A DNA stretch of 64,000 bases, taken from assembly GCA_963837955.1 (NCBI GenBank), contig CAWIPH010000002.1, forward strand, positions 10,966 to 74,965, given 5' to 3'. This DNA is from an uncultured Verrucomicrobiae bacterium (GTDB taxonomy: Bacteria > Verrucomicrobiota > Verrucomicrobiia > Chthoniobacterales > JAFAMB01). The translations under genes and the position numbers were made by a program. The notes under the pieces are model-generated. The model did not search any database and was not told where the DNA came from. It was given only the letters and a program-made list of their open reading frames with translations. Positions 1 through 64,000 of this stretch are shown here, piece by piece. Each line of letters begins with the position of its first letter. Positions within the stretch are counted from its first letter, which is position 1.

Positions 1-87
1 GGGTTGGCCGGGCGAAATCAAACTTCGAGCTGAAGGGGACTAACCTCCGGCCCAGCCTCGTATGAAGATGTCGACACTGCGGCATGA

Positions 88-1075
88 TCAAAGGCGGAAA
101 TTACAAGGTTTTGGTCCTCTTGAGACATCATAGCAAAGAACCGGATTCGGATTACCCCCGGAGGGCGGCGGACCGGGCTTCTTTGCTAATGTCGCGATGT
201 TGGTTGGAAACTTAATAGTACTCAGCGATCCCTTACCCCAGTACTCTTCAAAAAATGGCGCTTCCTTACTCTTCGAGATTTTGTACACATAAGTAGCAAT
301 ATCAAGATTTCCCATCTCCACTGGGTTAGTCGGAGGTCCTTGCGCCTGCTCGGCAGCAGGATTCTGTAAGCGAATTCCCCCCGCTCGCATATCCCAGAAG
401 TTGCCGCCGTAGAAATCGAACTGGGTATTGTTGAAGTGAAGGACAGGCGAAAAAGGTGCGTAAGCGTAAGTCTGCGGTCTTCGAGCACTTATTCGCTCGT
501 TCGGCCCTGTAACGCCGCGCCGGCGTTGGTGATCGGAACGGATCCTGGGAGAGCCGAGGTCGTTGCATTGAAGAAACTCGAGCCTCCAGTGAAGCCCGCG
601 TAGGGAATGTGGCAAGTCGCACAAGCTAGGTTGTTGTTAACCGATAGGCTTTGGTCGTAGATGAGCGCCTTACCCAGCGCTTGCGTGAACTGAGAAGAGC
701 CAGGGGCGAGTCGCGGTCTCCAACTTGTTCAGCGCGTCCTGGAAATTCGCGTCTAATGCTTGGAAGGAGGAGGAAAGCCACGTCGACATCCTCATGCATT
801 CCACCCGGGAGGTACTGTGCCATATTAAGTACCGGGACTGGTATTGCTACACCGCCCACCTGGACACCAGCCGCAGGCGAAGGCGACGGCGAAGCACTGG
901 GATTCGGGTTCGGAGTGGGGGTGGGGAATGAGTTTGGAACCGGGGTGGGGCCCGGGGTGGCGGGCGGGGTGGGGCCCGGATTGAGCATTTGGGCGAAAGC
1001 GGTTGAACAGACGATCGACGTCCCTAGGACCGCTCCGCAAATAATGGTTAGCTTGATCGATTTGACTGGAGGCAT
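88..1075 (-). pseudogene. Secreted haem-c protein of the cytochrome-c-peroxidase (CCP/MauG-like) family, broken by at least 2 frameshifts
   Basis: ORF 626..1075 gives a signal peptide (MPPVKSIKLTIICGAVLGTSIVCSTAFA) and a Pro/Thr/Ser-rich linker. Hand translation of the third minus frame gives QFTQALGKALIYDQSLSVNNNLACATCHIPYAGFTGG, with the CxxCH haem motif encoded at 609..623 and a stop at 489..491. The frame of ORF 88..624 then carries FWDMRAGG...AEQAQGPPTNPVEMG, which resembles the FWDGRA...NPvEMg block of CCP-family enzymes. Three frames are needed to read the protein. Confidence 0.5.
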
Positions 1076-2109
1076 GTTGTTTACTCCTTTCCTCCGCGAT
1101 TAACTGAATGAGTTGATCGGATCAGACGGAGAGCTACGCGGCGGAGTAGCTATCCGCCCCCTGGCCGAAGACACACCATCCGCGCACGACGAAATCTACG
1201 AAATCACTCCTCCTGCCTGTAGATCGCGTCCCGGATCTTACATTCCGAATCGTGAGAACGTGCGGTTTCTCTGTAGGTTCGGCTTTTGTTTACGGCGATC
1301 TAAACCCACTAACTGAGGCGTCCCTCTGGCTCTTATCAGATAAGAGTCAGTGGTCTCAATTCTGAGTCCAATCGCCGCAGTAAAGAAATTTGAATCTGTT
1401 TTCCGGTTGAATCTCTCTCCGGATTCTAAATAGACGACAACTTTGAATCTCTTTTCCGGACTATTTTAGACTAGACAACAACGTTTGGAGCTTCGCTACC
1501 CTCCTGCAAAACCGCGAAGTATTCGGGCAAATTACTACTCTCCCGACAAACTATAACCCATATCAGAGGCGCTTCTCTTTGGCAACTAGAATTATGGATA
1601 TTGATACAAATCGCCTCCGCTAGGCGATGCTGCAGTTCTCACGTTTGGTTCAGCGGTATTCATGACCTCGATCGAAATCAAGCCAGACTCGCAAGCGTGG
1701 ATGGTCTGAGAGTGCAACCCAGCAGCTAGCGAAGAGCCTTAAACAGAAGGCAGCAAAGTTAACAAAAGATTCAGGCCCTCCGTTTCCTCCTTCTGTTCAA
1801 ACGATTTGCAAGGGTGGATTGGCCATTGGCCTCAAAACCAATTGAACAGAAGGTAACGGAGGAAACAGAGATGGGAAAACTGGCACAAAAAAGAGGAAGG
1901 GGATTATCGACTGCCAGGTCGATTACCACCGGATGCACTTCACGCCTTGATCGGTATCTATCCCTCGATACCGCCCGTTCCAGTTTGCGGGTCGAAATCT
2001 TCGCCGTAACGCTCGAAGCCCGGTGTGTCGGCAGCGAGTTCATGACCCGAGTTCGGGAGGCGGAATTCGCGTCTCTATGAGCACGATTGCCCCCGAAACA
2101 GCCTGGTGA

Positions 2110-3669
2110 TCAATGCGCCACCGCGCCTTCCTTCGCTCTTGCCTTCTGACAAACCCAGACTAGTGCCGCGCCGATAAGCAGAGATATTCCGACAATCAGG
2201 AAAGCGTCATCAAAGGCCATAATGTAGGCTTCGCGCCTGACAATATTCTTGATTTGGCCGTAGGCTTGATGCGTCGCAGTTACGGCATCATAGCCTTTGT
2301 TGACAAAAGTAGCGGTAAGAGCCCGTACCCGCTCCTGCACGACCGGACGATACGCATTGATGTACGCGCCGATCTCGAAATCGTGGAATTGCTCGCGTCG
2401 AGTGACGATTGTGTCGAGCATAGCCGTGCCGACGCTTCCGCCAAGGTTGCGCGCGATGTTGAAAACGGCAGAGCCGTCCCCAGCATCTTTCGGCTGCAAT
2501 ATAGATGTGGCTAACGCGGAAAGGGGCACAATGGTAAATGGCTGACCCAGCGCCCGTACGATGTTTGAAACCACAAATTGGTCGCCTGCGTAATCGTGCG
2601 ACATCGAGGTGTTCATCCAACAGCTTGCGGCAAAAATGAGGGTACCGAAACAAACCAGCGCTCGCAGGTCCAATTGTTTCATCAAACGAGGTACGAACGG
2701 AAAGATCAGGAGCTGAGGAAGACCGACCCAGATCATCGCTTGGCCCGTTTGGAAGGCATCATAGCCCTGGACGATGGTCAAGTACTGCGGCAGGAGATAA
2801 ACCGTCCCATACAACGCTGAGCCCAAGAAGAAATTTGTGGCGGAGGCGATTCCCAGGTTGCGTTGGGCCAGTAGGCGGAGGTTGACAAAAGGCTTCTTGC
2901 GCGACAGTTCAATGATAATAAAGGCCGGGATAAAGATCGCCGCCAAAAGGGCACAGCGTTGGATGAATACGCTGCCCAGCCAATCGTCGCGCTGACCTTC
3001 CTCCAACATTGCGATCAGCGATCCGAGTCCGATCGCCATGCAGCCGATGCCCAGCCAGTCGCCTTCACGCAATTGGTAAAGCTGCATGGGTGCGGATCTA
3101 ATCGCAAAGACGATGGAGCCAATCATGAGGGCGCCCGGAATCAGGTTGATGTAGAACACCCATTGCCATCCGTAATTGTCAGTTAACCATCCGCCGACTG
3201 TCGGGCCCAGAGCCGGCCCAAGGGTCGCCGTCATTCCGAAAAGAGCCAGTCCAAGCGGCCGCTTACTTTTGGGAAGGGTGGAAAGCGCAACGGTTAGCGC
3301 CATCGGAATCATGACACCGCCGGTAAAGCCCTGACAGGCGCGAAACGCAATCATTTCGCCGAGGCTACGAGCTGTGCCGCAAAGACAAGAGAAAATCAGA
3401 AACAGCGCCACGTTAACAATCAGGTACCAACGCACGCTGAAAACCCGGGATAACCAAGCCGTAAGCGGGATGGTAATGATTTCACCGATCAAGTAGCTGG
3501 TTGAGACCCAGGAACCCTCATCTTGAGTGGCCGCGATCCCGCCGGTAATATCTCTCAGGGAAGAGTTGGTAATCTGGATATCAAGCACCGCCATGAAAGC
3601 GCCGAGCATGGTGCCCAGCACTCCCACCCAGGTCCGAAAATCGACCGGTTTTTCTTCAATGTTAGGCAT
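2110..3669 (-). CDS. MFS transporter, DHA2 (EmrB/QacA-type, 14-TMS) drug efflux permease
   Basis: The 519-aa ORF has N-terminus TWVGVLGTMLGAFMAVLDIQITNSSL...STSYLIGEIITIPLTAWLS...ACQGFTGG, typical of the EmrB family. It is hydrophobic throughout and lies directly downstream of an HlyD-family gene. Confidence 0.9.
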   Translation of the reverse strand: MPNIEEKPVDFRTWVGVLGTMLGAFMAVLDIQITNSSLRDITGGIAATQDEGSWVSTSYLIGEIITIPLTAWLSRVFSVRWYLIVNVALFLIFSCLCGTARSLGEMIAFRACQGFTGGVMIPMALTVALSTLPKSKRPLGLALFGMTATLGPALGPTVGGWLTDNYGWQWVFYINLIPGALMIGSIVFAIRSAPMQLYQLREGDWLGIGCMAIGLGSLIAMLEEGQRDDWLGSVFIQRCALLAAIFIPAFIIIELSRKKPFVNLRLLAQRNLGIASATNFFLGSALYGTVYLLPQYLTIVQGYDAFQTGQAMIWVGLPQLLIFPFVPRLMKQLDLRALVCFGTLIFAASCWMNTSMSHDYAGDQFVVSNIVRALGQPFTIVPLSALATSILQPKDAGDGSAVFNIARNLGGSVGTAMLDTIVTRREQFHDFEIGAYINAYRPVVQERVRALTATFVNKGYDAVTATHQAYGQIKNIVRREAYIMAFDDAFLIVGISLLIGAALVWVCQKARAKEGAVAH

Positions 3670-3727
3670 ATCGTGTCACTCCTTTGCGCAAGTTTTTTTG
3701 CCGTTCATTCCTCTCTACGGATCATGC

Positions 3728-4900
3728 TCACTGCTTTACCCGAATCTTGGGGTCAACCGAGAGACCTGGCACAATCAGTTGCTCGTACCCTCGAATGCTG
3801 GCTCGATCGAAGAGGATTTTGACGGGAACCCGCTGCACGATTTTCGTGAAATTCCCCGTTGCGTTATCCGGAGGCAGCAGGGCAAATACCGCGCCTGTTC
3901 CGGATTGGAAGCTGTCGACCTTACCGATGAATTTATGATTGGGAAGAGCGTCCACGCTGACCTCGACCGGCTGGCCGGGCCGAATCCGACCCAATTGGGT
4001 TTCTTTGAAGTTGGCCACGACCCAATCGTCAGGTTCCGATATAGAGAGCCCGGTTTGTCCCGATTGGACACGTTGGCCAGTCTCGAAGGTCTTTTGTGCT
4101 ACCCGCCCCTCGGTGGATGCGTACACGGTCGTGTAGGAGAGCTGTAGCTCGGCATTCTGTACTTGGGCAGAGGCGACTTCGACTTGGGCCGCCGCGGCTT
4201 TTTCCTGAGCCTTCGCCGTTTGAACATTAGCTTCCGCGACGTTCACGGCTGCCACGGTAGCGTTGTAAGTGGCTTCGTTGCCCTCAGCCTGGTATTGGGA
4301 GTTGTCCAGATCCTGTTTTGAGATCACTCCCTTGCCTTGATAAAACAGTTGATAGTTTCGTTGGAAATTCCGTTGGGAATTGATGTTTTGAGCCTTGGCA
4401 GCGTCCGCCTGTGCTCGGGCTTGTTGTAGCTGAGCATCGGTCTGGATCAGTTGTGCCTGACTTTGCCCGAGTTGAGCTTTGGCCTGTTCGAGGCTCGCTT
4501 TGGCTTGCGCCAGCGCCACTTGGAAGTCTTTAGGATCTAGCTTAGCAATCGGTTGTCCCTGTTTGACCAACTGGTTGTCGTCCACCAGAACGTCGGAGAT
4601 GGTTCCAGCGACCCGAAAACTCACCGGATGTTCGTGACCTGTGACATAGGCGTCGTCGGTTTCTTCGAATTGGCTGGAATAGAGCCAGTACGAAACCCCG
4701 GCAATCACCCCTAGGATGATGACTGGTAGCGCCAGCCAGCGAACCCGCGACTTTTTGCCTTTTGCCGGGGGATTGGTGATCGGCTCTCTGGTGGTAGTTG
4801 GTTCTTCGGCTTTAACCCGGTTTGGGTATTCCAGGGTTGATCCATTGGTTGAAGCACTCATATAATTCTTCCCGCTTTCTGGTGGCTTCAATTGGTTCAT
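3728..4900 (-). CDS. HlyD/EmrA-family membrane fusion (periplasmic adaptor) protein
   Basis: The 390-aa ORF has a single N-terminal TM segment (WLALPVIILGVIAGVSYWLY). It has a long Ala/Gln-rich coiled-coil hairpin (LAQAKASLEQAKAQLGQSQAQLIQ...) and flanking beta-barrel-like segments. It is paired with the MFS permease. Confidence 0.85.
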   Translation of the reverse strand: MNQLKPPESGKNYMSASTNGSTLEYPNRVKAEEPTTTREPITNPPAKGKKSRVRWLALPVIILGVIAGVSYWLYSSQFEETDDAYVTGHEHPVSFRVAGTISDVLVDDNQLVKQGQPIAKLDPKDFQVALAQAKASLEQAKAQLGQSQAQLIQTDAQLQQARAQADAAKAQNINSQRNFQRNYQLFYQGKGVISKQDLDNSQYQAEGNEATYNATVAAVNVAEANVQTAKAQEKAAAAQVEVASAQVQNAELQLSYTTVYASTEGRVAQKTFETGQRVQSGQTGLSISEPDDWVVANFKETQLGRIRPGQPVEVSVDALPNHKFIGKVDSFQSGTGAVFALLPPDNATGNFTKIVQRVPVKILFDRASIRGYEQLIVPGLSVDPKIRVKQ

Positions 4901-5004
4901 CGCAATTGAAGCTCGACCGAAGCAAACCTCATGGTGAGGTACGCGAGGATTACTTAGTTCTTGTCGCAGCGATAAGCAGGGGCTATCACCCAGAGGTACT
5001 AGCT

Positions 5005-5913
5005 ATGGAGTTGCGTCACATCCGCTACTTTGTGGCCGCGGCCGAGGAACTGAGCCTCCGCCGGGCAGCCCACCGGCTCCATGTCTCTCAGCCTGCGTTG
5101 AGCCTGCAGATTAGTGACCTGGAAGATGAACTCGGTCACAAGCTTTTCGAAAGGAATTCACGGGGGGTCGAGCTCACTGAAGCCGGACGCGCTTTTCTTC
5201 TGGGAGGGCGGCGAGTGCTGGCGGCCACCAAACAGGCGATCGCACAAGCGCAAGAGGCTGCGAACGGAGAAAGAGGTAGGCTCGTGATCGGCGGCATCGG
5301 TCCCCTGACAAGTTCATTTTTGCCGGTTGCCCTAGCCCGATTCCGTGAGCAGCGCCCGTTGGTTGAGGTCACCGTTCTACACATGAACAACCGCGCTCAG
5401 GTCGAAGCGGTGTTGAACGGTTCGATCATGTTGGGTATTGGATTCTTCGACTCGGCGGTAGACGAAGATGAGCATGAGCAGTTATGTACTCGACTGCTGC
5501 TTCGTTCGCCGGTCGGAATTGGCTGCTCGAAACATCGCCGGTTTCCAAAACGAGCGGCACCGAAACTCCGAGACTTTCGTCACGACAAATTCATATCGTT
5601 CGATCCCGAGTATGGATATGGGCACGAGCAATGGGTCCGCGGGTTTTGCCAGCGAGTCGGCAAGTTTGAGCCTGAGATCGGAGCCTTAGCCAACTCGCCC
5701 GACAGTCTGGTCAGCATGGTAGCAGCTGGGCGCGGAGTTTTTGTAGGTCCGCAAATTGGTGTTGAAGGCCGAACTGCAGCGATTGACTTTTATCCGTTAA
5801 CTGAAGCAGAGATTCAGTTCGAACTGTTCGCGATTTGGAAAAAACAACCCGAAGTGGTGCCGACTATCTCCAAGTTCATCGAACTTCTGCAAGAGGCGAC
5901 AAAGCCTGTCTGA
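5005..5913 (+). CDS. LysR-family transcriptional regulator, divergent from the efflux pair
   Basis: The family-typical start MELRHIRYFVAAAEELSLRRAAHRLHVSQPALSLQISDLEDELG (wHTH) sits at the ATG at 5005. The track ORF starts at 4822 but that extension overlaps the HlyD gene start. Confidence 0.85.
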   Translation: MELRHIRYFVAAAEELSLRRAAHRLHVSQPALSLQISDLEDELGHKLFERNSRGVELTEAGRAFLLGGRRVLAATKQAIAQAQEAANGERGRLVIGGIGPLTSSFLPVALARFREQRPLVEVTVLHMNNRAQVEAVLNGSIMLGIGFFDSAVDEDEHEQLCTRLLLRSPVGIGCSKHRRFPKRAAPKLRDFRHDKFISFDPEYGYGHEQWVRGFCQRVGKFEPEIGALANSPDSLVSMVAAGRGVFVGPQIGVEGRTAAIDFYPLTEAEIQFELFAIWKKQPEVVPTISKFIELLQEATKPV

Positions 5914-6085
5914 GATTTTAGCGCGTCGACAGACCTCTTCTAGTTCGGAGCCGTTCTTGGCAGAACGATAGTTTGCGTTCGAAAGGGCAACCAGATGAGC
6001 GGGAAAAATGGACTACGATTCAAAATGCAGCAGTCTACGATTTACCCGCAATCGCCAATCATTTTGCGCTAGTTTGGGCGCCACT

Positions 6086-6490
6086 ATGAACTCTCAACCT
6101 GCCAAGATCTCCCCCAATTTCATCGTTCCAGATGTGGTCGCCACGGCAAAGTACTACTGCGACGTCCTCGGGTTTACCTCAGTACGCTACGACGGTGACC
6201 CTCCCGTATTTGCGCTCGTGGAGTGGGGCGATGTTTCTATCATGTTTAAGAGTTATCCCGGTGTGAACGTGGCTCTTTCCAACCAGAAGGTGCACGAAGA
6301 CGTCGGTTGGGATGCATATTTATGGGTTACGGATGCCCGGCGCGCGTGCGAGGAAATTCGAGGGCGTGGTGGACGAATCATGCGCGAAATTGAGGAGACT
6401 TACTATGGCTGTTTGGAGTTTGAAATCGAAGACCTCAACGGCCTCCTGCTTTGCTTCGGCGAGGAACTAGCGCCCGATCCCTCGCACTAA
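6086..6490 (+). CDS. VOC (glyoxalase/bleomycin-resistance) family protein
   Basis: MNSQPAKISPNFIVPDVVATAKYYCDVLGFT...LEFEIEDLNGLLLCFGE matches the paired beta-alpha-beta-beta-beta VOC pattern. The ATG at 6086 is preferred over the upstream track start at 6008. Confidence 0.7.
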   Translation: MNSQPAKISPNFIVPDVVATAKYYCDVLGFTSVRYDGDPPVFALVEWGDVSIMFKSYPGVNVALSNQKVHEDVGWDAYLWVTDARRACEEIRGRGGRIMREIEETYYGCLEFEIEDLNGLLLCFGEELAPDPSH

Positions 6491-6561
6491 TCACATCTCA
6501 CCTATCACCTGTCCGTTACCTGAGCGCTGTGCCGGAACTCCAGGCTGATAACAAAAAACTG

Positions 6562-6603
6562 CAGAGCGGAGGGATGGTTCTTGATGAATGCCCCTCCGCT
6601 CTG
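6562..6603. terminator. Hairpin between convergent genes (candidate bidirectional terminator)
   Basis: CAGAGCGGAGGG (6562-6573) pairs with CCCTCCGCTCTG (6592-6603) around an 18-nt loop. It lies between the VOC gene end (6490) and the SDR gene end (6610). There is no clear U-tract. Confidence 0.35.
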
Positions 6604-6609
6604 AACGGC

Positions 6610-7359
6610 CTACACCTGGGCTAAGCCGCCATCCACAAACAATTCCGTTCCGGTGATGTAGCTGCTGTCGTCGGATGCGAGAAACACCACGGCCTTGGCG
6701 ATCTCATCGGGTGTACCGAGCCTGCCAAGCGGAACAGTGTTGGAAATCATCTTCAAGCGTTCCTGGCCGATTTCCCCGGAAGCGAGCAGATTACTAAGTC
6801 CGGGCGTGTCGGTGGAGCCCGGGCTCACCGCGTTCACGCGAATGCGGCGGGCCTTTAAGTCCGTTGTCCATGTCCGCGCGAATGAACGCACGGCGGCTTT
6901 GGTGGCGCTATAAACACTATTCGACGAGAACCCTTTGCTGGCGACGATGGACGCATTCAGAATGACAGAGGCACCATCCGGCAGCAACGGAAGCGCCTTC
7001 TGCACCGTGAAAAGGAGGCCTTTTACATTGATGTCGAAGATCGAATCATAGAAATCCTCAGTTATCGTGCCAAAGGGGGCAAACGTCGCGACACCGGCAT
7101 TCGCGAACACAATATCGAGCTTGCCCTTCTCCTGCTTGATCTGGGCGAAGAGGCGATCAAGATCGCCAAGGTTCGACACGTCGCCTTGTACGCCGGTCAC
7201 ATTTCTCCCGATCTCCTTGACGGCCGCAGCCAACTCCGGATCGCGGCGCCCCGTTATGAAGACGTACGCGCCTTCGTTCACAAACTGCTTCGCCGTGGCG
7301 AGGCCAATGCCGCTGTTGCCACCCGTGATGAGGGCAATTTTTCCTTCAAGCTTATTCAT
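6610..7359 (-). CDS. SDR-family (short-chain dehydrogenase/reductase) oxidoreductase, copy 1
   Basis: It has the TGGNSGIG cofactor motif, NAG, and a S...YSATKAA catalytic block. It is 249 aa long. Confidence 0.9.
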
Positions 7360-7517
7360 CTATTTCTCTTTAGTTGTCGTTTAGTCGCTAGCCTCGTAGA
7401 CCTTTTCTGGCTTCGCTCATGGAATCATCGCAGGGGGTCGGCGATGAGCAGGGCGGGGCGGTCTGGGGCATAGCTGGTCGTTGTCATGGGTTGTCCCAAA
7501 TCGTTGCCACGCCAAAG

Positions 7518-8255
7518 TCAGATTTGCGCAACACCGCCATCCACAAACAATTCCGTTCCGGCGATGTAGCTGCTATCGCCGGATGCGAGAAACACCACGG
7601 CATTCGCGACCTCATCGGGTGTGCCGAATCTGCCGAGCGGAACACTGTTGGAAATGATCTTCATGCGTTCCTCGGCCCCCTCTATGGCATGCCACGGCGG
7701 CGTGTCGGTGAAGCCGGGGCTCACCGCGTTCACCCGAATGCGACGAGCCTTCAGGTCTGCTGTCCAGGTCCGCGCGAACGAACGAACAGCGGCTTTTGTG
7801 GCGCTATAGCCACTCCACTCGGAAAACCCTTTGCTGGCGACGATGGACGCATTCAGGATGATCGACCCACCATCCGGCATTAGCGGAAGTGCCTTTTGTA
7901 CCGTGAAAAGGAGGCCTTTCACGTTGCTGTTAAAGAGCGAGTCGTAATCCTCCTCAGTTATCTTCCCCAAGGGCGCGAGCTTCGCAAAACCGGCATTGGC
8001 GAACACCACATCGAGCCTGCCCTTCTCCTGTTTGATTTGTGCGAAGAGTCGATCAAGATCGCCAAGGTTCGAGACGTCGCCTTGTACGCCGGTCACATTT
8101 TTTCCGATCTCCTTAACGGCCGCAGCCAATTCCGGATCACGACGCCCCGTGATGAAGACGTATGCGCCTTCGTTCACAAACTGCTTCGCGGTGGCGAGGC
8201 CGATGCCGCTGTTGCCACCAGTAATCAGTGCAATTTTTCCTTCAAGCTTGTTCAT
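7518..8255 (-). CDS. SDR-family oxidoreductase, copy 2 (tandem paralog)
   Basis: It has the same motifs as copy 1 and is nearly identical to it over the first ~95 aa ([51 protein letters not shown]...). The start is set at the MNKLEGK methionine at 8255. Confidence 0.9.
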
Positions 8256-8282
8256 GTATTCTTCTCTTCTCATCAAAGGCTG

Positions 8283-9254
8283 TCAGATTGTGAGGACGAC
8301 CCTGCCGAAGGGGCGGCCCTCAACCAGGTAACGCAGAGCATCGGCCGCTTCGGCCAGTGGCAAGACCTTAGCCACGATCGGTTTGATCGCGCCGGATTGA
8401 AGCAGGGGGACGATAGTATTCCAGGCGTCAGCCCAGGCCGCCTGTGGCTGAGTGAACATTACGAAGCTCTTGATGCTGGCCCGTTGCCAGATCAGATTTG
8501 TGACGTCAATGGTTGCCTTGCGGCCTCCCGCATAACCCAGCGTTGTGAGGCTTCCGCCCAACGCAAGCGCTCCGAGCGCCTCGCTCAACACTTCACCACC
8601 GACGCCGTCGATCACAATGTCTGCGCCGTAACCGCCTGTGATACGACGCACGCCGTCACCGAGCTTCTCGCAAGAGAGATCAATGACCTCATTGAATCCG
8701 AGCGCCTTCGCTTGCTCGGCTTTTGCATGATTGGTCGTGCTTGAGATGGCGTGTTTTGCGCCCAAGGCACGCGCCAATTGTGTCACCGCGTTGCCGACCG
8801 ATCCTCCGATCGCCGGCGCCAGCACGGTTTTGCCGGCTTGAAAACCAGCGAGGTTGAGAGCCATCTGTGCGGTGAGATACGCGACCGGAATACCGGCGGC
8901 GCTCACGTCGTCGATACCCTCAGGTATCAGGCAAAGGCTTTCCTTCCGTACGGCAAGCCACTCACTGTAGGCTCCATCCTCAAAAACGCCATACGGCCCA
9001 GTGAACATCACCCGTGAACCAACAGGAAAGTCCGTTCCGTCTCCCTCCTCCACCACGCCCGCTCCTTCGTTGCCTAGGATCAGCGGCGCCTTGGCGAAGG
9101 GGAATTGGCCGGAGAGAATCGTATGGTCGAGGGGTGTGACGCCGGCTGCAGTCATTCGCAGCAATATTTTTCCGTCCGAGACCGTTGGTTTTGGAAGATC
9201 TACGAGCTTCAATCGTTCATAACCACTGAATTTTTCCGCTCTCATTGCGCGCAT
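8283..9254 (-). CDS. Medium-chain (zinc-type/quinone oxidoreductase-like) alcohol dehydrogenase family protein
   Basis: The 323-aa ORF has a GroES-like N-terminal domain and a Rossmann segment VLAPAIGGSVGNAVTQLARALGA. It ends ...GRPFGRVVLTI, typical of the quinone-oxidoreductase subgroup. Confidence 0.85.
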   Translation of the reverse strand: MRAMRAEKFSGYERLKLVDLPKPTVSDGKILLRMTAAGVTPLDHTILSGQFPFAKAPLILGNEGAGVVEEGDGTDFPVGSRVMFTGPYGVFEDGAYSEWLAVRKESLCLIPEGIDDVSAAGIPVAYLTAQMALNLAGFQAGKTVLAPAIGGSVGNAVTQLARALGAKHAISSTTNHAKAEQAKALGFNEVIDLSCEKLGDGVRRITGGYGADIVIDGVGGEVLSEALGALALGGSLTTLGYAGGRKATIDVTNLIWQRASIKSFVMFTQPQAAWADAWNTIVPLLQSGAIKPIVAKVLPLAEAADALRYLVEGRPFGRVVLTI

Positions 9255-9333
9255 ATTAGTTCTCCTGTTTTTTGTCGGATGTATTAAGGTTTAGCTGCGC
9301 GGGCCGCTGTCGCCGCTCATTGGCACCGGGAAG

Positions 9334-9717
9334 TCACCGCTTCGGCGAGATCTTCCCCGCAAACGTCTGGGTCACGATCTTTCCGTTCTGCACAATGAAG
9401 GTGTCGGTGGCGACTTCGAAGCGGTTGTCCGCCGTCTCGGCCTTCCACACGATGTAGGCCGTGTCGCCGTCGACCTCCTGTTGGAGCATATCGAAGGACA
9501 TCCCTGGCTTCGCGAACTCCTCGAACAACTTCACGAAGAATCTCCGAATTGCCTCGGGGCCGCGCAACAGGCCATCCGGGGTGAAGAACCTCGACTCGGC
9601 GGTGTAGTCGGCCATGGTGCCGGCGATGTCGCCGAAGGAGTTCAGGTGGTGTGCGAGTACATTCTGGGTCGTCGCGGCGACGCCGTCTTTCTGTTCCGGG
9701 TTCACGTCGGTTCTCAT
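9334..9717 (-). CDS. SnoaL-like / NTF2-fold protein
   Basis: The small ORF reads ...FTPDGLLRGPEAIRRFFVKLFEEF...VDGDTAYIVWKAETADNRFEVATDTFIVQNGKIVTQTF, an NTF2-like pattern. The start is set at the internal Met at 9717. It is the first gene of the operon divergent from the TetR gene. Confidence 0.6.
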   Translation of the reverse strand: MRTDVNPEQKDGVAATTQNVLAHHLNSFGDIAGTMADYTAESRFFTPDGLLRGPEAIRRFFVKLFEEFAKPGMSFDMLQQEVDGDTAYIVWKAETADNRFEVATDTFIVQNGKIVTQTFAGKISPKR

Positions 9718-9956
9718 GGATTTCAGCTTAGTTGTGATTTGTTCGCTGTTTCTTTGAGAGCATCCGCGCTTCCGCCAGCAATGCGGATACTGCGTTCTGG
9801 TTCGCCGTAATTTCCATTCCACCGGTAAATCAGGGGACCGTAAGAAGTGAAAATGATCGAAGCTTCGCGACCCAAAGAAACCTCTTGAAAGGCTGAAGTA
9901 TCCATCGCCGTTTGGTTGGTAAGTCTCATCATAGAGTTGCCGTTGGATCCGATTGC

Positions 9957-10000
9957 ATCTAGATTATACTTGTACTCTAGATGGATTACGATAATAATCC
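9957..10000. promoter_or_regulatory. Candidate TetR operator palindromes in the divergent promoter region
   Basis: ATCTAGAttatacttgtacTCTAGAT lies at 9957-9982 with 7-bp perfect arms. GGATTAcgataaTAATCC lies at 9983-10000. Both are in the AT-rich spacer just upstream of the TetR start at 10039. Confidence 0.3.
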
Positions 10001-10038
10001 AGATTGTCAAGCGGCTTTGAAAAAAGAGAGAAAACTCC

Positions 10039-10617
10039 ATGGGTCATTCACAGACAGAAAAAAAGCAAAACCATGAGCGCATTGTCCGGGCCGCCGCAAA
10101 ACGGTTTCGGGAAAAGGGTCTGGAAGGCGTGGGCATTGCCGATCTTATGAAAGAGGTCGGCCTCACCGTTGGTGGCTTTTACAAGCACTTCGACTCCCGT
10201 GACGATCTGGTGGTCGAGGCTCTTCGTTCTGCGCTGGGAACCTGGCGCCGTCAGTCGGACGCTGCTGCAGCCGGTGGTCCGCCACTGACCTACGCTAAGC
10301 TGGTCGACAACTATCTGAGCGAGGCGCATCGCGACCATCCTGGTGCAGGCTGTCCCATCGGCGCGTTGACTGGAGAGATCGCCCGCAGCGGTAAGCGAAC
10401 CCGCGCGCTTTTGACCGAAGAGATCCGAAGCGCATTCCGGTTGATTGCCGATTTGATCCCGGGCAAGGACGAGGCGCCGGCTAGATCGAGAGCAATTTTA
10501 ACCCTGAGCGCACTGGTCGGCGCAATTGGGCTCTCCCGCGCGATATCAGATGAGGCGCTTTCGCGCGAAATCTTGAAGACCGTTAGTGAGCTTCTGAAAA
10601 AAGAGGCCCGCGAATAG
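10039..10617 (+). CDS. TetR/AcrR-family transcriptional regulator
   Basis: The N-terminal HTH is RIVRAAAKRFREKGLEGVGIADLMKEVGLTVGGFYKHFDSRDDLV. The protein is 192 aa. Confidence 0.9.
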   Translation: MGHSQTEKKQNHERIVRAAAKRFREKGLEGVGIADLMKEVGLTVGGFYKHFDSRDDLVVEALRSALGTWRRQSDAAAAGGPPLTYAKLVDNYLSEAHRDHPGAGCPIGALTGEIARSGKRTRALLTEEIRSAFRLIADLIPGKDEAPARSRAILTLSALVGAIGLSRAISDEALSREILKTVSELLKKEARE

Positions 10618-10673
10618 GGTGACCTCCAAGGGCGTAACATATGGACACGGTTCCCGGGGTTAAAACCCCGGCG

Positions 10674-10845
10674 GGGAGGGATCGCAGCCTGTCCGACATA
10701 GCTTTTGATGCATCACGCTCAACGACCGTGCGCTTTTGCGACGTCGGATCCTCGCGATCCGCGGCGCACGAGGATCCGACGTCGCGCTCGAGCATTCTGC
10801 AGCAGGCATCCAAAGGGCTATGTCGGACAGGCTGTGCGCCCTCCC
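10674..10845. repeat. 172-bp nested palindromic intergenic element
   Basis: The outer 29-bp inverted repeat is GGGAGGGATCGCAGCCTGTCCGACATAGC (10674-10702) against GCTATGTCGGACAGGCTGTGCGCCCTCCC (10817-10845). The inner perfect 17-bp inverted repeat is GCGACGTCGGATCCTCG (10738-10754) against CGAGGATCCGACGTCGC (10769-10785). The CCTGTCCGACATAGC core recurs at about 12238. Confidence 0.7.
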
Positions 10846-10961
10846 GGCGAACGGCGTGACGCGATTTTAGTTGCCAAATCGGTGAGCGTAGTCATCGAAT
10901 TAAGCGCGAACCATGGAATCTGTGGTTTTGAATTCTGGCGGGATCCGGAAAAAGAAACAGC

Positions 10962-11369
10962 ATGAAAACTGATCAACCAGCACCCAAGAATATTGACGAA
11001 TATATCGCGGGCTTCCCACCTGATGTTCAAGGAATTCTGAAAAAGATTAGAGTGACGATTAGAAAAGCGGCGCCAGACGCAGAAGAAACGATCAAATACC
11101 AAATGCCGACCTTCGTTCTGAAGGGCAATTTGGTGTATTTCTCTGCCTGGAAAAAGCATATCGGGTTCTATCATCTGTCGACAGCATCCGAGACACTCCA
11201 GGAAGAGCTATCTGTTTACGCAGGACCAAAGGGCTCGTTAAAGTTCCCATTAGATAAGCCAATGCCGCTCGGCCTGATAAGTAAGATTGTAAAGCTCAGG
11301 GTAAAGGAAAACCAAGAAAAGGCAGAAGCCAGAGGAAAGAAGAAATTGAAATGGGGCCGACCGCAATAA
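10962..11369 (+). CDS. DUF1801 (YdhG-like) domain protein
   Basis: NIDEYIAGFPPDVQGILKKIRVTIRKAAPDAEETIKYQMPTFVLKGNLVYFSAWKKHIGFY is the characteristic DUF1801 pattern. It has a Lys-rich tail. Confidence 0.75.
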   Translation: MKTDQPAPKNIDEYIAGFPPDVQGILKKIRVTIRKAAPDAEETIKYQMPTFVLKGNLVYFSAWKKHIGFYHLSTASETLQEELSVYAGPKGSLKFPLDKPMPLGLISKIVKLRVKENQEKAEARGKKKLKWGRPQ

Positions 11370-11387
11370 GAATGGTTTGGCTTGTCC

Positions 11388-11921
11388 CTAGGCTGAGAAT
11401 TTCCATTTGCCTCTTTTCTTCCGATAACTCTTAGGGCGCGAAGGCAGAATCGCAACCTGATCGGCGTCTTTGTAGAAGATCTGCGATTTCATCGGGTTCT
11501 TCTGCCGAATAACCCGAATGACATGACCTTCCCTGATCGCCCGGGCCACGATCGCTCGACCAACTTCTCGCCAACCTTTCTCGGTAAAAAAAAATCGAAC
11601 CCGCCGATTTTCGATTTCCGGAAACTTCACGTTCATGCCGGCCAGCCCAGCCGTCCACGCACCACGAAGTGGGCCAGGAGACCCCGGAATGAACTCCTGA
11701 CGCGAGAAGCTGAATGAGCCTTTCTTGGCGTTTGCGAGGATGCGGTAAATCATGCTATGAGGATTTCTGCCGGCATCATAAGTGACGCGCGTTCGCCCCT
11801 CGACTTGCGAAAGAATCTTATCGGGATTAGAAGACACCTCTCCCAGAGTTTGATCGCCAATGTCAGCGCGCGTGAAAGCGGCAACTGTCTTTTGCGATCG
11901 GAAGAGGCTTCGTCGCGACAC
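11388..11921 (-). CDS. Hypothetical protein (no family recognised)
   Basis: This is a 177-aa ORF convergent with the DUF1801 gene. It contains an in-frame A9/T9 homopolymer (11586-11594, coding RFFFT). Its first ~15 nt overlap tandem-repeat unit 1. Coding status is uncertain. Confidence 0.35.
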   Translation of the reverse strand: MSRRSLFRSQKTVAAFTRADIGDQTLGEVSSNPDKILSQVEGRTRVTYDAGRNPHSMIYRILANAKKGSFSFSRQEFIPGSPGPLRGAWTAGLAGMNVKFPEIENRRVRFFFTEKGWREVGRAIVARAIREGHVIRVIRQKNPMKSQIFYKDADQVAILPSRPKSYRKKRGKWKFSA

Positions 11922-12405
11922 GTGCGCCGCGCGGGCGCAACCTATTGATAAACCGAGGAATCGAGGCCAAGGTGCGCTGGCCTTGCTCTACCTTGGGCAG
12001 TTCCCGGGAGCCGCAAGCGGCTCCCCTCCGATGTCGGGGATTCCGGCTCAACTTAGCAAACATACAATATTTTTGTTCTTCCTTGCGATCTCTGCGTTCT
12101 TTTACGGCCATTCTCCTCTCGGAAAAAGCTCCGTCGGGACACGTGCGTCGCCCGGGCGCAACCCATCGATAGACCGAGGAATCGAGGCCAATAGTGCGCT
12201 GATCATGCTCAGCCTTGGGTAGTTCCCGGGAGCCGCACCTGTCCGACATAGCCTCGCTCTTCTCAATATCGTGGCAACAGCACTGACGCGAAGTCGGAAG
12301 CGGCTCCCCTCCGATGTCGGGGATTATGCCTCGATGTAGCTAACATAAATTCTTTCTGTTCTCTCTTTGTGGTCTCTGTGTTCTTTTGCGGCTATTTCTT
12401 CTCTT
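11907..12405. repeat. Two tandem copies of a ~221-bp composite repeat, the second with a ~60-bp insertion
   Basis: Unit 1 starts GCTTCGTCGCGACACGTGCGCCGCGCGGGCGCAACC at 11907. Unit 2 starts GCTCCGTCGGGACACGTGCGTCGCCCGGGCGCAACC at 12128. Both contain ACCGAGGAATCGAGGCCAA, GTTCCCGGGAGCCGCA, AAGCGGCTCCCCTCCGATGTCGGGGATT and a T-rich CTTTGCG-like tail. Unit 2 carries an insert containing CCTGTCCGACATAGC. Confidence 0.7.
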
Positions 12406-12415
12406 GTCAGGTCAG

Positions 12416-12482
12416 ATCTATTAAAGAATTAATTGACGTATTTGCTGATCGCGCCTAGCTATCTATTAATTCTTTAATAGAT
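12416..12482. promoter_or_regulatory. AT-rich operator-like inverted repeats abutting the blaI-like start codon
   Basis: ATCTATTAAAGAATTAAT (12416-12433) is the exact reverse complement of ATTAATTCTTTAATAGAT (12465-12482). The proximal site is itself a palindrome (ATCTATTAA-TTCT-TTAATAGAT) and ends 1 nt before the ATG at 12483. Confidence 0.5.
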
Positions 12483-12866
12483 ATGGCCCGCAAACCATCA
12501 CCAACTTTGACAGACGCTGAGTTGCGTCCCATGGAAATACTTTGGGAGCGAGGACCCTCGACAGTCGCCGAGGTGGTCAACGCGTTACCTGAGCTACTGG
12601 GACTGAGCTATAGCACAGTACTCACTACGCTCCGGATTTTGGAACAGAAAGGGTATGTCGAACATACCAAAGAGGGACAGGCTTATGTTTATCACCCGAT
12701 CGTCGACCGCAATCAGGCTCGCAAGAAGGTCCTCAAACATATTCTAAATCGTTTCTTTGACGACTCACCGGAACTTCTGGTCATGAAGCTTTTGGAATCG
12801 GAGCATATCGATGCCGAGGACTTGCAACGGATTCAACGGCTGATCAATCAAGGAGAGAAACTGTGA
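12483..12866 (+). CDS. BlaI/MecI/CopY-family transcriptional repressor
   Basis: LTDAELRPMEILWERGPSTVAEVVNAL...SYSTVLTTLRILEQKGYVEHTKEGQAYVYHPIV is the winged-helix Penicillinase_R pattern. The protein is 127 aa. Confidence 0.9.
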   Translation: MARKPSPTLTDAELRPMEILWERGPSTVAEVVNALPELLGLSYSTVLTTLRILEQKGYVEHTKEGQAYVYHPIVDRNQARKKVLKHILNRFFDDSPELLVMKLLESEHIDAEDLQRIQRLINQGEKL

Positions 12867-12896
12867 GCACCAATCTGGATCTCGATCACCTCATGT

Positions 12897-14822
12897 TTGC
12901 GGATGATAGCCGAGCATTTGGTCAATGGTTTGATTCTGTCGGCAGCAATCTTCCTTGGGTCAATATTGTTATTCCGTTTTCTCCTCCGCGAACAGCGTTG
13001 GAGCGCTGCCACCCGCCACCGAGTCTTGCTTCTGACCTTTTTTGTTCTAGCTAGCACTCCGATCCTAACGGCGCTGAAACCAACGCGACCGAGTGACAGT
13101 CTGCCTAGAACTGGGCAGCTCTTGGCGGAACAACCTTGGCCCACAGAAATTCAAATGTTTTCTGGCGTGGCTGTACCATCGGAAGCCAATCGCTCTACGC
13201 CCCAGCATCATTGGCGACAGCCCGGCTTTTGGCTGCGCTGGATCGACTGGCCCGTAGCTCTGGCCGTGCTATGGACAATGCTCGTCTTGGTTTATTTTTA
13301 TCGTTTGGCGGCGGCTATCAATAGGCTTCGACTTCTTCATCGCAGCGCACGACCTCTGACGGTTTCGACGGACCTCACGTTCCGCCGAAAAATAACGATC
13401 GCCGAATCCTCGCGTATTTCTTCTCCGGTAGCGGTGGGTCTATGGTCGCCAAAGGTACTACTGCCATCAAATTTTCAGTCGGGTTTTTCTGTGGAGGATC
13501 GCGCGAACGTGTTGCGCCATGAAATCGCGCATCTTGAGCGGTTTGATGACTGGTCGAATCTGGCGCAGCAACTCTTCATTGCCTTATTTCCGATAAACCC
13601 CTTTCTCTGGATCCTACGCAAGCGATTGCAACTTCAGGAAGAGATCGCTTGTGACGACTGGGCATTAGCGGGCGCTGATCAGCCGAAAAACTATGCGAGT
13701 CTGCTCACTCGCTTGGCTGCCAGTTATCACGGAGGGCCGTCGCTGGTGTCCGGGGTGAGCCGAGGCGGCAAACACCTTTACCGACGGGTGTCGCGCATTT
13801 TGGATAAGAACTGTAACCGGAGTCTCAAACCATCTTGGCGAAGCACTCTGTTGGCTGGGCTTGGTTTGATTTTCTCGTTGGCTGGAGGCCTGTTTTGGTT
13901 GCCGGCGGTGGTATGGACGTCGCCCGCTCAAGCAGCAGAGGTTCAAAACACGCCCGCGAACCAAGATAGCAAACCCCAGAAGCTAAGTACCGAAGTCATT
14001 ACGTTGCTAAAGAATTCAGCGTTGAACGACCCGGATGCAGGAGTTCGCCGAGAGGCGGTGAACGCTTTGGTCAGAGCGGCTGGCGACGAGGCTACCACTG
14101 CGCTTCTGGCTCTTTTGAATGAGAGCAAGGATGATCAGGTCAAGCTGCTCATCTTACGCCGGCTCGATCGTGAACGGGTAGGCGAAGCCAGAGTCAAGGA
14201 GAAGCTGAACGAGCTGGCAGCACATGAACAGTCGTTGCCGATCAGAATAGCAGCGCTAAGCGCGTTGGCCCGCACTATCGACGAGAGTGCGGTCGAGAAG
14301 TTCATTTCGATCTATCGATCCGCCTCCGAACCGCCGATTAAAGAGGCCTGCTTGTACGGGTTAACCGGAACACCTTCCAACGTAGCGAAGGATTTTCTGA
14401 TTTCGGTTGCCAAAGATGATCCGGATCCGGTGATGCGACGGGTGGCGCTGCGCGCAGTTTCTGGTTCAACGGGAAAACGGATTATGATCCGGACCAAGGG
14501 GGCCATGATAGATGGTGGGGAGTTAGAAGATTTAGGCTATTTTTCGCTTGGCCAAGTTCCCGAGGGCTTAGACGAAATGGTTTTACAACCGAGAGCCGAT
14601 CTCCTCGATTCGCCCGAAGGCCTGGCCGATCTCGAGAAAAAGAGAGCGGACGTCTTAGCGCAACGAGCAGAACAGCTGAAACAGCGCATCCAGGCGATTC
14701 CGTTACCGAAGATTCCTGGTGAGGAGTCCGAATTGGAGCCTCCGAGCGCCCCGACTCCGCCCGAATTGCCGTCCAACAAGTCTACTGGCGGGCCTTCTCC
14801 AAAGCCTTCTCCAAATCGGTAG
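12897..14822 (+). CDS. BlaR1-like M56 membrane metalloprotease with C-terminal HEAT-like repeats and a Pro-rich tail
   Basis: The N-terminal TM segments are followed by the HExxH motif in LRHEIAHLERFDDW. The C-terminal half has HEAT/PBS-lyase-like repeats (DPDAGVRREAVNALVRAAGDEATTALLALL..., DDPDPVMRRVALRAV). No penicillin-binding sensor domain was recognised. Confidence 0.85.
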   Translation: MRMIAEHLVNGLILSAAIFLGSILLFRFLLREQRWSAATRHRVLLLTFFVLASTPILTALKPTRPSDSLPRTGQLLAEQPWPTEIQMFSGVAVPSEANRSTPQHHWRQPGFWLRWIDWPVALAVLWTMLVLVYFYRLAAAINRLRLLHRSARPLTVSTDLTFRRKITIAESSRISSPVAVGLWSPKVLLPSNFQSGFSVEDRANVLRHEIAHLERFDDWSNLAQQLFIALFPINPFLWILRKRLQLQEEIACDDWALAGADQPKNYASLLTRLAASYHGGPSLVSGVSRGGKHLYRRVSRILDKNCNRSLKPSWRSTLLAGLGLIFSLAGGLFWLPAVVWTSPAQAAEVQNTPANQDSKPQKLSTEVITLLKNSALNDPDAGVRREAVNALVRAAGDEATTALLALLNESKDDQVKLLILRRLDRERVGEARVKEKLNELAAHEQSLPIRIAALSALARTIDESAVEKFISIYRSASEPPIKEACLYGLTGTPSNVAKDFLISVAKDDPDPVMRRVALRAVSGSTGKRIMIRTKGAMIDGGELEDLGYFSLGQVPEGLDEMVLQPRADLLDSPEGLADLEKKRADVLAQRAEQLKQRIQAIPLPKIPGEESELEPPSAPTPPELPSNKSTGGPSPKPSPNR

Positions 14823-14830
14823 GGATGCCG

Positions 14831-14977
14831 ACGTAGCCTGATCCTCCTGGCTCAGAGAGCGTGTCAGTGATCAGTGATTGGTGAGAAGTGAATAGTGGAA
14901 CTTATCGGCAAAATCTTTTGCTAATCACTAATCACCAATCACTCACCCGCACCCTGAGGCTGGAGCATCAGGCTACT
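14831..14977. repeat. MITE-like palindromic repeat element (copy 1)
   Basis: Imperfect terminal inverted repeats are GACGTAGCCTGATCCTCCTGGCTCAGAG (left) and CCTGAGGCTGGAGCATCAGGCTAC (right). The inside holds GTGATTG-type heptamers facing CACTAAT/CACCAAT heptamers. The element ends 1 nt from the stop codon of the Na/Pi gene. Confidence 0.75.
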
Positions 14978-14978
14978 T

Positions 14979-16682
14979 TCAAACGGGCAGAGCCTCGGTG
15001 GAAGCTAACTTTGCCTCGTGATTCTCCTCAACTTCAGTCGAGCTCAAAAACTTCTGATCGATCTCCGAAAAATCGCCCCGTGGCTGATCTGACTTATTCG
15101 CATTTCGAACCAAAGCATAAGCGATCGACGTCAACTGGCTGTTGATCCGCCGCAGACTATCAAGCAAATCGAGAAAGTTAGAGTTCGTAGACTGGATTGG
15201 TTTCTCCAGGCGCTGCTTACGGAAGACTCGCAATTGATTGTTAATTTCCTCTTTTTCTCGGATTAATTGTACCGCGAAGTGCTGGTCCCGTGACATAACG
15301 AGCATGGCGACTTTCGCGATGCGTTTCAGCGTGCGCGAGTAAAGAGTCTCCAGCTCTCGGCGATCTTCCGGCGAAAGTTCATGCGTCGATCGAGCTTCGC
15401 GTAATGCGGCTTCAGAAAGGTCCCGCCGGATAAGCGTGCCGACGGTGCACAGATCTTGGGCGTAGTCCAAAACAATGAGCTTCCAGTCAATATCCTCTTC
15501 GCTCAGATTCTCGTCGCTCACCTGGCTGAGATAGTCTTTAAGACCTTCCTCTGTCTGCTCGACCCGCCTTTGCTGTTCTTCGATCTTGCTTACCAGATGA
15601 ACATTCTTTGCTGAAAAGATTGCCCGGACCGTGCGTAGCATCAGCTTTAATTGATCCATTAACCGCAGTTCCTCGCGAGCGGCATGGTTGAGGGCCAACG
15701 ACGGCGACTGCAGCAGAAGCGGATCAAGATAGCTGTCGGTCTCGCCGGAGTCGTCGGAATTTGGGGATTCAACCAGGAAAACGATAATTCGGTAGATCAG
15801 CGAGAGCACAGGTAAAGCTGCGAGGCCGAGCACCAGATTGAACAACGTATTCAAATTCGCAGCCTGTCGATCGATCTCGCCCGGAAGAAGGTGGATGATG
15901 AAAGTAAACAAACGGGAACTGGCCACGAGCAAGACGGCTGCTCCGCAGCCCTTAATCAGAAGGCTGCCGATCGCGAGCCGGCGGCCCTCGATGCTGCCCC
16001 AGCCCGCAATCATCATGGTGAGCGTGATTCCGAGATTTGCGCCCAGCACCCATGGCACCATCGTCGCACCTGGAAGCAATCCGGATTGGGCTAGTCCAAT
16101 GCCCAATCCGATGGAAGCCGTCGAACTTTGAAGGATAACGGTCAGCAGTGCTGTCGCCAGAAACACTAGCAGGGGATAGTGTTCAGCGACGCCGAAGACC
16201 AGCTTCAGATCTGGATTGGCAGCGGCGACGCTTCCCGCTTTTCCGATCATTTCCATCGCTAAGAAAATCAGACCGATCCCCAGCAGCATTTGGCCGACTC
16301 CGCGAAAAATCGCGCGGTTCGAAAATAGGAATCCGATTCCTCCGGCGACAAGAAAGACACCGGCGTAGTCCTGTAAGCGAAGCGCCAGTAACTGGACCGA
16401 AACCGTGATACCGACGTTTGCTCCTAAAACGATGGCTAACATGCGCTCAGCCGTTAGCGTCGTTTCATTCAACATCTGCACCGACAACATCGCTATGGCG
16501 CTCGACGATGGCGCGACGCAGCCAGCCACTGCACCGGCGAAGAACGCTTGATAACGATTCTTTGTCATCTGTTGCAGCCAATCGACTAGTCGATTGCCTA
16601 ACAGACGATCCAGGCCTTTGCGTACGTAGCGCATGCCCAGAAGTACAAGGATGACACCAGTCGCGATATTCAGGAACGGCAT
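14979..16682 (-). CDS. Na+/phosphate cotransporter family protein (NptA/YjbB-like) with PhoU-like C-terminal region
   Basis: The N-terminus MPFLNIATGVILVLLGMRYVRKGLDRLLGNRL...SSSAIAMLSV and a repeated membrane half (TVILQSSTASIGLGIGLA) match Na_Pi_cotrans repeats. The soluble helical C-terminal ~220 aa resembles a PhoU-like region. Confidence 0.85.
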   Translation of the reverse strand: MPFLNIATGVILVLLGMRYVRKGLDRLLGNRLVDWLQQMTKNRYQAFFAGAVAGCVAPSSSAIAMLSVQMLNETTLTAERMLAIVLGANVGITVSVQLLALRLQDYAGVFLVAGGIGFLFSNRAIFRGVGQMLLGIGLIFLAMEMIGKAGSVAAANPDLKLVFGVAEHYPLLVFLATALLTVILQSSTASIGLGIGLAQSGLLPGATMVPWVLGANLGITLTMMIAGWGSIEGRRLAIGSLLIKGCGAAVLLVASSRLFTFIIHLLPGEIDRQAANLNTLFNLVLGLAALPVLSLIYRIIVFLVESPNSDDSGETDSYLDPLLLQSPSLALNHAAREELRLMDQLKLMLRTVRAIFSAKNVHLVSKIEEQQRRVEQTEEGLKDYLSQVSDENLSEEDIDWKLIVLDYAQDLCTVGTLIRRDLSEAALREARSTHELSPEDRRELETLYSRTLKRIAKVAMLVMSRDQHFAVQLIREKEEINNQLRVFRKQRLEKPIQSTNSNFLDLLDSLRRINSQLTSIAYALVRNANKSDQPRGDFSEIDQKFLSSTEVEENHEAKLASTEALPV

Positions 16683-16837
16683 ATTGTTTTCAATCTCGCT
16701 AAGGGTTTCTCACACTACATATTGGCCTCTCTATCGGCGTTATGCTGCTCATACCGTGCAGCCACATACCTATTGTAGATTCAGCCGGATTAACAACCAA
16801 CGGCCACCCCGATTAAAAAAATTTAATGAAAGAAGCG

Positions 16838-17009
16838 GACGTAGCCTGATCCTCCTGGCTCAGAGGTACATCGTGTGAGAGGTGAGAAGTGATTGGTGAA
16901 TAGTGGATGCATATCGGCAAGTCCTCGGTAGAAATCCCCATCACCCTTTCACTAATCACTAATCACCAATCACGCGCTGTACCCCTGAGCCAGGAGGATC
17001 AGGCTACGT
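16838..17009. repeat. MITE-like palindromic repeat element (copy 2, near-perfect TIRs)
   Basis: GACGTAGCCTGATCCTCCTGGCTCAGAGG (16838-16866) faces CCCTGAGCCAGGAGGATCAGGCTACGT (16983-17009). The internal GTGAGAAGTGATTGGTGAATAGTGG faces CACTAATCACTAATCACCAATCAC. It has the same orientation as copy 1. Confidence 0.8.
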
Positions 17010-17033
17010 TGCCCAGCACGCCGATACGGCACA

Positions 17034-19730
17034 CTATATCCACGATCGGTATCGTCGAAGAAACCAGGCCTTGACCACCTGAGTGAGTAAACAATAAGCA
17101 ACGAGGATTCCGCTCAACCAACAAAAGTAAATCAGGGGTAACCGGACCAGACCAATCGCGGATCCGATGCTCGTGAAAGGCAACACAGCGCCGGCAAACA
17201 TGACGATGATGGTTGTAGCAAGTAGAGGAGGACAGGCCCAACTCTGCAAGAACGGAATCTTGCGAGTTCGGATCATGTGCACGATCAGGGTCTGAGAGAG
17301 CAAGCCCTCGACGAACCAACCGGATTGGAAAAAAGCTCTTTGCTCACCCGTCCCCACACCGAAAAGCCACCATAGTAGAGCAAACGTCGCGAGATCGAAA
17401 ATCGAACTGATTGGGCCAAAAACCATCATGAACCGCGCGATTCCTTGAGACTCCCAACGACGCGGTCGCGCCAGATCTTCCGGGTCAACGGGATCAAAAG
17501 GGATGGTTGTTTGAGAAAGATCGTATAAAAGATTCTGGACTAACAATTGGAGCGGTAACATTGGCAAAAAAGATAAGAAGGCGCTGGAACCGAGAATCGT
17601 CAGAACGTTTCCGAAATTCGAGCTAGCGGCCATCTTTATATACTTGACGATATTGGCCGAATTTCGCCTTCCCTCGACCACGACGTTCACCAGACCGGTG
17701 AGACTCTTTTCTAGCATGATGATGTCCGCCGATTCTTTCGCGACATCGACTGCTGTGTCCACGGAGATCCCAACATCCGCTTCCCGGAGCGCAGCCGCGT
17801 CGTTAATTCCATCGCCCAAAAAGCCGACGGTGTTTCCTGCTGCTTTCAAAGCCGAGATCACGCGCGACTTCTGCAAAGGCGTCAGCTTGGCGAAAAGCGT
17901 GGTTTGAGTAACAGCTCTTTTCAGCTCCTCCTCAGTCAGTGATTCGACTTCGCTCCCGAGCAGAACATTATTCACTTCGAGATCAACCCATTTGCAAATC
18001 CGGCGAGCGACTAATTCGCTGTCTCCCGTCAAAATTTTCACCTCCACACCTTCTCGCCGCAGTGCGGCTAGCGCTTCGGTAGCTGACTCCTTTGGTGGAT
18101 CCAAGAAAGCGATAAAACCAACTAACACGAGGTCGCGTTCGTCGTTTGCCAGATACTTATAGCTAGTCTGATCGACCGAAATGTCTTTGTAGGCGACCGC
18201 CAGTACGCGAAGACCATCCATGCTCAACTCGTCCCGCGAGAATAAAATCGATTCCCGGAGTTTGGGCGACAACGGCACAATTTTGCCATCAAGTTTTGCT
18301 GAGCTGCAGACTGCAATCACTTCTTCGACAGCGCCCTTACAAATCAGTTCGTGCTGCTGGCGGTCCTTTTCAAGAATGACGGACATCCGCCTGCGCTCGA
18401 AGTCGAAAGGGAGTTCGTCGACCTTGCGATAGCTCTCGCTGATGTGGAGCGCTTCGTGAAGTTCGCCATGCTCCAGCACAGCGGCGTCGAGCAGGTTCTT
18501 CAACCCGGTCTGAAAATAACTGTTCAGGTAAGCGTATTGCAGAACATCGTCATCTCCATTACCCAGAATATCGAGATGATGTTCCAGGATGATTCGGTCA
18601 ATCGTGAGCGTACCCGTCTTGTCGGTGCAAAGAACGTTCATCGCTCCCAGGTTTTCGATCGAGTTAAGCCGCTTAACGATTACTTTGTTTCGTACCATCG
18701 ACACGGCGCCGCGGGTAAGGTTGGCCGCAATGATGACGGGCAGCATTTCCGGGGTTAACCCGACCGCTACCGACAAAGCGAAAAGAAGGGAGGAGGCCCA
18801 GTCTCCCTTGGTCAAGCCGTTTAGCAGGAGTACGACGGGGAGGACCGCGAACATGAACCGGATGAATAACCAGCTAATGCTGTTGATGCCCTGATCAAAG
18901 CTGGTGAAAGAGCGCTGGCTTCTCGTTCGCTCGACGAACGACGCAAAAAGCGTGTCACCGCCGGTGGCTATAACGAGAGCCGTAGCTGTCCCACTGACAA
19001 CATTGGTGCCCATGAAACAGAGATTCGCCAGATCGGAAGGTTGCAGAATCTCTTTGGCGGAAGTCCGTCTTGCTCTCGTTGTCGAAGGCTGCAGTGTATC
19101 AAATTTTTCGGTGGGCAGCGCTTCACCGCTTAAAACCGATTCACTCACAAATAGATCGCGGGTTGTGAGCAGTCGGACGTCACCCGGGATCATGTCGCCG
19201 GCGCGGAGATAAATCACATCGCCCGGGACCACTTCTCGCAGCGGGATCTCTTGTTCTTGGCTTTTTCCGGAGGCAATTGTTCGACTGACCGTTACGGTTG
19301 TACTTACCAGGGCGCGCAAACGCGCCACGGTGCGAGTCGAACGGAATTCTTGTACGAATCGGAGCAACACACTGATGGTGACCATCAGGAGAATCAGCGA
19401 GCCGGCTGCGTTATCTCTCAACAAAAAGGAAACGACGCTCAAGACGCTGAGAAGAATAACAAAGGGGTTTCCGAAGTTACGGAGAAACTGCGAGAAGATC
19501 GACGCGGTTCGATCGTAGGTTACGGAATTATATCCGTATTCCGCTAAGCGGCTCTTTGCTTCCGTTTCGCTTAGACCATGCTCGGAAGTACGGAGGGATC
19601 GAAAAAGCTCTTCCGGTAGCGAATAAGCTGCGTCGAGGGTTTGGGGACGAATTCTTTTGGAAGCCGGAATGATACCCGGTTTGCTCGCAGCAATTTTCGG
19701 GAGTTTGCCCGGTGTCGAAAAGAGGCTCAC
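17034..19730 (-). CDS. mgtA: Magnesium-translocating P-type ATPase
   Basis: The 898-aa ORF has the phosphorylation motif CTDKTGTLT, the hinge GDGINDAAALREADVGISV, and TGES-like LSGEALP. Length and topology fit the MgtA/MgtB class. A 4-bp overlap joins it to the upstream kinase gene. Confidence 0.9.
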   Translation of the reverse strand: MSLFSTPGKLPKIAASKPGIIPASKRIRPQTLDAAYSLPEELFRSLRTSEHGLSETEAKSRLAEYGYNSVTYDRTASIFSQFLRNFGNPFVILLSVLSVVSFLLRDNAAGSLILLMVTISVLLRFVQEFRSTRTVARLRALVSTTVTVSRTIASGKSQEQEIPLREVVPGDVIYLRAGDMIPGDVRLLTTRDLFVSESVLSGEALPTEKFDTLQPSTTRARRTSAKEILQPSDLANLCFMGTNVVSGTATALVIATGGDTLFASFVERTRSQRSFTSFDQGINSISWLFIRFMFAVLPVVLLLNGLTKGDWASSLLFALSVAVGLTPEMLPVIIAANLTRGAVSMVRNKVIVKRLNSIENLGAMNVLCTDKTGTLTIDRIILEHHLDILGNGDDDVLQYAYLNSYFQTGLKNLLDAAVLEHGELHEALHISESYRKVDELPFDFERRRMSVILEKDRQQHELICKGAVEEVIAVCSSAKLDGKIVPLSPKLRESILFSRDELSMDGLRVLAVAYKDISVDQTSYKYLANDERDLVLVGFIAFLDPPKESATEALAALRREGVEVKILTGDSELVARRICKWVDLEVNNVLLGSEVESLTEEELKRAVTQTTLFAKLTPLQKSRVISALKAAGNTVGFLGDGINDAAALREADVGISVDTAVDVAKESADIIMLEKSLTGLVNVVVEGRRNSANIVKYIKMAASSNFGNVLTILGSSAFLSFLPMLPLQLLVQNLLYDLSQTTIPFDPVDPEDLARPRRWESQGIARFMMVFGPISSIFDLATFALLWWLFGVGTGEQRAFFQSGWFVEGLLSQTLIVHMIRTRKIPFLQSWACPPLLATTIIVMFAGAVLPFTSIGSAIGLVRLPLIYFCWLSGILVAYCLLTQVVKAWFLRRYRSWI

Positions 19731-20755
19731 GATTGATCTTTAGTCTCGCGACCAGTCTCTTCTGAAATTTGCAAACTGACCTCATACCACCCGTTCTGGC
19801 GATTGGTGCTGAGCTCGATATTCCCTTGCAGGGCAACCAATGCGGCGACGATGCGGCGTCCCAGACCGATGTTGTGTGCGTCGTCGGCATCTTCGAGCCG
19901 TATCTGATTCCTAATCGAGAGAATTGTGGCATCAGTCTCGGTTTGAACGGTCGCGTGAATCGTTCCCTTTCCATGGCGCAAACTGTTGGTCAGGAGACTA
20001 TAGAGAATCTGTTTAAAATACCTTGGATCGGCGTTTATGGGCGCTTGCTTGGAAACGACCTCGATCAGTCGTTCCTGATCTCGAGCGAGTAAACGGAAAT
20101 CTTCAGCGACGTCATTAAGCAGCTCTGCCAAGTCGAATCTTATTCGATCGGGCTTCAGATGTCCCTGTTCGGCCCGCGCAATGAGGAGGGCCTGTTCGAC
20201 ATGCATGGTTAGCCGGAGCAGCTCCGTTTGGATCTCCTCAGCTAAGTTAGGCTCGATCTTGTCGGCCGCCTCTTCGATCTTGAGCCGGATGATAGTCAAG
20301 GGGGCTCTCAGCTCGTGGGCGACTTGGGCTGAATAGCTCTGCAATTGGTGAAGAGTTAAGCTGACGCGGGATAGCAGGCCGTTGATGTGATTTTGGAGCT
20401 CCTGCAACTCGGGTTCATCCGTTTCTATGCGGACTTGAACCTGTAGGTTATGCGGTTCGATCGCGTCCAATTGATCGTTGAGCAAAACGATCGGCTTAAA
20501 CGCGGTGCGGGTGACCAGCCAACCGGCACCAGCAAAAGCTGCCGCCACCAGGACGCCGTACGAGACCAAGAGAATCGGTGATAGTACGATCGATTTTCCT
20601 GGGCCTCCAGGTTGGACCGATGCTACGTCCGGATTGCTATTGGTGATACGCTGACTGTAAATCTGAAAATAAGCGGCCGTTCCGAAAAAGACCGCGGATA
20701 CTCCGAGAAAGGTAAGCAAAAACCACAAGTAAATCCGCGACCAGAACGTCTTCAT
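19727..20755 (-). CDS. Sensor histidine kinase with a very short extracytoplasmic loop
   Basis: Two N-terminal TM segments flank a ~25-aa loop. These are followed by a HAMP-like linker, the H-box AHELRAPLT and an ATPase domain (...GLGRRIVAALV...). A 4-bp overlap joins it to the regulator gene. Confidence 0.85.
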   Translation of the reverse strand: MKTFWSRIYLWFLLTFLGVSAVFFGTAAYFQIYSQRITNSNPDVASVQPGGPGKSIVLSPILLVSYGVLVAAAFAGAGWLVTRTAFKPIVLLNDQLDAIEPHNLQVQVRIETDEPELQELQNHINGLLSRVSLTLHQLQSYSAQVAHELRAPLTIIRLKIEEAADKIEPNLAEEIQTELLRLTMHVEQALLIARAEQGHLKPDRIRFDLAELLNDVAEDFRLLARDQERLIEVVSKQAPINADPRYFKQILYSLLTNSLRHGKGTIHATVQTETDATILSIRNQIRLEDADDAHNIGLGRRIVAALVALQGNIELSTNRQNGWYEVSLQISEETGRETKDQS

Positions 20756-21429
20756 GTGTCCGCTTTGCGCAGGGCAAATCCGACTCCACGCACGGTTTGC
20801 ACAAGCGGAACCAAGCCGGGCAAATCAATCTTCGAGCGCAGGTGGTTCATATAAACGTTCACGACGTTGGTTTGAGAGTCGAAGAACTGATTCCAAACCC
20901 GCTCAACGATCACGGCTTTGCTTACCGGCTTTGGCGCGGTCATCATTAACACTTCCAGGAGCGCAAACTCCCGGTTAGTCAGCTCGATTACCTTTCCGGC
21001 ACGCTTGGCCTGACGCGAAACGAGATCTAACTCGAGGTCCTCGAATCTCAGCAGATTGGAGGCTTGTGGCCTTTGCCGTCGCAAGAGCGCTCGGAGTCGA
21101 GCAAGTAGTTCGACAACCGAGAAAGGCTTAACCATGTAGTCGTCGCCGCCGACGTCCAGGCCCCGCACTCTGTCCTCGATCTCTCCCCTGGCGGTGAGGA
21201 ATAGGACCGGGGTCTGATTCTCTTTCCGGCGAAGAGATCGCGCAATGGTGAACCCATCGCGAATCGGCATCATGACATCCAGGATGATCGCGTCGTAAGA
21301 GTTGTTTTCCGCCAGCCAGAGTGCTTCGTCGCCGTCCTCGGCATAATCCACCGCGTATCCTTCAGCAGTCAGCGCCTGCTGAATATGCTTGCCGACCCTG
21401 ATATCATCGTCAGCAAGAAGTATTCGCAT
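20752..21429 (-). CDS. OmpR/PhoB-family response regulator
   Basis: The receiver domain reads MRILLADDD...AIILDVMMP...FLTARGE. The winged-helix output reads LTNREFALLEVLM...VRGVGFALR. Confidence 0.9.
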   Translation of the reverse strand: MRILLADDDIRVGKHIQQALTAEGYAVDYAEDGDEALWLAENNSYDAIILDVMMPIRDGFTIARSLRRKENQTPVLFLTARGEIEDRVRGLDVGGDDYMVKPFSVVELLARLRALLRRQRPQASNLLRFEDLELDLVSRQAKRAGKVIELTNREFALLEVLMMTAPKPVSKAVIVERVWNQFFDSQTNVVNVYMNHLRSKIDLPGLVPLVQTVRGVGFALRKADT

Positions 21430-21478
21430 TGCTCCAATCTAAGACTAGGGATGCCGATCACAATGGACCGGATCGATC

Positions 21479-21715
21479 TTATTTCTTCGTAAGTATTTGA
21501 GTGGCGAGATCGAAGACATGGTACATGAACAACCCGACCATCAGAAGCAGATAGACTCGCAGGGAGATGAGTGACCAGCGTACGCTATTGGTCATTTCCA
21601 TTGGCGGGAGATGATCGGACTTGAGCTTCTGCTCCGGAATATCGTCAAGCGGATGCACGACCAGGAAATAATTGTGTTCCTGCGGACTGGGTAGTTGAGT
21701 CGATGATAGAGCCAT
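21479..21715 (-). CDS. Small single-pass membrane protein, unknown function
   Basis: This 78-aa ORF has a C-terminal TM helix (WSLISLRVYLLLMVGLFMYHVF). It is wedged between the NRAMP gene and the two-component genes on the same strand. No family was recognised. Confidence 0.4.
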   Translation of the reverse strand: MALSSTQLPSPQEHNYFLVVHPLDDIPEQKLKSDHLPPMEMTNSVRWSLISLRVYLLLMVGLFMYHVFDLATQILTKK

Positions 21716-21743
21716 AGAGTTCCCTTTCTTAGGTGGTTTGGTT

Positions 21744-23069
21744 TCAGCTGCTGGTCGGGAATAGTTGCGGCGCCATGACTTGGGCGGCCAGGATCAACGA
21801 AAGAGCAAACAGGACGGTGATGATGGTCCAGTTGATGATATTATTCCATCGCTTGTTGACCCATTCATCGCCGAGCAGCTTATGGTCGTTGAGCAGCAGC
21901 TGCAGGAAGATAATCGCCGAGGGGAGAATGATCCCGGCTAACACCTGAACGCCCAGGATAATCAATTGGAGAGGCGCTCCCGGGATCAGAACAATCGATG
22001 CCGCGAGTAAGGTGCAGACCGCGTAGATGCTATAGAAACCCGGAGCATCTTTGAACGACATGTTCAGGCTGTGTTTCCATCCTCGGACCTCGCTGTAGGC
22101 CCAAGCGCTGGACAAGGAGATGGCCGTAGTACCAAGGACGGCGGCGTTGCAAAACATTAGCAAAATGGCATTACGAACGAACTCGTTAGTAAACGGTAGG
22201 ATCGCTTCGGCCATTTTTGCGGGATCCTCATAAGTCAGTCCGTGTTGGTGCGAGACATTGCCAACGATAATCATCGCTCCGGCCACCGTAACAGTGAAAG
22301 TAGCGCCAATTAACGTGTCCAAGCGTGCCCACTTCAGATCCGCAAAGCGCAGTTTTTTATCCGCGATACAGCTCTGCTGAAAGAAGAGCTGCCAGGGCGC
22401 GATCGTCGTACCGACAATAGCGATAACCAAGAAGACAAGGTTCGGGGTGATGCCTCCTGGCGGGATGTTCGGGATGAGCGTGTGACGCACAACCGAGCTT
22501 GCGTGCGGGTGAGAAAAGAACGCGTTGACCAACCAAATAAGATCCAACAAGCAAAGTACGCACGTGATGCGCTCCCAACGTTTGTACCTTTGCGTTATTA
22601 CGTGAATAACCAAGAGGATGGCTGCGATCGGCACCGAAATGTAGGGACTGATTCCCATTTGCTGAGTCGCCAAGGAAATCGCGGCGAATTCGGTTACGAG
22701 GGTTAGGAAATTGACTAGCAACAGGTCGAAGAGCGAGAAGCGGCCCCACCATTTACCAAATCGCTCGTAGATCATCGCGGCGTGACCCTTACCGGTGGCA
22801 ATCCCTAACCGGACCACCATTTCCTGAATGAAGTAGCAGACCGGCAACAGCAGCAGCATCAGCCAGAGCAAATTGAGGCCGTACTGGCCGCCTGCTTGCG
22901 TATAGGTCGAGACGGCGCCGGCATCGTTGTCCGCTTCCATGACGATCAGGCCCGGGCCGAACACCATGAAAAAGGTAAGGATATTCCGCGCCCAGGTACC
23001 CTTCACTCGATACCCCCGGACCGGTGTGCGGAGTTCGTCCGCCGGTCCGCTCTCGGGCACCGGGCTCAT
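21744..23069 (-). CDS. NRAMP/SLC11-family divalent cation transporter with a non-canonical (NRMT-like, Mg2+-type) binding site
   Basis: GPGLIVMEADNDAGAVSTYTQAGGQYGLNLLW aligns with the canonical GPGF..a.iDPGNiatd.qaGa.yGy.LLW, so DPGN becomes DAGA. The TM6 segment GTTIAPWQLFF aligns with the canonical GA.vMPHnlyL, so Ala becomes Thr, Met becomes Ala, and His becomes Trp. A GGAGG motif sits 7 nt upstream of the ATG. Confidence 0.85.
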   Translation of the reverse strand: MSPVPESGPADELRTPVRGYRVKGTWARNILTFFMVFGPGLIVMEADNDAGAVSTYTQAGGQYGLNLLWLMLLLLPVCYFIQEMVVRLGIATGKGHAAMIYERFGKWWGRFSLFDLLLVNFLTLVTEFAAISLATQQMGISPYISVPIAAILLVIHVITQRYKRWERITCVLCLLDLIWLVNAFFSHPHASSVVRHTLIPNIPPGGITPNLVFLVIAIVGTTIAPWQLFFQQSCIADKKLRFADLKWARLDTLIGATFTVTVAGAMIIVGNVSHQHGLTYEDPAKMAEAILPFTNEFVRNAILLMFCNAAVLGTTAISLSSAWAYSEVRGWKHSLNMSFKDAPGFYSIYAVCTLLAASIVLIPGAPLQLIILGVQVLAGIILPSAIIFLQLLLNDHKLLGDEWVNKRWNNIINWTIITVLFALSLILAAQVMAPQLFPTSS

Positions 23070-23296
23070 TGAGCGCCTCCTTCTCTCAGTTCCACGATTG
23101 GATCGAGTCGGTAGTCCGGAACCCCGGCAGCTTGGTTGTCCTCCAGTGGCGTTCTCTCACGGCTCATAATAATTCTCCCTGTTTAATTACGTTACGGAGC
23201 CGCGGGCGAAGCGGCGATAGCGACACAGGGCAATCTGCCAGAGCACGATAAATTTCCGGGAAGCCTGGGATTAAAAATTCTTAATCTTGGGCCAAC

Positions 23297-23481
23297 GACG
23301 TAGCTTGATCCTCCTGGCTCAGGGGGGCGCAGAGTGTGATTGGTGGGGCCTATCGGCAAATCTTCGGCAAAAATCCCCCCACCTCCCTCTCACTAATCAC
23401 TAATTTAGTAAGCGGTCGGCGTACCTGGCGTATCCGATCTCCGGCATCGGCTCCCCGCTTACTAATCTAATCACTGATCAC
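23297..23481. repeat. Truncated/rearranged copy of the MITE-like element
   Basis: The left TIR GACGTAGCTTGATCCTCCTGGCTCAGGGG is present, with GTGATTGG and CACTAATCACTAAT modules. No matching right TIR is found. It contains an extra hairpin, TTAGTAAGCGG...CCGCTTACTAA. Confidence 0.65.
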
Positions 23482-23532
23482 GTTTCGGGGGAACGAAGGC
23501 GGGAGCAAGATGGACGCGCGGAGCGCATCCCG

Positions 23533-24390
23533 CTACAGCCGTTCCAAATAGACTCGGTACGGCGAATCGGGTAGGCTGGAAACCAGCTCCCTGAATTGTG
23601 CTCGATTCAAGAAGCCCATTTCCAGGGCGACCTGTTCGATGCAGCCAATCTTCAATCCCTGCCGCTTTTCGATGGTTGCAATGTAATTGCCGGCCTCCAG
23701 CAGACTCTCGTGCGTTCCGGTATCCAACCAGGCTACACCTTGTTCGAGAATTTTGACGGTCAACTCGCCTCCGAACAGATATGCACGCGCCAGATCGGTG
23801 ATCTCGAGCTCGCCCCGATCAGAAGGTTCCAAATTTTCAGCAATTTCGACGCAATGCTGATCGAACAAGTACAGACCAGCTACCGCATAGTTGCTCTTCG
23901 GATGCTTCGGTTTTTCCTGCAGTCCCGTGGCTTGCCCGAACCTATCAAATTCAACCACGCCATAGCGTTCGGGATCGCTGACCGGATAGGCGAATATTGC
24001 GCCACCCTTGTCGATTCGTAGCGCTTCGCGCAAGAAGTCCAGGTTCCCGTGAAAGATGTTATCACCCAGGATCAGCGCAATCCCTTGATCACCAATAAAA
24101 TCGCTCCCGACGATAAACGCATGTGCAATACCGGCAGGTTTCGCCTGTTCAGCATAGGCAATGTTTAGTCCAAGCTTTGATCCATCTCCGAACAGCTCTC
24201 GAAACCTCGGCAAATCTCGTGGCGTCGAGATGAGAAGGATGTCGCGGATGCCCGCTTGCATCAATGTGGCCAAAGGATAGAAGACCAACGGTTTATCGTA
24301 AACGGGAAGAAGCTGTTTGCAGACGACGTCGGTGAGAGGATGGAGCCGCGTACCGGCGCCCCCCGCTAGGACGATCCCTTTAGTAATCAT
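23533..24390 (-). CDS. rfbA: Glucose-1-phosphate thymidylyltransferase
   Basis: MITKGIVLAGGAGTRLHPLTDVVCKQLLPVYDKPLVFYPLATLMQAGIRDILLISTP is the canonical RmlA/RfbA N-terminus. The protein is 285 aa. Confidence 0.9.
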   Translation of the reverse strand: MITKGIVLAGGAGTRLHPLTDVVCKQLLPVYDKPLVFYPLATLMQAGIRDILLISTPRDLPRFRELFGDGSKLGLNIAYAEQAKPAGIAHAFIVGSDFIGDQGIALILGDNIFHGNLDFLREALRIDKGGAIFAYPVSDPERYGVVEFDRFGQATGLQEKPKHPKSNYAVAGLYLFDQHCVEIAENLEPSDRGELEITDLARAYLFGGELTVKILEQGVAWLDTGTHESLLEAGNYIATIEKRQGLKIGCIEQVALEMGFLNRAQFRELVSSLPDSPYRVYLERL

Positions 24391-24404
24391 AGTTGGACCG
24401 AAGA

Positions 24405-24782
24405 GAAACTCACGCCAAGCGGCGAAAGAATCTCACGCAAAGACCCGGAGAATCTCACGCAAAGACGCAAAGACGCAAAGTTTTGAAAGGGAGTCCGGGC
24501 CGTCGAAAGCCACAGTGATTTGTGAGAAGTGATTGGTGATGGGGTGAAAATCCTCGCAAAGGTAGCGTAGCCTGATGCTCCGCCTCAGGAGATTGGCGCG
24601 CCTTGGATTCCTGAGGCGGAGCATCAGGCTACTCTGGCTTCGTTCCGCCCATAAAACGGCATCGACCGCATTGTCCGCTCAAACTTTGCGTCTTTGCGTC
24701 TTTGCGTGAGATTCGAATAAGGACCGGCGGGAGCCGATCCCTACCGGTCTTGGCGTGAGATTCTTCTTTGCGTGAGATCTCA
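24405..24782. repeat. ~380-bp nested palindrome built from 8-mer, 7-mer and TIR-like modules
   Basis: A perfect 31-bp inverted repeat pairs GAATCTCACGCAAAGACGCAAAGACGCAAAG (24450-24480) with CTTTGCGTCTTTGCGTCTTTGCGTGAGATTC (24684-24714). The central perfect hairpin pairs GTAGCCTGATGCTCCGCCTCAGGA (24567-24590) with TCCTGAGGCGGAGCATCAGGCTAC (24609-24632). GTGATTTGTGAGAAGTGATTGGTGA lies in between, and additional CTCACGC copies lie at both outer edges. Confidence 0.85.
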
Positions 24783-25226
24783 AATCTCGAAGGCCATGAC
24801 GGGACGCTCCCGGCTCTCATCGAGCATATCCTGGATCGATTTATTGCCGAACAGCTCCCGGAGCATTTCCCGGGCTTGCCGGATTACCGGTCGAAGGGGG
24901 CAGCGGAGCGGATCCGGACATCCGCATCGATCGGCCGATCTATCCAAAGCACAAGGCAGAGGAGCGATTTCGCCATCCAACAGTTCGATGATCTGCAACA
25001 TGGTCAATTCTGAGGCGCGTTTGCGCAGGGTATAGCCCCCGCCAACGCCACGTTTGCTTGAGAGAATGCCGTGGTTACGCAGGGCTAACAGAATTTGCTC
25101 GAGAAACTTAACCGGGATGTTACCTCGCTCGGAGAGCTCTTGAATCTGGTGAATTTTGCCGGGGGGATCTTGAGCGATAATGAATAAAGCGCGTAAAGCA
25201 TACTCCGCTTTCCGAGAAATCCGCAT
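24780..25226 (-). CDS. Rrf2-family transcriptional regulator (Cys-rich, possibly Fe-S binding)
   Basis: MRISRKAEYALRALFIIA...IPVKFLEQILLALRNHGILSSKRGVGGGYTL is the Rrf2 wHTH. It has a downstream Cys cluster, PCALDRSADRCGCPDPLRCP. Confidence 0.85.
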   Translation of the reverse strand: MRISRKAEYALRALFIIAQDPPGKIHQIQELSERGNIPVKFLEQILLALRNHGILSSKRGVGGGYTLRKRASELTMLQIIELLDGEIAPLPCALDRSADRCGCPDPLRCPLRPVIRQAREMLRELFGNKSIQDMLDESRERPVMAFEI

Positions 25227-25229
25227 AAT

Positions 25230-25520
25230 CTAATCTCTTCCGTTTTGAGCAGCCAAAGGTTCGCGGCCGTCAAATAGTCGCTCGTAGGTGGCAGCAATGA
25301 CCCGCCAATCGTAATTGGCGCTGACGCTGACGCGAGCCGAATCACTCATCCGCTGCCATCGAGCAGGCGACTTCCAAAGCCGCACGATTTCTGCTGCGAT
25401 CATTTCGCAATTCATCAATCGAGAAGAGTAAACCATTTTCTTGATCTAATACCAGATCAACATTGCCTGGAATACGGCTGGCGACAACCGGTAGACCAGA
25501 CGCAAGCGCCTCAAGTAGAA
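25230..25520 (-). pseudogene. C-terminal remnant of a GT4-type glycosyltransferase (5' part missing, internal frameshift)
   Basis: ORF 25342..25629 reads ...ILLEALASGLPVVASRIPGNVDLVLDQENGLLF, the GT-B C-domain EX7E region. ORF 25230..25436, in another frame, continues with ...IVRLWKSPARWQRMSDSARVSVSANYDWRVIAATYERLF. Upstream of about 25520 the reading frame is replaced by the GGGAACGCC repeat array. Confidence 0.6.
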
Positions 25521-25600
25521 TAACGCCGGGAACGCCGGGAACGCCGGGAACGCCGTTATCGCCGGGAACGCGAAAACCGTGAGAAGTGATTGGTAAGACG
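25519..25600. repeat. 9-bp tandem array (GGGAACGCC) plus heptamer module
   Basis: GGGAACGCC occurs 3 times (25528-25554), followed by GTTATCGCC and GGGAACGCG and then GTGAGAAGTGATTGGTAAG. Confidence 0.85.
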
Positions 25601-25677
25601 TGCGAGCCAAAACACCGCGGCTCTTGCACCTTTAGCCTGAATATCCCGTGTTCGGTGTTCGATCTGCAATTTGCTAT

Positions 25678-26898
25678 TTACGATGCGTGCGCGGCGGGTC
25701 TACCGAAGGCGGCCGCCCGAAGCGCCTCCTCGTAGCCGTCAGTGATTCTTTCGAGATCGAACTTCTCCGCTGCAGACCAGCTGGCTTCGCGAATCTGCCG
25801 AAGCCGGTTGGGGTTGGTAAGCAGATCTCTGAGCTTGATGATCCAAGCCCCAGGGTTCTCAAGCGGGAGCAGCCATCCGCTAACACCGTCGGTAACGGTG
25901 TCATGAAGCGTCGGTAAATCTGAGGCGACCACGGCGAGCCCGAACTTTAACGCCTCTAAAACAGCGACAGATAAACCCTCCACCTTAGAGGGGAGAAGAA
26001 AGATGTCTGCCTCAGAGAGAAGCTGGTCGACAGCCTGCCGTGGGACCCAGCCGTGAAAGCGGACCCGACCCGTCAAGCCAGATTGAGCGAGACCCTGTTC
26101 AAGCTTTGGGCGCTCTTCTCCGTCCCCGACGATGTCAAACTCCCAAGTCAGATCCCGTAAGCCGGAGAGGACAGGTATGATGTAGTCCAGGTTCTTTTGT
26201 GGATTGAGCCTGCCCACGAAGATAAGCCTCGGCGTGCTCCCCTTCCGATCAGCGAGAGGTGGGCGCCCATTGAGGGCGATACCATTTGAGATCACGGTAG
26301 GGCTACGTCCGTAGGCCCGGTACGATAAATCGGCCACGAATTGGCTGACGGCGGTCACACCAGCAGCGCGTGACCAGATCGGCCAAATAGCCGGGCCGAG
26401 CCAGCGAAACAGATTGTTCGTTTGTTCCGGCACCGCGCCGGGGACGTCACCAAGATGCGCCGTGATCACATAAGGCAGTCGCCCCAAACTGGCTGCCGCC
26501 AAAGCCACGGCGCCGGTGGGAACCGCAAAGTGCGCATGGAGGACGTCGGGCCTAAACTGCCTCAGATGGCCCAAAGTGGGACCAAAGCTTGTTACGACAT
26601 ATCCGCCCATTTCCAAGGGCGAGCAACGGTCAGGTCGAGAACGGAAACCCCAGGTTCGAAAAACCTCCACTCCGGCGTCAATTTCCTGGCTAGTCTGTCC
26701 GGCCAGACGCACCGTTTGAGCCCGAATATGATGACCACGCCGGGCAAGGGCCTCTGCCACATCTTTTGCGACCCGGCCTCCGCCACCGCCGACAGGAGGC
26801 CACTCGTAGCACAGCACCAGAATCCGCAGCGGGCGCAGCGGATCCTGCGAGAGTGATGTATTGAGTTTTGAGTTTTGAGTTCGGGGTCTTGGGTCCAA
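25678..26898 (-). CDS. Glycosyltransferase family 4 (GT-B)
   Basis: RILVLCYEWPPVGGGGGRVAKDVAEALARRGHHI is the N-domain Gly-rich loop. PSKVEGLSVAVLEALKFGLAVVASD...VTDGVSGWL is the C-domain. The track start is a TTG that lies inside a GAGTTTT heptamer repeat (26863-26881), so the true start is probably further downstream. Confidence 0.85.
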   Translation of the reverse strand: MDPRPRTQNSKLNTSLSQDPLRPLRILVLCYEWPPVGGGGGRVAKDVAEALARRGHHIRAQTVRLAGQTSQEIDAGVEVFRTWGFRSRPDRCSPLEMGGYVVTSFGPTLGHLRQFRPDVLHAHFAVPTGAVALAAASLGRLPYVITAHLGDVPGAVPEQTNNLFRWLGPAIWPIWSRAAGVTAVSQFVADLSYRAYGRSPTVISNGIALNGRPPLADRKGSTPRLIFVGRLNPQKNLDYIIPVLSGLRDLTWEFDIVGDGEERPKLEQGLAQSGLTGRVRFHGWVPRQAVDQLLSEADIFLLPSKVEGLSVAVLEALKFGLAVVASDLPTLHDTVTDGVSGWLLPLENPGAWIIKLRDLLTNPNRLRQIREASWSAAEKFDLERITDGYEEALRAAAFGRPAAHAS

Positions 26899-27261
26899 GG
26901 TGCCTCTGCCGTCCTATTCGGCCGAAGATTGTTTTTTCGCGAGAAATTTTAGTTCCTGGCTTGATACCATCTAGGATTTGCGCGGCACAGGAAGCACATA
27001 GGCATCAAGCTAACCTGCGGTAATGCTGCCCCTGATCGGTAGGGCGAAAGCTTGAGGCGGTATCGGCCGCCTCGGCTTGAGCCGTCTCTCGGCTCCAACG
27101 CACCGGTTTTAACCACTTTCATCCTGCTCTCAGAAAATGGGACGAGAAAGATTGATTCCCGCGTGCGGCTCAAACCCGGCGCGAACCACGCAAGCAGACA
27201 TTGCAACGCCTTCCACGCGCCGAAGTTTTCGCCCTACCAATTATGCCTGACGCTCGCAGCC

Positions 27262-27808
27262 CTAAATCTTACGCAAACGAGCGGCGAGGACCGCAGTGCT
27301 ACCGCTCACGATGGCAATGAGTGCGATGATCCAGCGGATGCCGAAAATCGCCACTGCGGACTGGCCAAGAAATACAAAAAGCAAAAATACCAAAAGCAAC
27401 CATCCAATCGCTCCGATGGAGCTTACGATCAGAAACTTCGGGGTCGGATACCTTAACAAGCCGGACACAATAAGAAGCGCGGTGCGCGTTCCGAGAACCA
27501 ATCGGCTAAAAATAAGCGTGAATCCGCCGTATCGCTCAAACCAACGCGATGCTCGATGGGTTTTATGCAGCGGTAGTAGTCGCTGAGCCCAGCGCGATTC
27601 CAAAACGCGCCTTCCACCAAGGTACATTACTCAAATAGATCCCGATATCGCTCACCCACATTCCCAAAAAACATGCGGCAAATGTCAGCCAATAAGGAAA
27701 TACACCGTTGTAACCCAGCAACGCGCTGCTCACCACAGCCGAATCTTCCTGGACGAATGCCAGGAAAAACAAACCAATCAAAACAGAGTAATTGGGGTGA
27801 TCCATCAT
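27262..27808 (-). pseudogene. DedA/VTT-domain membrane protein, split by a frameshift near 27600-27635
   Basis: ORF 27563..27808 reads ...LTFAACFLGMWVSDIGIYLSN. ORF 27262..27627 reads YLGGRRVLES...FERYGGFTLIFSRLVLGTRTALLIVSGLLRYPTPKFLIVSSIGAIGW. Together they form one DedA-type protein, but they lie in different frames. Confidence 0.6.
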
Positions 27809-28079
27809 GAGCTGAGCTTTAGCCTCTTTGGGCGAGCGGATCCTTCTTCAATTCGTCCTTATAGTCGTCGATGCGTCGAATTACCCCTGATGGGGAGGGC
27901 ACGCGTCCTCGCGCGCCGTCGTTGTTTCACCCAGGGACGAAACCAGACGATGGAACGCAGATGTCAGCATCGTGGGTTAGGCAGCGGATTGCGGGGACGC
28001 AATCCCTCCCGGTGTTTACTCGTTGGATCGCCCTGGGAATCGAGGACGACGACGAGGACGAGAACGAATATTCTCGCAA

Positions 28080-29933
28080 TCACCCCGCCGGCACCATCTC
28101 TGAATGAGCTAACAGCCACGCGCACCACAGCATTCCACGGTCATCCCTTTTCCCAGCCTGGTGTTCCGATAACCGCCCCTTTATCCATTCCCAATCCAGC
28201 ATGGATGGCGATGAGCTGCTGGCAAAACGCAGATCACCAGACTGGAACCAGCGTCCGATCGGAACCCCGAATCCTTTCTTTGGCCGATCAATGATGGCAT
28301 CCGGAACAAGTCCGCGCACGGCCTTTCTCAAAAGATGCTTGGTGGTTCCGCCGCGGAGTTTAAAAGAACTCGGAATCCGTCGGACAAAATCCACAACATT
28401 GACGTCCAGGAACGGGCAACGCACCTCCAAACCATGGGCCATGCTGGAGCGGTCCACTTTGACCAGAATGTCGTCTTGTAAATAGAGTCGGATATAAAAT
28501 TGCATGGTCCGCTCGACATCGTTCTGCGCGGTAGATTCGTTCCAGGCTTCGGTGGCTTCAGAGTAAAGTTCTTCGGTGTCAATTTTTTGCCGGAACAGCC
28601 GCCCTATTTCGTCTGGGTCGAGCGGTCCCATCCACGCCGGCATCCAATGGGACCTATGGTATGACAGACCTCTCAAGGTACGTTTCACGCGAAAATCTAA
28701 ACTCATATTCACGTGAGAGACCGGCATGTGTTCGACCGCCATCCGCGCCGTCCGATGCACAAGCTGGGGAACGAGTTGCTGGTAGGGGACCGCGAAGCGG
28801 AGAGCACGGAACGGATCATAGCCGGCAAACAGTTCATCGCTGGCGTCGCCGGTCAGGACTACCTTGACGTCTTGCCGCGCGAGTTGGGCCACCAATCCAG
28901 TCGGCAGGATCGAACTGTCACCCATGACCTCATCCAGCTGTTTCGAGGTAGCCGAACACAGCTCCAGACAGCGCTCGATCGAGAATATTTCTTCTCTGTG
29001 CTTAGTACCGGCGGAAGTAGCAGCCAACCGGGCATAATCACGCTCATCGAAGCTCTTTTCAGTAAAACCGATGCTGAACGATCGGATCCCCTGGTGATGA
29101 CGCGAAGCGAGCTTAGCTACTAACGTGGAATCGATACCTCCGCTTAAGAATAGACCTACCGGCACATCCGCATTGAGGCGAACTCGCACAGCCTCATCCA
29201 ACAGGCGGATTAGCTCGGCTCCCCACTGTTCTTCCGCATCCTTTGGAACGGTGGCAAACGGAGCGAACTGAAATTCCCAATACTTGACGATTTTTGGGAT
29301 AAGATCAGAGACCGAAATGCGCAACCAATGCCCGGCCGGAAGTTTTCGTACTCGGGCGAGCATCGTTAGCGGTGCTGGTATAAAACCGTAAGCGAAGAGC
29401 TTTTGCAGAGCTACCGGATCTAACGAAGCTGGAACTCGCGGGTGTTGGCGCAGTGCGGTGAGCTCTGAAGCGAAAGCAAAACAGCGCTCATCCGAGTAAT
29501 AGAATAAGGGTTTTTTACCAAATCGGTCGCGGCTCAAAAAGAGTTCGTTCTTGGCCCGATCGAAAATGGCGAATGCCCACATGCCGTTGAGCCGGTCGAG
29601 CATGGCCGGTCCCCACTCCCGGTATCCATGCAGCAGAACTTCGGTATCCGAATGATCGGTCTGAAATCGATGTCCTGCCTTTTCCAGCTCCTGGCGGAGC
29701 TCGACATGATTGTAAATTTCGCCGTTGAAGGTGATCACCAACGCCTCATCGGCGGTTTTCATCGGCTGACTACCGCCGGCGAGATCGACAATCGAGAGAA
29801 TTCGGTGCCCGAAAAAGACCTGATCTCCAGTCCAGAATCCTTCGCCATCCGGACCGCGATGATTCACTCGAGCCGTCATCCGGACCAAGTCCTCGCGGTT
29901 TCCTTCTCCAACGAATCCGGCGATCCCGCACAT
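28080..29933 (-). CDS. Asparagine synthase (glutamine-hydrolysing) family amidotransferase
   Basis: It has the family start MCGIAGFVG (ATG at 29933), the PP-loop SGGIDST, and a length of ~617 aa. The 44-codon upstream extension in the track ORF is a translation of the repeat array. Confidence 0.9.
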   Translation of the reverse strand: MCGIAGFVGEGNREDLVRMTARVNHRGPDGEGFWTGDQVFFGHRILSIVDLAGGSQPMKTADEALVITFNGEIYNHVELRQELEKAGHRFQTDHSDTEVLLHGYREWGPAMLDRLNGMWAFAIFDRAKNELFLSRDRFGKKPLFYYSDERCFAFASELTALRQHPRVPASLDPVALQKLFAYGFIPAPLTMLARVRKLPAGHWLRISVSDLIPKIVKYWEFQFAPFATVPKDAEEQWGAELIRLLDEAVRVRLNADVPVGLFLSGGIDSTLVAKLASRHHQGIRSFSIGFTEKSFDERDYARLAATSAGTKHREEIFSIERCLELCSATSKQLDEVMGDSSILPTGLVAQLARQDVKVVLTGDASDELFAGYDPFRALRFAVPYQQLVPQLVHRTARMAVEHMPVSHVNMSLDFRVKRTLRGLSYHRSHWMPAWMGPLDPDEIGRLFRQKIDTEELYSEATEAWNESTAQNDVERTMQFYIRLYLQDDILVKVDRSSMAHGLEVRCPFLDVNVVDFVRRIPSSFKLRGGTTKHLLRKAVRGLVPDAIIDRPKKGFGVPIGRWFQSGDLRFASSSSPSMLDWEWIKGRLSEHQAGKRDDRGMLWCAWLLAHSEMVPAG

Positions 29934-29940
29934 AAACTCA

Positions 29941-30136
29941 GCCCATACCTGTGGCGGGGGGAAATAGCAAATAGCAGATAGCAGGGGGGAGAGAACGCCG
30001 GGAGCGCACGGGAACGCCGGGAACGCCGGGAACGCCAAAGCCAAACACCAAACGCCAAACGCCAAACGCCGCGATATCGGCAGCTAATCGGCCGTTTAAC
30101 CTGTATTCCTTTGCGCCTTTGCGTCTTTGCGTGAGG
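29941..30136. repeat. Intergenic spacer composed almost entirely of concatenated short tandem-repeat modules
   Basis: AAATAGC/AGATAGC occurs 3 times (29962-29984) and G(G/A)GAACGCC-type 9-mers occur 5 times (29991-30036). CCAAAC(G/A) occurs 4 times (30041-30068) and CTTTGCG(N) 8-mers occur 3 times (30108-30131). The array ends in GTGAGG directly at the stop codon of the next gene. Confidence 0.9.
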
Positions 30137-31183
30137 TTATTGTCGCTTCCAGGCTTCGAAGATCTGCAGAAACGTCTCTTCCAGTCCCTTGGTGATATCC
30201 CAATTCGGGTAATGCGAACGCATCTTCGATAAATCGGAGATATAACAGATGTGATCACCCCGCCGATTCTGATCGATGTATTCGTACGACATCTGTTTGC
30301 CTGAGATTTGCGCGATCAGATCGAACGCTTCCAGGATCGAAATCGAGTTGCGGCGACCGCCACCGAGATTATAGACCTCACCAATGCGGGGTTGTTGGAT
30401 GAATTCATTCATGAACCGAGCCACATCCAAAGAATGGATGTTGTCGCGGACCTGTTTCCCTTCATAACCGAAGATCTTGTAGGTTTTTCCTTCGACGTTG
30501 CATTTAATCAAGTAGCTGAGGAAACCGTGGAGCTCGACCCCGCAATGGTTCGGCCCCGTGAGGCAACCTCCCCGCAAACAACAGGTCGCCATCTGAAAAT
30601 AGCGGCCATATTCTTGGACCATCACATCGGCTGCTACTTTGGAGGCTCCGAAGACGGAATGCAGACAGTGATCGATCGGAAAACTCTCCCTGATTCCATC
30701 GGCGTATTCTGCGTCGGCATAATCCCAACGGGTTTTCTTTTCGACCAGGTTGAGCCGATTCGGGCCATCGCCGTAAACTTTATTGGTAGACATATGAACG
30801 AACGGCGCCTCGGGACACCATTGCCGGGCCGCCTCGAGCAAATTGAGTGTACCGACTGCGTTCACATCGAAATCGTCGAAAGGACGCGACGCAGCAAGAT
30901 CATGGCTTGGCTGAGCGGCGGTGTGGATGACAGCGTCCGGCCGGATCTTTTGAACCAGTTGGAGCACAGCGTTGCGGTCACGGATATCAACTTGATGATG
31001 ATGAAAACATTCAAAAGTCGTCCGGAGTCGCTGCGTGTTCCAGGAAGTGTCCCCCGGCGGACCAAAGAATTCGGCTCGCAGATTATTCTCGATCCCATGG
31101 ATCTCGTTCCCTTCGCGAGCGAAGAAAGCGACTACCTCGCTGCCGATTAGACCGCTGGATCCGGTTACAAGTAGTTTTTTCAC
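30137..31183 (-). CDS. NAD-dependent nucleotide-sugar epimerase/dehydratase (extended SDR)
   Basis: It has [18 protein letters not shown] (GxxGxxG), the catalytic YGASKVAAD (YxxxK), and a length of 348 aa. Overall it resembles the CDP-paratose-2-epimerase-like subgroup. Confidence 0.85.
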
Positions 31184-31233
31184 GTATGAGAGCCTTTCAA
31201 CTCGTCGACCATATCCAGAGATCTATAGACCTC

Positions 31234-32196
31234 TCAAGGCCCAATGATCGCGTCGCGATGCTGCATTAACCCGCGGGTAAAATTATGGTTATGGATTGGT
31301 TTAAGAATTTCGAGAACGCCCGCCAGTAAGTCATTGTCGATTGGCTCATTCGCAGCAGCTATGTTTTCCCGGATTTCGTTCGCGCGCGTTGTACCGACCA
31401 AAGTAGTAGCAATGTCGGGATTTGCGCAGCAGTATTGAACAGCGAGTCGGACGATATTCACGCCTTTCGTCCTGCAGTGTTCGACTGCCTTCCGGCATCT
31501 TTCCCGAATTGTTTCACTGGCGGGATGCCAGTCGGGTGCACCTCGCTCTGTGAGCAATCCCATGCCGGTCGGAGCGGCATTGATGATACCCACGCCTTTC
31601 GCTTTCAGGTAAGGGATCAGGTCCAGAAGTGAATTGTCGTTTAACTGATAATGGCAAAACGACAGAATGGTCTCTACGGTACCGGATTCGACCCGATTCA
31701 GGATGCTCGGGAAAATTTTCAGGGGTAATCCGGTAATGCCGATATGACGAACAAGCCCTTGCTTCTTCAGGTGCTGTAGCGCAGGCAAGGTTTCCTCCAC
31801 TATCTGGTCATGATCGGCGAACTCGATGTCATGACACTGAATCAGGTCGATATATTCGACCCCGAGACGTTTTAGGCTGTGCTCGACACTGCGTTCCGTG
31901 CTCGCGCGCGAATAATCATAATCCCCCCGCGCCTCGCTATAGCTGCCAATCTTGGTGGCGATATAGTAGCGCTCCCGAGCGATGCCTTGAAGGGCCCGGC
32001 CCAGATTCAATTCCGCCGAAGTTTCACCGTACGCGGGGGAGACATCGATCAAATTGATGCCACCATCGATCGCGACATGCACGGTCTCGATGCACTCGTC
32101 CAGCTTCGCCCCGCGAAACACTGCTCCAAATGCACAGGTGCCAAAGCCCAGGCGGGAAACATTGAGTTCGGTAGCTCCGAGTTTGTTATATTTCAT
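31234..32196 (-). CDS. Aldo/keto reductase family oxidoreductase
   Basis: MKYNKLGATELNVSRLGFGTCAFG...INLIDVSPAYGETSAE...GLVRHIGITG is the typical AKR pattern. The protein is 320 aa. Confidence 0.85.
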   Translation of the reverse strand: MKYNKLGATELNVSRLGFGTCAFGAVFRGAKLDECIETVHVAIDGGINLIDVSPAYGETSAELNLGRALQGIARERYYIATKIGSYSEARGDYDYSRASTERSVEHSLKRLGVEYIDLIQCHDIEFADHDQIVEETLPALQHLKKQGLVRHIGITGLPLKIFPSILNRVESGTVETILSFCHYQLNDNSLLDLIPYLKAKGVGIINAAPTGMGLLTERGAPDWHPASETIRERCRKAVEHCRTKGVNIVRLAVQYCCANPDIATTLVGTTRANEIRENIAAANEPIDNDLLAGVLEILKPIHNHNFTRGLMQHRDAIIGP

Positions 32197-32325
32197 CTCG
32201 GTTGAAAGAGCGCCGGCGAGAGATTTGCGGCTGGGGGTTTAAATTCACGTACTGAGATCCCTCCGCCTTTCCAGGCGTGGTAAACGAAATTGCATCGGGC
32301 GATGGGGATTATGACAAACGCCTAA

Positions 32326-33744
32326 TTGTGCGCTGCCGGAATTAATTTGGGTATCTCGCGTCACAGCAGAGCATCTAATAGCAAGAAAGAGCTACGAAAC
32401 GATGCCGAGATACTTGAACAAATCGCGACAAACATCCTGCGACTCATCTTCTCAACTGAATATCCGAAAAATATGGTAGGAAGCCCTTTGCTAATTGCAG
32501 AAAAAGCCCGGATTCGACTGCAGTCCACCGTCGCGTCGCTCCGCGAAGGCCGGCCGACGAATCTAAACGTGATTCGGCTGCCCGATCCGGCGGATGTCGT
32601 CATTACGCCCTGTGAAGTCAATGAGTTACATGGAACGGGAACTTTGCTGCTGAGAATATTTAAGGATTCTTCCTCGATCGTTTCATTGCGGACGAGCAAT
32701 TTTTACGATCTCCCGCAGAGTTTCGGCGCCGCAAACTTCTGCTTGCCACTGGCCCAAGCTTCGCGTGCCGAAGTGCTTTCCTGGGTCAAATGGTGGCTCA
32801 GCACGACTTCTGTGCGCCGCGCTGTCTGCCTGCCTTATCTCCCGGCAGATCCTATCGTCGGTATTACCGTCAAAGAACTGTTCAATGTCCCGTTATGTAC
32901 CTACATCATGGACGACAAGAATGTCTGTGCGCAGGGAATTCCCGATGCCCTGATGGAGGAGTTGCTCGCGAAATCGGATCTGCGCCTGGTGATCTCACCG
33001 GAAATGCGTGAGGCCTACGAAAAGAAGTACCGAATGAAGTTCTGTCTGATGCCTCCGCTCGTTTCCGATAAATTGGTTAAGAGGGAGGCGGCTCCGTACT
33101 TAAATGGAGTTAAGCCTGGGCGTTCCGTTCTGATAGGTAATATTTGGGGGCAGCGATGGCTAGATTTACTGCGGAGCACGATTCGCAACAGCGGTTATCA
33201 AGTTGATTGGTATTGCAACCAGAAAAACCCGAGGGCCCTGATTTTCGACCGCCATGAACTGGAAAAGGATGGCATTCGGCTGCTTGATCCGCTCTCGGAA
33301 TCAGAACTTCCGGCGGTTCTTGCGCAGTATGCAGTCGCCATTGTGCCGTCCGATACGCTCGACGGAAGAAGTGCACCGAGTGTGCAGGCAATAGCGGAGT
33401 TGAGCCTACCGAGCCGGATTCCCTTCGTCGTCGCAACGTCACATCTGCCAATTCTCGTAATTGGACATCCAGGAACTTCCGCCGCTCGCTTTGTGGAGCG
33501 CTTTAAGCTCGGTGAGGTTGTTCCCTATGATGCCGATGCTGTGCGAAGCGCTCTTGCACGCCTTTCGAAGCCCGAAACTCAAACACTCACCAGGAGCCGC
33601 GCGGCAGCGCTCAGTGCTAGTTTTTCAGCTCGCGGTTCTGCCGATTGGATTTGGCGTTCGTTGGAAGCGGGCGAAGCCTGCGACCTTCGGTACGAAAAGC
33701 TGATGCCCCCTTCCAAGAATGGGAATTCTCCACATCACCACTGA
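32326..33744 (+). CDS. Uncharacterised protein, paralog A of a triplicated family (possible GT-B-like fold)
   Basis: It shares blocks with 46722..48126 and 58815..60005. The blocks are EVNELHGTGTLLL, IMDDKNV, LSLPSRIPFVVATSHLPILVIGHPGTSAARFVERF and ADWIWRSLEAGEACDLRYEKLMP. The track start is a TTG, and the ATG at 32473 is the more likely start. Confidence 0.6.
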   Translation: MCAAGINLGISRHSRASNSKKELRNDAEILEQIATNILRLIFSTEYPKNMVGSPLLIAEKARIRLQSTVASLREGRPTNLNVIRLPDPADVVITPCEVNELHGTGTLLLRIFKDSSSIVSLRTSNFYDLPQSFGAANFCLPLAQASRAEVLSWVKWWLSTTSVRRAVCLPYLPADPIVGITVKELFNVPLCTYIMDDKNVCAQGIPDALMEELLAKSDLRLVISPEMREAYEKKYRMKFCLMPPLVSDKLVKREAAPYLNGVKPGRSVLIGNIWGQRWLDLLRSTIRNSGYQVDWYCNQKNPRALIFDRHELEKDGIRLLDPLSESELPAVLAQYAVAIVPSDTLDGRSAPSVQAIAELSLPSRIPFVVATSHLPILVIGHPGTSAARFVERFKLGEVVPYDADAVRSALARLSKPETQTLTRSRAAALSASFSARGSADWIWRSLEAGEACDLRYEKLMPPSKNGNSPHHH

Positions 33745-33749
33745 ATTTT

Positions 33750-34782
33750 ATGAGCGAATCCGTTGACACCCAGGCTATCTACGAGCTGGAAAGCATTCTT
33801 CAGTCATTGGTGGTGAATGATACAACGCTGCTCGACGCGCTGGCCCAAATGCTCAATGCCATGCAACAGATGCAGGCCAGGAGTGAACAGAGCCAGGACA
33901 AGCTGTGTGCAGAGCTCCAAGAACTCCGCGCGGAACTGCGCACGTTGACGCTGGAAGTAATAGAAAGAAAGGCAGATGCAGTATCCGGGCGACAACCGAT
34001 CGTCGTGACAAATGACGAGTTTGCCGCCCAGAATCCAGAGCTTGGTTTGCTTGAGTATTTGTATTCCTTCTTGACCGATACGAACGCAATCGATGTCGGC
34101 GCCAACATTGGAAAAGTATCAGAGCGGCTCTTGAAATGCGGCTACACTGTCTACGCATTCGAGCCATATAGCTCCTTCGTTTCGAGAATTGGTGGAAAGG
34201 CATAAGGCGAGTCAGAAATTTCATCCATTCAATTTGGCACTCGGGGCGGTCGACAGAACGATGGATCTCCACGTCGCCTCGGACTTGTCAGGACTTAGCA
34301 AATGGGACCCGACTCTTTTTCATAGCTTGATTGAGCGGCCGATGTTGCAAGATCTGCAGTTTACCAAGACTGTTCCCGTCGAAGTCCGCAGCCTGGAAAG
34401 CTTACGCCAAAATGGGGCGATTCCGCCTACGGCCGGCGTGCTAAAGATCGACACAGAAGGGTTCGATCTGGAGGTCATCCGCGGCATGGGAGAGGGTAAT
34501 TTTTCGGCCGTGATGGCTGAGTTTTGGGATCCGGCACATCCTTTTGGCGGCCAGGCCACAGGTGGACTGGAGGGTCTTGTCCGAGAAATGAAAGGCAGAG
34601 GGTATGCCTCGCATATAGTGATCTATCACTTAGACGAAGACTCGACGATCTCCTACTATTGTAACCGCTCCGAAACAGTCCCTAATTCATGGGGCAATGT
34701 AATTTTCTTCCGTGATCATGCCCTTTTCGCGAAAGCGCTTCGCTGGTGTGAAGAGGTGCTTGTAGCCACGTTACATAGGTGA
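33750..34782 (+). pseudogene. Coiled-coil + FkbM-type methyltransferase, split by a 1-nt frameshift at about 34188
   Basis: The N-terminal part is a coiled coil (LAQMLNAMQQMQARSEQSQDKLCAELQELRAELRTL) followed by AIDVGANIGKVSERLLKCGYTVYAFEPYSSFVSR and then a stop. The next frame continues LVERHKASQKFHPFNLALGA...VLKIDTEGFDLEVIRGMG. The intact paralog at 54578..55513 is collinear across this junction. Confidence 0.65.
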
Positions 34783-34888
34783 TCAGACAAAGGCGGATAC
34801 AATCGGTCAATAGCCACAAATAAGATGCTGCGTTCGAAATCGTAAGCCGGAGCGCCTCTGCACATTTTGGAAGCGGGATCAACGGGTC

Positions 34889-35638
34889 GTGAATCTCAAT
34901 AATTTAGTACTTTGTTGCGGAATGATCCGTTCAGCATCAACGCTGCAATATCAAGTCGTTGCTGACCTGATTGAGCGAAACGGTCTTGGCCAACGGATCG
35001 GGTTTGCGGATCGGGAAAGCCTATCCGAAATCGTGCAAAGGTTCGAAAGGGTGGAGGGTTTCGCGATAGTTAAGGCTCATGAGATCTTGCCACTAGTCGA
35101 TGCACTCATCGCGCAAGGTCGCATTCGCCTCTTTTACACCTTTCGCGACCTGCGCGCAGTTGCTCTTTCGGTAATGCGAAAGTGGGAGATTCCATTTGCA
35201 CAGGTGATTGGTCGAAACGCCTGGCTCGACACTGCAGTCCAATCTTCTAACCATTGGCTTTCCGTCCCCGGTGTCTGCGTAAGCCGCTATGAAGACATGG
35301 TGTTGAGACTCCCGACCGAAGTCACGAAATGGGCAGACGCTCTTGGCCTAAATCTTACTTCTACCCAGGCTGACGAATTAGCAGCCAAATATTCTATCGA
35401 GGCGCAGCGGGAGCGAGTTCGCCAGGCGCGTAACCCAAAGTCAACTCAAATGAGCGAATCGAACGATTTCTTTGATCCCAATAGTTTGCTGCATCACAAC
35501 CACATACTGGACGGGTCCTTAGACGGATGGAAATCAGGACTCGAGAAATGGCAGATTCGCCAAATTGAAGGTCGGTTCTCCAGCTGGTTGTTAGATCATG
35601 GTTATCAATTGAGCACTAGTGCTCCGGTACTGAGCTAG
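34889..35638 (+). CDS. Sulfotransferase-like P-loop protein (Stf0/Sulfotransfer_3-like)
   Basis: LCCGMIRSASTLQYQ resembles the 5'-PSB loop (RSGSTL). FYTFRDLRAVALSVMRK resembles the 3'-PB motif (RDPRdvavS). The later SRYEDMV is also consistent. Confidence 0.6.
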   Translation: MNLNNLVLCCGMIRSASTLQYQVVADLIERNGLGQRIGFADRESLSEIVQRFERVEGFAIVKAHEILPLVDALIAQGRIRLFYTFRDLRAVALSVMRKWEIPFAQVIGRNAWLDTAVQSSNHWLSVPGVCVSRYEDMVLRLPTEVTKWADALGLNLTSTQADELAAKYSIEAQRERVRQARNPKSTQMSESNDFFDPNSLLHHNHILDGSLDGWKSGLEKWQIRQIEGRFSSWLLDHGYQLSTSAPVLS

Positions 35639-35640
35639 CG

Positions 35641-36411
35641 ATGAGCCAACCCACACGGCCGATGCTGCTCGACGTCCAAAATTTGACGAAAACATTTGGA
35701 AACTTCAAAGCGGTTGACGATGTGTCGTTTTTCGTTCGCCCCGGGGAAGTAGTTGGTCTGCTTGGTCCCAGTGGCGCCGGCAAGACCACCACCATCCAGA
35801 TGATTCTTGGATTGATTTCGCCCAGTGCAGGCAGCGTCCGAATCTTTGGACAACTCTTTGAGAAGAACCGTCAACAGATCCTCGAAAAAGTCAGCTTCAC
35901 GGCGCCGTACGTCGCCTTCCCGATCCGGCTCACGGTGTTCGAAAACCTAATGGTTTTCGCCCGCATCTATGATGTTCGCGATCCTGAATCAAAAATCATG
36001 GAATTGCTGCGGATGTTCTCGATAGAGGACCTCAGGAACAAACCAGTTTCTCGTCTTTCCTCCGGCGAGAACACGCGAGTCGGACTTTGTAAGGCGTTGA
36101 TGAACGATCCGAAGTTACTGGTGATGGACGAGCCGACTGCTTACCTCGATCCTCAAGTAGCGCTTCAGGTAAAGAATATCCTCCTCGATTTGCAGCACCG
36201 TTACGGAACAACGATTCTCTACAGCTCCCACAACATGGCCGAGGTGGAAGAGATGTGCAGCCGGATCATTTTTCTTAGCCGTGGCCGGGTGCTTGCGAGC
36301 GGCAGCCCCATAACAGTTACCCAGAGCATCCTGAAAGAGAATCGTCGGGAACCGGCGCTTAAAGAAGTGTTTCTACACGTCGCGAGGAGACGGCTGAATG
36401 AAACTAAATAG
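35641..36411 (+). CDS. ABC transporter ATP-binding protein (ABC-2/DrrA-like)
   Basis: It has Walker A GPSGAGKTT, the signature LSSGENTRV, and Walker B LLVMDEPT. Its end overlaps the permease start. Confidence 0.9.
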   Translation: MSQPTRPMLLDVQNLTKTFGNFKAVDDVSFFVRPGEVVGLLGPSGAGKTTTIQMILGLISPSAGSVRIFGQLFEKNRQQILEKVSFTAPYVAFPIRLTVFENLMVFARIYDVRDPESKIMELLRMFSIEDLRNKPVSRLSSGENTRVGLCKALMNDPKLLVMDEPTAYLDPQVALQVKNILLDLQHRYGTTILYSSHNMAEVEEMCSRIIFLSRGRVLASGSPITVTQSILKENRREPALKEVFLHVARRRLNETK

Positions 36412-37612
36412 AATCAAGGCCATAATCTTCCGGCACTCTTGCGAAGGGAGACGCAATTTGAGCCGGGTCACCGAGATGGTGTATTGGCCGGTGCAGAACA
36501 TCGTTGTCTGGGGGTTTTTCACAATTTATCTTACCCGGGACAACCACCTGCAGCCGGGAATAGTTAGTTTTCTCTTAGGTGCGGCCATTCTGTGGGGGAT
36601 GTTCTATGCATTCCAGCGTGATCTGGCGGCGGGCTTCCTCGAAGAACTCTGGTCTCGAAACCTCATCAACTTATTCTCTACGCCGCTGAGCATCTCCGAA
36701 TATTTGACCGGCCTCATCATTGTCAATCTGGTCAGAGCCATGGTGGGAGTTCTGGCAGCGGGCCTAACTGCGTGGCTCTGCTTCGGCTATGAAATCTCCT
36801 CGAAACTGTTAGCAGTTATTCCCTTTATGTTGAGTTTGACTCTCTTCGCGCTCGCTGTCGGTGTGATAATTACCGGTCTGATTGTCAGGTATACCACCAA
36901 GATCCAGACGCTGGCCTGGAGCTTTGCTGGCTTACTGATGCCGTTCTCGTGCGTATTCTATCCTTTTAGCTCTCTTCCCAAATGTTTGCGTCCGGTCGCC
37001 TGGGCTCTTCCCACTACTCATGCTTTCGAAGGGATGAGGCAGGCAATCGCCGGAGGAGGCTTTGCGCTGCCGCATTTCGAGTGGGGGATTATGCTAAATG
37101 CGTTCTATCTGGTGTTGGCTGTCCTGGTGTTTCGCCGGATGTTTGAATCTGCACGTGCCCGAGGTCTGCTTAGTAAAGCTAGAGTAGGGAACGTTGGGAA
37201 CGCCGGGAACGCACGGGAACGCCGACAACGCCGACAACGCCGACAACGCCGACAACGCCGACAACGCCGACAACGCCGAGAACGCCGAGAACGCCGAGAA
37301 CGCACGGGAACGCCGGCTTGTCCGACGACCGTGTCCGACGAAGCTCCTCCGCTACATCGGCGACGTTCCAAGGATCAGCGAAGTCGGAAGCCTGCCGGAG
37401 TTTCAAACGACGGAGCGAAGTTGGAGAGCGCATTTTTCGGTAGTGCCAGAAATGTGTTGCCAATCGCGAGCTCCTCTGTAAAGAATCGCCTCTGCTGCGC
37501 AACCCTCCGCGCGCCGGCAATCGGTTTCTCGGGGAATCGGCTATGGACCAGTCCATCATATTGCACAGCCATGTGCCAAAGACGGCGGGCACCAGCGTTT
37601 CGGCGCATCTAG
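36398..37612 (+). CDS. ABC-2 type transporter permease; the conserved part ends at about 37180 and the ORF then reads through a 9-bp repeat array
   Basis: About 260 aa are polytopic membrane protein (...WALPTTHAFEGMRQAI...LVLAVLVFRRMFESARARGLLSKA). This is followed by GNVGNAGNARE(RRQ)x6(RRE)x3 and ~95 aa of Arg-rich, non-protein-like sequence. That tail overlaps the next gene start at 37543. Confidence 0.7.
   Translation: MKLNRIKAIIFRHSCEGRRNLSRVTEMVYWPVQNIVVWGFFTIYLTRDNHLQPGIVSFLLGAAILWGMFYAFQRDLAAGFLEELWSRNLINLFSTPLSISEYLTGLIIVNLVRAMVGVLAAGLTAWLCFGYEISSKLLAVIPFMLSLTLFALAVGVIITGLIVRYTTKIQTLAWSFAGLLMPFSCVFYPFSSLPKCLRPVAWALPTTHAFEGMRQAIAGGGFALPHFEWGIMLNAFYLVLAVLVFRRMFESARARGLLSKARVGNVGNAGNARERRQRRQRRQRRQRRQRRQRRERRERRERTGTPACPTTVSDEAPPLHRRRSKDQRSRKPAGVSNDGAKLESAFFGSARNVLPIASSSVKNRLCCATLRAPAIGFSGNRLWTSPSYCTAMCQRRRAPAFRRI
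37187..37314. repeat. 9-bp tandem repeat array
   Basis: The order is GGGAACGTT, GGGAACGCC, GGGAACGCAC, GGGAACGCC, GACAACGCC x6 (37224-37277), GAGAACGCC x2, GAGAACGCAC, GGGAACGCC. It belongs to the same unit family as 25528-25572 and 29991-30036. Confidence 0.95.
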
Positions 37613-38387
37613 CTGGGATATTCGGCAAGCTTCATTTGAGTCATTCCCATGAAGATCCCAATTTCATATTAACCCCGCCGATTCTCGAAACTCTTTTTGA
37701 GATCAACCCATTCTTGCGATCATTGTCCTCTCATCACCTTCGCATTTTTCCGAGAAAGATTCTTGGCCGGCCGGCCCATTACATCACTTTCCTGCGCCAT
37801 CCAACGAACACCCTTCTTTCTCGCCTAAGTTACGCGCAACAGAATTTTAAAAATCTGCCCGCGAAGGTAAAAGAATTTTGGCCGGACGAGACGCCTTGCC
37901 TTTCCTTGCGGACCCTCGCCCAATGGTATCTCGACAAATTGGGGGCGACCGAATGCTCTGGCCAGACTTGTTTTTTTTGCCACCCGAACATTTTGGCGAA
38001 AGATCAGTTTCGGATTTTGGTGCTGGTGTTGTTAACCCTGGTCTCGCATCGAACATGCTTAAGCATTTTCTCTTTGTGGGAATTGTTGAAGACATGTCCA
38101 TCAGTCTCGACATTCTGGACGCTCGGCTGCGAGGGCTGGGAATCAGGCTGGGTCGGGAAGGTTTTTTGGGGAGGTTTCGGCACCAGAACCGGAGCCACCG
38201 GAGAAATCTGGCTTGGCTTTGCCAGGAGGACGAGATTGGTCGACGCGTCCTGGCCTGCAACGCCAGTGACCGTCTCCTCTATTCGGAATTCCGCAAAAGA
38301 CTATGGGCTAGCCACTGCGAAATGTTGAGCGGCCAAGACTTCAAGTATCGGTTTTGCCCATACGAAATCGCAAACAACTTGTACTGA
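37543..38387 (+). pseudogene. Sulfotransferase family-2-like protein, frameshifted at a T8 homopolymer (37971-37978)
   Basis: The N-terminal part reads HSHVPKTAGTSVSAHL...YITFLRHPTNTLLSRL (PKTAGTS and (F/L)LR.P motifs) up to GQTCFF. ORF 37878..38387 continues PPEHFGERS...LKHFLFVGIVEDMSISLDILDARLRGLGI. The intact paralog at 55637..56527 is collinear (PQTRFFCSPES...LERFLFVGVTEQIEKSVKLL). A T9 tract would restore a single frame. Confidence 0.65.
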
Positions 38388-38397
38388 TCCGAGGATA

Positions 38398-38715
38398 AAA
38401 TCTCACGCAAAGTCGCAAAGGCGCAAAGAATGGGAGGCGGAATCCAGAATGTTTGGCACAGAAGTAAACGGAGATAACGGTTCGGCTGAGCCGTCGGGCG
38501 GCTCCACTCGAAGCCAATCTATCTCCCCGGTCACCTTCAATTCAAAATTCGTCTTTGCGCGAGGCTTTAACGGATTTCCGTACTGCGCGTTCCCTCGCAC
38601 TTCTCACCAATCACCTCTCACCAATCACATTGGCTTCGACCGGAGCTCAGCCGCGCCTTTGCGTCTTTGCGTGAGATTTTCTAAGTCCGTTCTCCTTTGC
38701 GCCTTTGCGTGAGGC
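38398..38715. repeat. Modular inverted-repeat element filling the intergenic spacer
   Basis: AAATCTCACGCAAAGTCGCAAAGGCGCAAAG (38398-38428) faces CCTTTGCGTCTTTGCGTGAGATTT (38655-38678) and CCTTTGCGCCTTTGCGTGAGGC (38694-38715). The heptamer module CACTTCTCACCAATCACCTCTCACCAATCAC lies at 38598-38628. Confidence 0.85.
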
Positions 38716-38716
38716 T

Positions 38717-39805
38717 CTAACGGTTCACCGGCTCTGCGCTACTCAGATGTTCTTTGAGCACACTCGTTGACACGCTGTCAGCTCGACTTACTTCCCCGAT
38801 GTTCCTGGTTTCGCGAACGTTGTAGGTGCTTTTACCCTGCGACTCATAAAACGTCCGCATGAGCATTTCGGCCAGGAGCCCGAGCAGGATACACATCATC
38901 GCGATCATGAACGTCATCACGACGATCAAAGGTAACGGCGTTGTGATGAAGTAGGTATTGTGAAACAATTTCAAGTAAAGCATCCACAAGAAGGCACAGC
39001 CGCTCACTGCCAGGCTGAATACGCCGCAACCACCAAAGAGATACATCGGTTTACTGGCAGCCCGATCGAGGAACTTTACGACTAGCAGATCTAGCAGGAC
39101 CTTTAAGACCCGCTCGAATCCATACTTGGACTCTCCCGTCCGGCGCGGGTGATGGTTAACCACCAGCTCGGTAATCTTTGCTCCGTGCCAGGAGGCGTAG
39201 ATCGGCAAAAAACGGTGCATCTCACCGTATAGGCGGATTCCATCGACTACCTGTCTTTTGTACGCTTTGAGCGAGCAGCCGAAGTCATGCAGCCGTACTC
39301 CAGACACCGCTGAAATCAGCCGGTTAGCCAGGATGCTCGGGATGTTGCGCTGGATGACATTATCCTGACGGTCTTTTCGCCAACCCGAAACAACGTCGTA
39401 GCCCTGTGCCAAAAGTTCTAACATCCGCGAAATGTCGGCCGGATCATTTTGCCCATCCCCATCCACCGGAATAATGACGTCACCCTTAGCGAAATCGAAA
39501 CCTGCCATCATTGCGGCGGTCTGGCCGAAGTTTCGTTTGAAGTGGATCACCCGGATCCGCTGATCCGAATCGGCCAATCGATCCAGGATTTCCGCGGAAT
39601 TATCCGTGCTACCGTCGTTGATGAAGATAATTTCCCAAGGCTTCCCCAGCCGCGTCAGCTCCTGTCTAACTCCCTGGCTGAGGTCGACCAGGGCCTCCTC
39701 TTCGTTGTAAACGGGGACAACAATCGAAATCAACACCGTGGCCAGCTTCGTAAGAGAACCGTAAATGTCAACCAACTGGACGCACGCCTTCCCGAATTTC
39801 TGCAA
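38717..39805 (-). CDS. GT2 polyprenol-phosphate sugar synthase-type glycosyltransferase (ArnC/GtrB/DPM1-like)
   Basis: ISIVVPVYNEEEAL...IIFINDGSTDNSAEIL...IRVIHFKRNFGQTAAMMAGFDFAKGDVIIPVDGDGQNDP is the characteristic GT2 block. It has two C-terminal TM helices. The track start is a TTG, and the GTG at 39736 (VLISIVVP) is an alternative. Confidence 0.85.
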   Translation of the reverse strand: MQKFGKACVQLVDIYGSLTKLATVLISIVVPVYNEEEALVDLSQGVRQELTRLGKPWEIIFINDGSTDNSAEILDRLADSDQRIRVIHFKRNFGQTAAMMAGFDFAKGDVIIPVDGDGQNDPADISRMLELLAQGYDVVSGWRKDRQDNVIQRNIPSILANRLISAVSGVRLHDFGCSLKAYKRQVVDGIRLYGEMHRFLPIYASWHGAKITELVVNHHPRRTGESKYGFERVLKVLLDLLVVKFLDRAASKPMYLFGGCGVFSLAVSGCAFLWMLYLKLFHNTYFITTPLPLIVVMTFMIAMMCILLGLLAEMLMRTFYESQGKSTYNVRETRNIGEVSRADSVSTSVLKEHLSSAEPVNR

Positions 39806-40128
39806 TTGTCAGCATCCTGAATCGCGGATATCTCTCCGGCACGCCTTGGAGGATTTTGAAAACAGGCCCTAGTATCCCCTGGGTTTAACAGTTCAACCAG
39901 GCACTGGCCGAAAACGACTTTATGATCGAAGAAATCAAGGATCGAGATCAAATCCTAGCCATAATCCTACGCGCAGATATTACGGCAAGGGCGTTGATTT
40001 TTTTGGGCTGAGTTTTTTGATATTAGCCTTTCGACCGGATTCGGCGATAGCGTAGCCGCGAGCGTTCCCGGCGTTTGCCTTTAGATCTTCTCAATTGTAG
40101 ATCCGGGGATACTTCCTTCGAAAAACGT

Positions 40129-40530
40129 ATGAGTATCGAGACCATCGAATACAATGGCGTTAAATTTGCCCAAGTAATCTGGGCCGATACACGCGTTGCG
40201 AAAACGACTTTTTTCTCTCCGCCGGAATCCTCGTTCCAATTCGGGTTGCTCGCCCACGAAGCCGACTTTGTCGAGCCGCCTCATGTCCATCACGCGGTCA
40301 AAAGAGAAATTAATGATCTTCAACAGATGTTCGTGGTACAGCGCGGAGTGGTAGCTGTGCAGCTTTTCTCGGATGAGAAAGAGCTACTCAAAGAGGTCAT
40401 CCTGAGACAAGGGGATGCTATCGTTTTGATTCATGGGATCCACGCGATCCGCGTCTTGGAAGATATGCAATGCATTAGCGTGAAGCAGGGACCCTTTCTC
40501 GGCACCGAGAAAGATAAGGTGTTCGTTTAG
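40129..40530 (+). CDS. Cupin-fold protein (possible sugar ketoisomerase/epimerase, WbuC-like?)
   Basis: The 133-aa ORF has the pattern FVEPPHVHHAVKREINDLQQMFVVQRGVVAVQLF...QGDAIVLIHGIHAIRV, a cupin HxH...H signature. It sits immediately upstream of a sugar aminotransferase gene. Confidence 0.5.
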   Translation: MSIETIEYNGVKFAQVIWADTRVAKTTFFSPPESSFQFGLLAHEADFVEPPHVHHAVKREINDLQQMFVVQRGVVAVQLFSDEKELLKEVILRQGDAIVLIHGIHAIRVLEDMQCISVKQGPFLGTEKDKVFV

Positions 40531-40552
40531 GAAGAATCGAGTTGGTCCTTTT

Positions 40553-41668
40553 ATGATACAAGTTTATGAGCCCTGGGTCGGGAGCGAAGAAGCCGAAGCC
40601 GTAAAGCAGGCCGTTTTGAACGGAGAGCTTTCCGGTCTTTTTGGTAAATCAATTCCCTCGTTTGAGGAGCAGTTCTCGAGCCTAGTGGGTTGCCGCCACG
40701 GAATATCGGTAACTAGCGGAACTACCGCTTTGCATCTGGCTGTGGCTGCCTGTCATTTTTCTCCCGGGGATGAGATTCTGGTTAGCGCGTCTACCAATAT
40801 TGCGACCGCTCTGGCCATCGTTCATAACAATCTGGTTCCTGTTCCGGTTGACTCGGAACCTCACTCTTGGAATCTCAACCCGGATCTAATCGAAGGTCTA
40901 ATTACCTCAAAGACCAGAGCCATCATGCCTGTGCATCTTTTTGGCCATCCCGCGCGGATGGATCAGATCCAGGCGATTGCCGCCAAACATAATTTAGTGG
41001 TCATCGAGGATTGTGCGGAATCTCATGGGGCCACGTGGCAAGGCAAAACGACCGGTTCCTGGGGGGACATGGGTTGCTTCAGCTTTCTGGCCAACAAAAT
41101 CATAACTACGGGAGAAGGCGGTATGATTGTTACCAATGACGACTCGCTGGCTGCCGAAATGCGTCTGTTGCGAAACATGGCGTTTAAACATCCGCGGTTT
41201 GAGCACGATCGAGCAGGTTTTAATTTTCGCATGACCGGATACCAGGCAGCTATGGGGTTGGTACAACTTTCCCGCTTTGACGAGGTTCTCAGGAGAAAGC
41301 GACACGTGGCCGACTGGTATGCCGAAAACCTTCGGGAAATTCCCGGTGTTACCTTACCTGCCGACTGTCAGGAGGGGCGGCACGTCTACTGGGTTTATGG
41401 AATTCTTCTCGACCCGAGCCTGGATCGTGAATCGGTGATGTCGCGACTGGAGCGAGCAGGCGTCGGGACTCGCACCTTTTTCTGTCCGATGAACCTGCAA
41501 CCTTGTTTTCAACATATTCCAGAGTGCCAATCCGTTCCGTGTCCAGTTGCGGAAGATCTCTGGCGCCGCGGGTTTTATCTTCCGTCCGGACCGAATCTGA
41601 CCGAAGCGCAGATAAAAGAAGTTGCCGGCCTTTTAGGGAAAGCAGTCCAGATTGCTGCCAACGCATGA
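40553..41668 (+). CDS. DegT/DnrJ/EryC1/StrS-family PLP-dependent nucleotide-sugar aminotransferase
   Basis: ...FEEQFSSLVGCRHGISVTSGTTALHLAV...VSASTNIATA...DCAESHGA...SFLANKIITTGEGGMIV includes the catalytic Lys region. The protein is 371 aa. Its stop overlaps the next start (ATGA at 41665-41668). Confidence 0.9.
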   Translation: MIQVYEPWVGSEEAEAVKQAVLNGELSGLFGKSIPSFEEQFSSLVGCRHGISVTSGTTALHLAVAACHFSPGDEILVSASTNIATALAIVHNNLVPVPVDSEPHSWNLNPDLIEGLITSKTRAIMPVHLFGHPARMDQIQAIAAKHNLVVIEDCAESHGATWQGKTTGSWGDMGCFSFLANKIITTGEGGMIVTNDDSLAAEMRLLRNMAFKHPRFEHDRAGFNFRMTGYQAAMGLVQLSRFDEVLRRKRHVADWYAENLREIPGVTLPADCQEGRHVYWVYGILLDPSLDRESVMSRLERAGVGTRTFFCPMNLQPCFQHIPECQSVPCPVAEDLWRRGFYLPSGPNLTEAQIKEVAGLLGKAVQIAANA

Positions 41669-42435
41669 GCTATTCCGGCAAGCATGCTGAGTACTACGAC
41701 CTGCTCTATCGGGACAAACCTTACCGGGAAGAGGCGGAATATGCACTTGGGCTGATTACCGCGAGCCGTCCCGGAGTTCGCACGATTCTTGATTTGGGAT
41801 GCGGAACCGGTCTGCGTTGCCTGGAGTTGGCTCGACGTGGGTATAAGTTGTGTGGCGTCGATCAAAGTTCAGCCATGCTGGCCGCGGCGCGCCAGCACTT
41901 GACCGCTGCTCTGGATATTTCCTCGGCGGACGTAGAATTTCTGGTCGGAGACATTACTACATTTCGAGCGGCCTCTAGTTACGATGCCGTGATCTCGCTG
42001 TTTCACGTATTCTGTTATTTGACGACAGAAGAGGAATTGAAACAGGCGATCGACTGTTCCTTTGCCAACCTCAATTCCGGCGGAATCTTCCTTTTCGATT
42101 ATTGGCACGGCCCGGGGGTGTTGCAGGATCCTCCCACCAAGCGAACCAAGGTCGCCGAGAACTCTACTTTGGAGATCATAAGGACTTCGATCCCTCACCA
42201 TTTGCCCGATCAGCATCTCGTTAAGTTGTCTCTCTCCCTAAATGTCGCTGAAAGAGATTCCGGGATATCTTATGATACCGAAGAGTCGTATACGTTGCGG
42301 TATTGGTTCCCTGATGAGTTGGAACAAGTGCTAGAGCGCTCCGGCTTCACGGATGTCCAACACTATGCTTGGATGACACAGTCAGCTCCCGGACCCGAAG
42401 CGTGGCAGGCCTGTACAATTACAAGAAAGCCATAA
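41665..42435 (+). CDS. Class-I SAM methyltransferase with TylM1/DesVI-like (sugar N,N-dimethyltransferase-like) architecture
   Basis: HAEYYDLLYRDKPYREEAEYALGLI....ILDLGCGTGLRCLELARRGYKLCGVDQSSAMLAAAR...YDAVISLFHVFCYL...GGIFLFDYWHGPG is followed by a ~100-aa C-terminal lid. This layout resembles TylM1-type enzymes. The gene is translationally coupled to the aminotransferase. Confidence 0.7.
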   Translation: MSYSGKHAEYYDLLYRDKPYREEAEYALGLITASRPGVRTILDLGCGTGLRCLELARRGYKLCGVDQSSAMLAAARQHLTAALDISSADVEFLVGDITTFRAASSYDAVISLFHVFCYLTTEEELKQAIDCSFANLNSGGIFLFDYWHGPGVLQDPPTKRTKVAENSTLEIIRTSIPHHLPDQHLVKLSLSLNVAERDSGISYDTEESYTLRYWFPDELEQVLERSGFTDVQHYAWMTQSAPGPEAWQACTITRKP

Positions 42436-42518
42436 TGCTGCTGCGTTGACTGATCGGACGTCTTTGGCTACTCAGCTGAAGATGACAATTCCTGCAACCC
42501 AACCGATCAAGGAGCCCC

Positions 42519-43196
42519 ATGCGATTTGCCATCTTCTATAAGGGTCTTTACCGTTGCGCGACCAAGAGCTTTAGGAAGAAGACCGGCGACAGACAAGATA
42601 CGGAGATTTATTTCAATCCCGCGTTTGCTGAAGTCCTTGAGACGTGGGCGGTCAAAAATGCATGGCGCGAAATCCAAGTCTTGCTGAGTGATCGCGCCGG
42701 GAAAGTATTAGATGTTGCCTGCGGCACGGGCAGGACTCACGATTTCCTCAAACGATTCAAGGATCTTGAGTACCACGGTTGCGATATTTCCTCGATGCTG
42801 ATCGAGCGCGCGATTCAAAGAGGTATTGGTAAGCAGCGACTTCGTGTCTTGGACGCTACCCAACTCGACTACGCTGACGGCGAGTTTGATTTTCTTTTTT
42901 CGATAGGATCTCTCGAACACTTCACCGTTGATGGGCTGCGTTCGACATTAGCGGAATGCCGCCGCGTCTGTCGGGGAATCAATTTCCATATGATTCCTGT
43001 TTCTTTGAGTGGCTTAAACGAGGGATGGATTACGCCATACCAGAGCTATTGGAATAACAGTCAGCGTTGGTGGGAGCGCCTGTTTGAGGAAACCTTCGGA
43101 TACAATGTCTGGACAATGTCTTCTAAGTGGCAAGATGACCAATCTAAAGGGATCTGGTTCATCTGTGGGGCTGAAGAGTGCTTCACAAACGATTGA
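42519..43196 (+). CDS. Class-I SAM-dependent methyltransferase (Methyltransf_11-like)
   Basis: VLDVACGTGRTHDFL...GCDISSMLIERA...FDFLFSIGSLEHF matches motifs I-III. Confidence 0.75.
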   Translation: MRFAIFYKGLYRCATKSFRKKTGDRQDTEIYFNPAFAEVLETWAVKNAWREIQVLLSDRAGKVLDVACGTGRTHDFLKRFKDLEYHGCDISSMLIERAIQRGIGKQRLRVLDATQLDYADGEFDFLFSIGSLEHFTVDGLRSTLAECRRVCRGINFHMIPVSLSGLNEGWITPYQSYWNNSQRWWERLFEETFGYNVWTMSSKWQDDQSKGIWFICGAEECFTND

Positions 43197-43249
43197 TCTG
43201 CGCGGTGTCCTCTGACAGCCAGGCGGACGCTGAGAAGGCTCGTGATCAG

Positions 43250-43545
43250 AGGAAAGTTGTACGCACGAAAGTAGCCGAGAATTCCGATCTCAGAGTTGAA
43301 AGGGCCCAGTTCCTCGCCTGCCTGACCAACATGCGTCTCCCGTGCATGTGATTGAGAAAAGGCCCGCGTATCTTACGATGTCGCAGAGTCTTATACTTTG
43401 TGGTACCGGTTTCCGGAAGAGGTTGGAGAAAGTGCTCAAGAGTTCCGGCTTCAACGATATCCGGCACTATGCTTGGATGACGCATTCAGCCCTCGGACCC
43501 GAGGCATGGCAGGTTCGTACGGTTGCGGTAAAGCGTCAGTCACGC
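43250..43545 (+). pseudogene. Degenerate duplicated 3' fragment of the methyltransferase gene 41665..42435
   Basis: Translations give ...RTKVAENSDLRV... and ...ESYTLWYRFPEE.../...VLKSSGFNDIRHYAWMTHSALGPEAWQVRTV. These parallel TKRTKVAENSTLEI...EESYTLRYWFPDELEQVLERSGFTDVQHYAWMTQSAPGPEAWQACTI. The fragment needs at least 2 frames and contains stops. Confidence 0.6.
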
Positions 43546-44319
43546 AGAAACTTTTCTACAGATAAATCCCTCAAATGATACGTCAGCACCGGGAAGGGCA
43601 TAGTCGTCAAGAGCCGGGAACTCACCAAGGACTTTATACCCCGACTCGGAAATCCATTTTAGAAACTTGGTCTTACTCAAGAACCACGCCGGAATACTAG
43701 CTTTATAGATCCAGCCAGGGACATGCTGAATTGTTAGTCTGTCTGAGTCCGCCATAATGAAGGCGGTTCGGTCTACAAAGATGTACAGGCTCCCGAGCCG
43801 TCGAAGAGTCTGTAACGTGTCCCAAGGTTTCGGCAAATATTGGAGAACACCCGAGAGGATAACCACGTTGGGTTGATAATTCTTAACGCAGTCCTCAATC
43901 GTCTCGAAAAAGTGCAGTTCGTTTGACGCGACGTGCCTTCGACCCGCTGCAACAAAGTGCGGCTGCTCTATCGTGGACCAATTGAGATCCGAGACAGCTT
44001 CCAGAAGACCACGGCTGTCGAAGTAGCTGGAACCCAATGATCCACCGAAATCCAAAACATCCAGCCGGTTCCCATCCTGGAGAGCGGCATTGAGTAAGGT
44101 GGTGATCAAAGGGAAGTTGTACGGAATCTGGTCGAGAAGAACTCCCTCCCGCTGCGCCGCCGCCTTCCCGCTTTTCACGGCTAGAGTAGCGGACACCACT
44201 GTCTCGAGAATCTCTTTCTGGTTATAGCCAGTAGCGTGGCGAGCAGCCTCGGCCCAGTTTTCGTAGTCGCCAGAAAAATAGATCTGATCAGTCATGTTTT
44301 TCCTGATCTGCGCGGCCAA
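43540..44319 (-). CDS. SAM-dependent methyltransferase (resembles the TIGR04325 / LIC12133-type family)
   Basis: FSGDYENWAEAARHATGYNQKEILETV...LDVLDFGGSLGSSYF...VVILSGVLQYLPKPWDTL matches my memory of that family pattern. The assignment is unverified. Confidence 0.65.
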   Translation of the reverse strand: MAAQIRKNMTDQIYFSGDYENWAEAARHATGYNQKEILETVVSATLAVKSGKAAAQREGVLLDQIPYNFPLITTLLNAALQDGNRLDVLDFGGSLGSSYFDSRGLLEAVSDLNWSTIEQPHFVAAGRRHVASNELHFFETIEDCVKNYQPNVVILSGVLQYLPKPWDTLQTLRRLGSLYIFVDRTAFIMADSDRLTIQHVPGWIYKASIPAWFLSKTKFLKWISESGYKVLGEFPALDDYALPGADVSFEGFICRKVSA

Positions 44320-44486
44320 CGCGAGTATCTACTGATTTCAGGTTCAGTCAACTCGTTGGGGCAGCTGGAACGCAGACGTGAGGAATCCGCGGCTCGAAAC
44401 GGGTTGGAAGTTTCGAACCCCCTCAGGTTAGATCGTTCGATCAGTAAAATACTTGACGGAGAATTCAAATCCTGTTTGATCCCGCC

Positions 44487-45419
44487 ATGTCCTCTAACAA
44501 CCAGATGGACGTTCTTTACTCTGTTCAATACCAACTCGATGTCCTGACAGACCAAGTCGACCGGGCGAAGATACTGGCTGCGCAACCGATATTGCGTGAG
44601 TTCCGAAATTTGAGATCCCCTATTCCGCTCGCCGAAGCGGAGTTCCGGGTATTCTCCCAATTTGGAGATGATGGTATCCTCCAGTACGTTGTAACCAGAC
44701 TTGACTTGCCCAAAGCTGAGCGTCGGTTCATCGAATTTGGAGTGGAGGATTATCGAGAATCCAACACTCGGTTTCTGTTACTTAACAATAATTGGAGCGG
44801 GCTGGTGATGGATGGTAGCGAGGATCACATTACGTCTATTCGGCGTAATCAGATCTACTGGAGGTATGATCTTACTGCTTTGGCGCACTTCGTCACCCGC
44901 GAGAACATTAACTCGATTTTCGAGGAGGCCGAGTTTTCGGGCCCGATTGGAATCCTGAGCATCGATGTTGACGGTAACGACTACTGGATCTGGGAAGCCA
45001 TCAGTACGGTAGATCCCGCCGTCGTCATTGTTGAATATAACGGGATCTTTGGGAGCCGCGAGGCAGTGACGATTCCATATCAGGCGGATTTTCTTCGGCA
45101 AAATGCTCATTACTCCTTCCTATACTGGGGAACATCGCTTCAGGCGCTCTGTCATCTCGCTGCCCAAAAAGGGTACGTCTGGATCGGTTGCAATAACGCA
45201 GGAAACAACGCCTACTTCGTGCGAAAGGAGCATGCTCGCGCATTTCATCAGCCAACTTTGCCGGAGGATTTCGTTGCTGCAAAATTCAGGGAAGGAAGAG
45301 ACAAAGAGGGCAATCTTAGCTACGTCGGGCAAGAAAAGGGGTTTGCCCTGATTAAGGATCTTCCTGTCTGGGATGTGGTCAGGAATGAGACACGTGTCGT
45401 TGGTGATCTCGTGCGATAG
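44487..45419 (+). CDS. Hypothetical protein, possibly methyltransferase-fold (FkbM-like)
   Basis: The blocks FSQFGDDGILQYV...FIEFGVEDYRESNTRFL...GILSIDVDGNDYWIWEAI...VIVEYN are seen in uncharacterised glycan-locus proteins. The family assignment is uncertain. Confidence 0.45.
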   Translation: MSSNNQMDVLYSVQYQLDVLTDQVDRAKILAAQPILREFRNLRSPIPLAEAEFRVFSQFGDDGILQYVVTRLDLPKAERRFIEFGVEDYRESNTRFLLLNNNWSGLVMDGSEDHITSIRRNQIYWRYDLTALAHFVTRENINSIFEEAEFSGPIGILSIDVDGNDYWIWEAISTVDPAVVIVEYNGIFGSREAVTIPYQADFLRQNAHYSFLYWGTSLQALCHLAAQKGYVWIGCNNAGNNAYFVRKEHARAFHQPTLPEDFVAAKFREGRDKEGNLSYVGQEKGFALIKDLPVWDVVRNETRVVGDLVR

Positions 45420-45447
45420 GATGGATTGGAACTGCGAAATTCCTTCT

Positions 45448-46623
45448 ATGAAAATCGGCATCGTCATTTTGAAGGATGATCCCCAAATTGGTGGGGGACT
45501 TACTTTTGTTCAGGAAATTCTCGATGCATTCAGTCGCCACCTTTCAACATCCCCTCACACTTTTCACTTAGTGGGCGGTGAGCCGGCGAAGCCTGCGCAT
45601 TTGGCTCATATACCTTTGCCCTGGATAACGTTGCGCTGGGTAAACATCCAGACGTTACGCGAAAATGGTGTTACGTATGACTTCGATTCTTACCCGGAGA
45701 TCGCAGAGGAAAATTTCGATCTACTTTACTATCTCCATCCCTGGTCCTGTCCGATCAAGGATATCCCCTACATCCATACTGTATGGGACCTGCAACATCG
45801 CCGTCAGCCATTCTTCCCGGAAGTAACGTTGGGCGGGGAGTTTGACCGGCGGGAGGAGATGTATCGACGGTCACTGCAACGCGCGACGTACATAATCGCT
45901 GCGAACAATGTTGGTAGGGAAGAGATCGTGGCGTTTTACCAGGTAGCGCCTGAGAGGGTGCGCGCCATCCACCATCCAACTCCAGCATTTGCGCTAGAGG
46001 CGGCGGCTCATCCAGATGAAGAGGAGGTATTCGGACGCTTGGGCATCAAAGGCGACTATCTCCTTTACCCGGCACAGATGTGGCCGCACAAGAACCACGT
46101 CTTACTCCTGCTGATGCTAAACGACCTGCGGGCTCGGTATGGATATGAATTGCAACTGGTTTTCACTGGGTCAAACCGTGGTAACCAGGAGTTCCTCAAG
46201 CGCAGGGCTCGAGAGTTGGCGGTGGAAGATCAGGTGATCTTCGCAGGTTTCGTCACGCAAGCGGAATTGGTTCCTATTTATCAACGAGCCGTTGCCATGG
46301 TATTCCCGAGTCTATTCGGTCCAGAGAATTTTCCACCATTGGAGGCTTTCGCGCTGGGTTGTCCCGTTATTGCTGGGAGGGTGCCGGGAGCGGAGGACCA
46401 AATGGGAGATGCGGCTATCCTGGTAGATCCGACTAAGCCCGAACTCTGGAGTGATGCCGTGCAGCGACTGCGCCAGGACCTCAAACTGAGGCGGTCCTTG
46501 GTCAGTAAAGGGAAAGAGCGAGCATTGAGGTTCACGTCAGATGATTTTATCAAAGAGGTTTTCAGTTTGATAGACGAGTTCGCCACCTATCGGCGGACCT
46601 GGCCTTCCTCGGATGACGCTTAG
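45448..46623 (+). CDS. Glycosyltransferase family 4/1 (GT-B)
   Basis: The N-terminus is MKIGIVILKDDPQIGGGLTF. The C-domain is VFPSLFGPENFPPLEAFALGCPVIAGRVPGAEDQMGDAAILVDP (EX7E region). The ATG at 45448 is preferred to the track start. Confidence 0.8.
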   Translation: MKIGIVILKDDPQIGGGLTFVQEILDAFSRHLSTSPHTFHLVGGEPAKPAHLAHIPLPWITLRWVNIQTLRENGVTYDFDSYPEIAEENFDLLYYLHPWSCPIKDIPYIHTVWDLQHRRQPFFPEVTLGGEFDRREEMYRRSLQRATYIIAANNVGREEIVAFYQVAPERVRAIHHPTPAFALEAAAHPDEEEVFGRLGIKGDYLLYPAQMWPHKNHVLLLLMLNDLRARYGYELQLVFTGSNRGNQEFLKRRARELAVEDQVIFAGFVTQAELVPIYQRAVAMVFPSLFGPENFPPLEAFALGCPVIAGRVPGAEDQMGDAAILVDPTKPELWSDAVQRLRQDLKLRRSLVSKGKERALRFTSDDFIKEVFSLIDEFATYRRTWPSSDDA

Positions 46624-46721
46624 CCTGCGGGCAACCGTGAGAGGCGCCGGGGTGTAAATGCTTGTGCGCAAGAAGGGCTCGGATCTAGAATAAAGAGTTT
46701 AAATCCACGCGACTAAGAGCC

Positions 46722-48126
46722 ATGGAGATACTTTCTAGAATCGCTAAGTTACCCGCCGCTCAGAAGCTTGGTGAATTGATCGACCGCTTTGTCGCGCACT
46801 TCCTGCGCCGAATCGACGATCGGTTGCGCCGAATCGATGATCGGCTGAATCGAATCGATGATCGGCTGCGGCCAATTGACGATCGACAGGATGCGGTAGA
46901 AAGGCTGGTCGTTTCGACTTTGTTGCCGCCCAAAGAGGCAGGTTATGACGTCATAGTGACTGCGAGCGAGGTGAGTGAGAAGCACGGTGCGGGTCTCTTG
47001 TTACGTCGAGCCTTCGATACTTGTCCTCAGATTCTCTCGGTTCGTAGCGCTGATGATTTCAAGGGTGAAAAATCATTCGGAGAGGAAAGCTTCCTGGTGT
47101 CTCACGGGTGGTCATCTCGTCCGAATTGGTTCGCCCATACGCTTCAACAATTGAGAGGAAGAGTGGCGCGTCGGGTGATTTGTGTACCCTATCAGCTGGA
47201 TGAGTTAAAAACCGCGATCACCCTGAAAGAAATCTATGGAGCTCCTATTTGTCTCTGGTTGATGGATGATAAGAGCGTCACGAATCATCAGATTCCATAC
47301 GAGCTGATGAGAGAGTTTCTGGGAAAGTGTTCGTTGCGGTTGACGACCCACGCCGAGCTGCGAGACGCGTATGAACGCGCATTTGGGTTCAAATTCTACC
47401 TTTTTCCGGCTGTGGTCTCCGAAAACTTGATCGTGAAAGAAATCAGAACTCCGCGAGGGGAATTTATGGCGGAAAAGAGAGGGGCGATCTTTGGGAGCAT
47501 TTCGAGCCGGAAATTGGCAGATAAGCTCATGCAGACGATCAAGGTGTCGGGACTGCAGTGTGACTGGTTCGAGAACAATCACCTGCCGAGCTTTGAATTG
47601 AGCGATAGTGAGTTGACGGAAGCAGGGGTCACTCGCCAAGGCATTATTCCGGAGGAAGAGCTTCCCGGCCTGCTCGGACGGTATCCTTACCTTATTGTGC
47701 CCACAGGGGACTTGGATCCCGATGATCCGGAAACGCCCTTGGCTCGGTTGAACTTGCCGGGTCGGATCCTTTTTGCGATGGCGACCTCAAACACACCTTT
47801 CATTGTGCTGGGGCACCCGGATACGCCCGCTGCTCGCTTCGTTAGAGCATTTTCAAGTCGGCTTGCGGTCAGACTATGAGCCCGACGGTTTTTCCGCTGC
47901 GGTCCGGAGCATTGTCGAAGAGAAGACTCAATATGAGATGCGATCGAATGCGGTTGGCGTTGCGCCACTCCTTAGCAGCAAGGGCGCCAGCGACTGGGTC
48001 TTCCGTTCCCTGGAAATGGGCAAGGCTTGCGACGATCGCTTCGAGCGACTAATGCCTTCAGTGGTTGGGGATAAATATTTTTCCCCGTCGATTGAAGGCT
48101 ATTTTTCGCCGGCGATCGGTGGATGA
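46722..48126 (+). pseudogene. Paralog B of the triplicated uncharacterised family, with a 1-nt frameshift at about 47844
   Basis: ORF 46722..47879 carries EVSEKHGAGLLLR, LMDDKSV and LNLPGRILFAMATSNTPFIVLGHPDTPAARFV, then goes out of frame. ORF 47773..48126 continues EHFQVGLRSDYEPDG...ASDWVFRSLEMGKACDDRFERLMP. It is collinear with paralogs A and C. Confidence 0.65.
46806..46889 (+). repeat. 21-bp x4 in-frame tandem repeat encoding heptads RRIDDRL/RRIDDRL/NRIDDRL/RPIDDRQ
   Basis: The four units are CGCCGAATCGACGATCGGTTG, CGCCGAATCGATGATCGGCTG, AATCGAATCGATGATCGGCTG and CGGCCAATTGACGATCGACAG. Confidence 0.95.
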
Positions 48127-48199
48127 CTAATTGTAATGGACAATTTTTCATAGCGTGGCCCTTGGATTTCCCAAAGAGGTGGGTTGAATTGTCTTCCCT

Positions 48200-49210
48200 G
48201 TGAAAAGGCACTTCGCCAATTCGTCGAATGTCATTAGAGTCGCCAGAATGAGCTTGATTCCTAAACTGGACGTTCGCCGCTCGCAGAACATTAGGCCTGA
48301 ATTCAGAGCAGCGATGGACTCCTGGCTAACCGAGGAAATCGGGAAGCGAAAATGGTATCATCGCATGGATCTCGGGAATGGAGTTACAACGCCGGGTTTT
48401 CCTTGGGAGTGGCTATGGGAAACGACTCGGGAAGCGAGAAGGACTATTGACTACAAAAACAAGACAGTCCTTGATTTGGCTTCATGGGACGGTATGTGGG
48501 CGTTCGAGGCCGAAATGCTAGGCGCAGCCTTTGTGGTCGCCACTGATTGTATGAACACCTGGCAAATGCCGTGGCACCAAGGAATGAACAATCTATTGCT
48601 CGTTCGTGAGGCCATCTTTAGCGAAGTAGTACCGCTTTTTAACGTGGCTCCGTACGTTCTGCGGGATAGACTGAACAACGTCCTTTATTCACATCCTTTG
48701 TTGAAGGATGGATTCGACGTTGTCCAACATCTTGGGTTGCTCTATCACCAAAGAGATCCATTCTTTTCCCTCGCTCAAGCGCGATCGGTTTTGAAAGAAG
48801 GAGGAACGCTTCTCCTCGAAACGGCGGTCAGTCCGGGCGATTCGATGACTATGCAGCTCAATGCCGGATCGGGCGCATTTTATGAAGATTTTACGACGTG
48901 GTGGGCGCCTACCTTGCCGTGTTTGAGGGAGATGTTGCGTTTGTCGTTTCTTGAGTTGGAAGAAGCCAGTGTGGTTCAGGCCGGTTCCTCAGAGGCGGTC
49001 TTTAGGGCGGCTCTGCGAGCCAAATCGGTGAAGCCTACGAATGCCCTGGGTGAGCGCTATAACCTCGACCCTTCCTATGGGCATGGCTTCGGTGATCATC
49101 TCATTGGAGAACTCCCGTCAAACGATGAAGCGGCTTTATTGGCATTCTACGAAGCAAAGCGTAGAAAGACTGATTTCGAGGAGAGAAACAGAGACGGTAA
49201 CCAGACTTAG
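48200..49210 (+). CDS. Class-I SAM methyltransferase (DUF1698/CmoB-like N-terminal pattern)
   Basis: WYHRMDLGNGVTTPGF...KNKTVLDLASWDGMWAFEAEMLGAAFVVATD...FDVVQHLGLLYHQRDPF...GGTLLLET fits that pattern. The track start is a GTG, and the ATG at 48248 is an alternative. Confidence 0.7.
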   Translation: MKRHFANSSNVIRVARMSLIPKLDVRRSQNIRPEFRAAMDSWLTEEIGKRKWYHRMDLGNGVTTPGFPWEWLWETTREARRTIDYKNKTVLDLASWDGMWAFEAEMLGAAFVVATDCMNTWQMPWHQGMNNLLLVREAIFSEVVPLFNVAPYVLRDRLNNVLYSHPLLKDGFDVVQHLGLLYHQRDPFFSLAQARSVLKEGGTLLLETAVSPGDSMTMQLNAGSGAFYEDFTTWWAPTLPCLREMLRLSFLELEEASVVQAGSSEAVFRAALRAKSVKPTNALGERYNLDPSYGHGFGDHLIGELPSNDEAALLAFYEAKRRKTDFEERNRDGNQT

Positions 49211-49645
49211 GTTGATCTGGTGGCAAATTGACCGATAGACCAATCGAAGTTAGCGATTGAATAGACGGCCCTCCAGACGAGATCGATGACCTCAAATGCC
49301 CACTACCCCCTTAATGGGCAAGGTCAGAAGTGCGCTGGGTTTCGTTTCTTAGCACCTCTCCACTAGTTCCTCTAGAAGAGGGAAGCCATCTCGGTGTCCG
49401 GCAAACACCCCACGAAGCCCCTCGATCGCGCCTTGAGCTTCACGACGAATAGCCAACGGTCTGCCACTCCAAAAACGGGGCTAGAAGACAGGAAGCGGAA
49501 CAACTAAATATCCTGCATTCCCGCCCCGTCCCATATTGAACATCTCATTTTTCAGGCGAAGCAATCATTCGGGCCGCGCTCAACGGATGTTTTGAAAGTA
49601 TTTGCATTTCGAGCTGCCGCGATCTTCTCTCGGTACAGTTTCCTT

Positions 49646-51160
49646 ATGTCCCGAAAAGTAACTCTTTTGCTTGTTTTGGCTTTTGCATTTCTTGCCACGC
49701 TTCAGTGGCTGCCTTTGCTGCAGGCAAAGTGGTCCATTCGGAACGACCACGCGTTTATCCAGTTAATGAGTGCTTCCGGAAGAATATCAATGAGTGATTT
49801 CTGGCAGCAGCTCAACCCTCCTGATCAGGCCCTTGGCGGATTAGTAAACCGCCCGATTTACTTCATCGTGCATGATGTTTGGATGCTGGTGATTGGGAAA
49901 AACCTCATCCCGTGGCAAAGCGCGAAAGTTCTAACGTTTGGAGCTGAAATCGGTCTCTTTTTTTTATTCTTTGTGCTTTCGACGGATCTCACAGCAGCCG
50001 TAATACTCGGCTGCTTTGTCGCTTTCCAACCGGATTGGGGAGATATTGTGGCGCTTGCTAACTCCGAACTGTTTGCACTCTTCGGTCTTGTTTTGTATGC
50101 GATCGGCAATCTTGGTTTTCTGCAAAACCGCGGTGCAAGCTCCCGGCAGCAAAGCCAGCCGAAAAATCTTACCAACTATCTCTTGGTCGCTATTGGGGGA
50201 ATCGTCGCCGTCGCTTCGAAGGAGAATTTCTGTTTCACGATCCTCTTTACTTCCGTTTGCTTCCTCGCCTTCTCAATCGTCGTATCGAGGAAGTTTGAAT
50301 TAGCCTGGGCTCAACTTGTTCCTATAGGTACGGCCATGGTTTTTTGTGGTCTGATCATCCATGGAATCCGAGAGAATGCGGGCCAGGCTCTTTACGGCCA
50401 GACCTTCGACCTTTTCGCAATTTGTACTACTGCCTGCGCGCGATTCGTAACGGGTGGTGCGTCGGGCTGGGTGCCGGCAATTCTTTTTGCTGGTTACTCT
50501 ATTTGGTTTCTAAAGGATCCTAATCGGGAGCGGTTATCAGCAGCTCTTTTTGAGCTTCTCCTCCTGGGAGTCGTGTTACTAAATTTTGGCTTTTACACCG
50601 GTGTTCCACTGACTGGACGTTACCTCTTCCCTGAGAACTTAGTTCCGGCTTTTGCTATTCTCCCGGTGCTGCAGGAAGTACGACGGCGGTGCACCCGCAT
50701 CCAGAAGATCTTATCCTATTGTCTGTTGTGGGTCTTTGTTGTTCCCACTAGCATCGCTGGTTTCAAAGCGAACATGCAATGGGCGACCAATTACCGGGAC
50801 GAGACAAAGCGCTTCGATAGAAAACTGAAAAAGGTCGTTGCTGTCGTGTCCAAAGAGCCCGGAAAACCACTTCTCTTCGACAGCTATTCGATTGGCGACG
50901 TCGAACCGCTCGCTTCCGTGGACATTTATCTGACCTCCTACGGCGTTCAGAATCCGAGGTTCGCTCGACTTAATTATTCAGAGGATCAGTTTCAGGATCC
51001 ACACCAAAAATTCTTGGTCCGCTATACGGAAAGTCAGATTGGTCCAAGCGCCACTTTCAGACCATTTCCAGAAATTGGGACGAAGGATTTTTTTAGAATT
51101 AGCTTTTCGTCTCCTAAAGATGAGGCAGATGTGATCGCCAATTTTTACGGCCAAGAATAG
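49646..51160 (+). CDS. Large polytopic membrane protein with a soluble C-terminal domain (GT-C-like glycosyltransferase or polymerase candidate)
   Basis: About 10 predicted TM helices across ~380 aa are followed by a ~120-aa hydrophilic tail. No motif was confidently recognised. The locus also encodes a polyprenol-P-sugar synthase-type GT2. The start is set at MSRKVTLLLVLAF (49646). Confidence 0.5.
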   Translation: MSRKVTLLLVLAFAFLATLQWLPLLQAKWSIRNDHAFIQLMSASGRISMSDFWQQLNPPDQALGGLVNRPIYFIVHDVWMLVIGKNLIPWQSAKVLTFGAEIGLFFLFFVLSTDLTAAVILGCFVAFQPDWGDIVALANSELFALFGLVLYAIGNLGFLQNRGASSRQQSQPKNLTNYLLVAIGGIVAVASKENFCFTILFTSVCFLAFSIVVSRKFELAWAQLVPIGTAMVFCGLIIHGIRENAGQALYGQTFDLFAICTTACARFVTGGASGWVPAILFAGYSIWFLKDPNRERLSAALFELLLLGVVLLNFGFYTGVPLTGRYLFPENLVPAFAILPVLQEVRRRCTRIQKILSYCLLWVFVVPTSIAGFKANMQWATNYRDETKRFDRKLKKVVAVVSKEPGKPLLFDSYSIGDVEPLASVDIYLTSYGVQNPRFARLNYSEDQFQDPHQKFLVRYTESQIGPSATFRPFPEIGTKDFFRISFSSPKDEADVIANFYGQE

Positions 51161-51285
51161 GACGGCGCCCACGATTCTCCTCGGGCCTTTTCCTTAGATG
51201 ACTGAACCATCTCAGATTTTGGGATTCACCGGAACGGCTTTTGCATTCTGGATTGAGGAATGCTCATATCAAGGTTTGCGATTAT

Positions 51286-52032
51286 ATGCCTAATACGATC
51301 GAGCAATTAAAGCGCATCTTAGATCAGGTAGAGGGATTTATGCCGCCCGAGGCAATGGCCATGTGGGATACCCTTCTCGATTTTCAGAAAAAGAGCGAAG
51401 TAGCGGGCGCTCTTTTGGAGATCGGCGTTTACCATGGAAAGTCGGCGGCGCTGCTTGGACTGCACTGCGCCGATGGCGAACAGCTTTTCCTGGTTGACCC
51501 TCGGGATCTAGGAGCCAAGGCAAATGTACGCAAATTGGCCGGGAAGGATTCGCGTTACATCATCGGCAACTCGTCGGTTCTTCGAGAACATCCGGAGATG
51601 AAAGGGCTGGTCGGTAAATTTCGATGGCTCCACATCGATGGCGATCACACTGGGCAAGGGGTCTTTCTGGATCTCGAAATTTGCAACCGGCTGCTCAGTG
51701 ATGACGGAGTAATCTGCGTCGACGACTTCCTAAGTGCGGGTTTTCCGCAGGTAAGTGCGGTTACTTTCGAGTTTCTTCGGGATCATCCTTACGAGCTCAA
51801 ACTCTTCTTGTGCGGGTACGGAAAAGGGTATCTCTGTCGCCCGAAGAAGCAGCGCGATTACATGGAATTCTTGAAAGCTAATATTGTGAAGGAGTTGCAG
51901 GCCCGGGGGATGAAGAACTTCACGATCTACAAAACCGACTATTCTGACGTTTTCAATTGTATCGGCGTTTCACACCGTTACTTCGACCAGGATTTGTTCG
52001 GACCGTTCGGGAACCCCGACCTGAATCTGTGA
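51286..52032 (+). CDS. Class-I SAM methyltransferase (Methyltransf_24 / CmcI-like)
   Basis: LLEIGVYHGKSAALLGLHC...LHIDGDHTGQGVFLDLEICNRLLSDDGVICVDDF fits that family. The start is set at the MPNTIEQL ATG at 51286. Confidence 0.7.
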   Translation: MPNTIEQLKRILDQVEGFMPPEAMAMWDTLLDFQKKSEVAGALLEIGVYHGKSAALLGLHCADGEQLFLVDPRDLGAKANVRKLAGKDSRYIIGNSSVLREHPEMKGLVGKFRWLHIDGDHTGQGVFLDLEICNRLLSDDGVICVDDFLSAGFPQVSAVTFEFLRDHPYELKLFLCGYGKGYLCRPKKQRDYMEFLKANIVKELQARGMKNFTIYKTDYSDVFNCIGVSHRYFDQDLFGPFGNPDLNL

Positions 52033-52297
52033 TGGTACGCGGCCTTTCGAATCGACTCGTTTTTTTATTGTTCCGGAGCTCTGGCCGGTTCACCGGGGAG
52101 AAAGGAAGAAGCCAGAGACGAAAATTGGGGTTGCGCCGCGCCCTTTCCATATGATCTTCGGCAGCTACTCAAATGAGTTTGAAGTTAAAACCGCCTCAAA
52201 GCAGCAGGTTGATTGCTCCGCTCAACCGTTTCTCGCGTTGCTGGGCTATGATTGCCGCCGGGAATAGGATGTAAATTCCTGTCTTTCTGGCTCCTTA

Positions 52298-53095
52298 ATG
52301 AAAAGTCTTCTCGAGCTACCAAAGCGACAGTATCTGATCCGGCAATACCTAGCTCGTCAAATCGGCCAGCGTTACAAGGGTACAGCTTTAGGGGTTCTGT
52401 GGTCTCTAGCTTCGCCGATCTTCATGCTGCTGGTCTATACGTTTGTGTTCGCTACGGTCATGCATGCTCATTTTGGAATTTCAAAGTCCGAGACAACGCT
52501 GGACTATGGCTTGGCGCTTTTCTGTGGGTTGAACCTTTTCAATTTCTGCGGCGATGTCATCATGCGCTCTCCCTCACTAATTCTTAGTCAGCCCAACCTG
52601 GTTAAGAAAGTTGTGTTCCCGTTGGAGATTCTTCCACTCATCAGCACGCTGGATGCCTTGGTCCATTGTGTCATTGCCTTCATTCCCCTGTTCCTAGCTC
52701 TGGCGATCTTGCACGGTACTGTGCCTTGGTCTTTTGTTTTTTTGGCCGCCTTTCTGATTCCTGCGGCGCTGATTGCGCTCGGATTAAGTCTGTTACTTTC
52801 CGCCATCGGAGTCTTTATCCGCGACGTGCAAAACATGATGACTCCAGCAGTAACTGTCCTCATGTTCGGAAGCGCTGTCTTTTATCCCCTCGCGACCGTG
52901 CCCGACTGGATCCGGCCATGGTTTCAGTTAAATCCCTTAGCCCTGATCATTGAAAACTCCCGAAGAACTCTCATTTGGGGATTGCCCTTGGGGATACCGC
53001 AGCTTGCTTTCGCCAGCTTGTTGGGATTGGTTCTTGTTATAGTGGGATTTTTGTTTTTTGAGAAGTCCAAGCCGGCTTTTGCCGATGTGATGTAA
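52298..53095 (+). CDS. wzm: Polysaccharide ABC-2 exporter permease (Wzm/TagG type)
   Basis: YLIRQYLARQIGQRYKGTALGVLWSLASPIFMLLVYTFVF is the canonical Wzm N-terminal block. The protein has 6 TM segments and is 265 aa. Confidence 0.85.
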   Translation: MKSLLELPKRQYLIRQYLARQIGQRYKGTALGVLWSLASPIFMLLVYTFVFATVMHAHFGISKSETTLDYGLALFCGLNLFNFCGDVIMRSPSLILSQPNLVKKVVFPLEILPLISTLDALVHCVIAFIPLFLALAILHGTVPWSFVFLAAFLIPAALIALGLSLLLSAIGVFIRDVQNMMTPAVTVLMFGSAVFYPLATVPDWIRPWFQLNPLALIIENSRRTLIWGLPLGIPQLAFASLLGLVLVIVGFLFFEKSKPAFADVM

Positions 53096-53101
53096 GCCGC
53101 T

Positions 53102-54538
53102 GTGAGTAGCCTTTCTGACCTTTCTATTTGCGAGACGCCGCCGGTTGCTGCGCAGGAGACGTTGCTCAGTCTCGATCAAATCTCTAAGTCCTATCGGTTG
53201 TGGAACCGTCCTTATGACCGGCTCTTCTATGGGATCTGGAACCAGGTTCCTGGGTATGCTCCGGATCTGATCAGACGTCTGGCAAATCGTCAAAAGGCTG
53301 GACTCGGAAAGGAAGTTTTCGCCCTCGCTGAAGTGACTCTGTCGATTCGGAAAGGTGAAAGCGTTGGGATTATCGGCCGCAACGGCAGCGGAAAGAGTAC
53401 CCTCTTGCAGCTTATTGCCGGGGTCCTTCAGCCTACTTCGGGACGAATTCGGGTGGATGCGAAGCGCGTAACAGCTTTGCTTGAATTGGGCAGTGGGTTT
53501 GATCCGAATTTCACGGGGCGGCAAAACGTTCTGCTGCACGGTTCACTGCTTGGTCTCACCGAGGAAGAGAATCACGCGCGGCTTAGTGAGGTCCTTGATT
53601 TCTCTGAGATCGGCGATTATTTCGATCGCCCGGTCAAGACCTATAGCAGTGGCATGATAGTTCGACTAGCGTTTGCGTCTTCCATCACCGTCCGAGCCGA
53701 TTTATTGATCGTGGACGAGGCGCTAGCGGTCGGCGACATCTTCTTTCAGCAGAAGTGCTTTCACAAGATTCGGGAGTTGGTCAAGGCCGGAGTGACCATC
53801 CTGCTCGTCTCGCATGACTTGCGCTCGATCAGCGAGTTTTGTGATGAGACGCTTTTGCTGGACCACGGTCGGGTCATCTTCTTCGGAGACTCTAACGTGG
53901 CGATTGACCGCTACTACGGCATGACAAAATCGTTCATTTTGGCCGCGCCGGGCGGAGCACGGAAACAGGCTCCGGCCTCGAGCCTATCATCTGTCGAGGA
54001 ACCTCCCCCGGTGCTGATGGAGTCGATTCCCCGGCCAAAGGTGGTTCCATATGAAGACGCCGTTGCGACGTTCCTTCATTTCGCTCTCCTGAATCATGAA
54101 GGAAAGCCTACGAACCTGTTTCGACAAGGCGAATGGCTGACGTTGCTCTTTGACGTCGAAGTGTTGGCTGACGTCGAAAACTTAAGCGCAGGGGTTGTCT
54201 TTCGGGATGACCGGAGAACGTTTTTGCACAGCAAGTACGAATTTCAGACTGATCTAAGGAGTCTGCGCATTGGCAAAAAGGGAGATCATTTTAGAGTCAG
54301 TTATGAGGTTCGTCTCGATGTCGCGCCGGGCCACTATACCCTATCGCTTGACCTGATATCTGTGCCCGCCGAGGCAATAGCTGGCGGAAAATTGGCCTTT
54401 CTCGATTACGAACGCCATTTCCGTCGCGTTTGTCATGCTGGAGATCTTGTTGCGATCACCGTGGGCTTTAATCCTAGCCGTGAAGGCGCGGAATTCTCTC
54501 ACCTCGGGCTCTTCGACCTGCCCACCCGTTTCGACTGA
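53102..54538 (+). CDS. wzt: Polysaccharide ABC exporter ATPase (Wzt/TagH type) with a ~220-aa C-terminal extension
   Basis: It has Walker A GRNGSGKSTL, the signature YSSGMIVRLAFA, and Walker B LLIVDEALAVGD. Residues ~255-478 form an extra beta-rich domain (...FLHFALLNHEGKPTNLFRQGEWLTLLFDVEVLADV...HYTLSLDLISV...), positioned like the Wzt C-terminal glycan-binding domain. Confidence 0.85.
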   Translation: MSSLSDLSICETPPVAAQETLLSLDQISKSYRLWNRPYDRLFYGIWNQVPGYAPDLIRRLANRQKAGLGKEVFALAEVTLSIRKGESVGIIGRNGSGKSTLLQLIAGVLQPTSGRIRVDAKRVTALLELGSGFDPNFTGRQNVLLHGSLLGLTEEENHARLSEVLDFSEIGDYFDRPVKTYSSGMIVRLAFASSITVRADLLIVDEALAVGDIFFQQKCFHKIRELVKAGVTILLVSHDLRSISEFCDETLLLDHGRVIFFGDSNVAIDRYYGMTKSFILAAPGGARKQAPASSLSSVEEPPPVLMESIPRPKVVPYEDAVATFLHFALLNHEGKPTNLFRQGEWLTLLFDVEVLADVENLSAGVVFRDDRRTFLHSKYEFQTDLRSLRIGKKGDHFRVSYEVRLDVAPGHYTLSLDLISVPAEAIAGGKLAFLDYERHFRRVCHAGDLVAITVGFNPSREGAEFSHLGLFDLPTRFD

Positions 54539-54577
54539 TTGGAACTCCCGATACCGGCGAGATAGAAACGTCGATTT

Positions 54578-55513
54578 CTACCTCGATAATGAGGCCGCCC
54601 GGAAGCGCGGCAGTTCTCCCTGGCACCAGTGAAATGCTTTCAAGAACAATTGATAGTCGTGAAAGAAAAGGATTTTTCCCCAACCCACTTTTGACGCACT
54701 CGTCAGATTTGTTGCCATCCGAACGAACTCTTCCCCTTCGACCCGAAAGATGATGATATGCCAGTAATACTCTCGGTCGCGCATTTCGCCAATGACGTCG
54801 GATGAGTTAAAAGGCCGTTGGATCTTGCTATTGCGGTCTTCTCCCTGGAATTCGGCTTGAACGACGGCTGGACGAACTGAACCGAGTCCCCGCACGACCT
54901 CAAGCTCGAGTCCTTTGGCGTCAATCTTCAGAAAATCGATGCTCCCCGGGACCGTTCCGGACGCGGCCAGGGCTGCGAGGGTCGTTGCCGTCGAGGAGTT
55001 CGATTCGGGGGATCCAAGCGCTAAATTGAAGATTCTAACACGTGGTCGACCAGCCATTCGAGCGTTCAATCTTTCGAAGGTTTCGGGTACTGCTTCAAAG
55101 CAAAACACCTCATAGCCGATATCCAGAACTGCCTCTGCAAAGTCACCCGAGTTGGCGCCGACGTCGAAAAGCACACGGTTCGGAAGGAAGTTGTAAAGGA
55201 ATCCAGCCAAATCAGATTCTGGCTCACTTTGCGAGAACATATCGGTCCACAACCATGGTTCGGCCCGACCAGCAGACCAAGCCATAACCGATTTGAGGCG
55301 GTTCACATGTTCAGAAAGTCGCCGAATTTGGTCCTTGGTTCTAATGCCCGTCTGTTCAGTTCTACCAAGGCCCGATTCCAGCCGCCCCAAATGGTTTTCC
55401 AGCCGTCCCAAATGGCTGATTGTAACTTCCAGTTTGTGGCGGACGTCATCTATCCCCAAACCGCTTTGGGCTCTTCGGGAAATTGAGTCTCTAATTTTGT
55501 TTACGATCGACAT
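54578..55513 (-). CDS. Coiled-coil + FkbM-type methyltransferase (intact paralog)
   Basis: A GGAGG motif lies 9 nt upstream of the ATG at 55513. The N-terminal heptad region is HLGRLENHLGRLESGLGRTEQ...IRRLSEHVNRLKS. The FkbM blocks are LFDVGANSGDFAEAVLDIGYEVFCFEAVPETFERL...FLKIDAKGLELEVVRGLG. Confidence 0.7.
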   Translation of the reverse strand: MSIVNKIRDSISRRAQSGLGIDDVRHKLEVTISHLGRLENHLGRLESGLGRTEQTGIRTKDQIRRLSEHVNRLKSVMAWSAGRAEPWLWTDMFSQSEPESDLAGFLYNFLPNRVLFDVGANSGDFAEAVLDIGYEVFCFEAVPETFERLNARMAGRPRVRIFNLALGSPESNSSTATTLAALAASGTVPGSIDFLKIDAKGLELEVVRGLGSVRPAVVQAEFQGEDRNSKIQRPFNSSDVIGEMRDREYYWHIIIFRVEGEEFVRMATNLTSASKVGWGKILFFHDYQLFLKAFHWCQGELPRFRAASLSR

Positions 55514-55636
55514 GAAAGGTTCACCTCCTAAACCCGTAACAGCCTCATTAGAAGCTGATCCGGCCCAGTATGTCAAAATCCTGCCTCCTCGGCGGCTGAA
55601 GCTCTGGCCTGTTTCATGCTAGGGAGGTAGGGAACC

Positions 55637-56527
55637 ATGGATGTGGCACATTTCCCCCTCTTCCTTCACTGTCATATCCCAAAGACGGCCGGTGTAAGTG
55701 TAGGCCAGCTTCTTGATTCCACTTTTCATCCTTATCACTTCAATCATTACCATTCTGATCCCCTCTATGTTTTGACTCCTCCAAGGCTCGAGACACTTCT
55801 CAAGATCACACCAACGCTAAGGTCAATCTCTTCGCATAGCCTGCGCACCTTTCCGCGTCAGGTCTGCGGTCGGAAAACCTGTTATATCACTTTTCTTCGT
55901 GATCCTACGGCTGCGTTTGTCTCGCTGCTGAAATATTGCCGTGCTGAATACCGAGCAGGACACCTTTCGGCGGAAGCGCGATGGATGTGGCCGGATGACA
56001 CTCCAACCCGAAGTCTGCGCGATCTTGCTGAATGGTTTCTCGACCAGATCGGAGCTGAGAATTCCTATTCGCCGCAAACGCGTTTTTTCTGTTCTCCGGA
56101 ATCAATGCGAAAAGCTGGTTTCACGGTGGAACATCAGTATGGCGAAGATTGCTTCGAAGTGGCCTCTATGATCTTAGAAAGATTTTTGTTTGTCGGGGTT
56201 ACCGAGCAGATAGAGAAAAGCGTCAAGCTGCTGATCGGCAAGCTAAAGAAACTCGGCATCCAGGTACAGGAACCCGCGTTACCCCACTCGAATCGATCCA
56301 GTTCGAGCGAGGATCTTTCCTGGCTGACGATGAGGGACAAGGTCGGAAAACGTGTGCTAACCTGCAACGAGGTTGACCAGCAGCTTTACGATCGATTCCG
56401 GCTCGCTCTGGAACGCGAATATGCTCGGTTTCAGGAATCGGCTGAAATTTTGGATATTTCCGAGGCTGAACAAACTGCCGGGCCGATCTGTGAATGGGCT
56501 GCGTCTAGGTTTCTGGAGAAGGTTTAA
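55637..56527 (+). CDS. Sulfotransferase family-2-like protein (intact paralog of 37543..38387)
   Basis: HCHIPKTAGVSVGQLL resembles the 5'-PSB loop. YITFLRDPTAAFVSLL resembles the 3'-PB motif. An RBS GGGAGG precedes the ATG. Confidence 0.65.
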   Translation: MDVAHFPLFLHCHIPKTAGVSVGQLLDSTFHPYHFNHYHSDPLYVLTPPRLETLLKITPTLRSISSHSLRTFPRQVCGRKTCYITFLRDPTAAFVSLLKYCRAEYRAGHLSAEARWMWPDDTPTRSLRDLAEWFLDQIGAENSYSPQTRFFCSPESMRKAGFTVEHQYGEDCFEVASMILERFLFVGVTEQIEKSVKLLIGKLKKLGIQVQEPALPHSNRSSSSEDLSWLTMRDKVGKRVLTCNEVDQQLYDRFRLALEREYARFQESAEILDISEAEQTAGPICEWAASRFLEKV

Positions 56528-56581
56528 AGCACACAGAGAGCGAATTTTTGATCCGGCAGATGCACAATTCGGGACAAACCT

Positions 56582-57982
56582 TTACCAGAGACCGGCGGTG
56601 AGCAGGGCCTCTCGGGCAAACACCGCGTCCTGTTGAATGAGTCGACCGGTTGGAGAGTGTCGCCAACAACCGGCATTGTCGAAATACTCAAACCCGAGGT
56701 CGCGAAGCTTTGCCATCATTTCGAAAAATGTCTTTGCCGTCGGCGCATATCGGCCCATCGAGAGTTCAAGGCAAATAACATCGACTTGCTGCAAGAATCG
56801 AGTGGCGCCATCCAGGACGAGATGCTCCCCGAACTGTACATCGATTTTCAGCAGCCCTTTCCCCGAAATCGATTGTTGAGAACTGATTTCGTCCAGCGTG
56901 CGGACCGGAACCAGAACACGCTCCCACTGACGGTCGGGGGAGTGCTCGGCACCATCCAGAAAGCTACTTGAATAAAGATCTGGAGAGACATTCAATTCTG
57001 TCTCTGAGTTTTTGTCACCCGCGGCACTTGCGATAGCGACATATTCCGGGTGCAGCGTGTATATAGAGTTATCCAGTTGCCGGTATTTCTCGAGCAACGG
57101 CTCGATCAAATAGAACCGGCTATTTGGGAAAACTCGGCTAGCGATGAGAGACCAGTAGCCGGTTGAGGCTCCGACATCGACGATAAATTCTGGCCGATAT
57201 CCCGCCGCTCTTAGCCGATAGAGAAAATGGAAACATGGGTGCATGCTCCAGTGGATGCTTCTTGGTGCCGATGGATCTACGTAGGGGGCCGTACGATCTG
57301 CAGTTTCTCGACTCGCACGCTTCTCGGGCTCATCGCTAGCCGGAAAACCGTCCTCCAAGGAATCCAGGATGAGGCGCAGGATTTCGTTACTTTGCCGCGA
57401 GCCCTTTTCGCCGGGGGTTTTCTCGGCGAGTGAGAATTCCGGCAAGAGCCAGACAGGTTTACCCACGCTGGTTTGCACATAGGAGCGAGTCGACGCCGAC
57501 ACAGCGAAGGTGATTCTGGCCTTCCCGAGAGCCTCTGCCAAAAGGCCGCCGGCCCGGTTATCCTTTTGAAAGCAGTTGTCCTGGGCCAAGACGAGAGCCA
57601 TCGGCGATCCCGTAATATCGGCGGTCGCAGTTGCCGCGAAAAGACCTTCGGCATCCTTGGCTACAGCCACTACCCGATCGATTCGATATCTATTCAGAAT
57701 CTCAGCAATCCGGAAATAGGCCAAGGACCGCCCTTTGGTATTTCCCTCAATTAATGGAATGTCCGGAATGGGTAACTCTGTTTCGGCCTCTTTGGCGTCG
57801 ACGAAGAGGGCGACCAAGTTGTTTCCGGTAAATAATCGCGAGCTATCGAGGTGAGCGAATGACTGACTATGCGGATCGGATGGGACCACCAGAAAACAAG
57901 CCGCGGACGATCGAGGTTCGTCGGCCCTTATTTTGGATTTCCCTGCGGTGCCGAAAAATTTATGAAAATCGAGCGATGCCAT
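56582..57982 (-). CDS. Two-domain protein: unknown ~230-aa N-terminal domain fused to a FkbM-type methyltransferase
   Basis: The C-terminal half reads FIVDVGASTGYWSLIASRVFPNSRFYLIEPLLEKYRQL...LLKIDVQFGEHLVLDGATRFL...VICLEL, which is FkbM-like. The N-terminal half reads ...VALFVDAKEAETELP...RVVAVAKDAEGLFAATATADITGSPMALVLAQD... and has no recognised family. Confidence 0.7.
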   Translation of the reverse strand: MASLDFHKFFGTAGKSKIRADEPRSSAACFLVVPSDPHSQSFAHLDSSRLFTGNNLVALFVDAKEAETELPIPDIPLIEGNTKGRSLAYFRIAEILNRYRIDRVVAVAKDAEGLFAATATADITGSPMALVLAQDNCFQKDNRAGGLLAEALGKARITFAVSASTRSYVQTSVGKPVWLLPEFSLAEKTPGEKGSRQSNEILRLILDSLEDGFPASDEPEKRASRETADRTAPYVDPSAPRSIHWSMHPCFHFLYRLRAAGYRPEFIVDVGASTGYWSLIASRVFPNSRFYLIEPLLEKYRQLDNSIYTLHPEYVAIASAAGDKNSETELNVSPDLYSSSFLDGAEHSPDRQWERVLVPVRTLDEISSQQSISGKGLLKIDVQFGEHLVLDGATRFLQQVDVICLELSMGRYAPTAKTFFEMMAKLRDLGFEYFDNAGCWRHSPTGRLIQQDAVFAREALLTAGLW

Positions 57983-58022
57983 CGAATAAAATTCTATCTA
58001 ATGCCTGTTTGAGAGCCGGACC

Positions 58023-58781
58023 TCAATGACGCCCCACAATAAAATACCGTGGATCTTGGAACAACGGGAGATCGCTCCGCGCGAAAAGAAGGTCGAATTG
58101 CCAGAAGGCGCTGTCTACTTCGCGATAGAGGATGTCAAAAACGTCCAGGGGACGAAAGCCTAAGTCGAGCATATAGCGGCAAAGGTCCCAGAATGGAACG
58201 GCTGGTCCGCCGAAGGTGAAATTGTAAGCCTCAATTACGATTATGTTCGTTTGTTTCAAGGTCTTGCTAGCGCCACTTAGGATGGGAATCTCGACTCCGT
58301 GGGTGTCCAGTTTGATCATGAACGGCCCGGGGAGCGATTGACTTTCTACCAGGCTGTCGATTGTGTTGACCGGACAAGGCTGGTAGTTCTGATTCAACGG
58401 ACTTTCAGCCAGATGGCCGACCAGTGGATCCGAGGCATCGAAATAAAGTTGGCCCGCCTTGGCTCCTACGGCGGTAACGGCAAAATGCCAGTTAGGGTTC
58501 TTCCGGCAGACCTCGGTGAGTTTCGGGAGATGAATTTGGTTTGCGTCTACCAGCAGATGCTCTCTACCGGGAAAATATCTGGCAAAAGCTTTAGACCAGA
58601 TGCCGTCAGAGGCGCCGATGTCGATCAACGATGCGATTTCGATCTGGTGACCCTGCAAACGACGGAGCGCGTCATCCCGAGTAGGTTCAGCACCTCCCAG
58701 CCGGTGAGCGCGCACCTGGATGCCAAATAATCGGCCGCAGATCGAGTTGATGATCGAAAACGCAAAGGCTACCAGGTTCAT
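58023..58781 (-). CDS. FkbM-family methyltransferase
   Basis: LIDIGASDGIWSKAFARYFPGREHLLVDANQIHLPKL...MIKLDTHGVEIPILSGASKTL...IIVIEAY matches the FkbM pattern. Confidence 0.75.
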   Translation of the reverse strand: MNLVAFAFSIINSICGRLFGIQVRAHRLGGAEPTRDDALRRLQGHQIEIASLIDIGASDGIWSKAFARYFPGREHLLVDANQIHLPKLTEVCRKNPNWHFAVTAVGAKAGQLYFDASDPLVGHLAESPLNQNYQPCPVNTIDSLVESQSLPGPFMIKLDTHGVEIPILSGASKTLKQTNIIVIEAYNFTFGGPAVPFWDLCRYMLDLGFRPLDVFDILYREVDSAFWQFDLLFARSDLPLFQDPRYFIVGRH

Positions 58782-58814
58782 CTTCCGGGGCGATCGATGC
58801 CCTAACAGCCTCCG

Positions 58815-60005
58815 TCAACTGAAAATGCGTTCGAATCGCTCATCGATCGGGTGACCGCATTCCAATGAACGCCAGATGAAGTCGGCCAACCCGTGCGAAG
58901 AAAACGCTGCGCTGAGTTGGTTGGCATGAATGCGGATCTCATTGAAACGGGACGGGCTGGTAACCTGGTGAACCGCCCTTTGGAGTGCGCCCGAATCGTA
59001 GGGACATGATGTCCCAAGATCAAGTTTGCGAACGAATTTGGCGGCCGCCGTTTCTTCGTGGCCAAGCACGATAATAGGAATATTGGCGGTGGCCATCAGG
59101 TAAATGATCCGGGACGGCAAGCTGGACTTGGCCAGCCAGTTGTGGCTGCTGCCTTTTTCTAACGTCCCGCTCGGAACGATCGCAAAATCGGCGTTGCGCA
59201 GCTCTTCCACCAGCTCCGGGTCGGGCAGCATCGAGCGAAGGTAGATACCTTCGGACTCCAGTTCCGGAGGATCGAGGACAATAAATGGTTTCCCCGCGTT
59301 GCCGAACCAGTCGACCGATAGACCGGAAGCCCGGACAGTTGCTCGAAAACTGTTTAGCATGTCCAGGCTCCAGACGTTTCCAATCAAAGCTCCTCTAGGT
59401 GATTGGCGCTTATATCGAGCCAACCCGCTCGGGGCGAACAATGCAGGATTGGCCACCGGGGGTATAATCCAAAATTTAGTCTTAAACTTCTCACCGTAAG
59501 CGCGACAGAGAGGCTCCGAAATCGCGAAGCGAATATTGGCTTGGGCGACCAAGGCTGACATCAAGTCATCAGATATTTCCTGTACGTGAATGTTTTGATC
59601 ATCCATTACGTAGAGGGCGATCGGCGCGTCAAAAATCTGGGCTGCCGCTAAAGTGGAGAGGACATCGTCGGGGTAGAAGGGCACCGAAAGAATTCTTCTT
59701 ATCCCGGCCCCGCTCAGCTGGGCTCGGATTTCCTTCCGAGCGCTTTCCAAAGAGCCGCCCGGATGCTCTACGTGAAGAGAGTGATCACCGATCTCATTCC
59801 GCTCGAAAAACTTCCGAGAATGGCAAATCAGGAGTTGTTCTTCTTCTTGAAAGATGTTCTTTAGCAGCGCTCCGGTACCGTGACGAAGAGAGACTTCCGC
59901 GTGAGTTACTAACAGAGATGCCCGATCGAAATCGGCCAGATCGCGTTGAGCGGCGGCTTTTGCTGGGGCGCCTTTCCAGAATTTTCTAATAACCTTCAAC
60001 ATCAA
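58815..60005 (-). CDS. Uncharacterised protein, paralog C of the triplicated family (intact)
   Basis: It carries EVSLRHGTGALLK, VMDDQNI, SSLPSRIIYLMATANIPIIVLGHEETAAAKFVRKL and ADFIWRSLECGHPIDERFERIFS. It is 396 aa and is the first gene of a minus-strand operon with two FkbM genes. Confidence 0.65.
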   Translation of the reverse strand: MMLKVIRKFWKGAPAKAAAQRDLADFDRASLLVTHAEVSLRHGTGALLKNIFQEEEQLLICHSRKFFERNEIGDHSLHVEHPGGSLESARKEIRAQLSGAGIRRILSVPFYPDDVLSTLAAAQIFDAPIALYVMDDQNIHVQEISDDLMSALVAQANIRFAISEPLCRAYGEKFKTKFWIIPPVANPALFAPSGLARYKRQSPRGALIGNVWSLDMLNSFRATVRASGLSVDWFGNAGKPFIVLDPPELESEGIYLRSMLPDPELVEELRNADFAIVPSGTLEKGSSHNWLAKSSLPSRIIYLMATANIPIIVLGHEETAAAKFVRKLDLGTSCPYDSGALQRAVHQVTSPSRFNEIRIHANQLSAAFSSHGLADFIWRSLECGHPIDERFERIFS

Positions 60006-60095
60006 CTCGCCTGGTAGTATTTGCGATTTACTGGCTGTTCAGCCTTACTTAGAGCAGACTTCCGACAAATCCTTCAGCAAAATCCACAGACTTCT

Positions 60096-61322
60096 ATGGG
60101 ATTGGACGTTCCAGTTCTGTTTCTCATTTTTAACCGTCCCGAATTGACGCACCAAGTCTTTCAAACGATTCGCGCCTCTCGGCCTGCCCGACTCTATATC
60201 GCCGCCGACGGGCCCCGAGCGGAGAAAGCCGGAGAGTGGAAGCTTTGCGCTGAAACCCGGGAGGTTGCAAAGAAAATAGATTGGTCCTGTGAGCTCAAAA
60301 CTCTGTTTCGAGACGACAATCTCGGGTGCGGACAAGCCGTCAGCGAAGCGATCGGTTGGTTTTTCGATCATGAGGAAAAAGGGATCATTTTGGAAGATGA
60401 CTGTCTGCCGGACGCGAGCTTTTATCCATTTTGTGGCGAAATGTTGGATCGATTTCAGGATGAGGATCGGGTTGGGTCGATTTCCGGGAACAACTTTTTG
60501 CCTCCTTCCTTGCATGCTTCTCAGCCTTATCTCTTCTCCAAGTACGTTCAAATCTGGGGTTGGGCGACCTGGAGGAGGTTTTGGAAGTTCTATGACTTTG
60601 ATCTGAAGGGCGAAGAAGAAGAATGGGAAAAGATCATTCGCCGGGTAAATCCCGTTGATAAGCACGCCCGTTATTGGCTCGAAATTTTTCGTGCGCTGCG
60701 ATCAGGGCTCATTGATACCTGGGATTACCAGGTGATGTTTTCCGCTTGGAAGGCCGACTTGGTTCACATTTATCCGAGTCGAAATCTCATGTCGAATCTT
60801 GGTTATGGCGACCATGCGACTCACACCAACTTCGAGAGCCCAGTCGCTCAGCTCGCGACCGGATCGATCGAGAATTTTCAGGTCACCCTTCCGGTGGTGA
60901 TTGATCCGATGCTCGATGACGCGACCTTCTATTTTCGGTTTCTTGAATCGCTGACCAACGTCTGGTGGTTGGAGCAGGCCTTGGACCTCACTGAGAAATT
61001 GGCTTGGAGCCGTTGGCAAATTAACCAAGCTCAAAAGGAAGTCACCCAGCTCAAGGAGGTCTGTGACGACCAGGCTCGACAGGTCGCGAAAATTGCGGCG
61101 ACCAGGTCCAGAGCAATCTACCGAACCAACCTGGTATTGTTGTTGTCGCACTGGGTCTATACAATGCGCGAAGCGTTAACGTTGGCTCGTACCCGATTCA
61201 ACCGAATGATTGGAAGACGGCGTCTGAGTGACCGAGGAACTTCTGGAACGGACACAGAGGAAAAGAAACAGCTCGTTTCGCCGGAAATCGAGCGAGCCGG
61301 CCGCGTTCATCCCGACCGATGA
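60096..61322 (+). CDS. GT-A-type nucleotide-diphospho-sugar transferase-like protein with a coiled-coil C-terminus
   Basis: VPVLFLIFNRPELTHQVFQTIRASRPARLYIAADGPR...GCGQAVSEAIGWFFDHEEKGIILEDDCLPDASFYPF includes a DxD-like EDD. The C-terminus is WQINQAQKEVTQLKEVCDDQARQVAKI. The start is set at the ATG at 60096. Confidence 0.6.
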   Translation: MGLDVPVLFLIFNRPELTHQVFQTIRASRPARLYIAADGPRAEKAGEWKLCAETREVAKKIDWSCELKTLFRDDNLGCGQAVSEAIGWFFDHEEKGIILEDDCLPDASFYPFCGEMLDRFQDEDRVGSISGNNFLPPSLHASQPYLFSKYVQIWGWATWRRFWKFYDFDLKGEEEEWEKIIRRVNPVDKHARYWLEIFRALRSGLIDTWDYQVMFSAWKADLVHIYPSRNLMSNLGYGDHATHTNFESPVAQLATGSIENFQVTLPVVIDPMLDDATFYFRFLESLTNVWWLEQALDLTEKLAWSRWQINQAQKEVTQLKEVCDDQARQVAKIAATRSRAIYRTNLVLLLSHWVYTMREALTLARTRFNRMIGRRRLSDRGTSGTDTEEKKQLVSPEIERAGRVHPDR

Positions 61323-61358
61323 CCTCTTTGGGAAGTTGCGAAGCTACGATCTAGTCTG

Positions 61359-62201
61359 ATGAAGACCAAGCATAAGATCGCAACGGCCAAGATCGCTTAC
61401 CGGGTCTTGCGCGGGTGTCGACGGGTGGTTGGTGCTGGTGACGAAGTAACGGTAACCCGCGGAAGGGTACGTTACCGTTTGGATCTCTCCCAGGGCATCG
61501 ATTTCGCCATCTTTCTTGGTCAATACGAACCTCAAACGATTGCTGCATGCCGGCGCCACATCCTACCGGGCCAAAATGTTTTGGATATCGGTGCTAACAT
61601 CGGAGCGCACACGTTGAATTTTGCTCGTCTGGTTGGTCGAGCTGGACACGTATATGCTTTTGAGCCGACAGATTTCGCTTTTTCCAAGCTGATTCGTAAT
61701 CTGAACCTCAATCCAGACTTAGTGTCGCGCGTCAGTGCCTTTCAATGTTTCCTGGGAGCCAAAGATGGAGTACCGACCAGCTCGCCGGTCTATTCAAGTT
61801 GGCCGTTGGTTGGAGGAACGGAACTCCACCAAAAACATTTAGGGCAACCGATGTCGATCAGCAAGAGTCGCCAGCGGACAATGGATAACATTCTGGCGGA
61901 GCATGGCCGGCCTAAGATTCACTTTGTGAAGCTCGATGTGGATGGATTCGAATGTGAGGTTCTCGCGGGCGCGCAAGAGATGATATCCCGCAATCCTCCA
62001 GTGTTTGTCATGGAGCTCGCTCCCTACGTTTTAGAAGAGCGGGGCGCATCGCTCGGAGAGCTGGTGGAATACTTTGTAAAGTTCGGATATAAATTTTTCC
62101 GTGAGCACGACGATGCCCCATTACCGCGAGAGGTTAAGCAACTCGCGGCACTCGTTGGCGATGGAGAGGGAATGAACGTAATTGCTCGGCCGGAATCGTG
62201 A
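61359..62201 (+). CDS. FkbM-family methyltransferase
   Basis: VLDIGANIGAHTLNFARLVGRAGHVYAFEPTDFAFSKLIRNL...HFVKLDVDGFECEVLAGAQEMI...VFVMELAPY matches the FkbM pattern. Confidence 0.8.
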   Translation: MKTKHKIATAKIAYRVLRGCRRVVGAGDEVTVTRGRVRYRLDLSQGIDFAIFLGQYEPQTIAACRRHILPGQNVLDIGANIGAHTLNFARLVGRAGHVYAFEPTDFAFSKLIRNLNLNPDLVSRVSAFQCFLGAKDGVPTSSPVYSSWPLVGGTELHQKHLGQPMSISKSRQRTMDNILAEHGRPKIHFVKLDVDGFECEVLAGAQEMISRNPPVFVMELAPYVLEERGASLGELVEYFVKFGYKFFREHDDAPLPREVKQLAALVGDGEGMNVIARPES

Positions 62202-62303
62202 GCAATAACCGCCGGGTCTATGGGAACGGCTCAAACCGGGAATTAAAAGAGCGTACTGACTGCTGAGGTTGCCGAATTGGGCACCGTATTGTCGCTGAAG
62301 CTG

Positions 62304-62993
62304 CTAAATTCCAAACGGGTTGTAAGGTAGCGGCGGCGGTGCGGGTGTACGAACCCCGTAAAGCGACTGCGCTCCGGTGACATCGTCATTGGTGAGGTCA
62401 TCGGTATTGCTGACCGATGAGTTCATGATCGCGTTGACTGCTTGACCGGCGATATCGGGGTGATCGAGACCAAGCAGGTGACCGGTCTCGTGTAGCATCA
62501 CTCGCCGGATATCCATGGCTCGGAAATAAAGAGCTCCGCGATACGAGTTCCAACGGACCGTTTGGTTAAAGACGATATCTGCCTCGGTAAATACCTGAGC
62601 CGGGGTCGAGCCGGTATTAATATAATAATAAATGGTTATTCCCAGCGTATCGGCGTCCAGTTTGCTGCCGGCTGCGCTCGAGCCGAAGAAGATTTTGTTG
62701 AACCCGTTTCCGAAAGTGCCGCCGGCAGGATTGTTTCCTTGGTAAGGATAAAGCGACACCCAAAGAATGTATTGGTTCCAGTCCTCAATCGCGTGGTAAT
62801 AGACCTGCTGGTAGGTGTAGGAACCGTCAGTCAACGGAAATCCGCGCGGATTCGTTAGCCGATAAGTCGTCGCGTTCAGGTTCATAATGATCCCAAGGTA
62901 ACCGGCCGGCCAAACCGGACCCTCCAGAACATACGCTTCTGCGGAACCCGCGATAACACCGAGGAACGCTGCAAACAGTAAAAATCTTTTCAT
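62304..62993 (-). CDS. Secreted metzincin-type zinc metalloprotease (M10/matrixin-like catalytic domain)
   Basis: It has the signal peptide MKRFLLFAAFLGVIAGSAEA and the extended zinc motif HETGHLLGLDH (HExxHxxGxxH). A candidate Met-turn (NAIMNS) follows. Confidence 0.8.
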   Translation of the reverse strand: MKRFLLFAAFLGVIAGSAEAYVLEGPVWPAGYLGIIMNLNATTYRLTNPRGFPLTDGSYTYQQVYYHAIEDWNQYILWVSLYPYQGNNPAGGTFGNGFNKIFFGSSAAGSKLDADTLGITIYYYINTGSTPAQVFTEADIVFNQTVRWNSYRGALYFRAMDIRRVMLHETGHLLGLDHPDIAGQAVNAIMNSSVSNTDDLTNDDVTGAQSLYGVRTPAPPPLPYNPFGI

Positions 62994-63002
62994 GAACGAG
63001 AT

Positions 63003-63623
63003 TCAATGGTTGAGGCTGTCCTTCACTCTTTGCAGGAAGTGATCCGTCGCTTCCGCAGACCGAAGGGTTTCAGCGGTTATTTGCTGATTAGACGTATTGT
63101 GGGAGCTCATCGGTTCGCTCTCTTTGACCGGTTCTCCCCACCAGCGGAAGACCCGATCGCTGTTGGTTGATTCGTCATGAACCACTCGCATGGCTCCCTG
63201 GTGGACGCCGATAAACGGCGAAACGTAAAAATCGGTGGGAGAATGCGCGAAGATAATCAGCCGCTGACCTATCTGCGGCTGAGGCGCACCCTGCACTTGC
63301 AGGTGTTCCCCTCCGACGGTACCGCCCAGGAAGTCCAGGGTGAATGGGGAGGAAACGTTGCCTTTGATCGCTAGTCCGTTAAGCGTCAGCGTGACGCGTG
63401 TGTGAATGGAACGGCCTTCCGCGCTGTAGGCGATATAGGATTGAGCGTTGGTAACCGTCACGTCGGCAATCACGTCCGCTTTCTGTGCGAGGTCAGGCAG
63501 ATCCAATGAGTTCACCGTTGTTGCCTGGGCAAATCCCATTGAGAGAACGAGTAACGTCGACAACAAACCGGCTGAAGCTAGGGAGCCAGCGAGAGGCCTA
63601 AACCTCCTGATAGAATCGATCAT
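63003..63623 (-). CDS. Secreted hypothetical protein
   Basis: It has the signal peptide ...LLSTLLVLSMGFAQA when started at the ATG at 63623 (the track start at 63689 is also possible). The remainder is beta-rich and no family was recognised. It lies directly upstream of the protease gene on the same strand. Confidence 0.45.
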   Translation of the reverse strand: MIDSIRRFRPLAGSLASAGLLSTLLVLSMGFAQATTVNSLDLPDLAQKADVIADVTVTNAQSYIAYSAEGRSIHTRVTLTLNGLAIKGNVSSPFTLDFLGGTVGGEHLQVQGAPQPQIGQRLIIFAHSPTDFYVSPFIGVHQGAMRVVHDESTNSDRVFRWWGEPVKESEPMSSHNTSNQQITAETLRSAEATDHFLQRVKDSLNH

Positions 63624-63839
63624 AGATGGCAAGCGTTTTCTAATCTGGGTTTGGAGATATTGGATGGGATCTCCTTGGAATTCAATCATTTCGAAAGATC
63701 GGCCGTGGTCTTCGACTAATTACCTTTTGACGATTTTCATTGATTGGGGTTACAACCAGCCATTAAATGAGCAAGTCGAGCGTTTCGGTGTCGGACCTCG
63801 TGCCAGTGGTTTAAATCATCGTGCAAATTGTTGACTGAA

Positions 63840-64000
63840 ATGAACACCCTCCAAAACCTGTCGGTAAAGATCTTCGCTGATGGCGCTGACCTGGATGGCA
63901 TGACCAGCCTCTACAAAAATCCGCTGATCCGGGGATTGACGACAAACCCAACCCTTATGAGAAAAGCTGGCATTCAGGACTACGAACTGTTTGCCAGGAA
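63840..64000 (+). CDS. Transaldolase-family protein, 5' partial (runs off the window)
   Basis: Hand translation from the ATG at 63840 gives MNTLQNLSVKIFADGADLDGMTSLYKNPLIRGLTTNPTLMRKAGIQDYELFAR. The TTNPtL block is typical of the transaldolase/Fsa family. Confidence 0.6.
   Translation, partial: MNTLQNLSVKIFADGADLDGMTSLYKNPLIRGLTTNPTLMRKAGIQDYELFAR

Follow-up and report, generated by a model that had tools for sequence, protein, structure and literature searches.

The 64-kb stretch of DNA analyzed here (hereinafter the window) raises the question of whether the inverted repeats that fill the 389-nt spacer (24391-24779) between the gene of an Rrf2-family regulator and an rfbA-like gene constitute a control element of these genes or an accumulation of mobile repeats. 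As initially annotated, both flanking genes are located on the same (minus) strand, with the spacer between them; for members of the protein cluster of the rfbA-like gene, JGI likewise uses the name glucose-1-phosphate thymidylyltransferase. The relevant features are the following (repeats have no strand assigned).

23533-24390, minus strand: rfbA-like glucose-1-phosphate thymidylyltransferase (NTP_transferase) gene, the downstream neighbor (Pfam PF00483, E = 2e-64)
24404-24419, no strand: outermost left arm, degenerate module AGAAACTCACGCCAAG, pairs with 24749-24764 (16 nt, 94%)
24426-24450, no strand: second-layer left arm AAGAATCTCACGCAAAGACCCGGAG, inverted repeat with 24741-24765 (25 nt, 88%)
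24450-24483, no strand: third-layer left arm GAATCTCACGCAAAG(ACGCAAAG)2TTT, an octamer-array arm, part of a perfect 34-nt inverted repeat
24514-24540, no strand: heptamer module GTGATTT/GTGAGAA/GTGATTG, common to the copies at 14867-14899, 16875-16907 and 38598-38628
24567-24632, no strand: inner hairpin, two inverted GTAG-tagged REP-like units (GTAG-CCTGA-loop-TCAGG), perfect 24-nt arms, 18-nt spacer
24681-24714, no strand: third-layer right arm, reverse complement of 24450-24483, variable among the contigs L001-L003, L278 and L279
24715-24748, no strand: local imperfect hairpin (GGACCGG...CCGGTC) located between the right arms of the second and third layers, a stem of its own in the RNA fold
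24741-24765, no strand: second-layer right arm, inverted repeat with 24426-24450
24765-24779, no strand: outermost right arm TCTTTGCGTGAGATC, immediately adjacent to the stop codon of Rrf2 (24780-24782)
24780-25226, minus strand: Rrf2-family regulator gene, the upstream neighbor (Pfam PF02082, E = 1e-32), stop codon at 24780-24782
38397-38680, no strand: second full octamer-arm element, lacking the GTAG doublet, 28-nt arms at 96%, 228 nt apart

The initial annotation interpreted the spacer as a multi-layer perfect palindrome of about 380 bp. Instead, there are four nested layers (16 nt at 94%, 25 nt at 88%, 34 nt at 100% and 24 nt at 100%), two of which are imperfect, and about half of the bases are covered; given the lack of complementarity between the interlayer segments 24484-24566 and 24633-24680, the region consists of nested repeats rather than one perfect palindrome. 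The outer repeat, reported as a perfect 31-bp inverted repeat, is indeed perfect but extends over 34 bp (24450-24483 and 24681-24714, 100% complementary, 197 nt apart), and the inner hairpin with its perfect 24-bp stem (24567-24590 and 24609-24632, identical in reverse complement, 18-nt loop) is exactly as described. The CTCACGC copies noted at the outer edges are also found, in the form CTCACGC(A/C)AAG, at 24409, 24432, 24749 and 24766. The module formed by CTCACGC(A/C)AAG and NCGCAAAG octamers has three copies toward rfbA and three copies in inverted orientation toward Rrf2; in the outermost layer, the segment 24765-24779 is an alternative right-hand partner, and an inverted repeat is also formed with 24766-24776. 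The innermost octamer-arm pair delimits the segment 24450-24714, with the heptamer module and the GTAG doublet in its interior, and only low-complexity ORFs are present between the 34-nt arms. The argument that such a palindrome is normally unstable in bacteria is overstated for a structure with 197 nt between the long arms and an inner stem of no more than 24 bp; SbcCD targets long palindromes with short centers.

The same modules are found elsewhere in the window. The motif CTCACGCAAAG, that is, CTCACGC(A/C)AAG type, has 11 matches in the window compared to 1.5 expected, and the octamer-array arm type recurs at 38397-38428 and 30109-30138, with single octamer arms at 38687-38716 and 30109-30138. 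The two full copies, 24440-24725 and 38397-38680, have their arms and a heptamer module (GTGATTG/GTGAGAA) in common; the remaining interior is different, and the inner hairpin is present only in the Rrf2-rfbA copy. The GTAG/heptamer elements, at 14831-14979 and 16839-17009 and, in part, at 23298-23404, are all intergenic and about 150-175 bp long when full; their ends are ACGTAGCCTGATCCTCCTGGCTCAG, connected by GTGATTG/GTGAGAA heptamer arrays. The GTAG tag is found also at 14833, 16841 and 23300; altogether, there are seven GTAG units in 64 kb, all of them intergenic. The arms of the inner hairpin are, as first proposed, the terminal repeat of this other palindromic family of the window (14831-14979, 16839-17009); a single 1-nt indel separates the inner hairpin arm from the right end of the 14824-14979 copy. 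The terminal arm of the GTAG family has no match in the viral contigs, in the stretches retrieved by the scan of other genomes described below, or in L001-L003.

The inner hairpin is a GTAG-tagged REP doublet that resembles a REPIN, given that its GTAG tag and doublet layout fit the published GTAG-tagged REPs, which include those of Verrucomicrobia (Di Nocera et al. 2013, PMC3733652). The unit GTAG-CCTGA-TGCTCCGCC-TCAGG (24567-24590) belongs to a pair of inverted units that are 100% complementary and are separated by a short, 18-nt spacer, and the hairpin is extragenic, with several copies of the units in the window. However, the stem of a unit in the inner hairpin is only 5 bp long, and the window also contains larger copies in which heptamer arrays connect units separated by 125 nt. 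Furthermore, REPINs are said to be REP doublets mobilized by RAYT tyrosine transposases, as reportedly described by Bertels and Rainey in 2011, whereas no RAYT gene is found among the scanned window ORFs.

The element also resembles MITEs and other mosaic repeats (Correia/NEMIS, Nezha, RUP, BOX, BIME), the hairpins of which can alter the stability of neighboring mRNAs. It is small and non-coding, it is present in several intergenic copies with a nested, mosaic organization and strong predicted RNA hairpins, and it has terminal inverted repeats (34-nt perfect arms around 197 nt; 28-nt arms at 96% in the second copy). It differs from a MITE in that target-site duplications are absent from the window element and the scanned window ORFs include no classical transposase of a cognate IS; the arms are tandem octamer arrays that match the flanks of GxxExxY genes, and the gene-carrying counterparts encode a PD-(D/E)XK protein of the GxxExxY family, which, to our knowledge, is not a known transposase.

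A scan of one genome per bacterial or archaeal species (596 Gb) for the exact arm CTCACGCAAAGNCGCAAAG identifies at least 119 stretches in more than 12 phyla, compared to a chance expectation of about 17 (an estimate for 18 fixed bases in 596 Gb). Among the matches listed, the hosts include Acidobacteriota, Planctomycetota, Verrucomicrobiota, Cyanobacteria, Chloroflexota and Bacteroidota, as well as Desulfobacterota, Nitrospirota, Proteobacteria, Leptospira and others. Also among the matches listed, 82 of the 151 arms have an inward-facing partner within 780 nt, mostly at 12-80 nt, and form gene-less hairpins, and at seven CTCACGCAAAGNCGCAAAG loci, a GxxExxY gene is located between or beside the arms. 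The GxxExxY proteins encoded at these seven loci are 49-70% identical to one another across seven phyla and match TIGR04256 and PF13366.

The decisive evidence of the link between the arms and GxxExxY comes from the converse test, in which the sole criterion for choosing 80 metagenome loci was similarity to the GxxExxY protein (occurrence of the peptide GPGL[LF]E[ST][VI]Y, with confirmation by tblastn). Among the 75 loci with both flanks, 45 contain a significant inverted repeat between the 5' and 3' flanks, with arms that are nearly always CTCACGCAAAG(NCGCAAAG)n or near variants thereof (e.g., CTCGCGCAGAG and CTCACACAAAG). Under a stricter motif definition, tandem CGCAAAG-type octamers are found within 160 nt on at least one side of the gene in 69 of the 75 loci and on both sides, in an inverted arrangement, in 38 of the 75; none of the 99 control windows located 700 nt away contain tandem octamers. 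In 85% of the comparisons, pairing between the two arms of the same cassette is better than pairing with arms taken from other cassettes. The purine-rich arm is usually located 5' of the GxxExxY gene (25 vs 5 cases), often running into the ribosome-binding site, and the start of an arm lies within a few bases of a host stop codon in 13 of 140 cases, compared to 1.1% of random positions. On the sense strand of the cassette arms, G.U mismatches are in slight excess over A.C mismatches (47 vs 31), a difference too small to discriminate between constraint on the RNA and constraint on the DNA.

The spacer element resembles these cassettes (TIGR04256/PF13366, PDDEXK_3) in having the same arms, CTCACGCAAAG(NCGCAAAG)n facing its reverse complement, and in its placement, which in the cassettes is often right after the host stop codon. 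The difference is that the window copies contain neither a GxxExxY gene nor a remnant of one. Within the window, the two single arms start right after stop codons, those of an epimerase gene (TAA, 30137-30139) and of a GT2 gene (TAG, 38717-38719), a layout that mirrors the arm abutting the Rrf2 stop codon; similarly tight stop-codon junctions are observed at GxxExxY cassettes, e.g., in L136 and L138. In L034, a Spartobacteria MAG, a gene-less hairpin adjoins a GxxExxY gene that is bounded by the same arms, and a truncated GxxExxY remnant is found between the arms in L104. Cassette mobility is no more than suggested by the occurrence of near-identical cassettes in L183 and L192, in different contexts, and by a nested 200-nt insert that distinguishes L210 from L207.

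The arms are not exclusive to GxxExxY. No GxxExxY gene is found in the 63 viral-contig stretches that contain the exact arm, where the arms enclose other small ORFs, and the arms that were picked by sequence are mostly gene-less. Given this distribution, the arms may represent a hairpin module of general occurrence that is not derived from GxxExxY cassettes. A search of the 64-kb window (for GxxExxY in six frames, with tblastn and the family HMM) detects no GxxExxY, four-helix-bundle or GIY-YIG gene or remnant thereof; given that there is no detectable coding remnant inside them, the window copies may never have carried a GxxExxY gene.

Taken together, these observations are best compatible with a reading that we hold with reasonable, rather than high, confidence, namely, that palindromic repeat modules of a selfish, non-coding kind have piled up in the spacer, which is not a purpose-built control element. 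Judging from its arms, the innermost pair (24450-24714) appears to be a gene-less copy of the cassette type in which the arms normally enclose a GxxExxY gene. Nested selfish palindromic repeats are an ordinary kind of object, and the unusual aspect here is the association of the outer arms with GxxExxY. Under the pile-up reading, the modules would have arrived by insertion or gene conversion and would be decaying more or less neutrally; the GTAG units would have been mobilized in trans, a RAYT encoded elsewhere being the candidate enzyme, and the octamer arms would also have been mobilized in trans, possibly by the GxxExxY nuclease or by host recombination. Because target-site duplications are found neither at any layer, nor at the flanks of 38397-38680, nor at the short hairpins in other genomes, and no empty-versus-filled pair at a near-identical sequence is found among the strains compared, insertion is something that we only infer. 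None of the 20 window ORFs scanned encodes a transposase or RAYT and, given that no GxxExxY, four-helix-bundle, RAYT or transposase gene is found in the window, mobilization in trans is speculative.

Comparison of strains and relatives sheds light on the history of the spacer. The sources named for several Rrf2 homologs assign the organism to the Verrucomicrobia, in or near the Chthoniobacterales. In the relative represented by L125 (Rrf2 70% identical), the Rrf2 gene is followed by an 83-nt spacer and then by rfbA, and this spacer contains only a mini hairpin (TCGCAAA-tgc-TTTTGCGA) and CTGACAA heptamers. The relatives with 72-77% identical Rrf2 that were fetched have other neighbor genes and no octamer arms next to Rrf2; among the strains compared, the element is carried only by those with at least 93% identical Rrf2. 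The filling of the spacer is thus lineage-specific, which bears out the suggestion that it formed recently. The short-read metagenome contigs L001-L003, which encode an identical Rrf2 protein, run into the Rrf2-side arms and end there, so that the palindrome explains short-read assembly breaks at this site; the contigs L278 and L279, which come from other samples, extend through the entire spacer into both genes and contain the same layers.

Among these sister strains, the aligned spacer is 96% identical, compared to about 99% for the Rrf2 coding DNA, with module-sized indels of 7, 10 and 17 nt and a block of 126-134 nt. This block is located beside the GTAG doublet in three of the four strains (L002, 1509-1642; L278, ~1205-1330; L279, ~405-538); the window lacks it at this site and has no copy of it elsewhere, Rfam yields no match, and its first ~45 nt are completely different between L278 and L279. 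The 34-nt arms are perfect only in the window strain: L278 has 2 mismatches, whereas in L279 one of the arms is one octamer shorter and mismatches are present as well; the octamer copy number varies among the strains. Conversely, the two outer layers are perfectly paired in L279 and contain one mismatch each in the window, where the CAAAG and CCAAG variants are swapped between modules, which accounts for the mismatches. The three full spacers (window, L278 and L279) do not differ in the inner hairpin or its loop, which could reflect constraint rather than youth, and the local hairpin 24715-24748 is retained in L001-L003, L278 and L279. The proposal that the palindrome is kept perfect by selection is not supported, given the mismatched or unequal arms of the sister strains, the 126-134-nt indel and the lower identity of the spacer compared to the Rrf2 coding sequence; the pattern is that of a young structure drifting by slippage and conversion. 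The filling is best read as strain-variable and junk-like, not as a tuned switch. In yet another lineage, L123, a different large palindromic repeat (GGAGTGCGTGCGACTTGTCGCCGCTTT ... AAAGCGGCGACAAGTCGCGCGCACTCC, 975-1170) follows the Rrf2 gene; given this difference, unrelated palindromic elements occupy the post-Rrf2 position in different lineages.

An alternative that we consider unlikely is that the element is an evolved cis-regulatory RNA, kept by selection, that serves as an RNase III site, attenuator or insulator uncoupling rfbA from the upstream glycan genes. Folding of the 389-nt spacer, as initially suggested, yields -206 kcal/mol for RNA (z = -16) and -122 kcal/mol for DNA (z = -14), none of 100 shuffled sequences folds as stably, and the RNA fold is very stable in L279 as well. 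The element is located between same-strand genes that are adjacent in L125. The conservation of the inner hairpin and of the local hairpin 24715-24748 among the strains, the slight excess of G.U over A.C mismatches in the GxxExxY cassettes and the polarity of the arms relative to the GxxExxY gene also speak for this alternative. However, the same modules are found at unrelated loci of the window and in many phyla, and for this reason, the element is not specific to rfbA; the L125 spacer lacks it altogether, and the sister strains have imperfect or unequal arms and differ by the presence or absence of the 126-134-nt block. A search of 24391-24779 for a canonical U-tract terminator (a short GC-rich stem with a U-tract, either strand) detects none, no sigma-70 promoter is found in the spacer, and there is no Rfam match at the gathering score, with only spurious miRNA-hairpin matches below it. 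The location of the element at the entrance of the glycan locus, as originally proposed, is incorrect: the same-strand run comprises the epimerase, AsnB, GT4, GT fragment, Rrf2 and rfbA genes, so that the glycosyltransferase, AsnB and epimerase genes are upstream of Rrf2 and rfbA is the last glycan gene. Under the pile-up reading, co-transcription of Rrf2 and rfbA, as suggested by the 83-nt spacer in L125, would yield an RNA with a long duplex (~30 to 60 bp), which would probably be cut by RNase III, for which a long RNA duplex is a plausible substrate, or would impede readthrough, in either case as a side-effect. Most likely, the palindrome is junk DNA that the cell tolerates, with possible incidental cleavage or blockage of the transcript; for the Rrf2-rfbA locus itself, it matters little.

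It is also improbable that the element grew in place, from a seed hairpin downstream of Rrf2 that expanded by octamer slippage and hairpin-templated copying, with no mobile insertion. The L125 spacer already contains the mini hairpin and the heptamers at the same place, the octamer copy number differs among the strains, and the CAAAG/CCAAG variants are swapped between adjacent modules across strains, which suggests conversion. The difficulty with this scenario is that the arms, the heptamer module and the GTAG units are found nearly verbatim at distant sites of the window and the arms are common to other phyla; growth in place cannot explain such distant sharing without sequence transfer.

We consider it very unlikely that the three-plus-three motifs of 15-17 nt, considered as spaced by 22-23 nt, are an array of binding sites, for Rrf2 itself or for a transposase (as in Tn7 or Mu ends). 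The left copies are 23 and 22 nt apart, that is, about two helical turns, and adjoin a regulator gene, but the right copies are 49 and 17 nt apart, L278 lacks one of the copies, and across many phyla, the motif accompanies GxxExxY genes, with no link to Rrf2. An Rrf2 operator array in particular is rejected given the wide spread of the motif and its absence next to Rrf2 in relatives. Finally, an assembly artefact (a fold-back or collapsed join), which the initial annotation named as a possible refutation and to which the ends of all three short-read contigs L001-L003 inside the palindrome might point, has a negligible probability given that two independent assemblies (L278 and L279) span the entire spacer together with both genes and show the same architecture, and that the flanks and the inner segments are asymmetric, unlike in a fold-back.

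Beyond this locus, the pattern of the arms and GxxExxY genes matters more than the Rrf2-rfbA spacer itself. GxxExxY (PDDEXK_3) is a large family of unknown function, with many copies in Verrucomicrobia, Planctomycetes, Cyanobacteria, Bacteroidetes, Acidobacteria and others, and about 9 in 10 of the sampled genes of this family are located between or beside a conserved octamer-array inverted repeat. The published survey of PD-(D/E)XK proteins likewise lists PDDEXK_3 as a family of unknown function, with multiple transfers between divisions. No description of the octamer arms was found in the literature on GxxExxY, PDDEXK_3, PF13366, TIGR04256 and flanking repeats, so the link appears to be undescribed. 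It leads to the testable hypothesis that GxxExxY is the cargo or the engine of a small mobile or processed cassette, and the arm signature provides a DNA handle for finding gene-less derivatives. Tentatively, and with distinctly less confidence than for the pile-up reading of the spacer, we propose that the CTCACGCAAAG(NCGCAAAG)n inverted arms define an unrecognized, horizontally spreading cassette family present in many phyla and in viral contigs. The typical cargo would be the GxxExxY PD-(D/E)XK nuclease; propagation would be driven by this nuclease, acting on the arm hairpin or cruciform, or, by analogy with the intervening sequences of rRNA, by the action of RNase III on the RNA stem. The gene-less hairpins, including the Rrf2-rfbA copy, would be non-autonomous derivatives comparable to MITEs or REPINs.

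In the intervening sequences of 23S rRNA, RNase III cuts the long stem formed by the flanking inverted repeats. The element resembles these sequences (four-helix-bundle, TIGR02436) in that a small gene, or none, is located in the loop of a long stem, and differs from them in its location outside an rRNA gene and in its repeat units. In the glycan cluster of the relatives, small four-helix-bundle genes of TIGR02436, the '23S rRNA intervening sequence protein' family, are inserted between AsnB and its neighbors (L125, 1581-1913; L134, 1118-1510), and the one in L125 is flanked by inverted CTCGAAC/TCCGAAC arrays, which suggests that small cassettes of this kind generally possess arms built from short tandem repeats. 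An integron attC site was rejected as a candidate: the ends of the arms are CTCACGC and GCGTGAG, with no GTTRRRY core, where R''/R' RYYYAAC ... GTTRRRY would be expected. There is also some resemblance to the cyanobacterial STRRs, which are intergenic arrays of tandem 7-9-nt units, and Nostocales genomes carry the same octamer arms; STRRs, however, are known by their description as simple arrays, not as paired inverted arms around cassettes. In Dolichospermum sp. FACHB-1091 (L059, 5509-5932), six direct copies of the octamer arm with an exact 81-nt period are located within a tandem repeat, so that the module is arranged differently there.

Tandem repeats in the window have periods of 7, 8 and 9. 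Tandem nonamers (GGGAACGCC, CGACAACGC) and heptamers (AACGCCA, AAATAGC) are found in or beside glycan genes, at 25522-25571, 29993-30036, 37187-37316, 30031-30070 and 29962-29983. The first of these arrays is located at the 5' edge of a truncated glycosyltransferase ORF (25230-25629; translation PGVPGVPGV), which looks like a gene remnant and is truncated in L001-L003 as well. A tandem duplication of a non-coding unit of ~220-280 nt (11898-12117 and 12119-12400, 80-89% identical), located upstream of a BlaR1-like gene, has no Rfam match, and both duplicates end in a pyrimidine-rich array that resembles a variant octamer arm (CTTGCGATCTCTGCGTTC, CTTTGTGGTCTCTGTGTTC). The window further contains two adjacent paralogous genes (6610-7359 and 7518-8276; 300 nt at 81%, 148 nt at 89%) and a 21-nt tandem repeat in four copies (46803-46885).

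Follow-up and report, generated by a model that had tools for sequence, protein, structure and literature searches.

The short tandemly repeated repetitive (STRR) sequences of heterocystous cyanobacteria, whose units are CCCCAGT, TTGGTCA and CAACAGT, consist of a few tandem copies of a 7-nt unit and are extragenic, dispersed and often near gene ends. MITEs are non-coding derivatives of 60–500 nt in which only the terminal inverted repeats of the parent, itself gene-bearing, are retained, and they show nested insertions. Free-standing homing endonuclease genes and ORF-bearing 23S rRNA intervening sequences have a small ORF in the loop of an inverted-repeat stem. REP sequences have a conserved GTAG tetranucleotide at their 5' ends. 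They are species-specific, extragenic repeats of 20–30 nt, present in many copies as singletons and as hairpin-forming inverted doublets (REPINs), which rely on one protein gene, RAYT, that is flanked by the repeats; REPINs occur in many phyla (Bertels and Rainey 2011, PMC3116915). The TAACTGA direct repeats of Beggiatoaceae, Cyanobacteria and Bacteroidetes consist of one particular short tandem unit that distant phyla share, mainly between genes and by start codons. They were described as virtually lacking inverted partners and as having no gene associated with them, and horizontal transfer by an unknown mechanism was suspected (MacGregor 2015, PMC4679880).

The DNA studied here (the window) is a stretch of 64,000 nucleotides from a Chthoniobacterales verrucomicrobium. 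In a first-pass annotation, the spacer between its asnB and epimerase genes was described as a chain of tandem 7–9 nt modules of one unrecognized, STRR-like family. All the listed 7–9 nt arrays were recovered by TRF across the window (Table 1), where they are about five times commoner than in simulated sequence: 18 TRF rows of period 7–9 cover 571 nt, as against a mean of 3.6 rows and 66 nt, and a maximum of 8 rows, in 50 first-order Markov simulations. The same units recur at 24457/24684, 25522–25571, 37187–37316 (14 copies) and 38406/38653/38694, and heptamers are present at 14864, 14921, 16949 and 26861. Higher-order inverted symmetry was also confirmed, both in the hairpins at 14833–14976 and 16839–17009 and in the 34-nt arms at 24450–24483 and 24681–24714, which are 100% complementary. 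Two further members, at 23300–23480 and a heptamer block at 6472–6509, were added to those listed earlier. Together, these repeats are non-random and essentially extragenic, and occur in varied combinations and orientations and in nested inverted structures. What was not supported was the idea of one family of freely interchangeable modules, as the modules are heterogeneous and have three different origins: one is the arm of a GxxExxY gene cassette, one is the interior of GTAG-ended hairpins and three are locally expanded arrays.

Table 1. Repeat arrays, arms and hairpin elements located in the window.
Feature	Position	Strand	Remarks
Isolated TCAC-heptamer block	6472..6509	.	begins in last 19 nt of glyoxalase-family ORF (6008-6490)
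E1, GTAG-ended hairpin	14833..14976	.	terminal repeat GTAGCCTGATCCTCCTGGCTCAG; heptamer (NNNGTGA) inner arms
E2, GTAG-ended hairpin, E1 family	16839..17009	.	
E3, partial GTAG-family element	23300..23480	.	small hairpin (TTAGTAAGCGG...CCGCTTACTAA) inserted in E3 heptamer array
E4, composite nested hairpin	24404..24782	.	three nested CTCACGCAAAG/CTTTGCGTGAG arm pairs
E4, GTGA-heptamer block	24508-24545		inner part of E4
E4, inner GTAG hairpin	24559-24640		inner part of E4
(GGGAACGCC) array + GTGAGAAGTGATTGG heptamers	25519..25600	.	abuts glycosyltransferase pseudogene fragment
(TTGAGTT)x3 heptamer array	26861..26881	.	near 5' end of GT4 gene; TRF
(AAATAGC)x3.1	29962-29983	.	TRF; 28 nt upstream of asnB ATG
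(GGGAACGCC)~5 to (CCAAACG/AACGCCA)~6, continuous	29993..30070	.	
(GAACGCCGG)x4.8	29993-30036		TRF
(AACGCCA)x5.9	30031-30070		TRF
(CTTTGCGT)x3.0	30109-30132		TRF
Solo 'R' arm, (CTTTGCGN)x3 + TGAG	30109..30135	+	gene-less half of octamer-armed hairpin
14-copy 9-mer array (GGGAACGCC, GACAACGCC, GAGAACGCC)	37187..37316	.	begins at natural ABC-2 permease stop
E6, octamer-armed element	38397..38716	.	F arm 38397-38428; R arms 38653-38680, 38694-38716
E6, TCAC-heptamer block	38593-38628		

The AACGCC core is common to the GGGAACGCC and CCAAACG/AACGCCA units of the focal spacer, and CCAAACG is probably a shortened, 7-mer form of the GGGAACGCC unit. The modules had been said to abut start and stop codons directly. 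At the epimerase end, the CTTTGCGTGAG arm extends to 30135, which leaves 1 nt up to the stop codon (30137–30139); at the other end, the first array lies 28 nt rather than 8 nt from the asnB ATG (29931–29933), and the sequence of these 28 nt is conserved in relatives. The spacer showed no inverted symmetry, as RNA it folds worse than shuffled sequence (z = +1.9), and a scan of it for promoters and terminators gave nothing over shuffled background. The focal spacer is not itself an element.

Comparison with relatives showed that the AAATAGC and GGGAACGCC arrays are inherited upstream of asnB and expanded locally. At the AAATAGC site L257 and L258 carry (GCTATTT)x2–3, and the position of this array is kept in three relatives. 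The orthologous stretch in L257 is GGCGTTCCCGTGCG(C/T)TCC, with about 2 units of GGCGTTCCC, whereas the window has about 5. Both have the irregular unit GGCGTTCCCGTGCGCTCC, distal to which the window adds perfect units. A copy number that differs at an orthologous site, as in slippage microsatellites, was found for the 9-mer/7-mer arrays and not for the octamer arms, and the 14-copy array has the runs of unit variants that are typical of slippage. These observations would suit an explanation in which all the arrays are slipped-strand microsatellites that arose in place in AT/GC-biased spacers, immobile and proteinless, their likeness being convergent; long simple sequence repeats that are rich in heptamers, known from scattered bacteria (Mrazek 2007, as summarized in PMC4679880), are in keeping with it, as is the finding that the inherited arrays differ from those of the relative mainly in copy number. 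However, the 9-mer arrays at 29993 and 37196 both hold the irregular stretch GCACGGGAACGCC, and they are therefore copies of each other rather than independent events. A scan of phage contigs with AACGCCGNNAACGCCGNNAACGCC identified almost only coding repeats (Ala/Asn-rich or collagen-like) and was therefore uninformative on the 9-mer module.

The octamer arm, CTCA followed by (CGCAAAG N)x3, is about 27 nt long. We defined an arm as 2–4 tandem units of NC(G/A)CN(A/G/T)(A/G)G with a CTCA end on one strand and TGAG on the other, and in the window this definition fits 24429–24480, 24684–24776, 30109–30135, 38399–38428 and 38649–38716. The pattern CTTTGCGNCTTTGCGTGAG, which represents this CTTTGCG module in the genome collection, matched at least 119 stretches of genomic DNA, and the matches listed cover at least 10 phyla (Acidobacteriota, Planctomycetota, Verrucomicrobiota, Cyanobacteria, Chloroflexota, Bacteroidota, Desulfobacterota, Pseudomonadota, Nitrospirota and Spirochaetota). 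Phage contigs gave a further 63 stretches, with 3–5 copies on some contigs. This spread, and the AAATAGC/GGGAACGCC arrays at the orthologous site of the relative, upheld the earlier proposal that the units extend beyond the window. In both genomes and phage contigs the arms are either inverted pairs or solo, and a census of 246 arms comprised 83 inverted pairs and 80 solo arms. Their length is fixed at 2–3 units, with exactly 3 units in 165 of the 246. The octamer arm is a defined unit and not a free microsatellite. In addition, over 100 species, belonging to at least 10 phyla, share an identical 19-mer, compared with about 17 chance matches by our own estimate for the whole collection; the octamer arms are therefore not convergent, and the microsatellite explanation is refuted for them. 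As the fixed arm length, the inverted pairing and the bracketing of one gene family (see below) also speak against it, slippage in place is an improbable account of all the arrays.

Both in genomes and in the compact phage contigs, arms lie at a distance of 1–50 nt from a stop codon or closely precede a ribosome-binding site. In an ORF-span test, the proportion inside long ORFs was 48% versus 86% for the genome loci, a clear extragenic signal, and 73% versus 84% for the phage contigs, a weak one. Folded alone, one arm shows no structure (z = +0.9); arm pairs fold with z = −15 to −17. At variable positions, arms and their partners were complementary in 54% of cases versus 34.5% for shuffled partners, a modest coordination seen in a position-specific test; a cruder test of identity between arm and partner gave no excess over arms of other loci.

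This placement next to stop codons and ribosome-binding sites, and the extreme stability of the arm-pair stems, might be explained if the arms and arrays were host regulatory signals kept by selection at gene ends, as terminating or stabilizing RNA hairpins, RNase III sites or protein-binding sites. Arms that stay near consensus and are weakly coordinated with their partners would suit a protein-binding site, as would the constant position of the AAATAGC array in three relatives a regulatory role in general, and the TAACTGA repeats of Beggiatoaceae have been proposed to be binding sites for a conserved RNA-/DNA-binding protein (PMC4679880). However, solo arms cannot form a hairpin, the focal spacer is without significant RNA structure and without terminator- or promoter-like features, and arrays are also found on pseudogene ends and at synteny breaks. 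Moreover, orthologous spacers of close relatives hold unrelated elements, and therefore a given gene does not need any one element beside it. A regulatory role would also leave the constant small-nuclease cargo unexplained, and we consider it unlikely as the explanation for the arms and arrays. No repeat matched at the Rfam gathering score, the permissive mode gave only spurious miRNA hairpins, and we found no paper that prints the arrays or describes the family, in agreement with its having been called unrecognized.

Genes for GxxExxY proteins (TIGR04256 / PF13366) adjoin the arms or sit between them at 7 of the 119 loci listed, from 6–7 phyla, the cargo of the cassette being a 125-aa GxxExxY (PD-(D/E)XK) nuclease gene. 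For a reciprocal test, 80 GxxExxY loci of one subfamily (at least 57% identity to the query) were fetched via protein similarity alone. Inverted octamer arms were present on both sides of the gene in 47 of the 72 loci with adequate flanks, on one side in 21 and on neither side in 4, and inverted arm pairs were present in none of 59 control segments. GxxExxY was the sole recurrent cargo between arms; the search for cargo beyond it identified ordinary neighboring genes only. The octamer arm is what terminates the members of a family of GxxExxY-gene cassettes. Among the matches listed there are more than 8000 homologues of GxxExxY / PF13366, a name used by NCBI in many genomes for proteins whose function is unknown. 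The proteins of Nostoc and Pyrinomonadaceae are 74% identical, with D..ExK invariant, and "multiple transfers, mixed clades" have been reported for PF13366 (PMC3424549). The nearest folds to an AF2 model of the protein (pLDDT 83) were Cas4 and lambda-exonuclease, both weak matches (best E = 2e-3, TM 0.52). A locus with two GxxExxY copies (L101) was considered as a case of transposition and rejected, as it is a segmental duplication.

The window copies are gene-less arms only. A six-frame HMM search of the window identified no GxxExxY gene or remnant at E ≤ 10, and no GxxExxY gene was found at the phage loci; L254 has a decayed GxxExxY cassette that the window is without. Arms that flank GxxExxY and also occur gene-less share their terminal repeats with a gene-bearing parent, as MITEs do, and are also found nested. 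The elements differ from MITEs in that their internal sequence is not conserved even within one genome and the cargo of the parent is PD-(D/E)XK_3 / GxxExxY rather than a classical transposase. They differ further in showing no target-site duplication by eye in the flanks of E1, E2, E4 and loci such as L008. With homing endonuclease genes and 23S rRNA intervening sequences they would have in common, by analogy, a small ORF in the loop of a long stem and a patchy, horizontally transferred distribution; homing by GxxExxY is our proposal, and its target would be a dispersed repeat rather than the conserved gene that homing endonucleases use.

The GTGATTG/TCACTAA heptamers form the inner arms of GTAG-ended hairpins that are specific to the lineage. 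One of these hairpins, E1, folds as DNA with z = −7.0; E4, as RNA, folds at −210.7 kcal/mol (z = −16.6). The TCAC-heptamer block next to the glyoxalase-family gene extends past the stop codon into the spacer. Inverted doublets that form hairpins, as in REPINs, were found in E1, E2, the inner E4 hairpin and the octamer arm pairs, with a 5' GTAG on the GTAGCCTGAT hairpins, which is absent from the octamer arms (CTCA). A further explanation would be that the hairpins are REP/REPIN sequences that owe their movement to a RAYT gene at another site in the genome, the tandem units being no more than decoration, and the GTAG start of E1–E3 and the inner E4 hairpin, their inverted doublets, REPIN size and extragenic location are all in its favor. 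Against this, no Y1 transposase was present among the window ORFs scanned, the GTAG (GTAGCC) repeat was found in none of the 340 other loci fetched, and the octamer arms, which begin with CTCA, are tied to a gene for a 125-aa PD-(D/E)XK protein and not to RAYT with its Y1 transposase. The arm is also made of three tandem octamers with the same sequence across phyla, in contrast to the species-specific REPs. Movement by a RAYT would at best cover the GTAG (GTAGCCTGATCC) hairpins, and as a general explanation it is improbable.

The likeness to STRR stands as regards form and not otherwise. The units here are AAATAGC, NNNGTGA and CCAAACG together with 8-mers and 9-mers, the host is a verrucomicrobium and not a heterocystous cyanobacterium, the heptamers lie inside larger hairpins as their inner arms, and the module with the clearest definition is a gene-tied octamer. 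A cyanobacterial origin of the window itself was rejected because there is only one HIP1 (GCGATCGC) site in 64 kb; its best homologues and exact-sequence clusters point to Chthoniobacterales. Octamer arms occur in Parabeggiatoa, Nostocales and Bacteroidota, much as the TAACTGA repeats do in related hosts, from which they differ in unit sequence and length and in having an inverted partner and an associated gene.

Orthologous spacers of relatives with 80–83% DNA identity contained different elements, with flanks that align up to the element edges. In L254, the E1 spacer holds another element, about 480 nt long and with CGCAAAG arms, the E2 spacer has two unrelated hairpins between flanks that align to their edges, the spacer orthologous to that of E3 is without both E3 and rmlA, and an orthologous CGCAAAG composite is present for E4. 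Both relatives carried something in the spacer in every comparison, and none of the comparisons showed an insertion opposite a clean empty site. L258 also has the octamer arm type directly after the epimerase stop codon, as an inverted pair of about 330 nt. In L257 and L258 a GT2 gene lies between epimerase and asnB; in the window this gene is 8.6 kb away (38717–39805), and E6 abuts the stop codon of the translocated gene. Other breakpoints coincide with arrays: a GT1 fragment (25345–25527, minus strand; Pfam Glycos_transf_1, profile positions 106–141 of 172) is cut off exactly at the array at 25519–25600, where L254 has an intact orthologous GT4 gene followed directly by Rrf2, and synteny with L120 stops at 37180, exactly at the 14-copy array. 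The focal spacer is a rearrangement junction in a variable glycan-synthesis locus. As elements of the same kinds are present on independent metagenome contigs, an assembly artifact was rejected.

Based on these observations, we propose that the focal spacer combines a rearrangement scar, gene-less arms of a nuclease mini-cassette and slippage-grown arrays, an explanation to which, taken whole, we assign a probability of roughly 0.55. Several kinds of small palindromic repeat DNA would have colonized the spacers of this genome, and the focal spacer would be the scar that joined a solo octamer arm, left at the epimerase stop codon, to the old AAATAGC, GGGAACGCC and 7-mer CCAAACG arrays upstream of asnB, which may have grown via replication slippage. 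The octamer arm would serve as terminal inverted repeat to a mini-cassette that is very widespread and spreads by horizontal transfer. The gene-less hairpins and solo arms would be internally deleted, non-autonomous derivatives of this cassette that relate to it as MITEs and REPINs do to their parents. We infer that the nuclease, supplied in trans by a GxxExxY copy assumed to lie elsewhere in the source genome, recognizes paired or extruded arms and cuts there, and that during repair the element is copied into the loops of hairpins and the ends of genes, which would give rise to the nested hairpins. However, the nuclease may be no more than cargo, or may be a host factor, and not the mobilizing enzyme. 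In transcripts the arm pairs would form very stable stems, and in DNA the arms may act as portable homology for deletions, translocations and the truncation of genes. We speculate, more tentatively, that GxxExxY and its tandem-octamer inverted arms are an unrecognized class of minimal selfish element, made of the 125-aa nuclease and ends of about 27 nt, that crosses phyla, is phage-borne, homes to hairpin loops and gene ends, and spawns gene-less hairpins in very large numbers, which would reshape intergenic DNA and serve as recombination joints in variable loci like the glycan cluster here.

These findings matter as they place GxxExxY inside a conserved repeat-armed cassette and so give it a testable role, that of a nuclease acting on its own arms, while gene-less arms litter the genomes of at least 10 phyla and phage contigs. 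They would explain a class of intergenic hairpin that breaks metagenome assemblies, misleads gene callers and marks rearrangement points in surface-polysaccharide loci, and they offer a testable mechanism for the older puzzle of short tandem repeats common to unrelated phyla. The array at 37187–37316, which had been described as intergenic, is not cleanly so because an ORF reads through it: the ABC-2 permease ORF has 404 aa here versus about 262 aa in all 120 best homologues, a false extension of 142 aa by the gene caller.

Each array that the first-pass annotation had named for the spacer between asnB and the epimerase gene was recovered by Tandem Repeats Finder (TRF), and the inverted symmetry of repeats elsewhere in the window proved genuine in both arm pairs and folding. 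The window held 18 TRF rows of period 7-9, totaling 571 nt, whereas Markov simulations (n = 50) averaged 3.6 rows and 66 nt and never exceeded 8 rows. The first array, earlier placed 8 nt from the asnB ATG, in fact lies 28 nt from it, and the octamer arm of this spacer stops 1 nt short of the epimerase stop codon. The array at 37187 is read through by an ORF and that at 25519 adjoins a pseudogene fragment. The genes of the window represent a surface-polysaccharide locus with transporters (asnB, CDP-paratose-2-epimerase-like, GT1/GT2/GT4 glycosyltransferases, rmlA, ABC-2/Wzm-type exporter and DegT). The best homologues of the encoded proteins, and the members of their 90%-identity clusters, carry the names Chthoniobacterales or Verrucomicrobiota. 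Our explanation of the whole, to which we assign a probability of roughly 0.55, is that the spacers of the window are populated by several families of selfish palindromic repeats.

Coordinates of repeats and other features in the window and in related loci
Feature	Position	Remarks
(AAATAGC)x3	29962-29983	asnB/epimerase spacer, TRF
(GAACGCCGG)x4.8	29993-30036	asnB/epimerase spacer, TRF
(AACGCCA)x5.9	30031-30070	asnB/epimerase spacer, TRF
(CTTTGCGT)x3	30109-30132	asnB/epimerase spacer, TRF
Same units again	24457/24684; 25522-25571; 37187-37316; 38406/38653/38694	TRF; 14 copies at 37187-37316
Heptamer arrays	14864; 14921; 16949; 23390; 26861	TRF
Members absent from first-pass list	23300-23480; 6472-6509	
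Inverted pair	24450-24483 / 24681-24714	perfect, 34 nt
Hairpins	14833-14976; 16839-17009	arms 52-71 nt
Composite	24400-24785	nested-hairpin fold, -210.7 kcal/mol, z = -16.6
GT4 remnant	25227-25520 (aligned); 25345-25527 (reading frame)	last ~290 nt of L254 gene
ABC-2 permease ORF	36398-37612	404 aa; natural TAG at 37185-37187
GT2 orthologue	38717-39805	81% nt, 90% aa
Second hairpin family	L254 10446-10645; L258 7260-7445	ends CTCATTCTCGCCT(A/C)AGGCTCGAATGA
Small hairpin	23406-23468	TTAGTAAGCGG ... CCGCTTACTAA
81-nt segment x6 in tandem	L056 5509-5932	just upstream of hypF
ATTAAAAA(A/T)T(T/C)TTAAT	16814-16830; 23268-23286; L254 about 11075-11090, 4160-4180	AT-rich near-palindrome
(T)GTCCGACGAAGC / TGTCCGACA	37317-37345; 10686-10700; 10820-10835; L254 about 1105-1125; L257 3370-3965, 12560-12585	dispersed motif
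Tandem unit of ~221-283 nt	11898-12367	two or three copies, 80-88% identical; no Pfam match for ORFs of the region
AT-rich 27-nt inverted repeat	12410-12488	
Short-chain dehydrogenase genes	6610-7359; 7518-8276	adjacent, DNA 81-89% identical
21-nt tandem repeats	46803-46885; 55376-55415	4.0 and 1.9 copies

The CTTTGCG module extended beyond the window. A scan with CTTTGCGNCTTTGCGTGAG (one genome per species) matched at least 119 genome stretches in several phyla, where we estimated ~17 by chance for the whole collection. The matches listed came from Acidobacteriota (mostly Pyrinomonadaceae), Planctomycetota, Verrucomicrobiota, Nostocales, Chloroflexota, Bacteroidetes (Bacteroidota), Desulfobacterota, Pseudomonadota (including Parabeggiatoa), Nitrospirota and Leptospira, and 63 further stretches were found in a phage-contig collection, with 3-5 copies on some contigs. 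In the fetched loci the arm had the form (A/T)TCTCA + CGCAAAG-N-CGCAAAG-N-CGCAAAG, with exactly three units in 165 of 246 arms and two in 71. There were 83 inverted pairs (67 with CTCA outward, 16 with TGAG inward), separated by a median of 30 nt (range 4-425 nt) of sequence that was not conserved from genome to genome, and 80 solo arms. The mostly fixed unit number, the inverted pairs and the solo arms indicated that the arm is a defined unit of ~27 nt and no free-running microsatellite; pure slippage as the origin of all the repeats is refuted for the arms and holds for array expansion. A single arm was unstructured (z = +0.9) and arm pairs formed near-perfect stems (z = -15). The variable base between units was complementary across the two arms in 54% of cases (122 pairs) versus 34.5% (sd 3.9) for shuffled partners, which modestly favors a common origin or pairing. 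Arms were under-represented inside long ORFs of genomes (48% versus 86% for random positions), a contrast that was weak in phage contigs. Other tandem modules of 7-9 nt adjoined arms in other phyla and phage contigs (L025, L089, L115, L127, L161, L167 and L169). The repeated 81-nt segment of Dolichospermum sp. FACHB-1091 (L056) is made up of the final 42 nt of a gene, the stop codon of that gene and a single octamer arm.

L254, a 14-kb metagenome contig from a close relative, syntenic with 14.3-28.4 kb of the window (DNA 80-83% identical), contained a decayed PDDEXK_3 gene flanked by degenerate arms, and all loci were therefore searched by tblastn. Intact genes of the GxxExxY nuclease family (TIGR04256, E about 1e-38 to 1e-44; PF13366) were identified in seven loci (L037 Nostoc, L068 Pirellulales, L101 deltaproteobacterium, L031 Spartobacteria, L098 Pyrinomonadaceae, L077 Bacteroidetes and L005 alphaproteobacterial MAG), exactly between arms or within ~100 nt of them. 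The order in L037 was arm, 4 nt, ATG ... TAA, 45 nt, arm. A TGAG-inward hairpin carried the gene in its loop in L098 (GTGAGataaattcc-ATG ... TAA-aaatttCACGCAAAG), and hairpins of this family lacking the gene read GTGAGAT(T/G)(G/A)ATTTTCTCGCAAAG. For a reciprocal test, 80 GxxExxY loci were taken from metagenomes by protein similarity alone, which removed ascertainment bias, and searched with a generalised arm detector. Inverted arms lay on both sides of the gene in 47 of the 72 loci with adequate flanks (30 F-gene-R, 11 R-gene-F, 6 both; F and R being the two arm orientations), on one side in 21 and on neither in 4, compared with 0, 5 and 54 of 59 control segments from the same loci. The unit variants were CGCAAAG (228), CGCCAAG (63), CGCAGAG (45), CGCGAAG (26) and CGCTAAG (20). 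GxxExxY was the only recurrent cargo between arms.

The seven proteins were 51-74% identical across phyla (74% between Nostoc and Pyrinomonadaceae), with D67 and E77-x-K79 invariant, and the family has >8000 homologues. An AlphaFold model (pLDDT 82.9) showed a minimal PD-(D/E)XK core whose best structural matches, all weak, were Cas4 (E = 2e-3, TM 0.52) and lambda-exonuclease-type enzymes; PADLOC returned faint Cas4 similarity and nothing more, and the sequence had no match among solved structures. The sole functional statement found for the family is "Unknown ... multiple transfers, mixed clades" (PMC3424549). We infer that the elements are mobile and moved by the nuclease, and the octamer arms probably derive, by loss of the gene, from a GxxExxY cassette that is transferred horizontally. 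It is a tentative proposal, about which we are rather doubtful, that this cassette forms its own class of minimal nuclease-borne mobile elements. The literature searched contained no description of the arm-GxxExxY association, an absence that is no proof, and octamer arrays were not printed in any of its papers.

Elements had turned over between the window and L254. In the NaPi / P-type ATPase spacer, whose flanks could be aligned up to the element edges, the GTAG hairpin E2 (16828-17030) corresponded to two unrelated hairpins in L254, one with CATTCTCGCCTCAGGCTCGAATGA ends + (GATAGCC)x4. The convergent spacer held another GTAG hairpin, E1, in the window versus a ~480-nt element with CGCAAAG arms in L254. 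In the Rrf2-Nramp spacer a CGCAAAG composite came straight after the Rrf2 stop in both, and rmlA and the partial GTAG-family element E3 were present in the window only. The GTAGCC terminal repeat occurred in none of 340 fetched loci. The heptamer blocks are probably parts of lineage-specific, REPIN-like GTAG hairpins, and a REP/RAYT system is possible for these hairpins alone among the repeats. A secondary role of the repeats as host regulatory hairpins or binding sites is also possible, although it leaves turnover, solo arms, pseudogene ends and constant cargo unexplained. The second hairpin family, found in relatives, had heptamer arrays as inner arms, (GATAGCC)x4 in L254 and (AAATAGC)x3 in L258; the heptamers of the L258 copy were the same as the array already at its insertion site upstream of asnB. 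The small hairpin within the TCACTAA heptamer array of E3 appears to be an insertion of a very small element. Insertion into heptamer arrays has been reported for small dispersed repeats of Nostoc. L253 (JGI 3300063339 contig, 1825 nt), 98.7% identical to window 21472-23296, ended just ahead of the E3 start (23300), consistent with repeats breaking short-read assemblies.

The repeats of the window coincided with three breakpoints. The GT4 gene, intact and adjoining Rrf2 in L254, was cut in the window exactly at the GGGAACGCC array. Synteny with the Chthoniobacterales MAG L120 (31250-37180, 70-84% amino-acid identity) ended at the 14-copy array, where the natural TAG of the ABC-2 permease was one base out of frame. 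The permease ORF continued for 142 codons past this TAG, through the 9-mer array (...GNVGNAGNARERRQRRQ...), and its best 120 homologues were all ~262 aa; the read-through reflects either a genuine frameshift or fusion or an error made in sequencing the repeat.

In the relatives L257 and L258 the order was epimerase (82% identical), variable insert, GT2, variable insert, asnB. The window lacked this whole intervening stretch, and its GT2 orthologue lay beside the octamer-armed element E6. In all three genomes (GCTATTT)x2-3 preceded the asnB ATG by ~30 nt, with GGCGTTCCCGTGCG(C/T)TCC as its neighbor in L257 (~2 units versus ~5 in the window). L258 had a CGCAAAG-type arm straight after the epimerase stop, with its partner 300 nt off, where L257 had a CGTCCT hexamer hairpin; in L258 a hairpin with (AAATAGC)x3 arms also adjoined the GCTATTT array. 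CCAAACG and GGGAACGCC have an AACGCC core in common, and the irregular stretch GCACGGGAACGCC, found in both the 37187 array and the asnB/epimerase spacer, indicated that the 9-mer arrays are related copies. As RNA the spacer folded less stably than shuffled sequence (z = +1.9), and it had no promoter- or terminator-like features above background. Together with the piecewise orthologues, these data indicated that half-elements and expanded arrays meet here at a junction and that the spacer is not itself an element. The 9-mer and 7-mer arrays have probably grown by slippage, and arms, hairpins and arrays have probably served as joints for deletion, truncation and reshuffling of the glycan locus, the arrays presumably causing rather than merely marking the rearrangements.

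The window repeats resemble in form the STRR heptamers, membership of which was rejected on organism and units; HIP1 occurred once in 64 kb, indicating that the window is not from a typical cyanobacterium. They are also similar in form to the TAACTGA repeats shared by Beggiatoaceae, Cyanobacteria and Bacteroidetes, which were proposed, without a mechanism, to be horizontally transferred (PMC4679880), and in logic to REP/REPIN-RAYT systems and MITEs (PMC3116915). Classical MITE membership was rejected, as target duplication and transposase were both missing.

The Na/Pi cotransporter and the Nramp transporter each had the ATTAAAAA near-palindrome ~135-210 nt upstream. It is kept in L254 and may be an operator or promoter element that the two have in common, and the GTAG hairpins were inserted just beyond it. 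The (T)GTCCGACGAAGC / TGTCCGACA motif, located in spacers and commonly in inverted pairs, seems to be one more REP-like family in these Chthoniobacterales. The AT-rich inverted repeat beside the 11898-12367 copies overlapped the beginning of a BlaI/Penicillinase_R repressor gene, for which it probably serves as the operator. The similarity of the two short-chain dehydrogenase genes points to a recent tandem duplication, and the 21-nt tandem repeats were unrelated to the modules.

Follow-up and report, generated by a model that had tools for sequence, protein, structure and literature searches.

An unnamed GT-B-like protein family associated with FkbM methyltransferases in a Wzm/Wzt glycan locus of an uncultured Verrucomicrobiae bacterium

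In Escherichia coli O8/O9a, WbdD is a terminator that operates with the carbohydrate-binding domain of Wzt, and WsaE of Geobacillus is a methyl-rhamnosyltransferase. Both are cytoplasmic multi-module enzymes encoded beside Wzm/Wzt, with a physical link between a methyltransferase and glycan-building modules. NoeI is a member of the FkbM methyltransferase family, and the FkbM enzymes known to us are stand-alone. NoeI has been linked to the 2-O-methylation of Nod factors (Jabbouri et al. 1998, as cited in PMC8678110), which provides a precedent for glycan O-methylation by FkbM proteins.

The retaining glycosyltransferases of CAZy family GT4 (PimA, MshA, BshA, ManT; Pfam Glycos_transf_1/Glyco_transf_4) have the GT-B architecture of two Rossmann lobes, in which N-beta-1 is followed by a Gly-rich loop and C-beta-4 ends in a 'PS' motif. 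Their nucleotide sugar is bound by a pyrophosphate Lys or Arg after C-beta-1 and by the two Glu of EX7E, the C-lobe Glu that binds the donor ribose being E282 in PimA, E324 in MshA and E321 in ManT (PMC9883506). ManT, which acts in the synthesis of methylmannose polysaccharide, adjoins sugar methyltransferases (PMC9883506). The glucosyltransferases Gtf3/GtfC (PF26337 Gtf3_C; PDB 9htx) also have the GT-B fold and act in Firmicutes protein O-glycosylation, on serine-rich-repeat adhesins.

The window, i.e. the whole stretch of 64,000 nucleotides that was analysed, encodes three members of a protein family with the predicted GT-B layout, the Gly-rich loop and the 'PS' motif of GT4 that, like ManT, adjoins sugar methyltransferases. 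Unlike Gtf3/GtfC, this family occurs in Wzm/Wzt glycan loci. As in the WbdD-type loci, the Wzt of the window has a C-terminal domain, and relatives of the family sit in giant TPR- or coiled-coil-containing proteins; however, the family domains are unrelated in sequence to WbdD and WsaE, the methyltransferases are of the FkbM type and three to four modules occur in one locus. Here FkbM is fused to either a whole GT-B-like domain or only the N-lobe of one, in contrast to the known FkbM enzymes, and no such fusion was found described in a literature search.

Three paralogs and the breadth of the family

Proteins A (32326..33744, forward strand), B (46722..48126, forward strand, frameshifted) and C (58815..60005, reverse strand) are collinear paralogs of about 390 residues with a mutual identity of 33-36%. 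In BLASTP, C was 36% identical to A over 374 aa (E 5e-72) and 33% identical to B over 302 aa (E 6e-52); a family HMM matched A with E 9e-144 and also recognised B. The blocks EVxxxHG(T/A)G and MDD(K/Q)(N/S), the C-lobe motif LP(S/G)RI...GH..T.AA(R/K)FV and the C-terminal motif D(W/F)(I/V)(W/F)RSLE.G...D.R(Y/F)E(K/R) are present in all three translations, in full agreement with an earlier note that had described three collinear paralogs with common motif blocks from the letters of the window. A search of all six frames of the window with the HMM recovered A, B, C and one N-domain remnant (E 7e-10), and nothing else.

The mechanical ORF of A is too long at its N-terminal end; the probable start is the ATG at 32473 (M50), which gives about 423 aa and coincides with the beginning of the alignment to a homolog (P0165). 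C likely starts from the ATG at 60002 and has 395 aa, the same as its 94%-identical ortholog P0001. Both A and C are intact, keep every family-conserved residue in the residue table and look functional in this genome. B contains one extra base at 47844 (gtt-a-gag). Without it, the 467-aa product can be aligned with intact homologs over its full length, and intact B orthologs at 71% identity have 477-484 aa; a truncated product of 385 aa is on record (P0268), from a 5.04-Mb contig. B has also uniquely lost residues at two near-universal positions (W212S and S295N), carries T44A and G235E, and shows further substitutions that are typical of its own subfamily. Given the frameshift and the two lost residues, B is probably a decaying copy and probably does not operate as a catalyst here, which weakens the earlier suggestion that all three copies are core catalysts. 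The N-terminal extension of B, upstream of the GT-B-like domain, contains a tandem repeat (46803..46885, forward strand) with a period of 21 bp, 4.0 copies and 80% matches according to Tandem Repeats Finder, encoding four RIDDRL(R/N) heptads.

The first homology search returned 196 homologs, and 96 genomic relatives were located in 79 loci of at least six phyla. At a cut-off of E<=1e-3, the family comprises 946 clusters at 50% identity, hosted by Verrucomicrobiota, Cyanobacteria, Acidobacteriota and others; a literature search found no publication on it. Each of the three paralogs shares 45-61% identity with proteins of other lineages and is thus closer to them than to its siblings; they are therefore old subfamilies, and the triplication inside the locus proposed earlier is not a recent event. 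C is under purifying selection, with a dN/dS of 0.20 against its 92.7%-identical ortholog on contig L083.

Predicted fold and conserved residues

No Pfam, NCBIfam or PDB sequence model matched A, B or C, none of the Pfam GT families matched them even at E<=1, and the earlier remark that the proteins belong to no recognisable named family thus stands. When 40 members were scanned singly with GT4-type Pfam models, the best E was 0.037, for one member, so that, unlike GT4 enzymes, the family has no Pfam GT4 match at a useful threshold. A faint precomputed match to PF26337 (Gtf3_C) is found only on three tandem proteins of two family domains, where no single match reaches E 0.001, and on none of the other members listed; among PDB chains, a sequence profile search up to E<=10 revealed neither Gtf3 nor GtfC.

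The AlphaFold model of C (pLDDT 90.4, pTM 0.89) has two Rossmann-like beta/alpha/beta lobes followed by C-terminal helices. Foldseek gave 272 PDB matches at E<=1e-3, the best 50 of which are GT-B enzymes without exception, so what had been offered as a guess of a GT-B-like two-lobed layout is borne out by the model. GT4 members rank best among the matches listed (ManT, PimA, MshA; TM 0.60-0.65, 10-14% identity, E 1e-12 to 1e-9), for example ManT 7qsg with E 1.5e-12, PimA 2gej with TM 0.64 and MshA 3c4q with TM 0.65; HepE 4xsr has TM 0.65 and Gtf3/GtfC 9htx has E 2e-9 and TM 0.60/0.69. At such TM values and identities the assignment holds at the fold level only, and there C is predicted to have the architecture of the GT-B superfamily. 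UDP-GlcNAc 2-epimerases (1o6c, 1f6d) also occur among the matches, with E of about 5e-9. The GT-B fold also houses enzymes that are not glycosyltransferases. An hhalign comparison of the family profile with a small GT4 alignment gave a probability of 69.5% and E 4e-5 for the C-lobe only, with the GT4 'PS' strand opposite 'VPSG' of the family. Although membership of a very well-known superfamily at the fold level reduces the novelty, the best reading of the model is that of a new, unnamed GT-B glycosyltransferase-like family, distantly related to the GT4/GT5 group.

The signature of the family consists of E37, H42-G-T-G45, M134-D-D136, G209-N-x-W212 and S295-L-P-x-R299. In C, the Gly-rich loop H42-G43-T44-G45 follows the strand 29-34, and all of 261 domains have G43 and G45. 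The polar residues conserved over these domains, among others E37, H42, G43, G45, D135, D136, N210, W212, S295, P297 and R299, form a set consistent with an active site. The GT4 signatures differ: the segment corresponding to EX7E (E274/E282 in PimA) reads (D/E)x..HxWLA(R/K)(A/S)SLPSR, with S295, P297 and R299 conserved instead, and no acidic residue in this C-lobe segment is conserved in at least 85% of the 261 domains. The invariant Glu of GT4 falls in hhalign opposite W290 of C, or opposite L303 in an alternative, ungapped register. In place of the pyrophosphate Arg/Lys (R196/K202 in PimA) the loop is G209-N210-x-W212, and hhalign puts the invariant Lys of GT4 opposite the variable D215. 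The loop that would by topology be equivalent to the H118 site of PimA, in N-lobes that lie outside the hhalign alignment, is M134-D135-D136 and has no conserved His; the conserved His of the family (H42) sits in the Gly-rich loop. The family is further set apart from GT4 by HGTG, MDD(Q/K)N, GNxW and SLPxR and by an additional helix ahead of C-alpha-4. As the GT4 residues for nucleotide-sugar binding are absent, the family could use an unusual donor or even have an unusual chemistry.

Methyltransferase partners and exporter

The FkbM partner of A (33750..34782, forward strand) begins 5 nt past the A stop. A 1-nt frameshift near 34185-34189 breaks it into the ORFs 33645-34205, which has the TIGR01444 N-terminal motif, and 34189-34782, which has Methyltransf_21 (Pfam). 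Directly downstream of C, on the same strand and after a gap of 33 nt, lies an FkbM gene (58023..58781, reverse strand; PF05050; TIGR01444 70 bits), and the same gene order is found on contig L083. Another FkbM gene (61359..62201, forward strand; PF05050 E 8e-19; TIGR01444 94 bits) is located near C, and both proteins exceed the TIGR01444 cut-off of 37.7 bits. One more FkbM-domain protein (54578..55576, reverse strand; PF05050 E 4e-9) is encoded beside the exporter. The gene directly downstream of B (48200..49210, forward strand) encodes a SAM methyltransferase of the Methyltransf_9/CmoB-like type (PF08003 E 9e-12; TIGR00452 below the cut-off) and is not FkbM, so that the statement that each copy adjoins FkbM genes is true for A and C and false for B.

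Downstream of C there is also an FkbM methyltransferase of a chimeric type (56582..57982, or 56585-57997 in the six-frame HMM match; reverse strand; PF05050 52.5 bits, cut-off 22.7 bits). Its N-terminal 180 residues or so are a fourth, N-domain-only copy of the N-terminal Rossmann lobe of the family, and the FkbM domain takes the place of the GT-B C-lobe. The relationship to C is visible in BLASTP (E 5e-5), in hhalign between the respective alignments (A4 vs A2; probability 99.5%, E 1.5e-22, residues 48-185) and in the strand and helix order of the AlphaFold model, which matches the N-lobe of C; the C-terminal half matches class I SAM methyltransferase structures. MDDQN is replaced by LAQDN and HGTG is missing, which suggests a non-catalytic lobe. 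The same N-lobe with degenerate motifs forms the front half of FkbM methyltransferases in about 50 clusters.

Searches of the 79 loci, with the FkbM proteins of this window as the only queries, found FkbM fused to the family in 20 and within 3 kb in 41, with one or the other in 45; in the remaining 34, many of which are short contigs, no FkbM was found nearby. The fusions occur in both domain orders, Microcystis encodes FAM-FAM-FkbM proteins (FAM being one family domain), other relatives are fused to Methyltransf_24, and the module of family protein and FkbM is conserved on contigs L081 and L083. The methyltransferase association noticed earlier is therefore stronger across phyla than could be seen from a single window.

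The ABC exporter of the pathway is encoded at 52298-54538 and consists of a Wzm permease (52298..53095, forward strand; Pfam ABC2_membrane) and a Wzt ATPase that ends in a carbohydrate-binding domain (53102..54538, forward strand; ABC_tran; PF14524 Wzt_C E 6e-13). Besides the window, Wzm/Wzt genes are present in 22 of the 79 loci. In giant multidomain relatives, the partners of the family domains are TPR, GT4, pyruvyl transferase and KpsC/S-like domains.

Proposed function and neighbouring genes

The usual adjacency or fusion to FkbM methyltransferases indicates that the family most likely adds sugars that are then methylated. From this association, together with the paralogy, predicted fold, conservation, selection and Wzm/Wzt context, we infer that these widespread proteins are probably cytoplasmic GT-B-fold enzymes acting as glycosylate-then-methylate modules in the ABC-transporter-dependent assembly of surface glycans. 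An activated sugar donor would be bound by the C-terminal Rossmann lobe and a lipid-linked glycan acceptor by the N-terminal lobe, and the transfer would be performed by the cleft residues E37, H42-G-T-G45, D135/D136, N210/W212 and S295-L-P-x-R299. The adjacent or fused FkbM methyltransferase would then O-methylate the new sugar or its neighbour. Sugar or linkage specificity would be what sets the three subfamilies apart, and by keeping the N-lobe the chimeric methyltransferase would be able to dock either on the acceptor that the family protein uses or on that protein. One methylated terminus could be a cap read by the carbohydrate-binding domain of Wzt and, by analogy with WbdD, methylation could stop elongation and license export.

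It seems rather unlikely that the proteins have the GT-B fold and move a group other than a sugar, such as a pyruvyl/ketal group or, like TagF, polyol-phosphate, or perform nucleotide-sugar chemistry like the 2-epimerases, with the methyltransferases acting at a different site. The absence of the ribose-binding Glu and the pyrophosphate Lys/Arg of GT4, the epimerases among the structural matches, and the pyruvyl-transferase and KpsC/S-like GT-B domains of some giant relatives, which indicate varied chemistry of this fold in such loci, would agree with it. However, the structural neighbours with the best ranks are genuine glycosyltransferases, chiefly of GT4, the only sequence-level signals lead to the GT4 C-lobe and Gtf3_C, and Pfam models of pyruvyl transferase, TagF-type, KpsC/S and epimerase proteins matched none of the 40 members at E<=1.

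A non-catalytic module that binds the glycan, and thereby recruits or positions FkbM methyltransferases on the polymer or sets the chain length, appears quite improbable. The degenerate N-lobe kept in the FkbM clusters implies that this lobe, at least, does its work without being catalytic; the donor-binding residues of GT4 are lacking, and B tolerates changes at conserved sites. The changes in B accompany a frameshift, though, and suggest decay rather than tolerance, and the full-length members keep strict polar residues on both lobes in 261 domains of many phyla, while the N-lobe-only methyltransferases have lost exactly HGTG and MDD, a pattern to be expected of catalytic full-length proteins and a non-catalytic remnant.

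A lineage-specific expansion of pseudogenes or junk ORFs, an outcome that the earlier note had named as one that would refute its proposal, might be read from the frameshift of B, which stands in the deposited assembly, from its unique losses of W212 and S295 and from the frameshifted FkbM partner of A, but it can hardly be credited given the intact A and C with all conserved residues kept, the selection on C, the closer relatives of each paralog in other phyla and the 946 clusters, and for A and C it is ruled out.

Besides the paralogs, the locus has two genes of the GT4 type, one for an ArnC-like GT2, one that is GT-A-like and one for a DUF6056 membrane protein. The paralogs are at most candidates for the role of core catalysts or scaffolds proposed earlier. 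The GT-A-like gene (60021..61322, forward strand), divergent from C, encodes an unannotated protein whose N-terminus resembles GT-A by eye only (…FNRPE…, EDD), with no Pfam or PDB sequence match. In 10 of the 79 loci, homologs of this protein neighbour family members, and those checked belong to Verrucomicrobiota or unassigned MAGs. On contigs L081 and L082, where position only was compared, the equivalent place is occupied by a 431-aa gene without a Pfam match.

The family and its predicted fold

The three ORFs A (32326-33744, plus strand, 472 aa), B (46722-47879 plus 47773-48126, plus strand, in two frames) and C (58815-60005, minus strand, 396 aa) were found in the ORF list as the earlier note had described them, and the four motif blocks quoted there are all present in their translations. 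Their paralogy was borne out by BLASTP, in which C aligned with A over 374 residues at 36% identity (E 5e-72) and with B over 302 residues at 33% (E 6e-52). When the six reading frames of the window were scanned with a family HMM, only these three copies came up, plus a partial copy (E 7e-10) in the FkbM protein encoded at 56582-57982 (minus strand), hereafter the chimera.

The three proteins had been thought to fall outside any named family, and the searches agreed: Pfam (A, B and C, and 40 members singly), NCBIfam and the whole set of PDB sequences, the last searched with a profile, gave no match, the sole sequence-model hit being a faint precomputed one to PF26337 (Gtf3_C) on three relatives, each made up of two family domains in tandem and nothing else. 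No relative was found by tblastn among 72,556 plasmids, and no description of the family was found in the literature on FkbM/NoeI, O-antigen, Wzm/Wzt, O-methylation, PF26337 and methylmannose polysaccharide.

The GT-B layout, a guess in the earlier note, was upheld by structure prediction. The AlphaFold model of C, made from an alignment of 40 sequences (pLDDT 90.4, pTM 0.89), has two Rossmann-like lobes (N-lobe, residues ~29-180; C-lobe, ~204-335) followed by C-terminal helices. Foldseek returned 272 PDB matches at E<=1e-3, and the best 50 of the 272 were all GT-B enzymes, headed by ManT (7qsg, E 1.5e-12) and including MshA, PimA (TM 0.64), BshA, GtfA, HepE (TM 0.65) and GtfC (9htx); identity of C to the best structural matches is 10-14%. 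A specific tie to ManT, an enzyme of methylmannose polysaccharide, was considered and rejected: PimA, MshA, BshA and others score nearly equally, and the ManT match is therefore not specific evidence. When the family profile was compared with that of a few aligned GT4 sequences, the match had a probability of 69.5% (E 4e-5) and covered the C-lobe only, which marks the family as predicted fold-level kin of the GT4 group and not a member of it.

When compared with the GT4 signature residues as given in the ManT paper (PMC9883506), the family has the Gly-rich loop, as H42-G-T-G45 (numbering of C), whereas the pyrophosphate Lys is aligned to the variable D215, the ribose-binding Glu is aligned to W290, and EX7E is absent. 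Conserved across 261 domains are E37, H42, G43, G45, P109, M134-D135-D136, Y170, G209-N210-x-W212, W233, P278, S295-L-P297-x-R299, P310, G315, F324, G331 and Y336.

Coupling to FkbM methyltransferases

The main functional clue to the family is its coupling to methyltransferases. A genome scan yielded 96 relatives in 79 loci, which were searched with the proteins of the window. In 20 of the 79 loci the family domain and an FkbM domain are parts of one protein, a separate FkbM gene lies at most 3 kb away in 41, and one or the other is found in 45; Wzm/Wzt are present in 22. Fusions occur in both domain orders, and some C-type relatives are fused to Methyltransf_24. Bloom-forming Microcystis strains have proteins of ~1025 aa with two family domains and an FkbM domain (FAM-FAM-FkbM), on which no literature was found; at ~8.8-11.9 kb in each of the Microcystis loci L040, L047 and L049, such a protein is followed by at least one more FkbM gene. 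Four giant relatives, P0209 (2388 aa), P0192 (1878 aa), P0181 (1563 aa) and P0134 (1908 aa), carry, besides the family domain, radical SAM, polysaccharide pyruvyl transferase, GT4, KpsC/S-like and FkbM domains and long TPR arrays, and from their domain content look like entire glycan assembly lines within one polypeptide. Such mixes are usual for multi-module enzymes of ABC-transporter-dependent pathways.

Within the window, an FkbM neighbour had been claimed for every copy, which holds for A and C and fails for B, where the following gene encodes a Methyltransf_9-like methyltransferase. Two same-strand FkbM genes come after C. Another begins 5 nt past A, and this gene consists of two overlapping ORFs (33645-34782, plus strand) with a 1-nt frameshift near 34185-34189 (junction …EPYSSFVSR / LVERHKASQKFHPFNLALG…). 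Divergent from C is a 433-aa ORF (60021-61322, plus strand), the product of which gave nothing in Pfam, NCBIfam or PDB sequence searches; its N-terminus appears GT-A-like by eye (…FNRPE…, EDD), and it may represent another unannotated glycosyltransferase family. Its homologs stand beside family genes in 10 of the 79 loci, those checked being from Verrucomicrobiota or unassigned MAGs. The order 60021-61322, C and FkbM recurs in a Chthoniobacterales MAG, where a family gene and an FkbM gene are accompanied by a divergent 431-aa gene that has no Pfam match and is likened to 60021-61322 by its position.

The chimera is a 466-aa FkbM protein with an N-terminal domain homologous to the family N-lobe. 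The profile of its own family (32 sequences of ~462 aa, annotated 'FkbM family methyltransferase') matched the family profile in hhalign with a probability of 99.5% (E 1.5e-22), and its AlphaFold model (pLDDT 79.7) shows the strand and helix order of the C N-lobe, then a class I methyltransferase domain. Foldseek matches of this model were to methyltransferases, confined to the C-terminal half, so the N-lobe homology rests on hhalign and secondary-structure order. The catalytic-looking motifs are missing from the chimera, with HGTG absent and MDDQN replaced by LAQDN. Since the N-lobe of GT-B enzymes is generally acceptor-binding (PMC9883506), the simplest reading would be that this methyltransferase borrowed a lobe recognising the same glycan.

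The glycan cluster and the possible role of the family

According to Pfam and NCBIfam scans, the glycan cluster extends from ~25.7 kb to beyond 62 kb of the window. It encodes two GT4 enzymes, an ArnC/PgfS-like polyprenyl-phosphate glycosyltransferase of GT2 (38717-39805, minus strand), a DUF6056 multi-pass membrane protein (49592-51160, plus strand), an SDR dehydratase/epimerase, an aldo-keto reductase, a DegT aminotransferase, a WbuC cupin, an AsnB-type amidotransferase, two sulfotransferases and at least 11 methyltransferases, six of them FkbM-type; two ORFs, 37543-38328 (plus strand, 261 aa) and 44487-45419 (plus strand, 310 aa), had no Pfam or NCBIfam match. An ArnC/PgfS-like GT2 paired with a DUF6056 membrane protein is usual for periplasmic side-chain glycosylation of an exported polymer. 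There are two ABC exporter sets, one at 35641-37612 (ATPase 35641-36411, permease 36398-37612) and a Wzm/Wzt set at 52298-54538, in which Wzt bears a Wzt_C carbohydrate-binding domain. Each set adjoins a sulfotransferase-like gene (34889-35638 and 55637-56527; regions 34889-37612 and 52298-56527), so that there may be two glycans, or a product that is sulfated as well as methylated. The donor sugar was sought through the neighbouring SDR (30137-31183) and aminotransferase, and this route was abandoned: NCBIfam relates the SDR to NDP-sugar 4,6-dehydratases and epimerases in general, with all matches below cut-off, and therefore no donor is proposed.

The reading favoured here, with moderate confidence, is that A, B and C are putative glycosyltransferase modules and that their FkbM partners would methylate what they add to a glycan exported by Wzm/Wzt; one methylated glycan end could serve as an export cap, read by Wzt_C. 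Caution is due mainly to the missing nucleotide-binding residues. An enzyme of GT-B fold performing non-sugar chemistry seems unlikely, and a non-catalytic docking or adaptor module about equally so. That the genes are junk, or the non-functional lineage-specific expansion raised in the earlier note, is highly improbable and is refuted for A and C, with 946 clusters in the family and a dN/dS of 0.20 between C and its ortholog, which lies on a metagenomic contig of 92.7% identity.

A broader form of the glycosyltransferase reading, tentative when its four parts are taken together, is that the family would rank as a new putative glycosyltransferase family at CAZy level, its donor site being non-canonical in that SLPxR and GNxW stand in for EX7E and the pyrophosphate Lys; that with FkbM it would form a dedicated, often fused machine to 'add a sugar, then methylate it'; that its acceptor-binding N-lobe would have been copied onto a methyltransferase, both gripping the same glycan end; and that, in Verrucomicrobiota, Acidobacteriota and Cyanobacteria (Microcystis among them), arrays of these modules would make surface glycans or caps with many O-methyl groups. 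This is not a new kind of system, since its fold and exporter are already known, as is the principle of a glycosyltransferase working with a methyltransferase. What is new is a large unnamed family with its own putative active-site signature, the systematic FkbM partnership and fusion, and the N-lobe-plus-FkbM chimera.

If catalytic, the family would be a sizeable, phylum-spanning glycosyltransferase-like group of ~950 clusters at 50% identity, the members of which are now annotated as 'hypothetical' and the fused forms mislabelled simply as 'FkbM family methyltransferase'. With the family defined, loci for O-antigen and exopolysaccharide could be better annotated in groups that dominate their environments and are poorly studied, namely bloom-forming cyanobacteria and the Verrucomicrobiota and Acidobacteriota of soil; the tight methyltransferase coupling points to methylated glycans, which are scarcely characterised in those organisms. 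Two features, the changed residues of the donor site and the GT-B lobe reused in a methyltransferase, offer testable examples of how modular glycan assembly lines evolve.

Breadth of the family and state of the three copies

The first search returned 196 homologs, annotated 'hypothetical' throughout, and the 96 relatives of the genome scan belong to Verrucomicrobiota, Acidobacteriota, Planctomycetota, Myxococcota, Gemmatimonadota, many Cyanobacteria (including Microcystis, Calothrix, Leptolyngbya and Nodosilinea) and other phyla. An exhaustive HMM search gave 946 clusters (50% identity) at E<=1e-3 and 289 at E<=1e-30, many of them multidomain, with at most three family domains each. The proposed triplication inside the locus was contradicted by the identities, which are only 33-36% among A, B and C, and reach 55% between A and P0165, 71% between B and P0269 (~45% with cyanobacterial and myxobacterial proteins), and 94% and 61% between C and its best relatives. 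Because each copy is nearer to outside proteins than to its siblings, the three appear to be co-occurring old subfamilies and not a recent triplication.

All family-conserved residues are retained in A and C. Judged by the start of P0165, the closest homolog of A, translation of A probably begins at M50 (ATG at 32473), and that of C probably at the ATG at 60002, as an ortholog of 395 aa, 94% identical, starts likewise. Scanning the surroundings of C for promoters and terminators was uninformative, since shuffled sequences had more promoter-like sites. In B, the substitutions I162T, S163H, P183A and N210S are typical of its subfamily, and T44A, W212S, S295N and G235E are unique to B even there. 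The frameshift noted earlier in B was traced to one extra base at 47844 (…cgc ttc gtt A gag cat ttt…), removal of which gives a 467-aa product whose alignment to intact homologs runs across the junction. A truncated B product of 385 aa (P0268) has been deposited with a 5.04-Mb NCBI/ENA contig, thus the frameshift belongs to the deposited assembly. Most likely B is decaying, unless the extra base is an assembly error. With the FkbM gene after A, there are two single-base frameshifts in 14 kb, both in family/methyltransferase modules, and both could be assembly errors or recent pseudogenisation.

Some ABC-dependent O-antigen systems use coiled coils as chain-length rulers. In the N-terminal extension of B, a 21-bp unit present four times (46803-46885, plus strand) encodes RIDDRL(R/N) heptads, and these repeats could form a short coiled coil.
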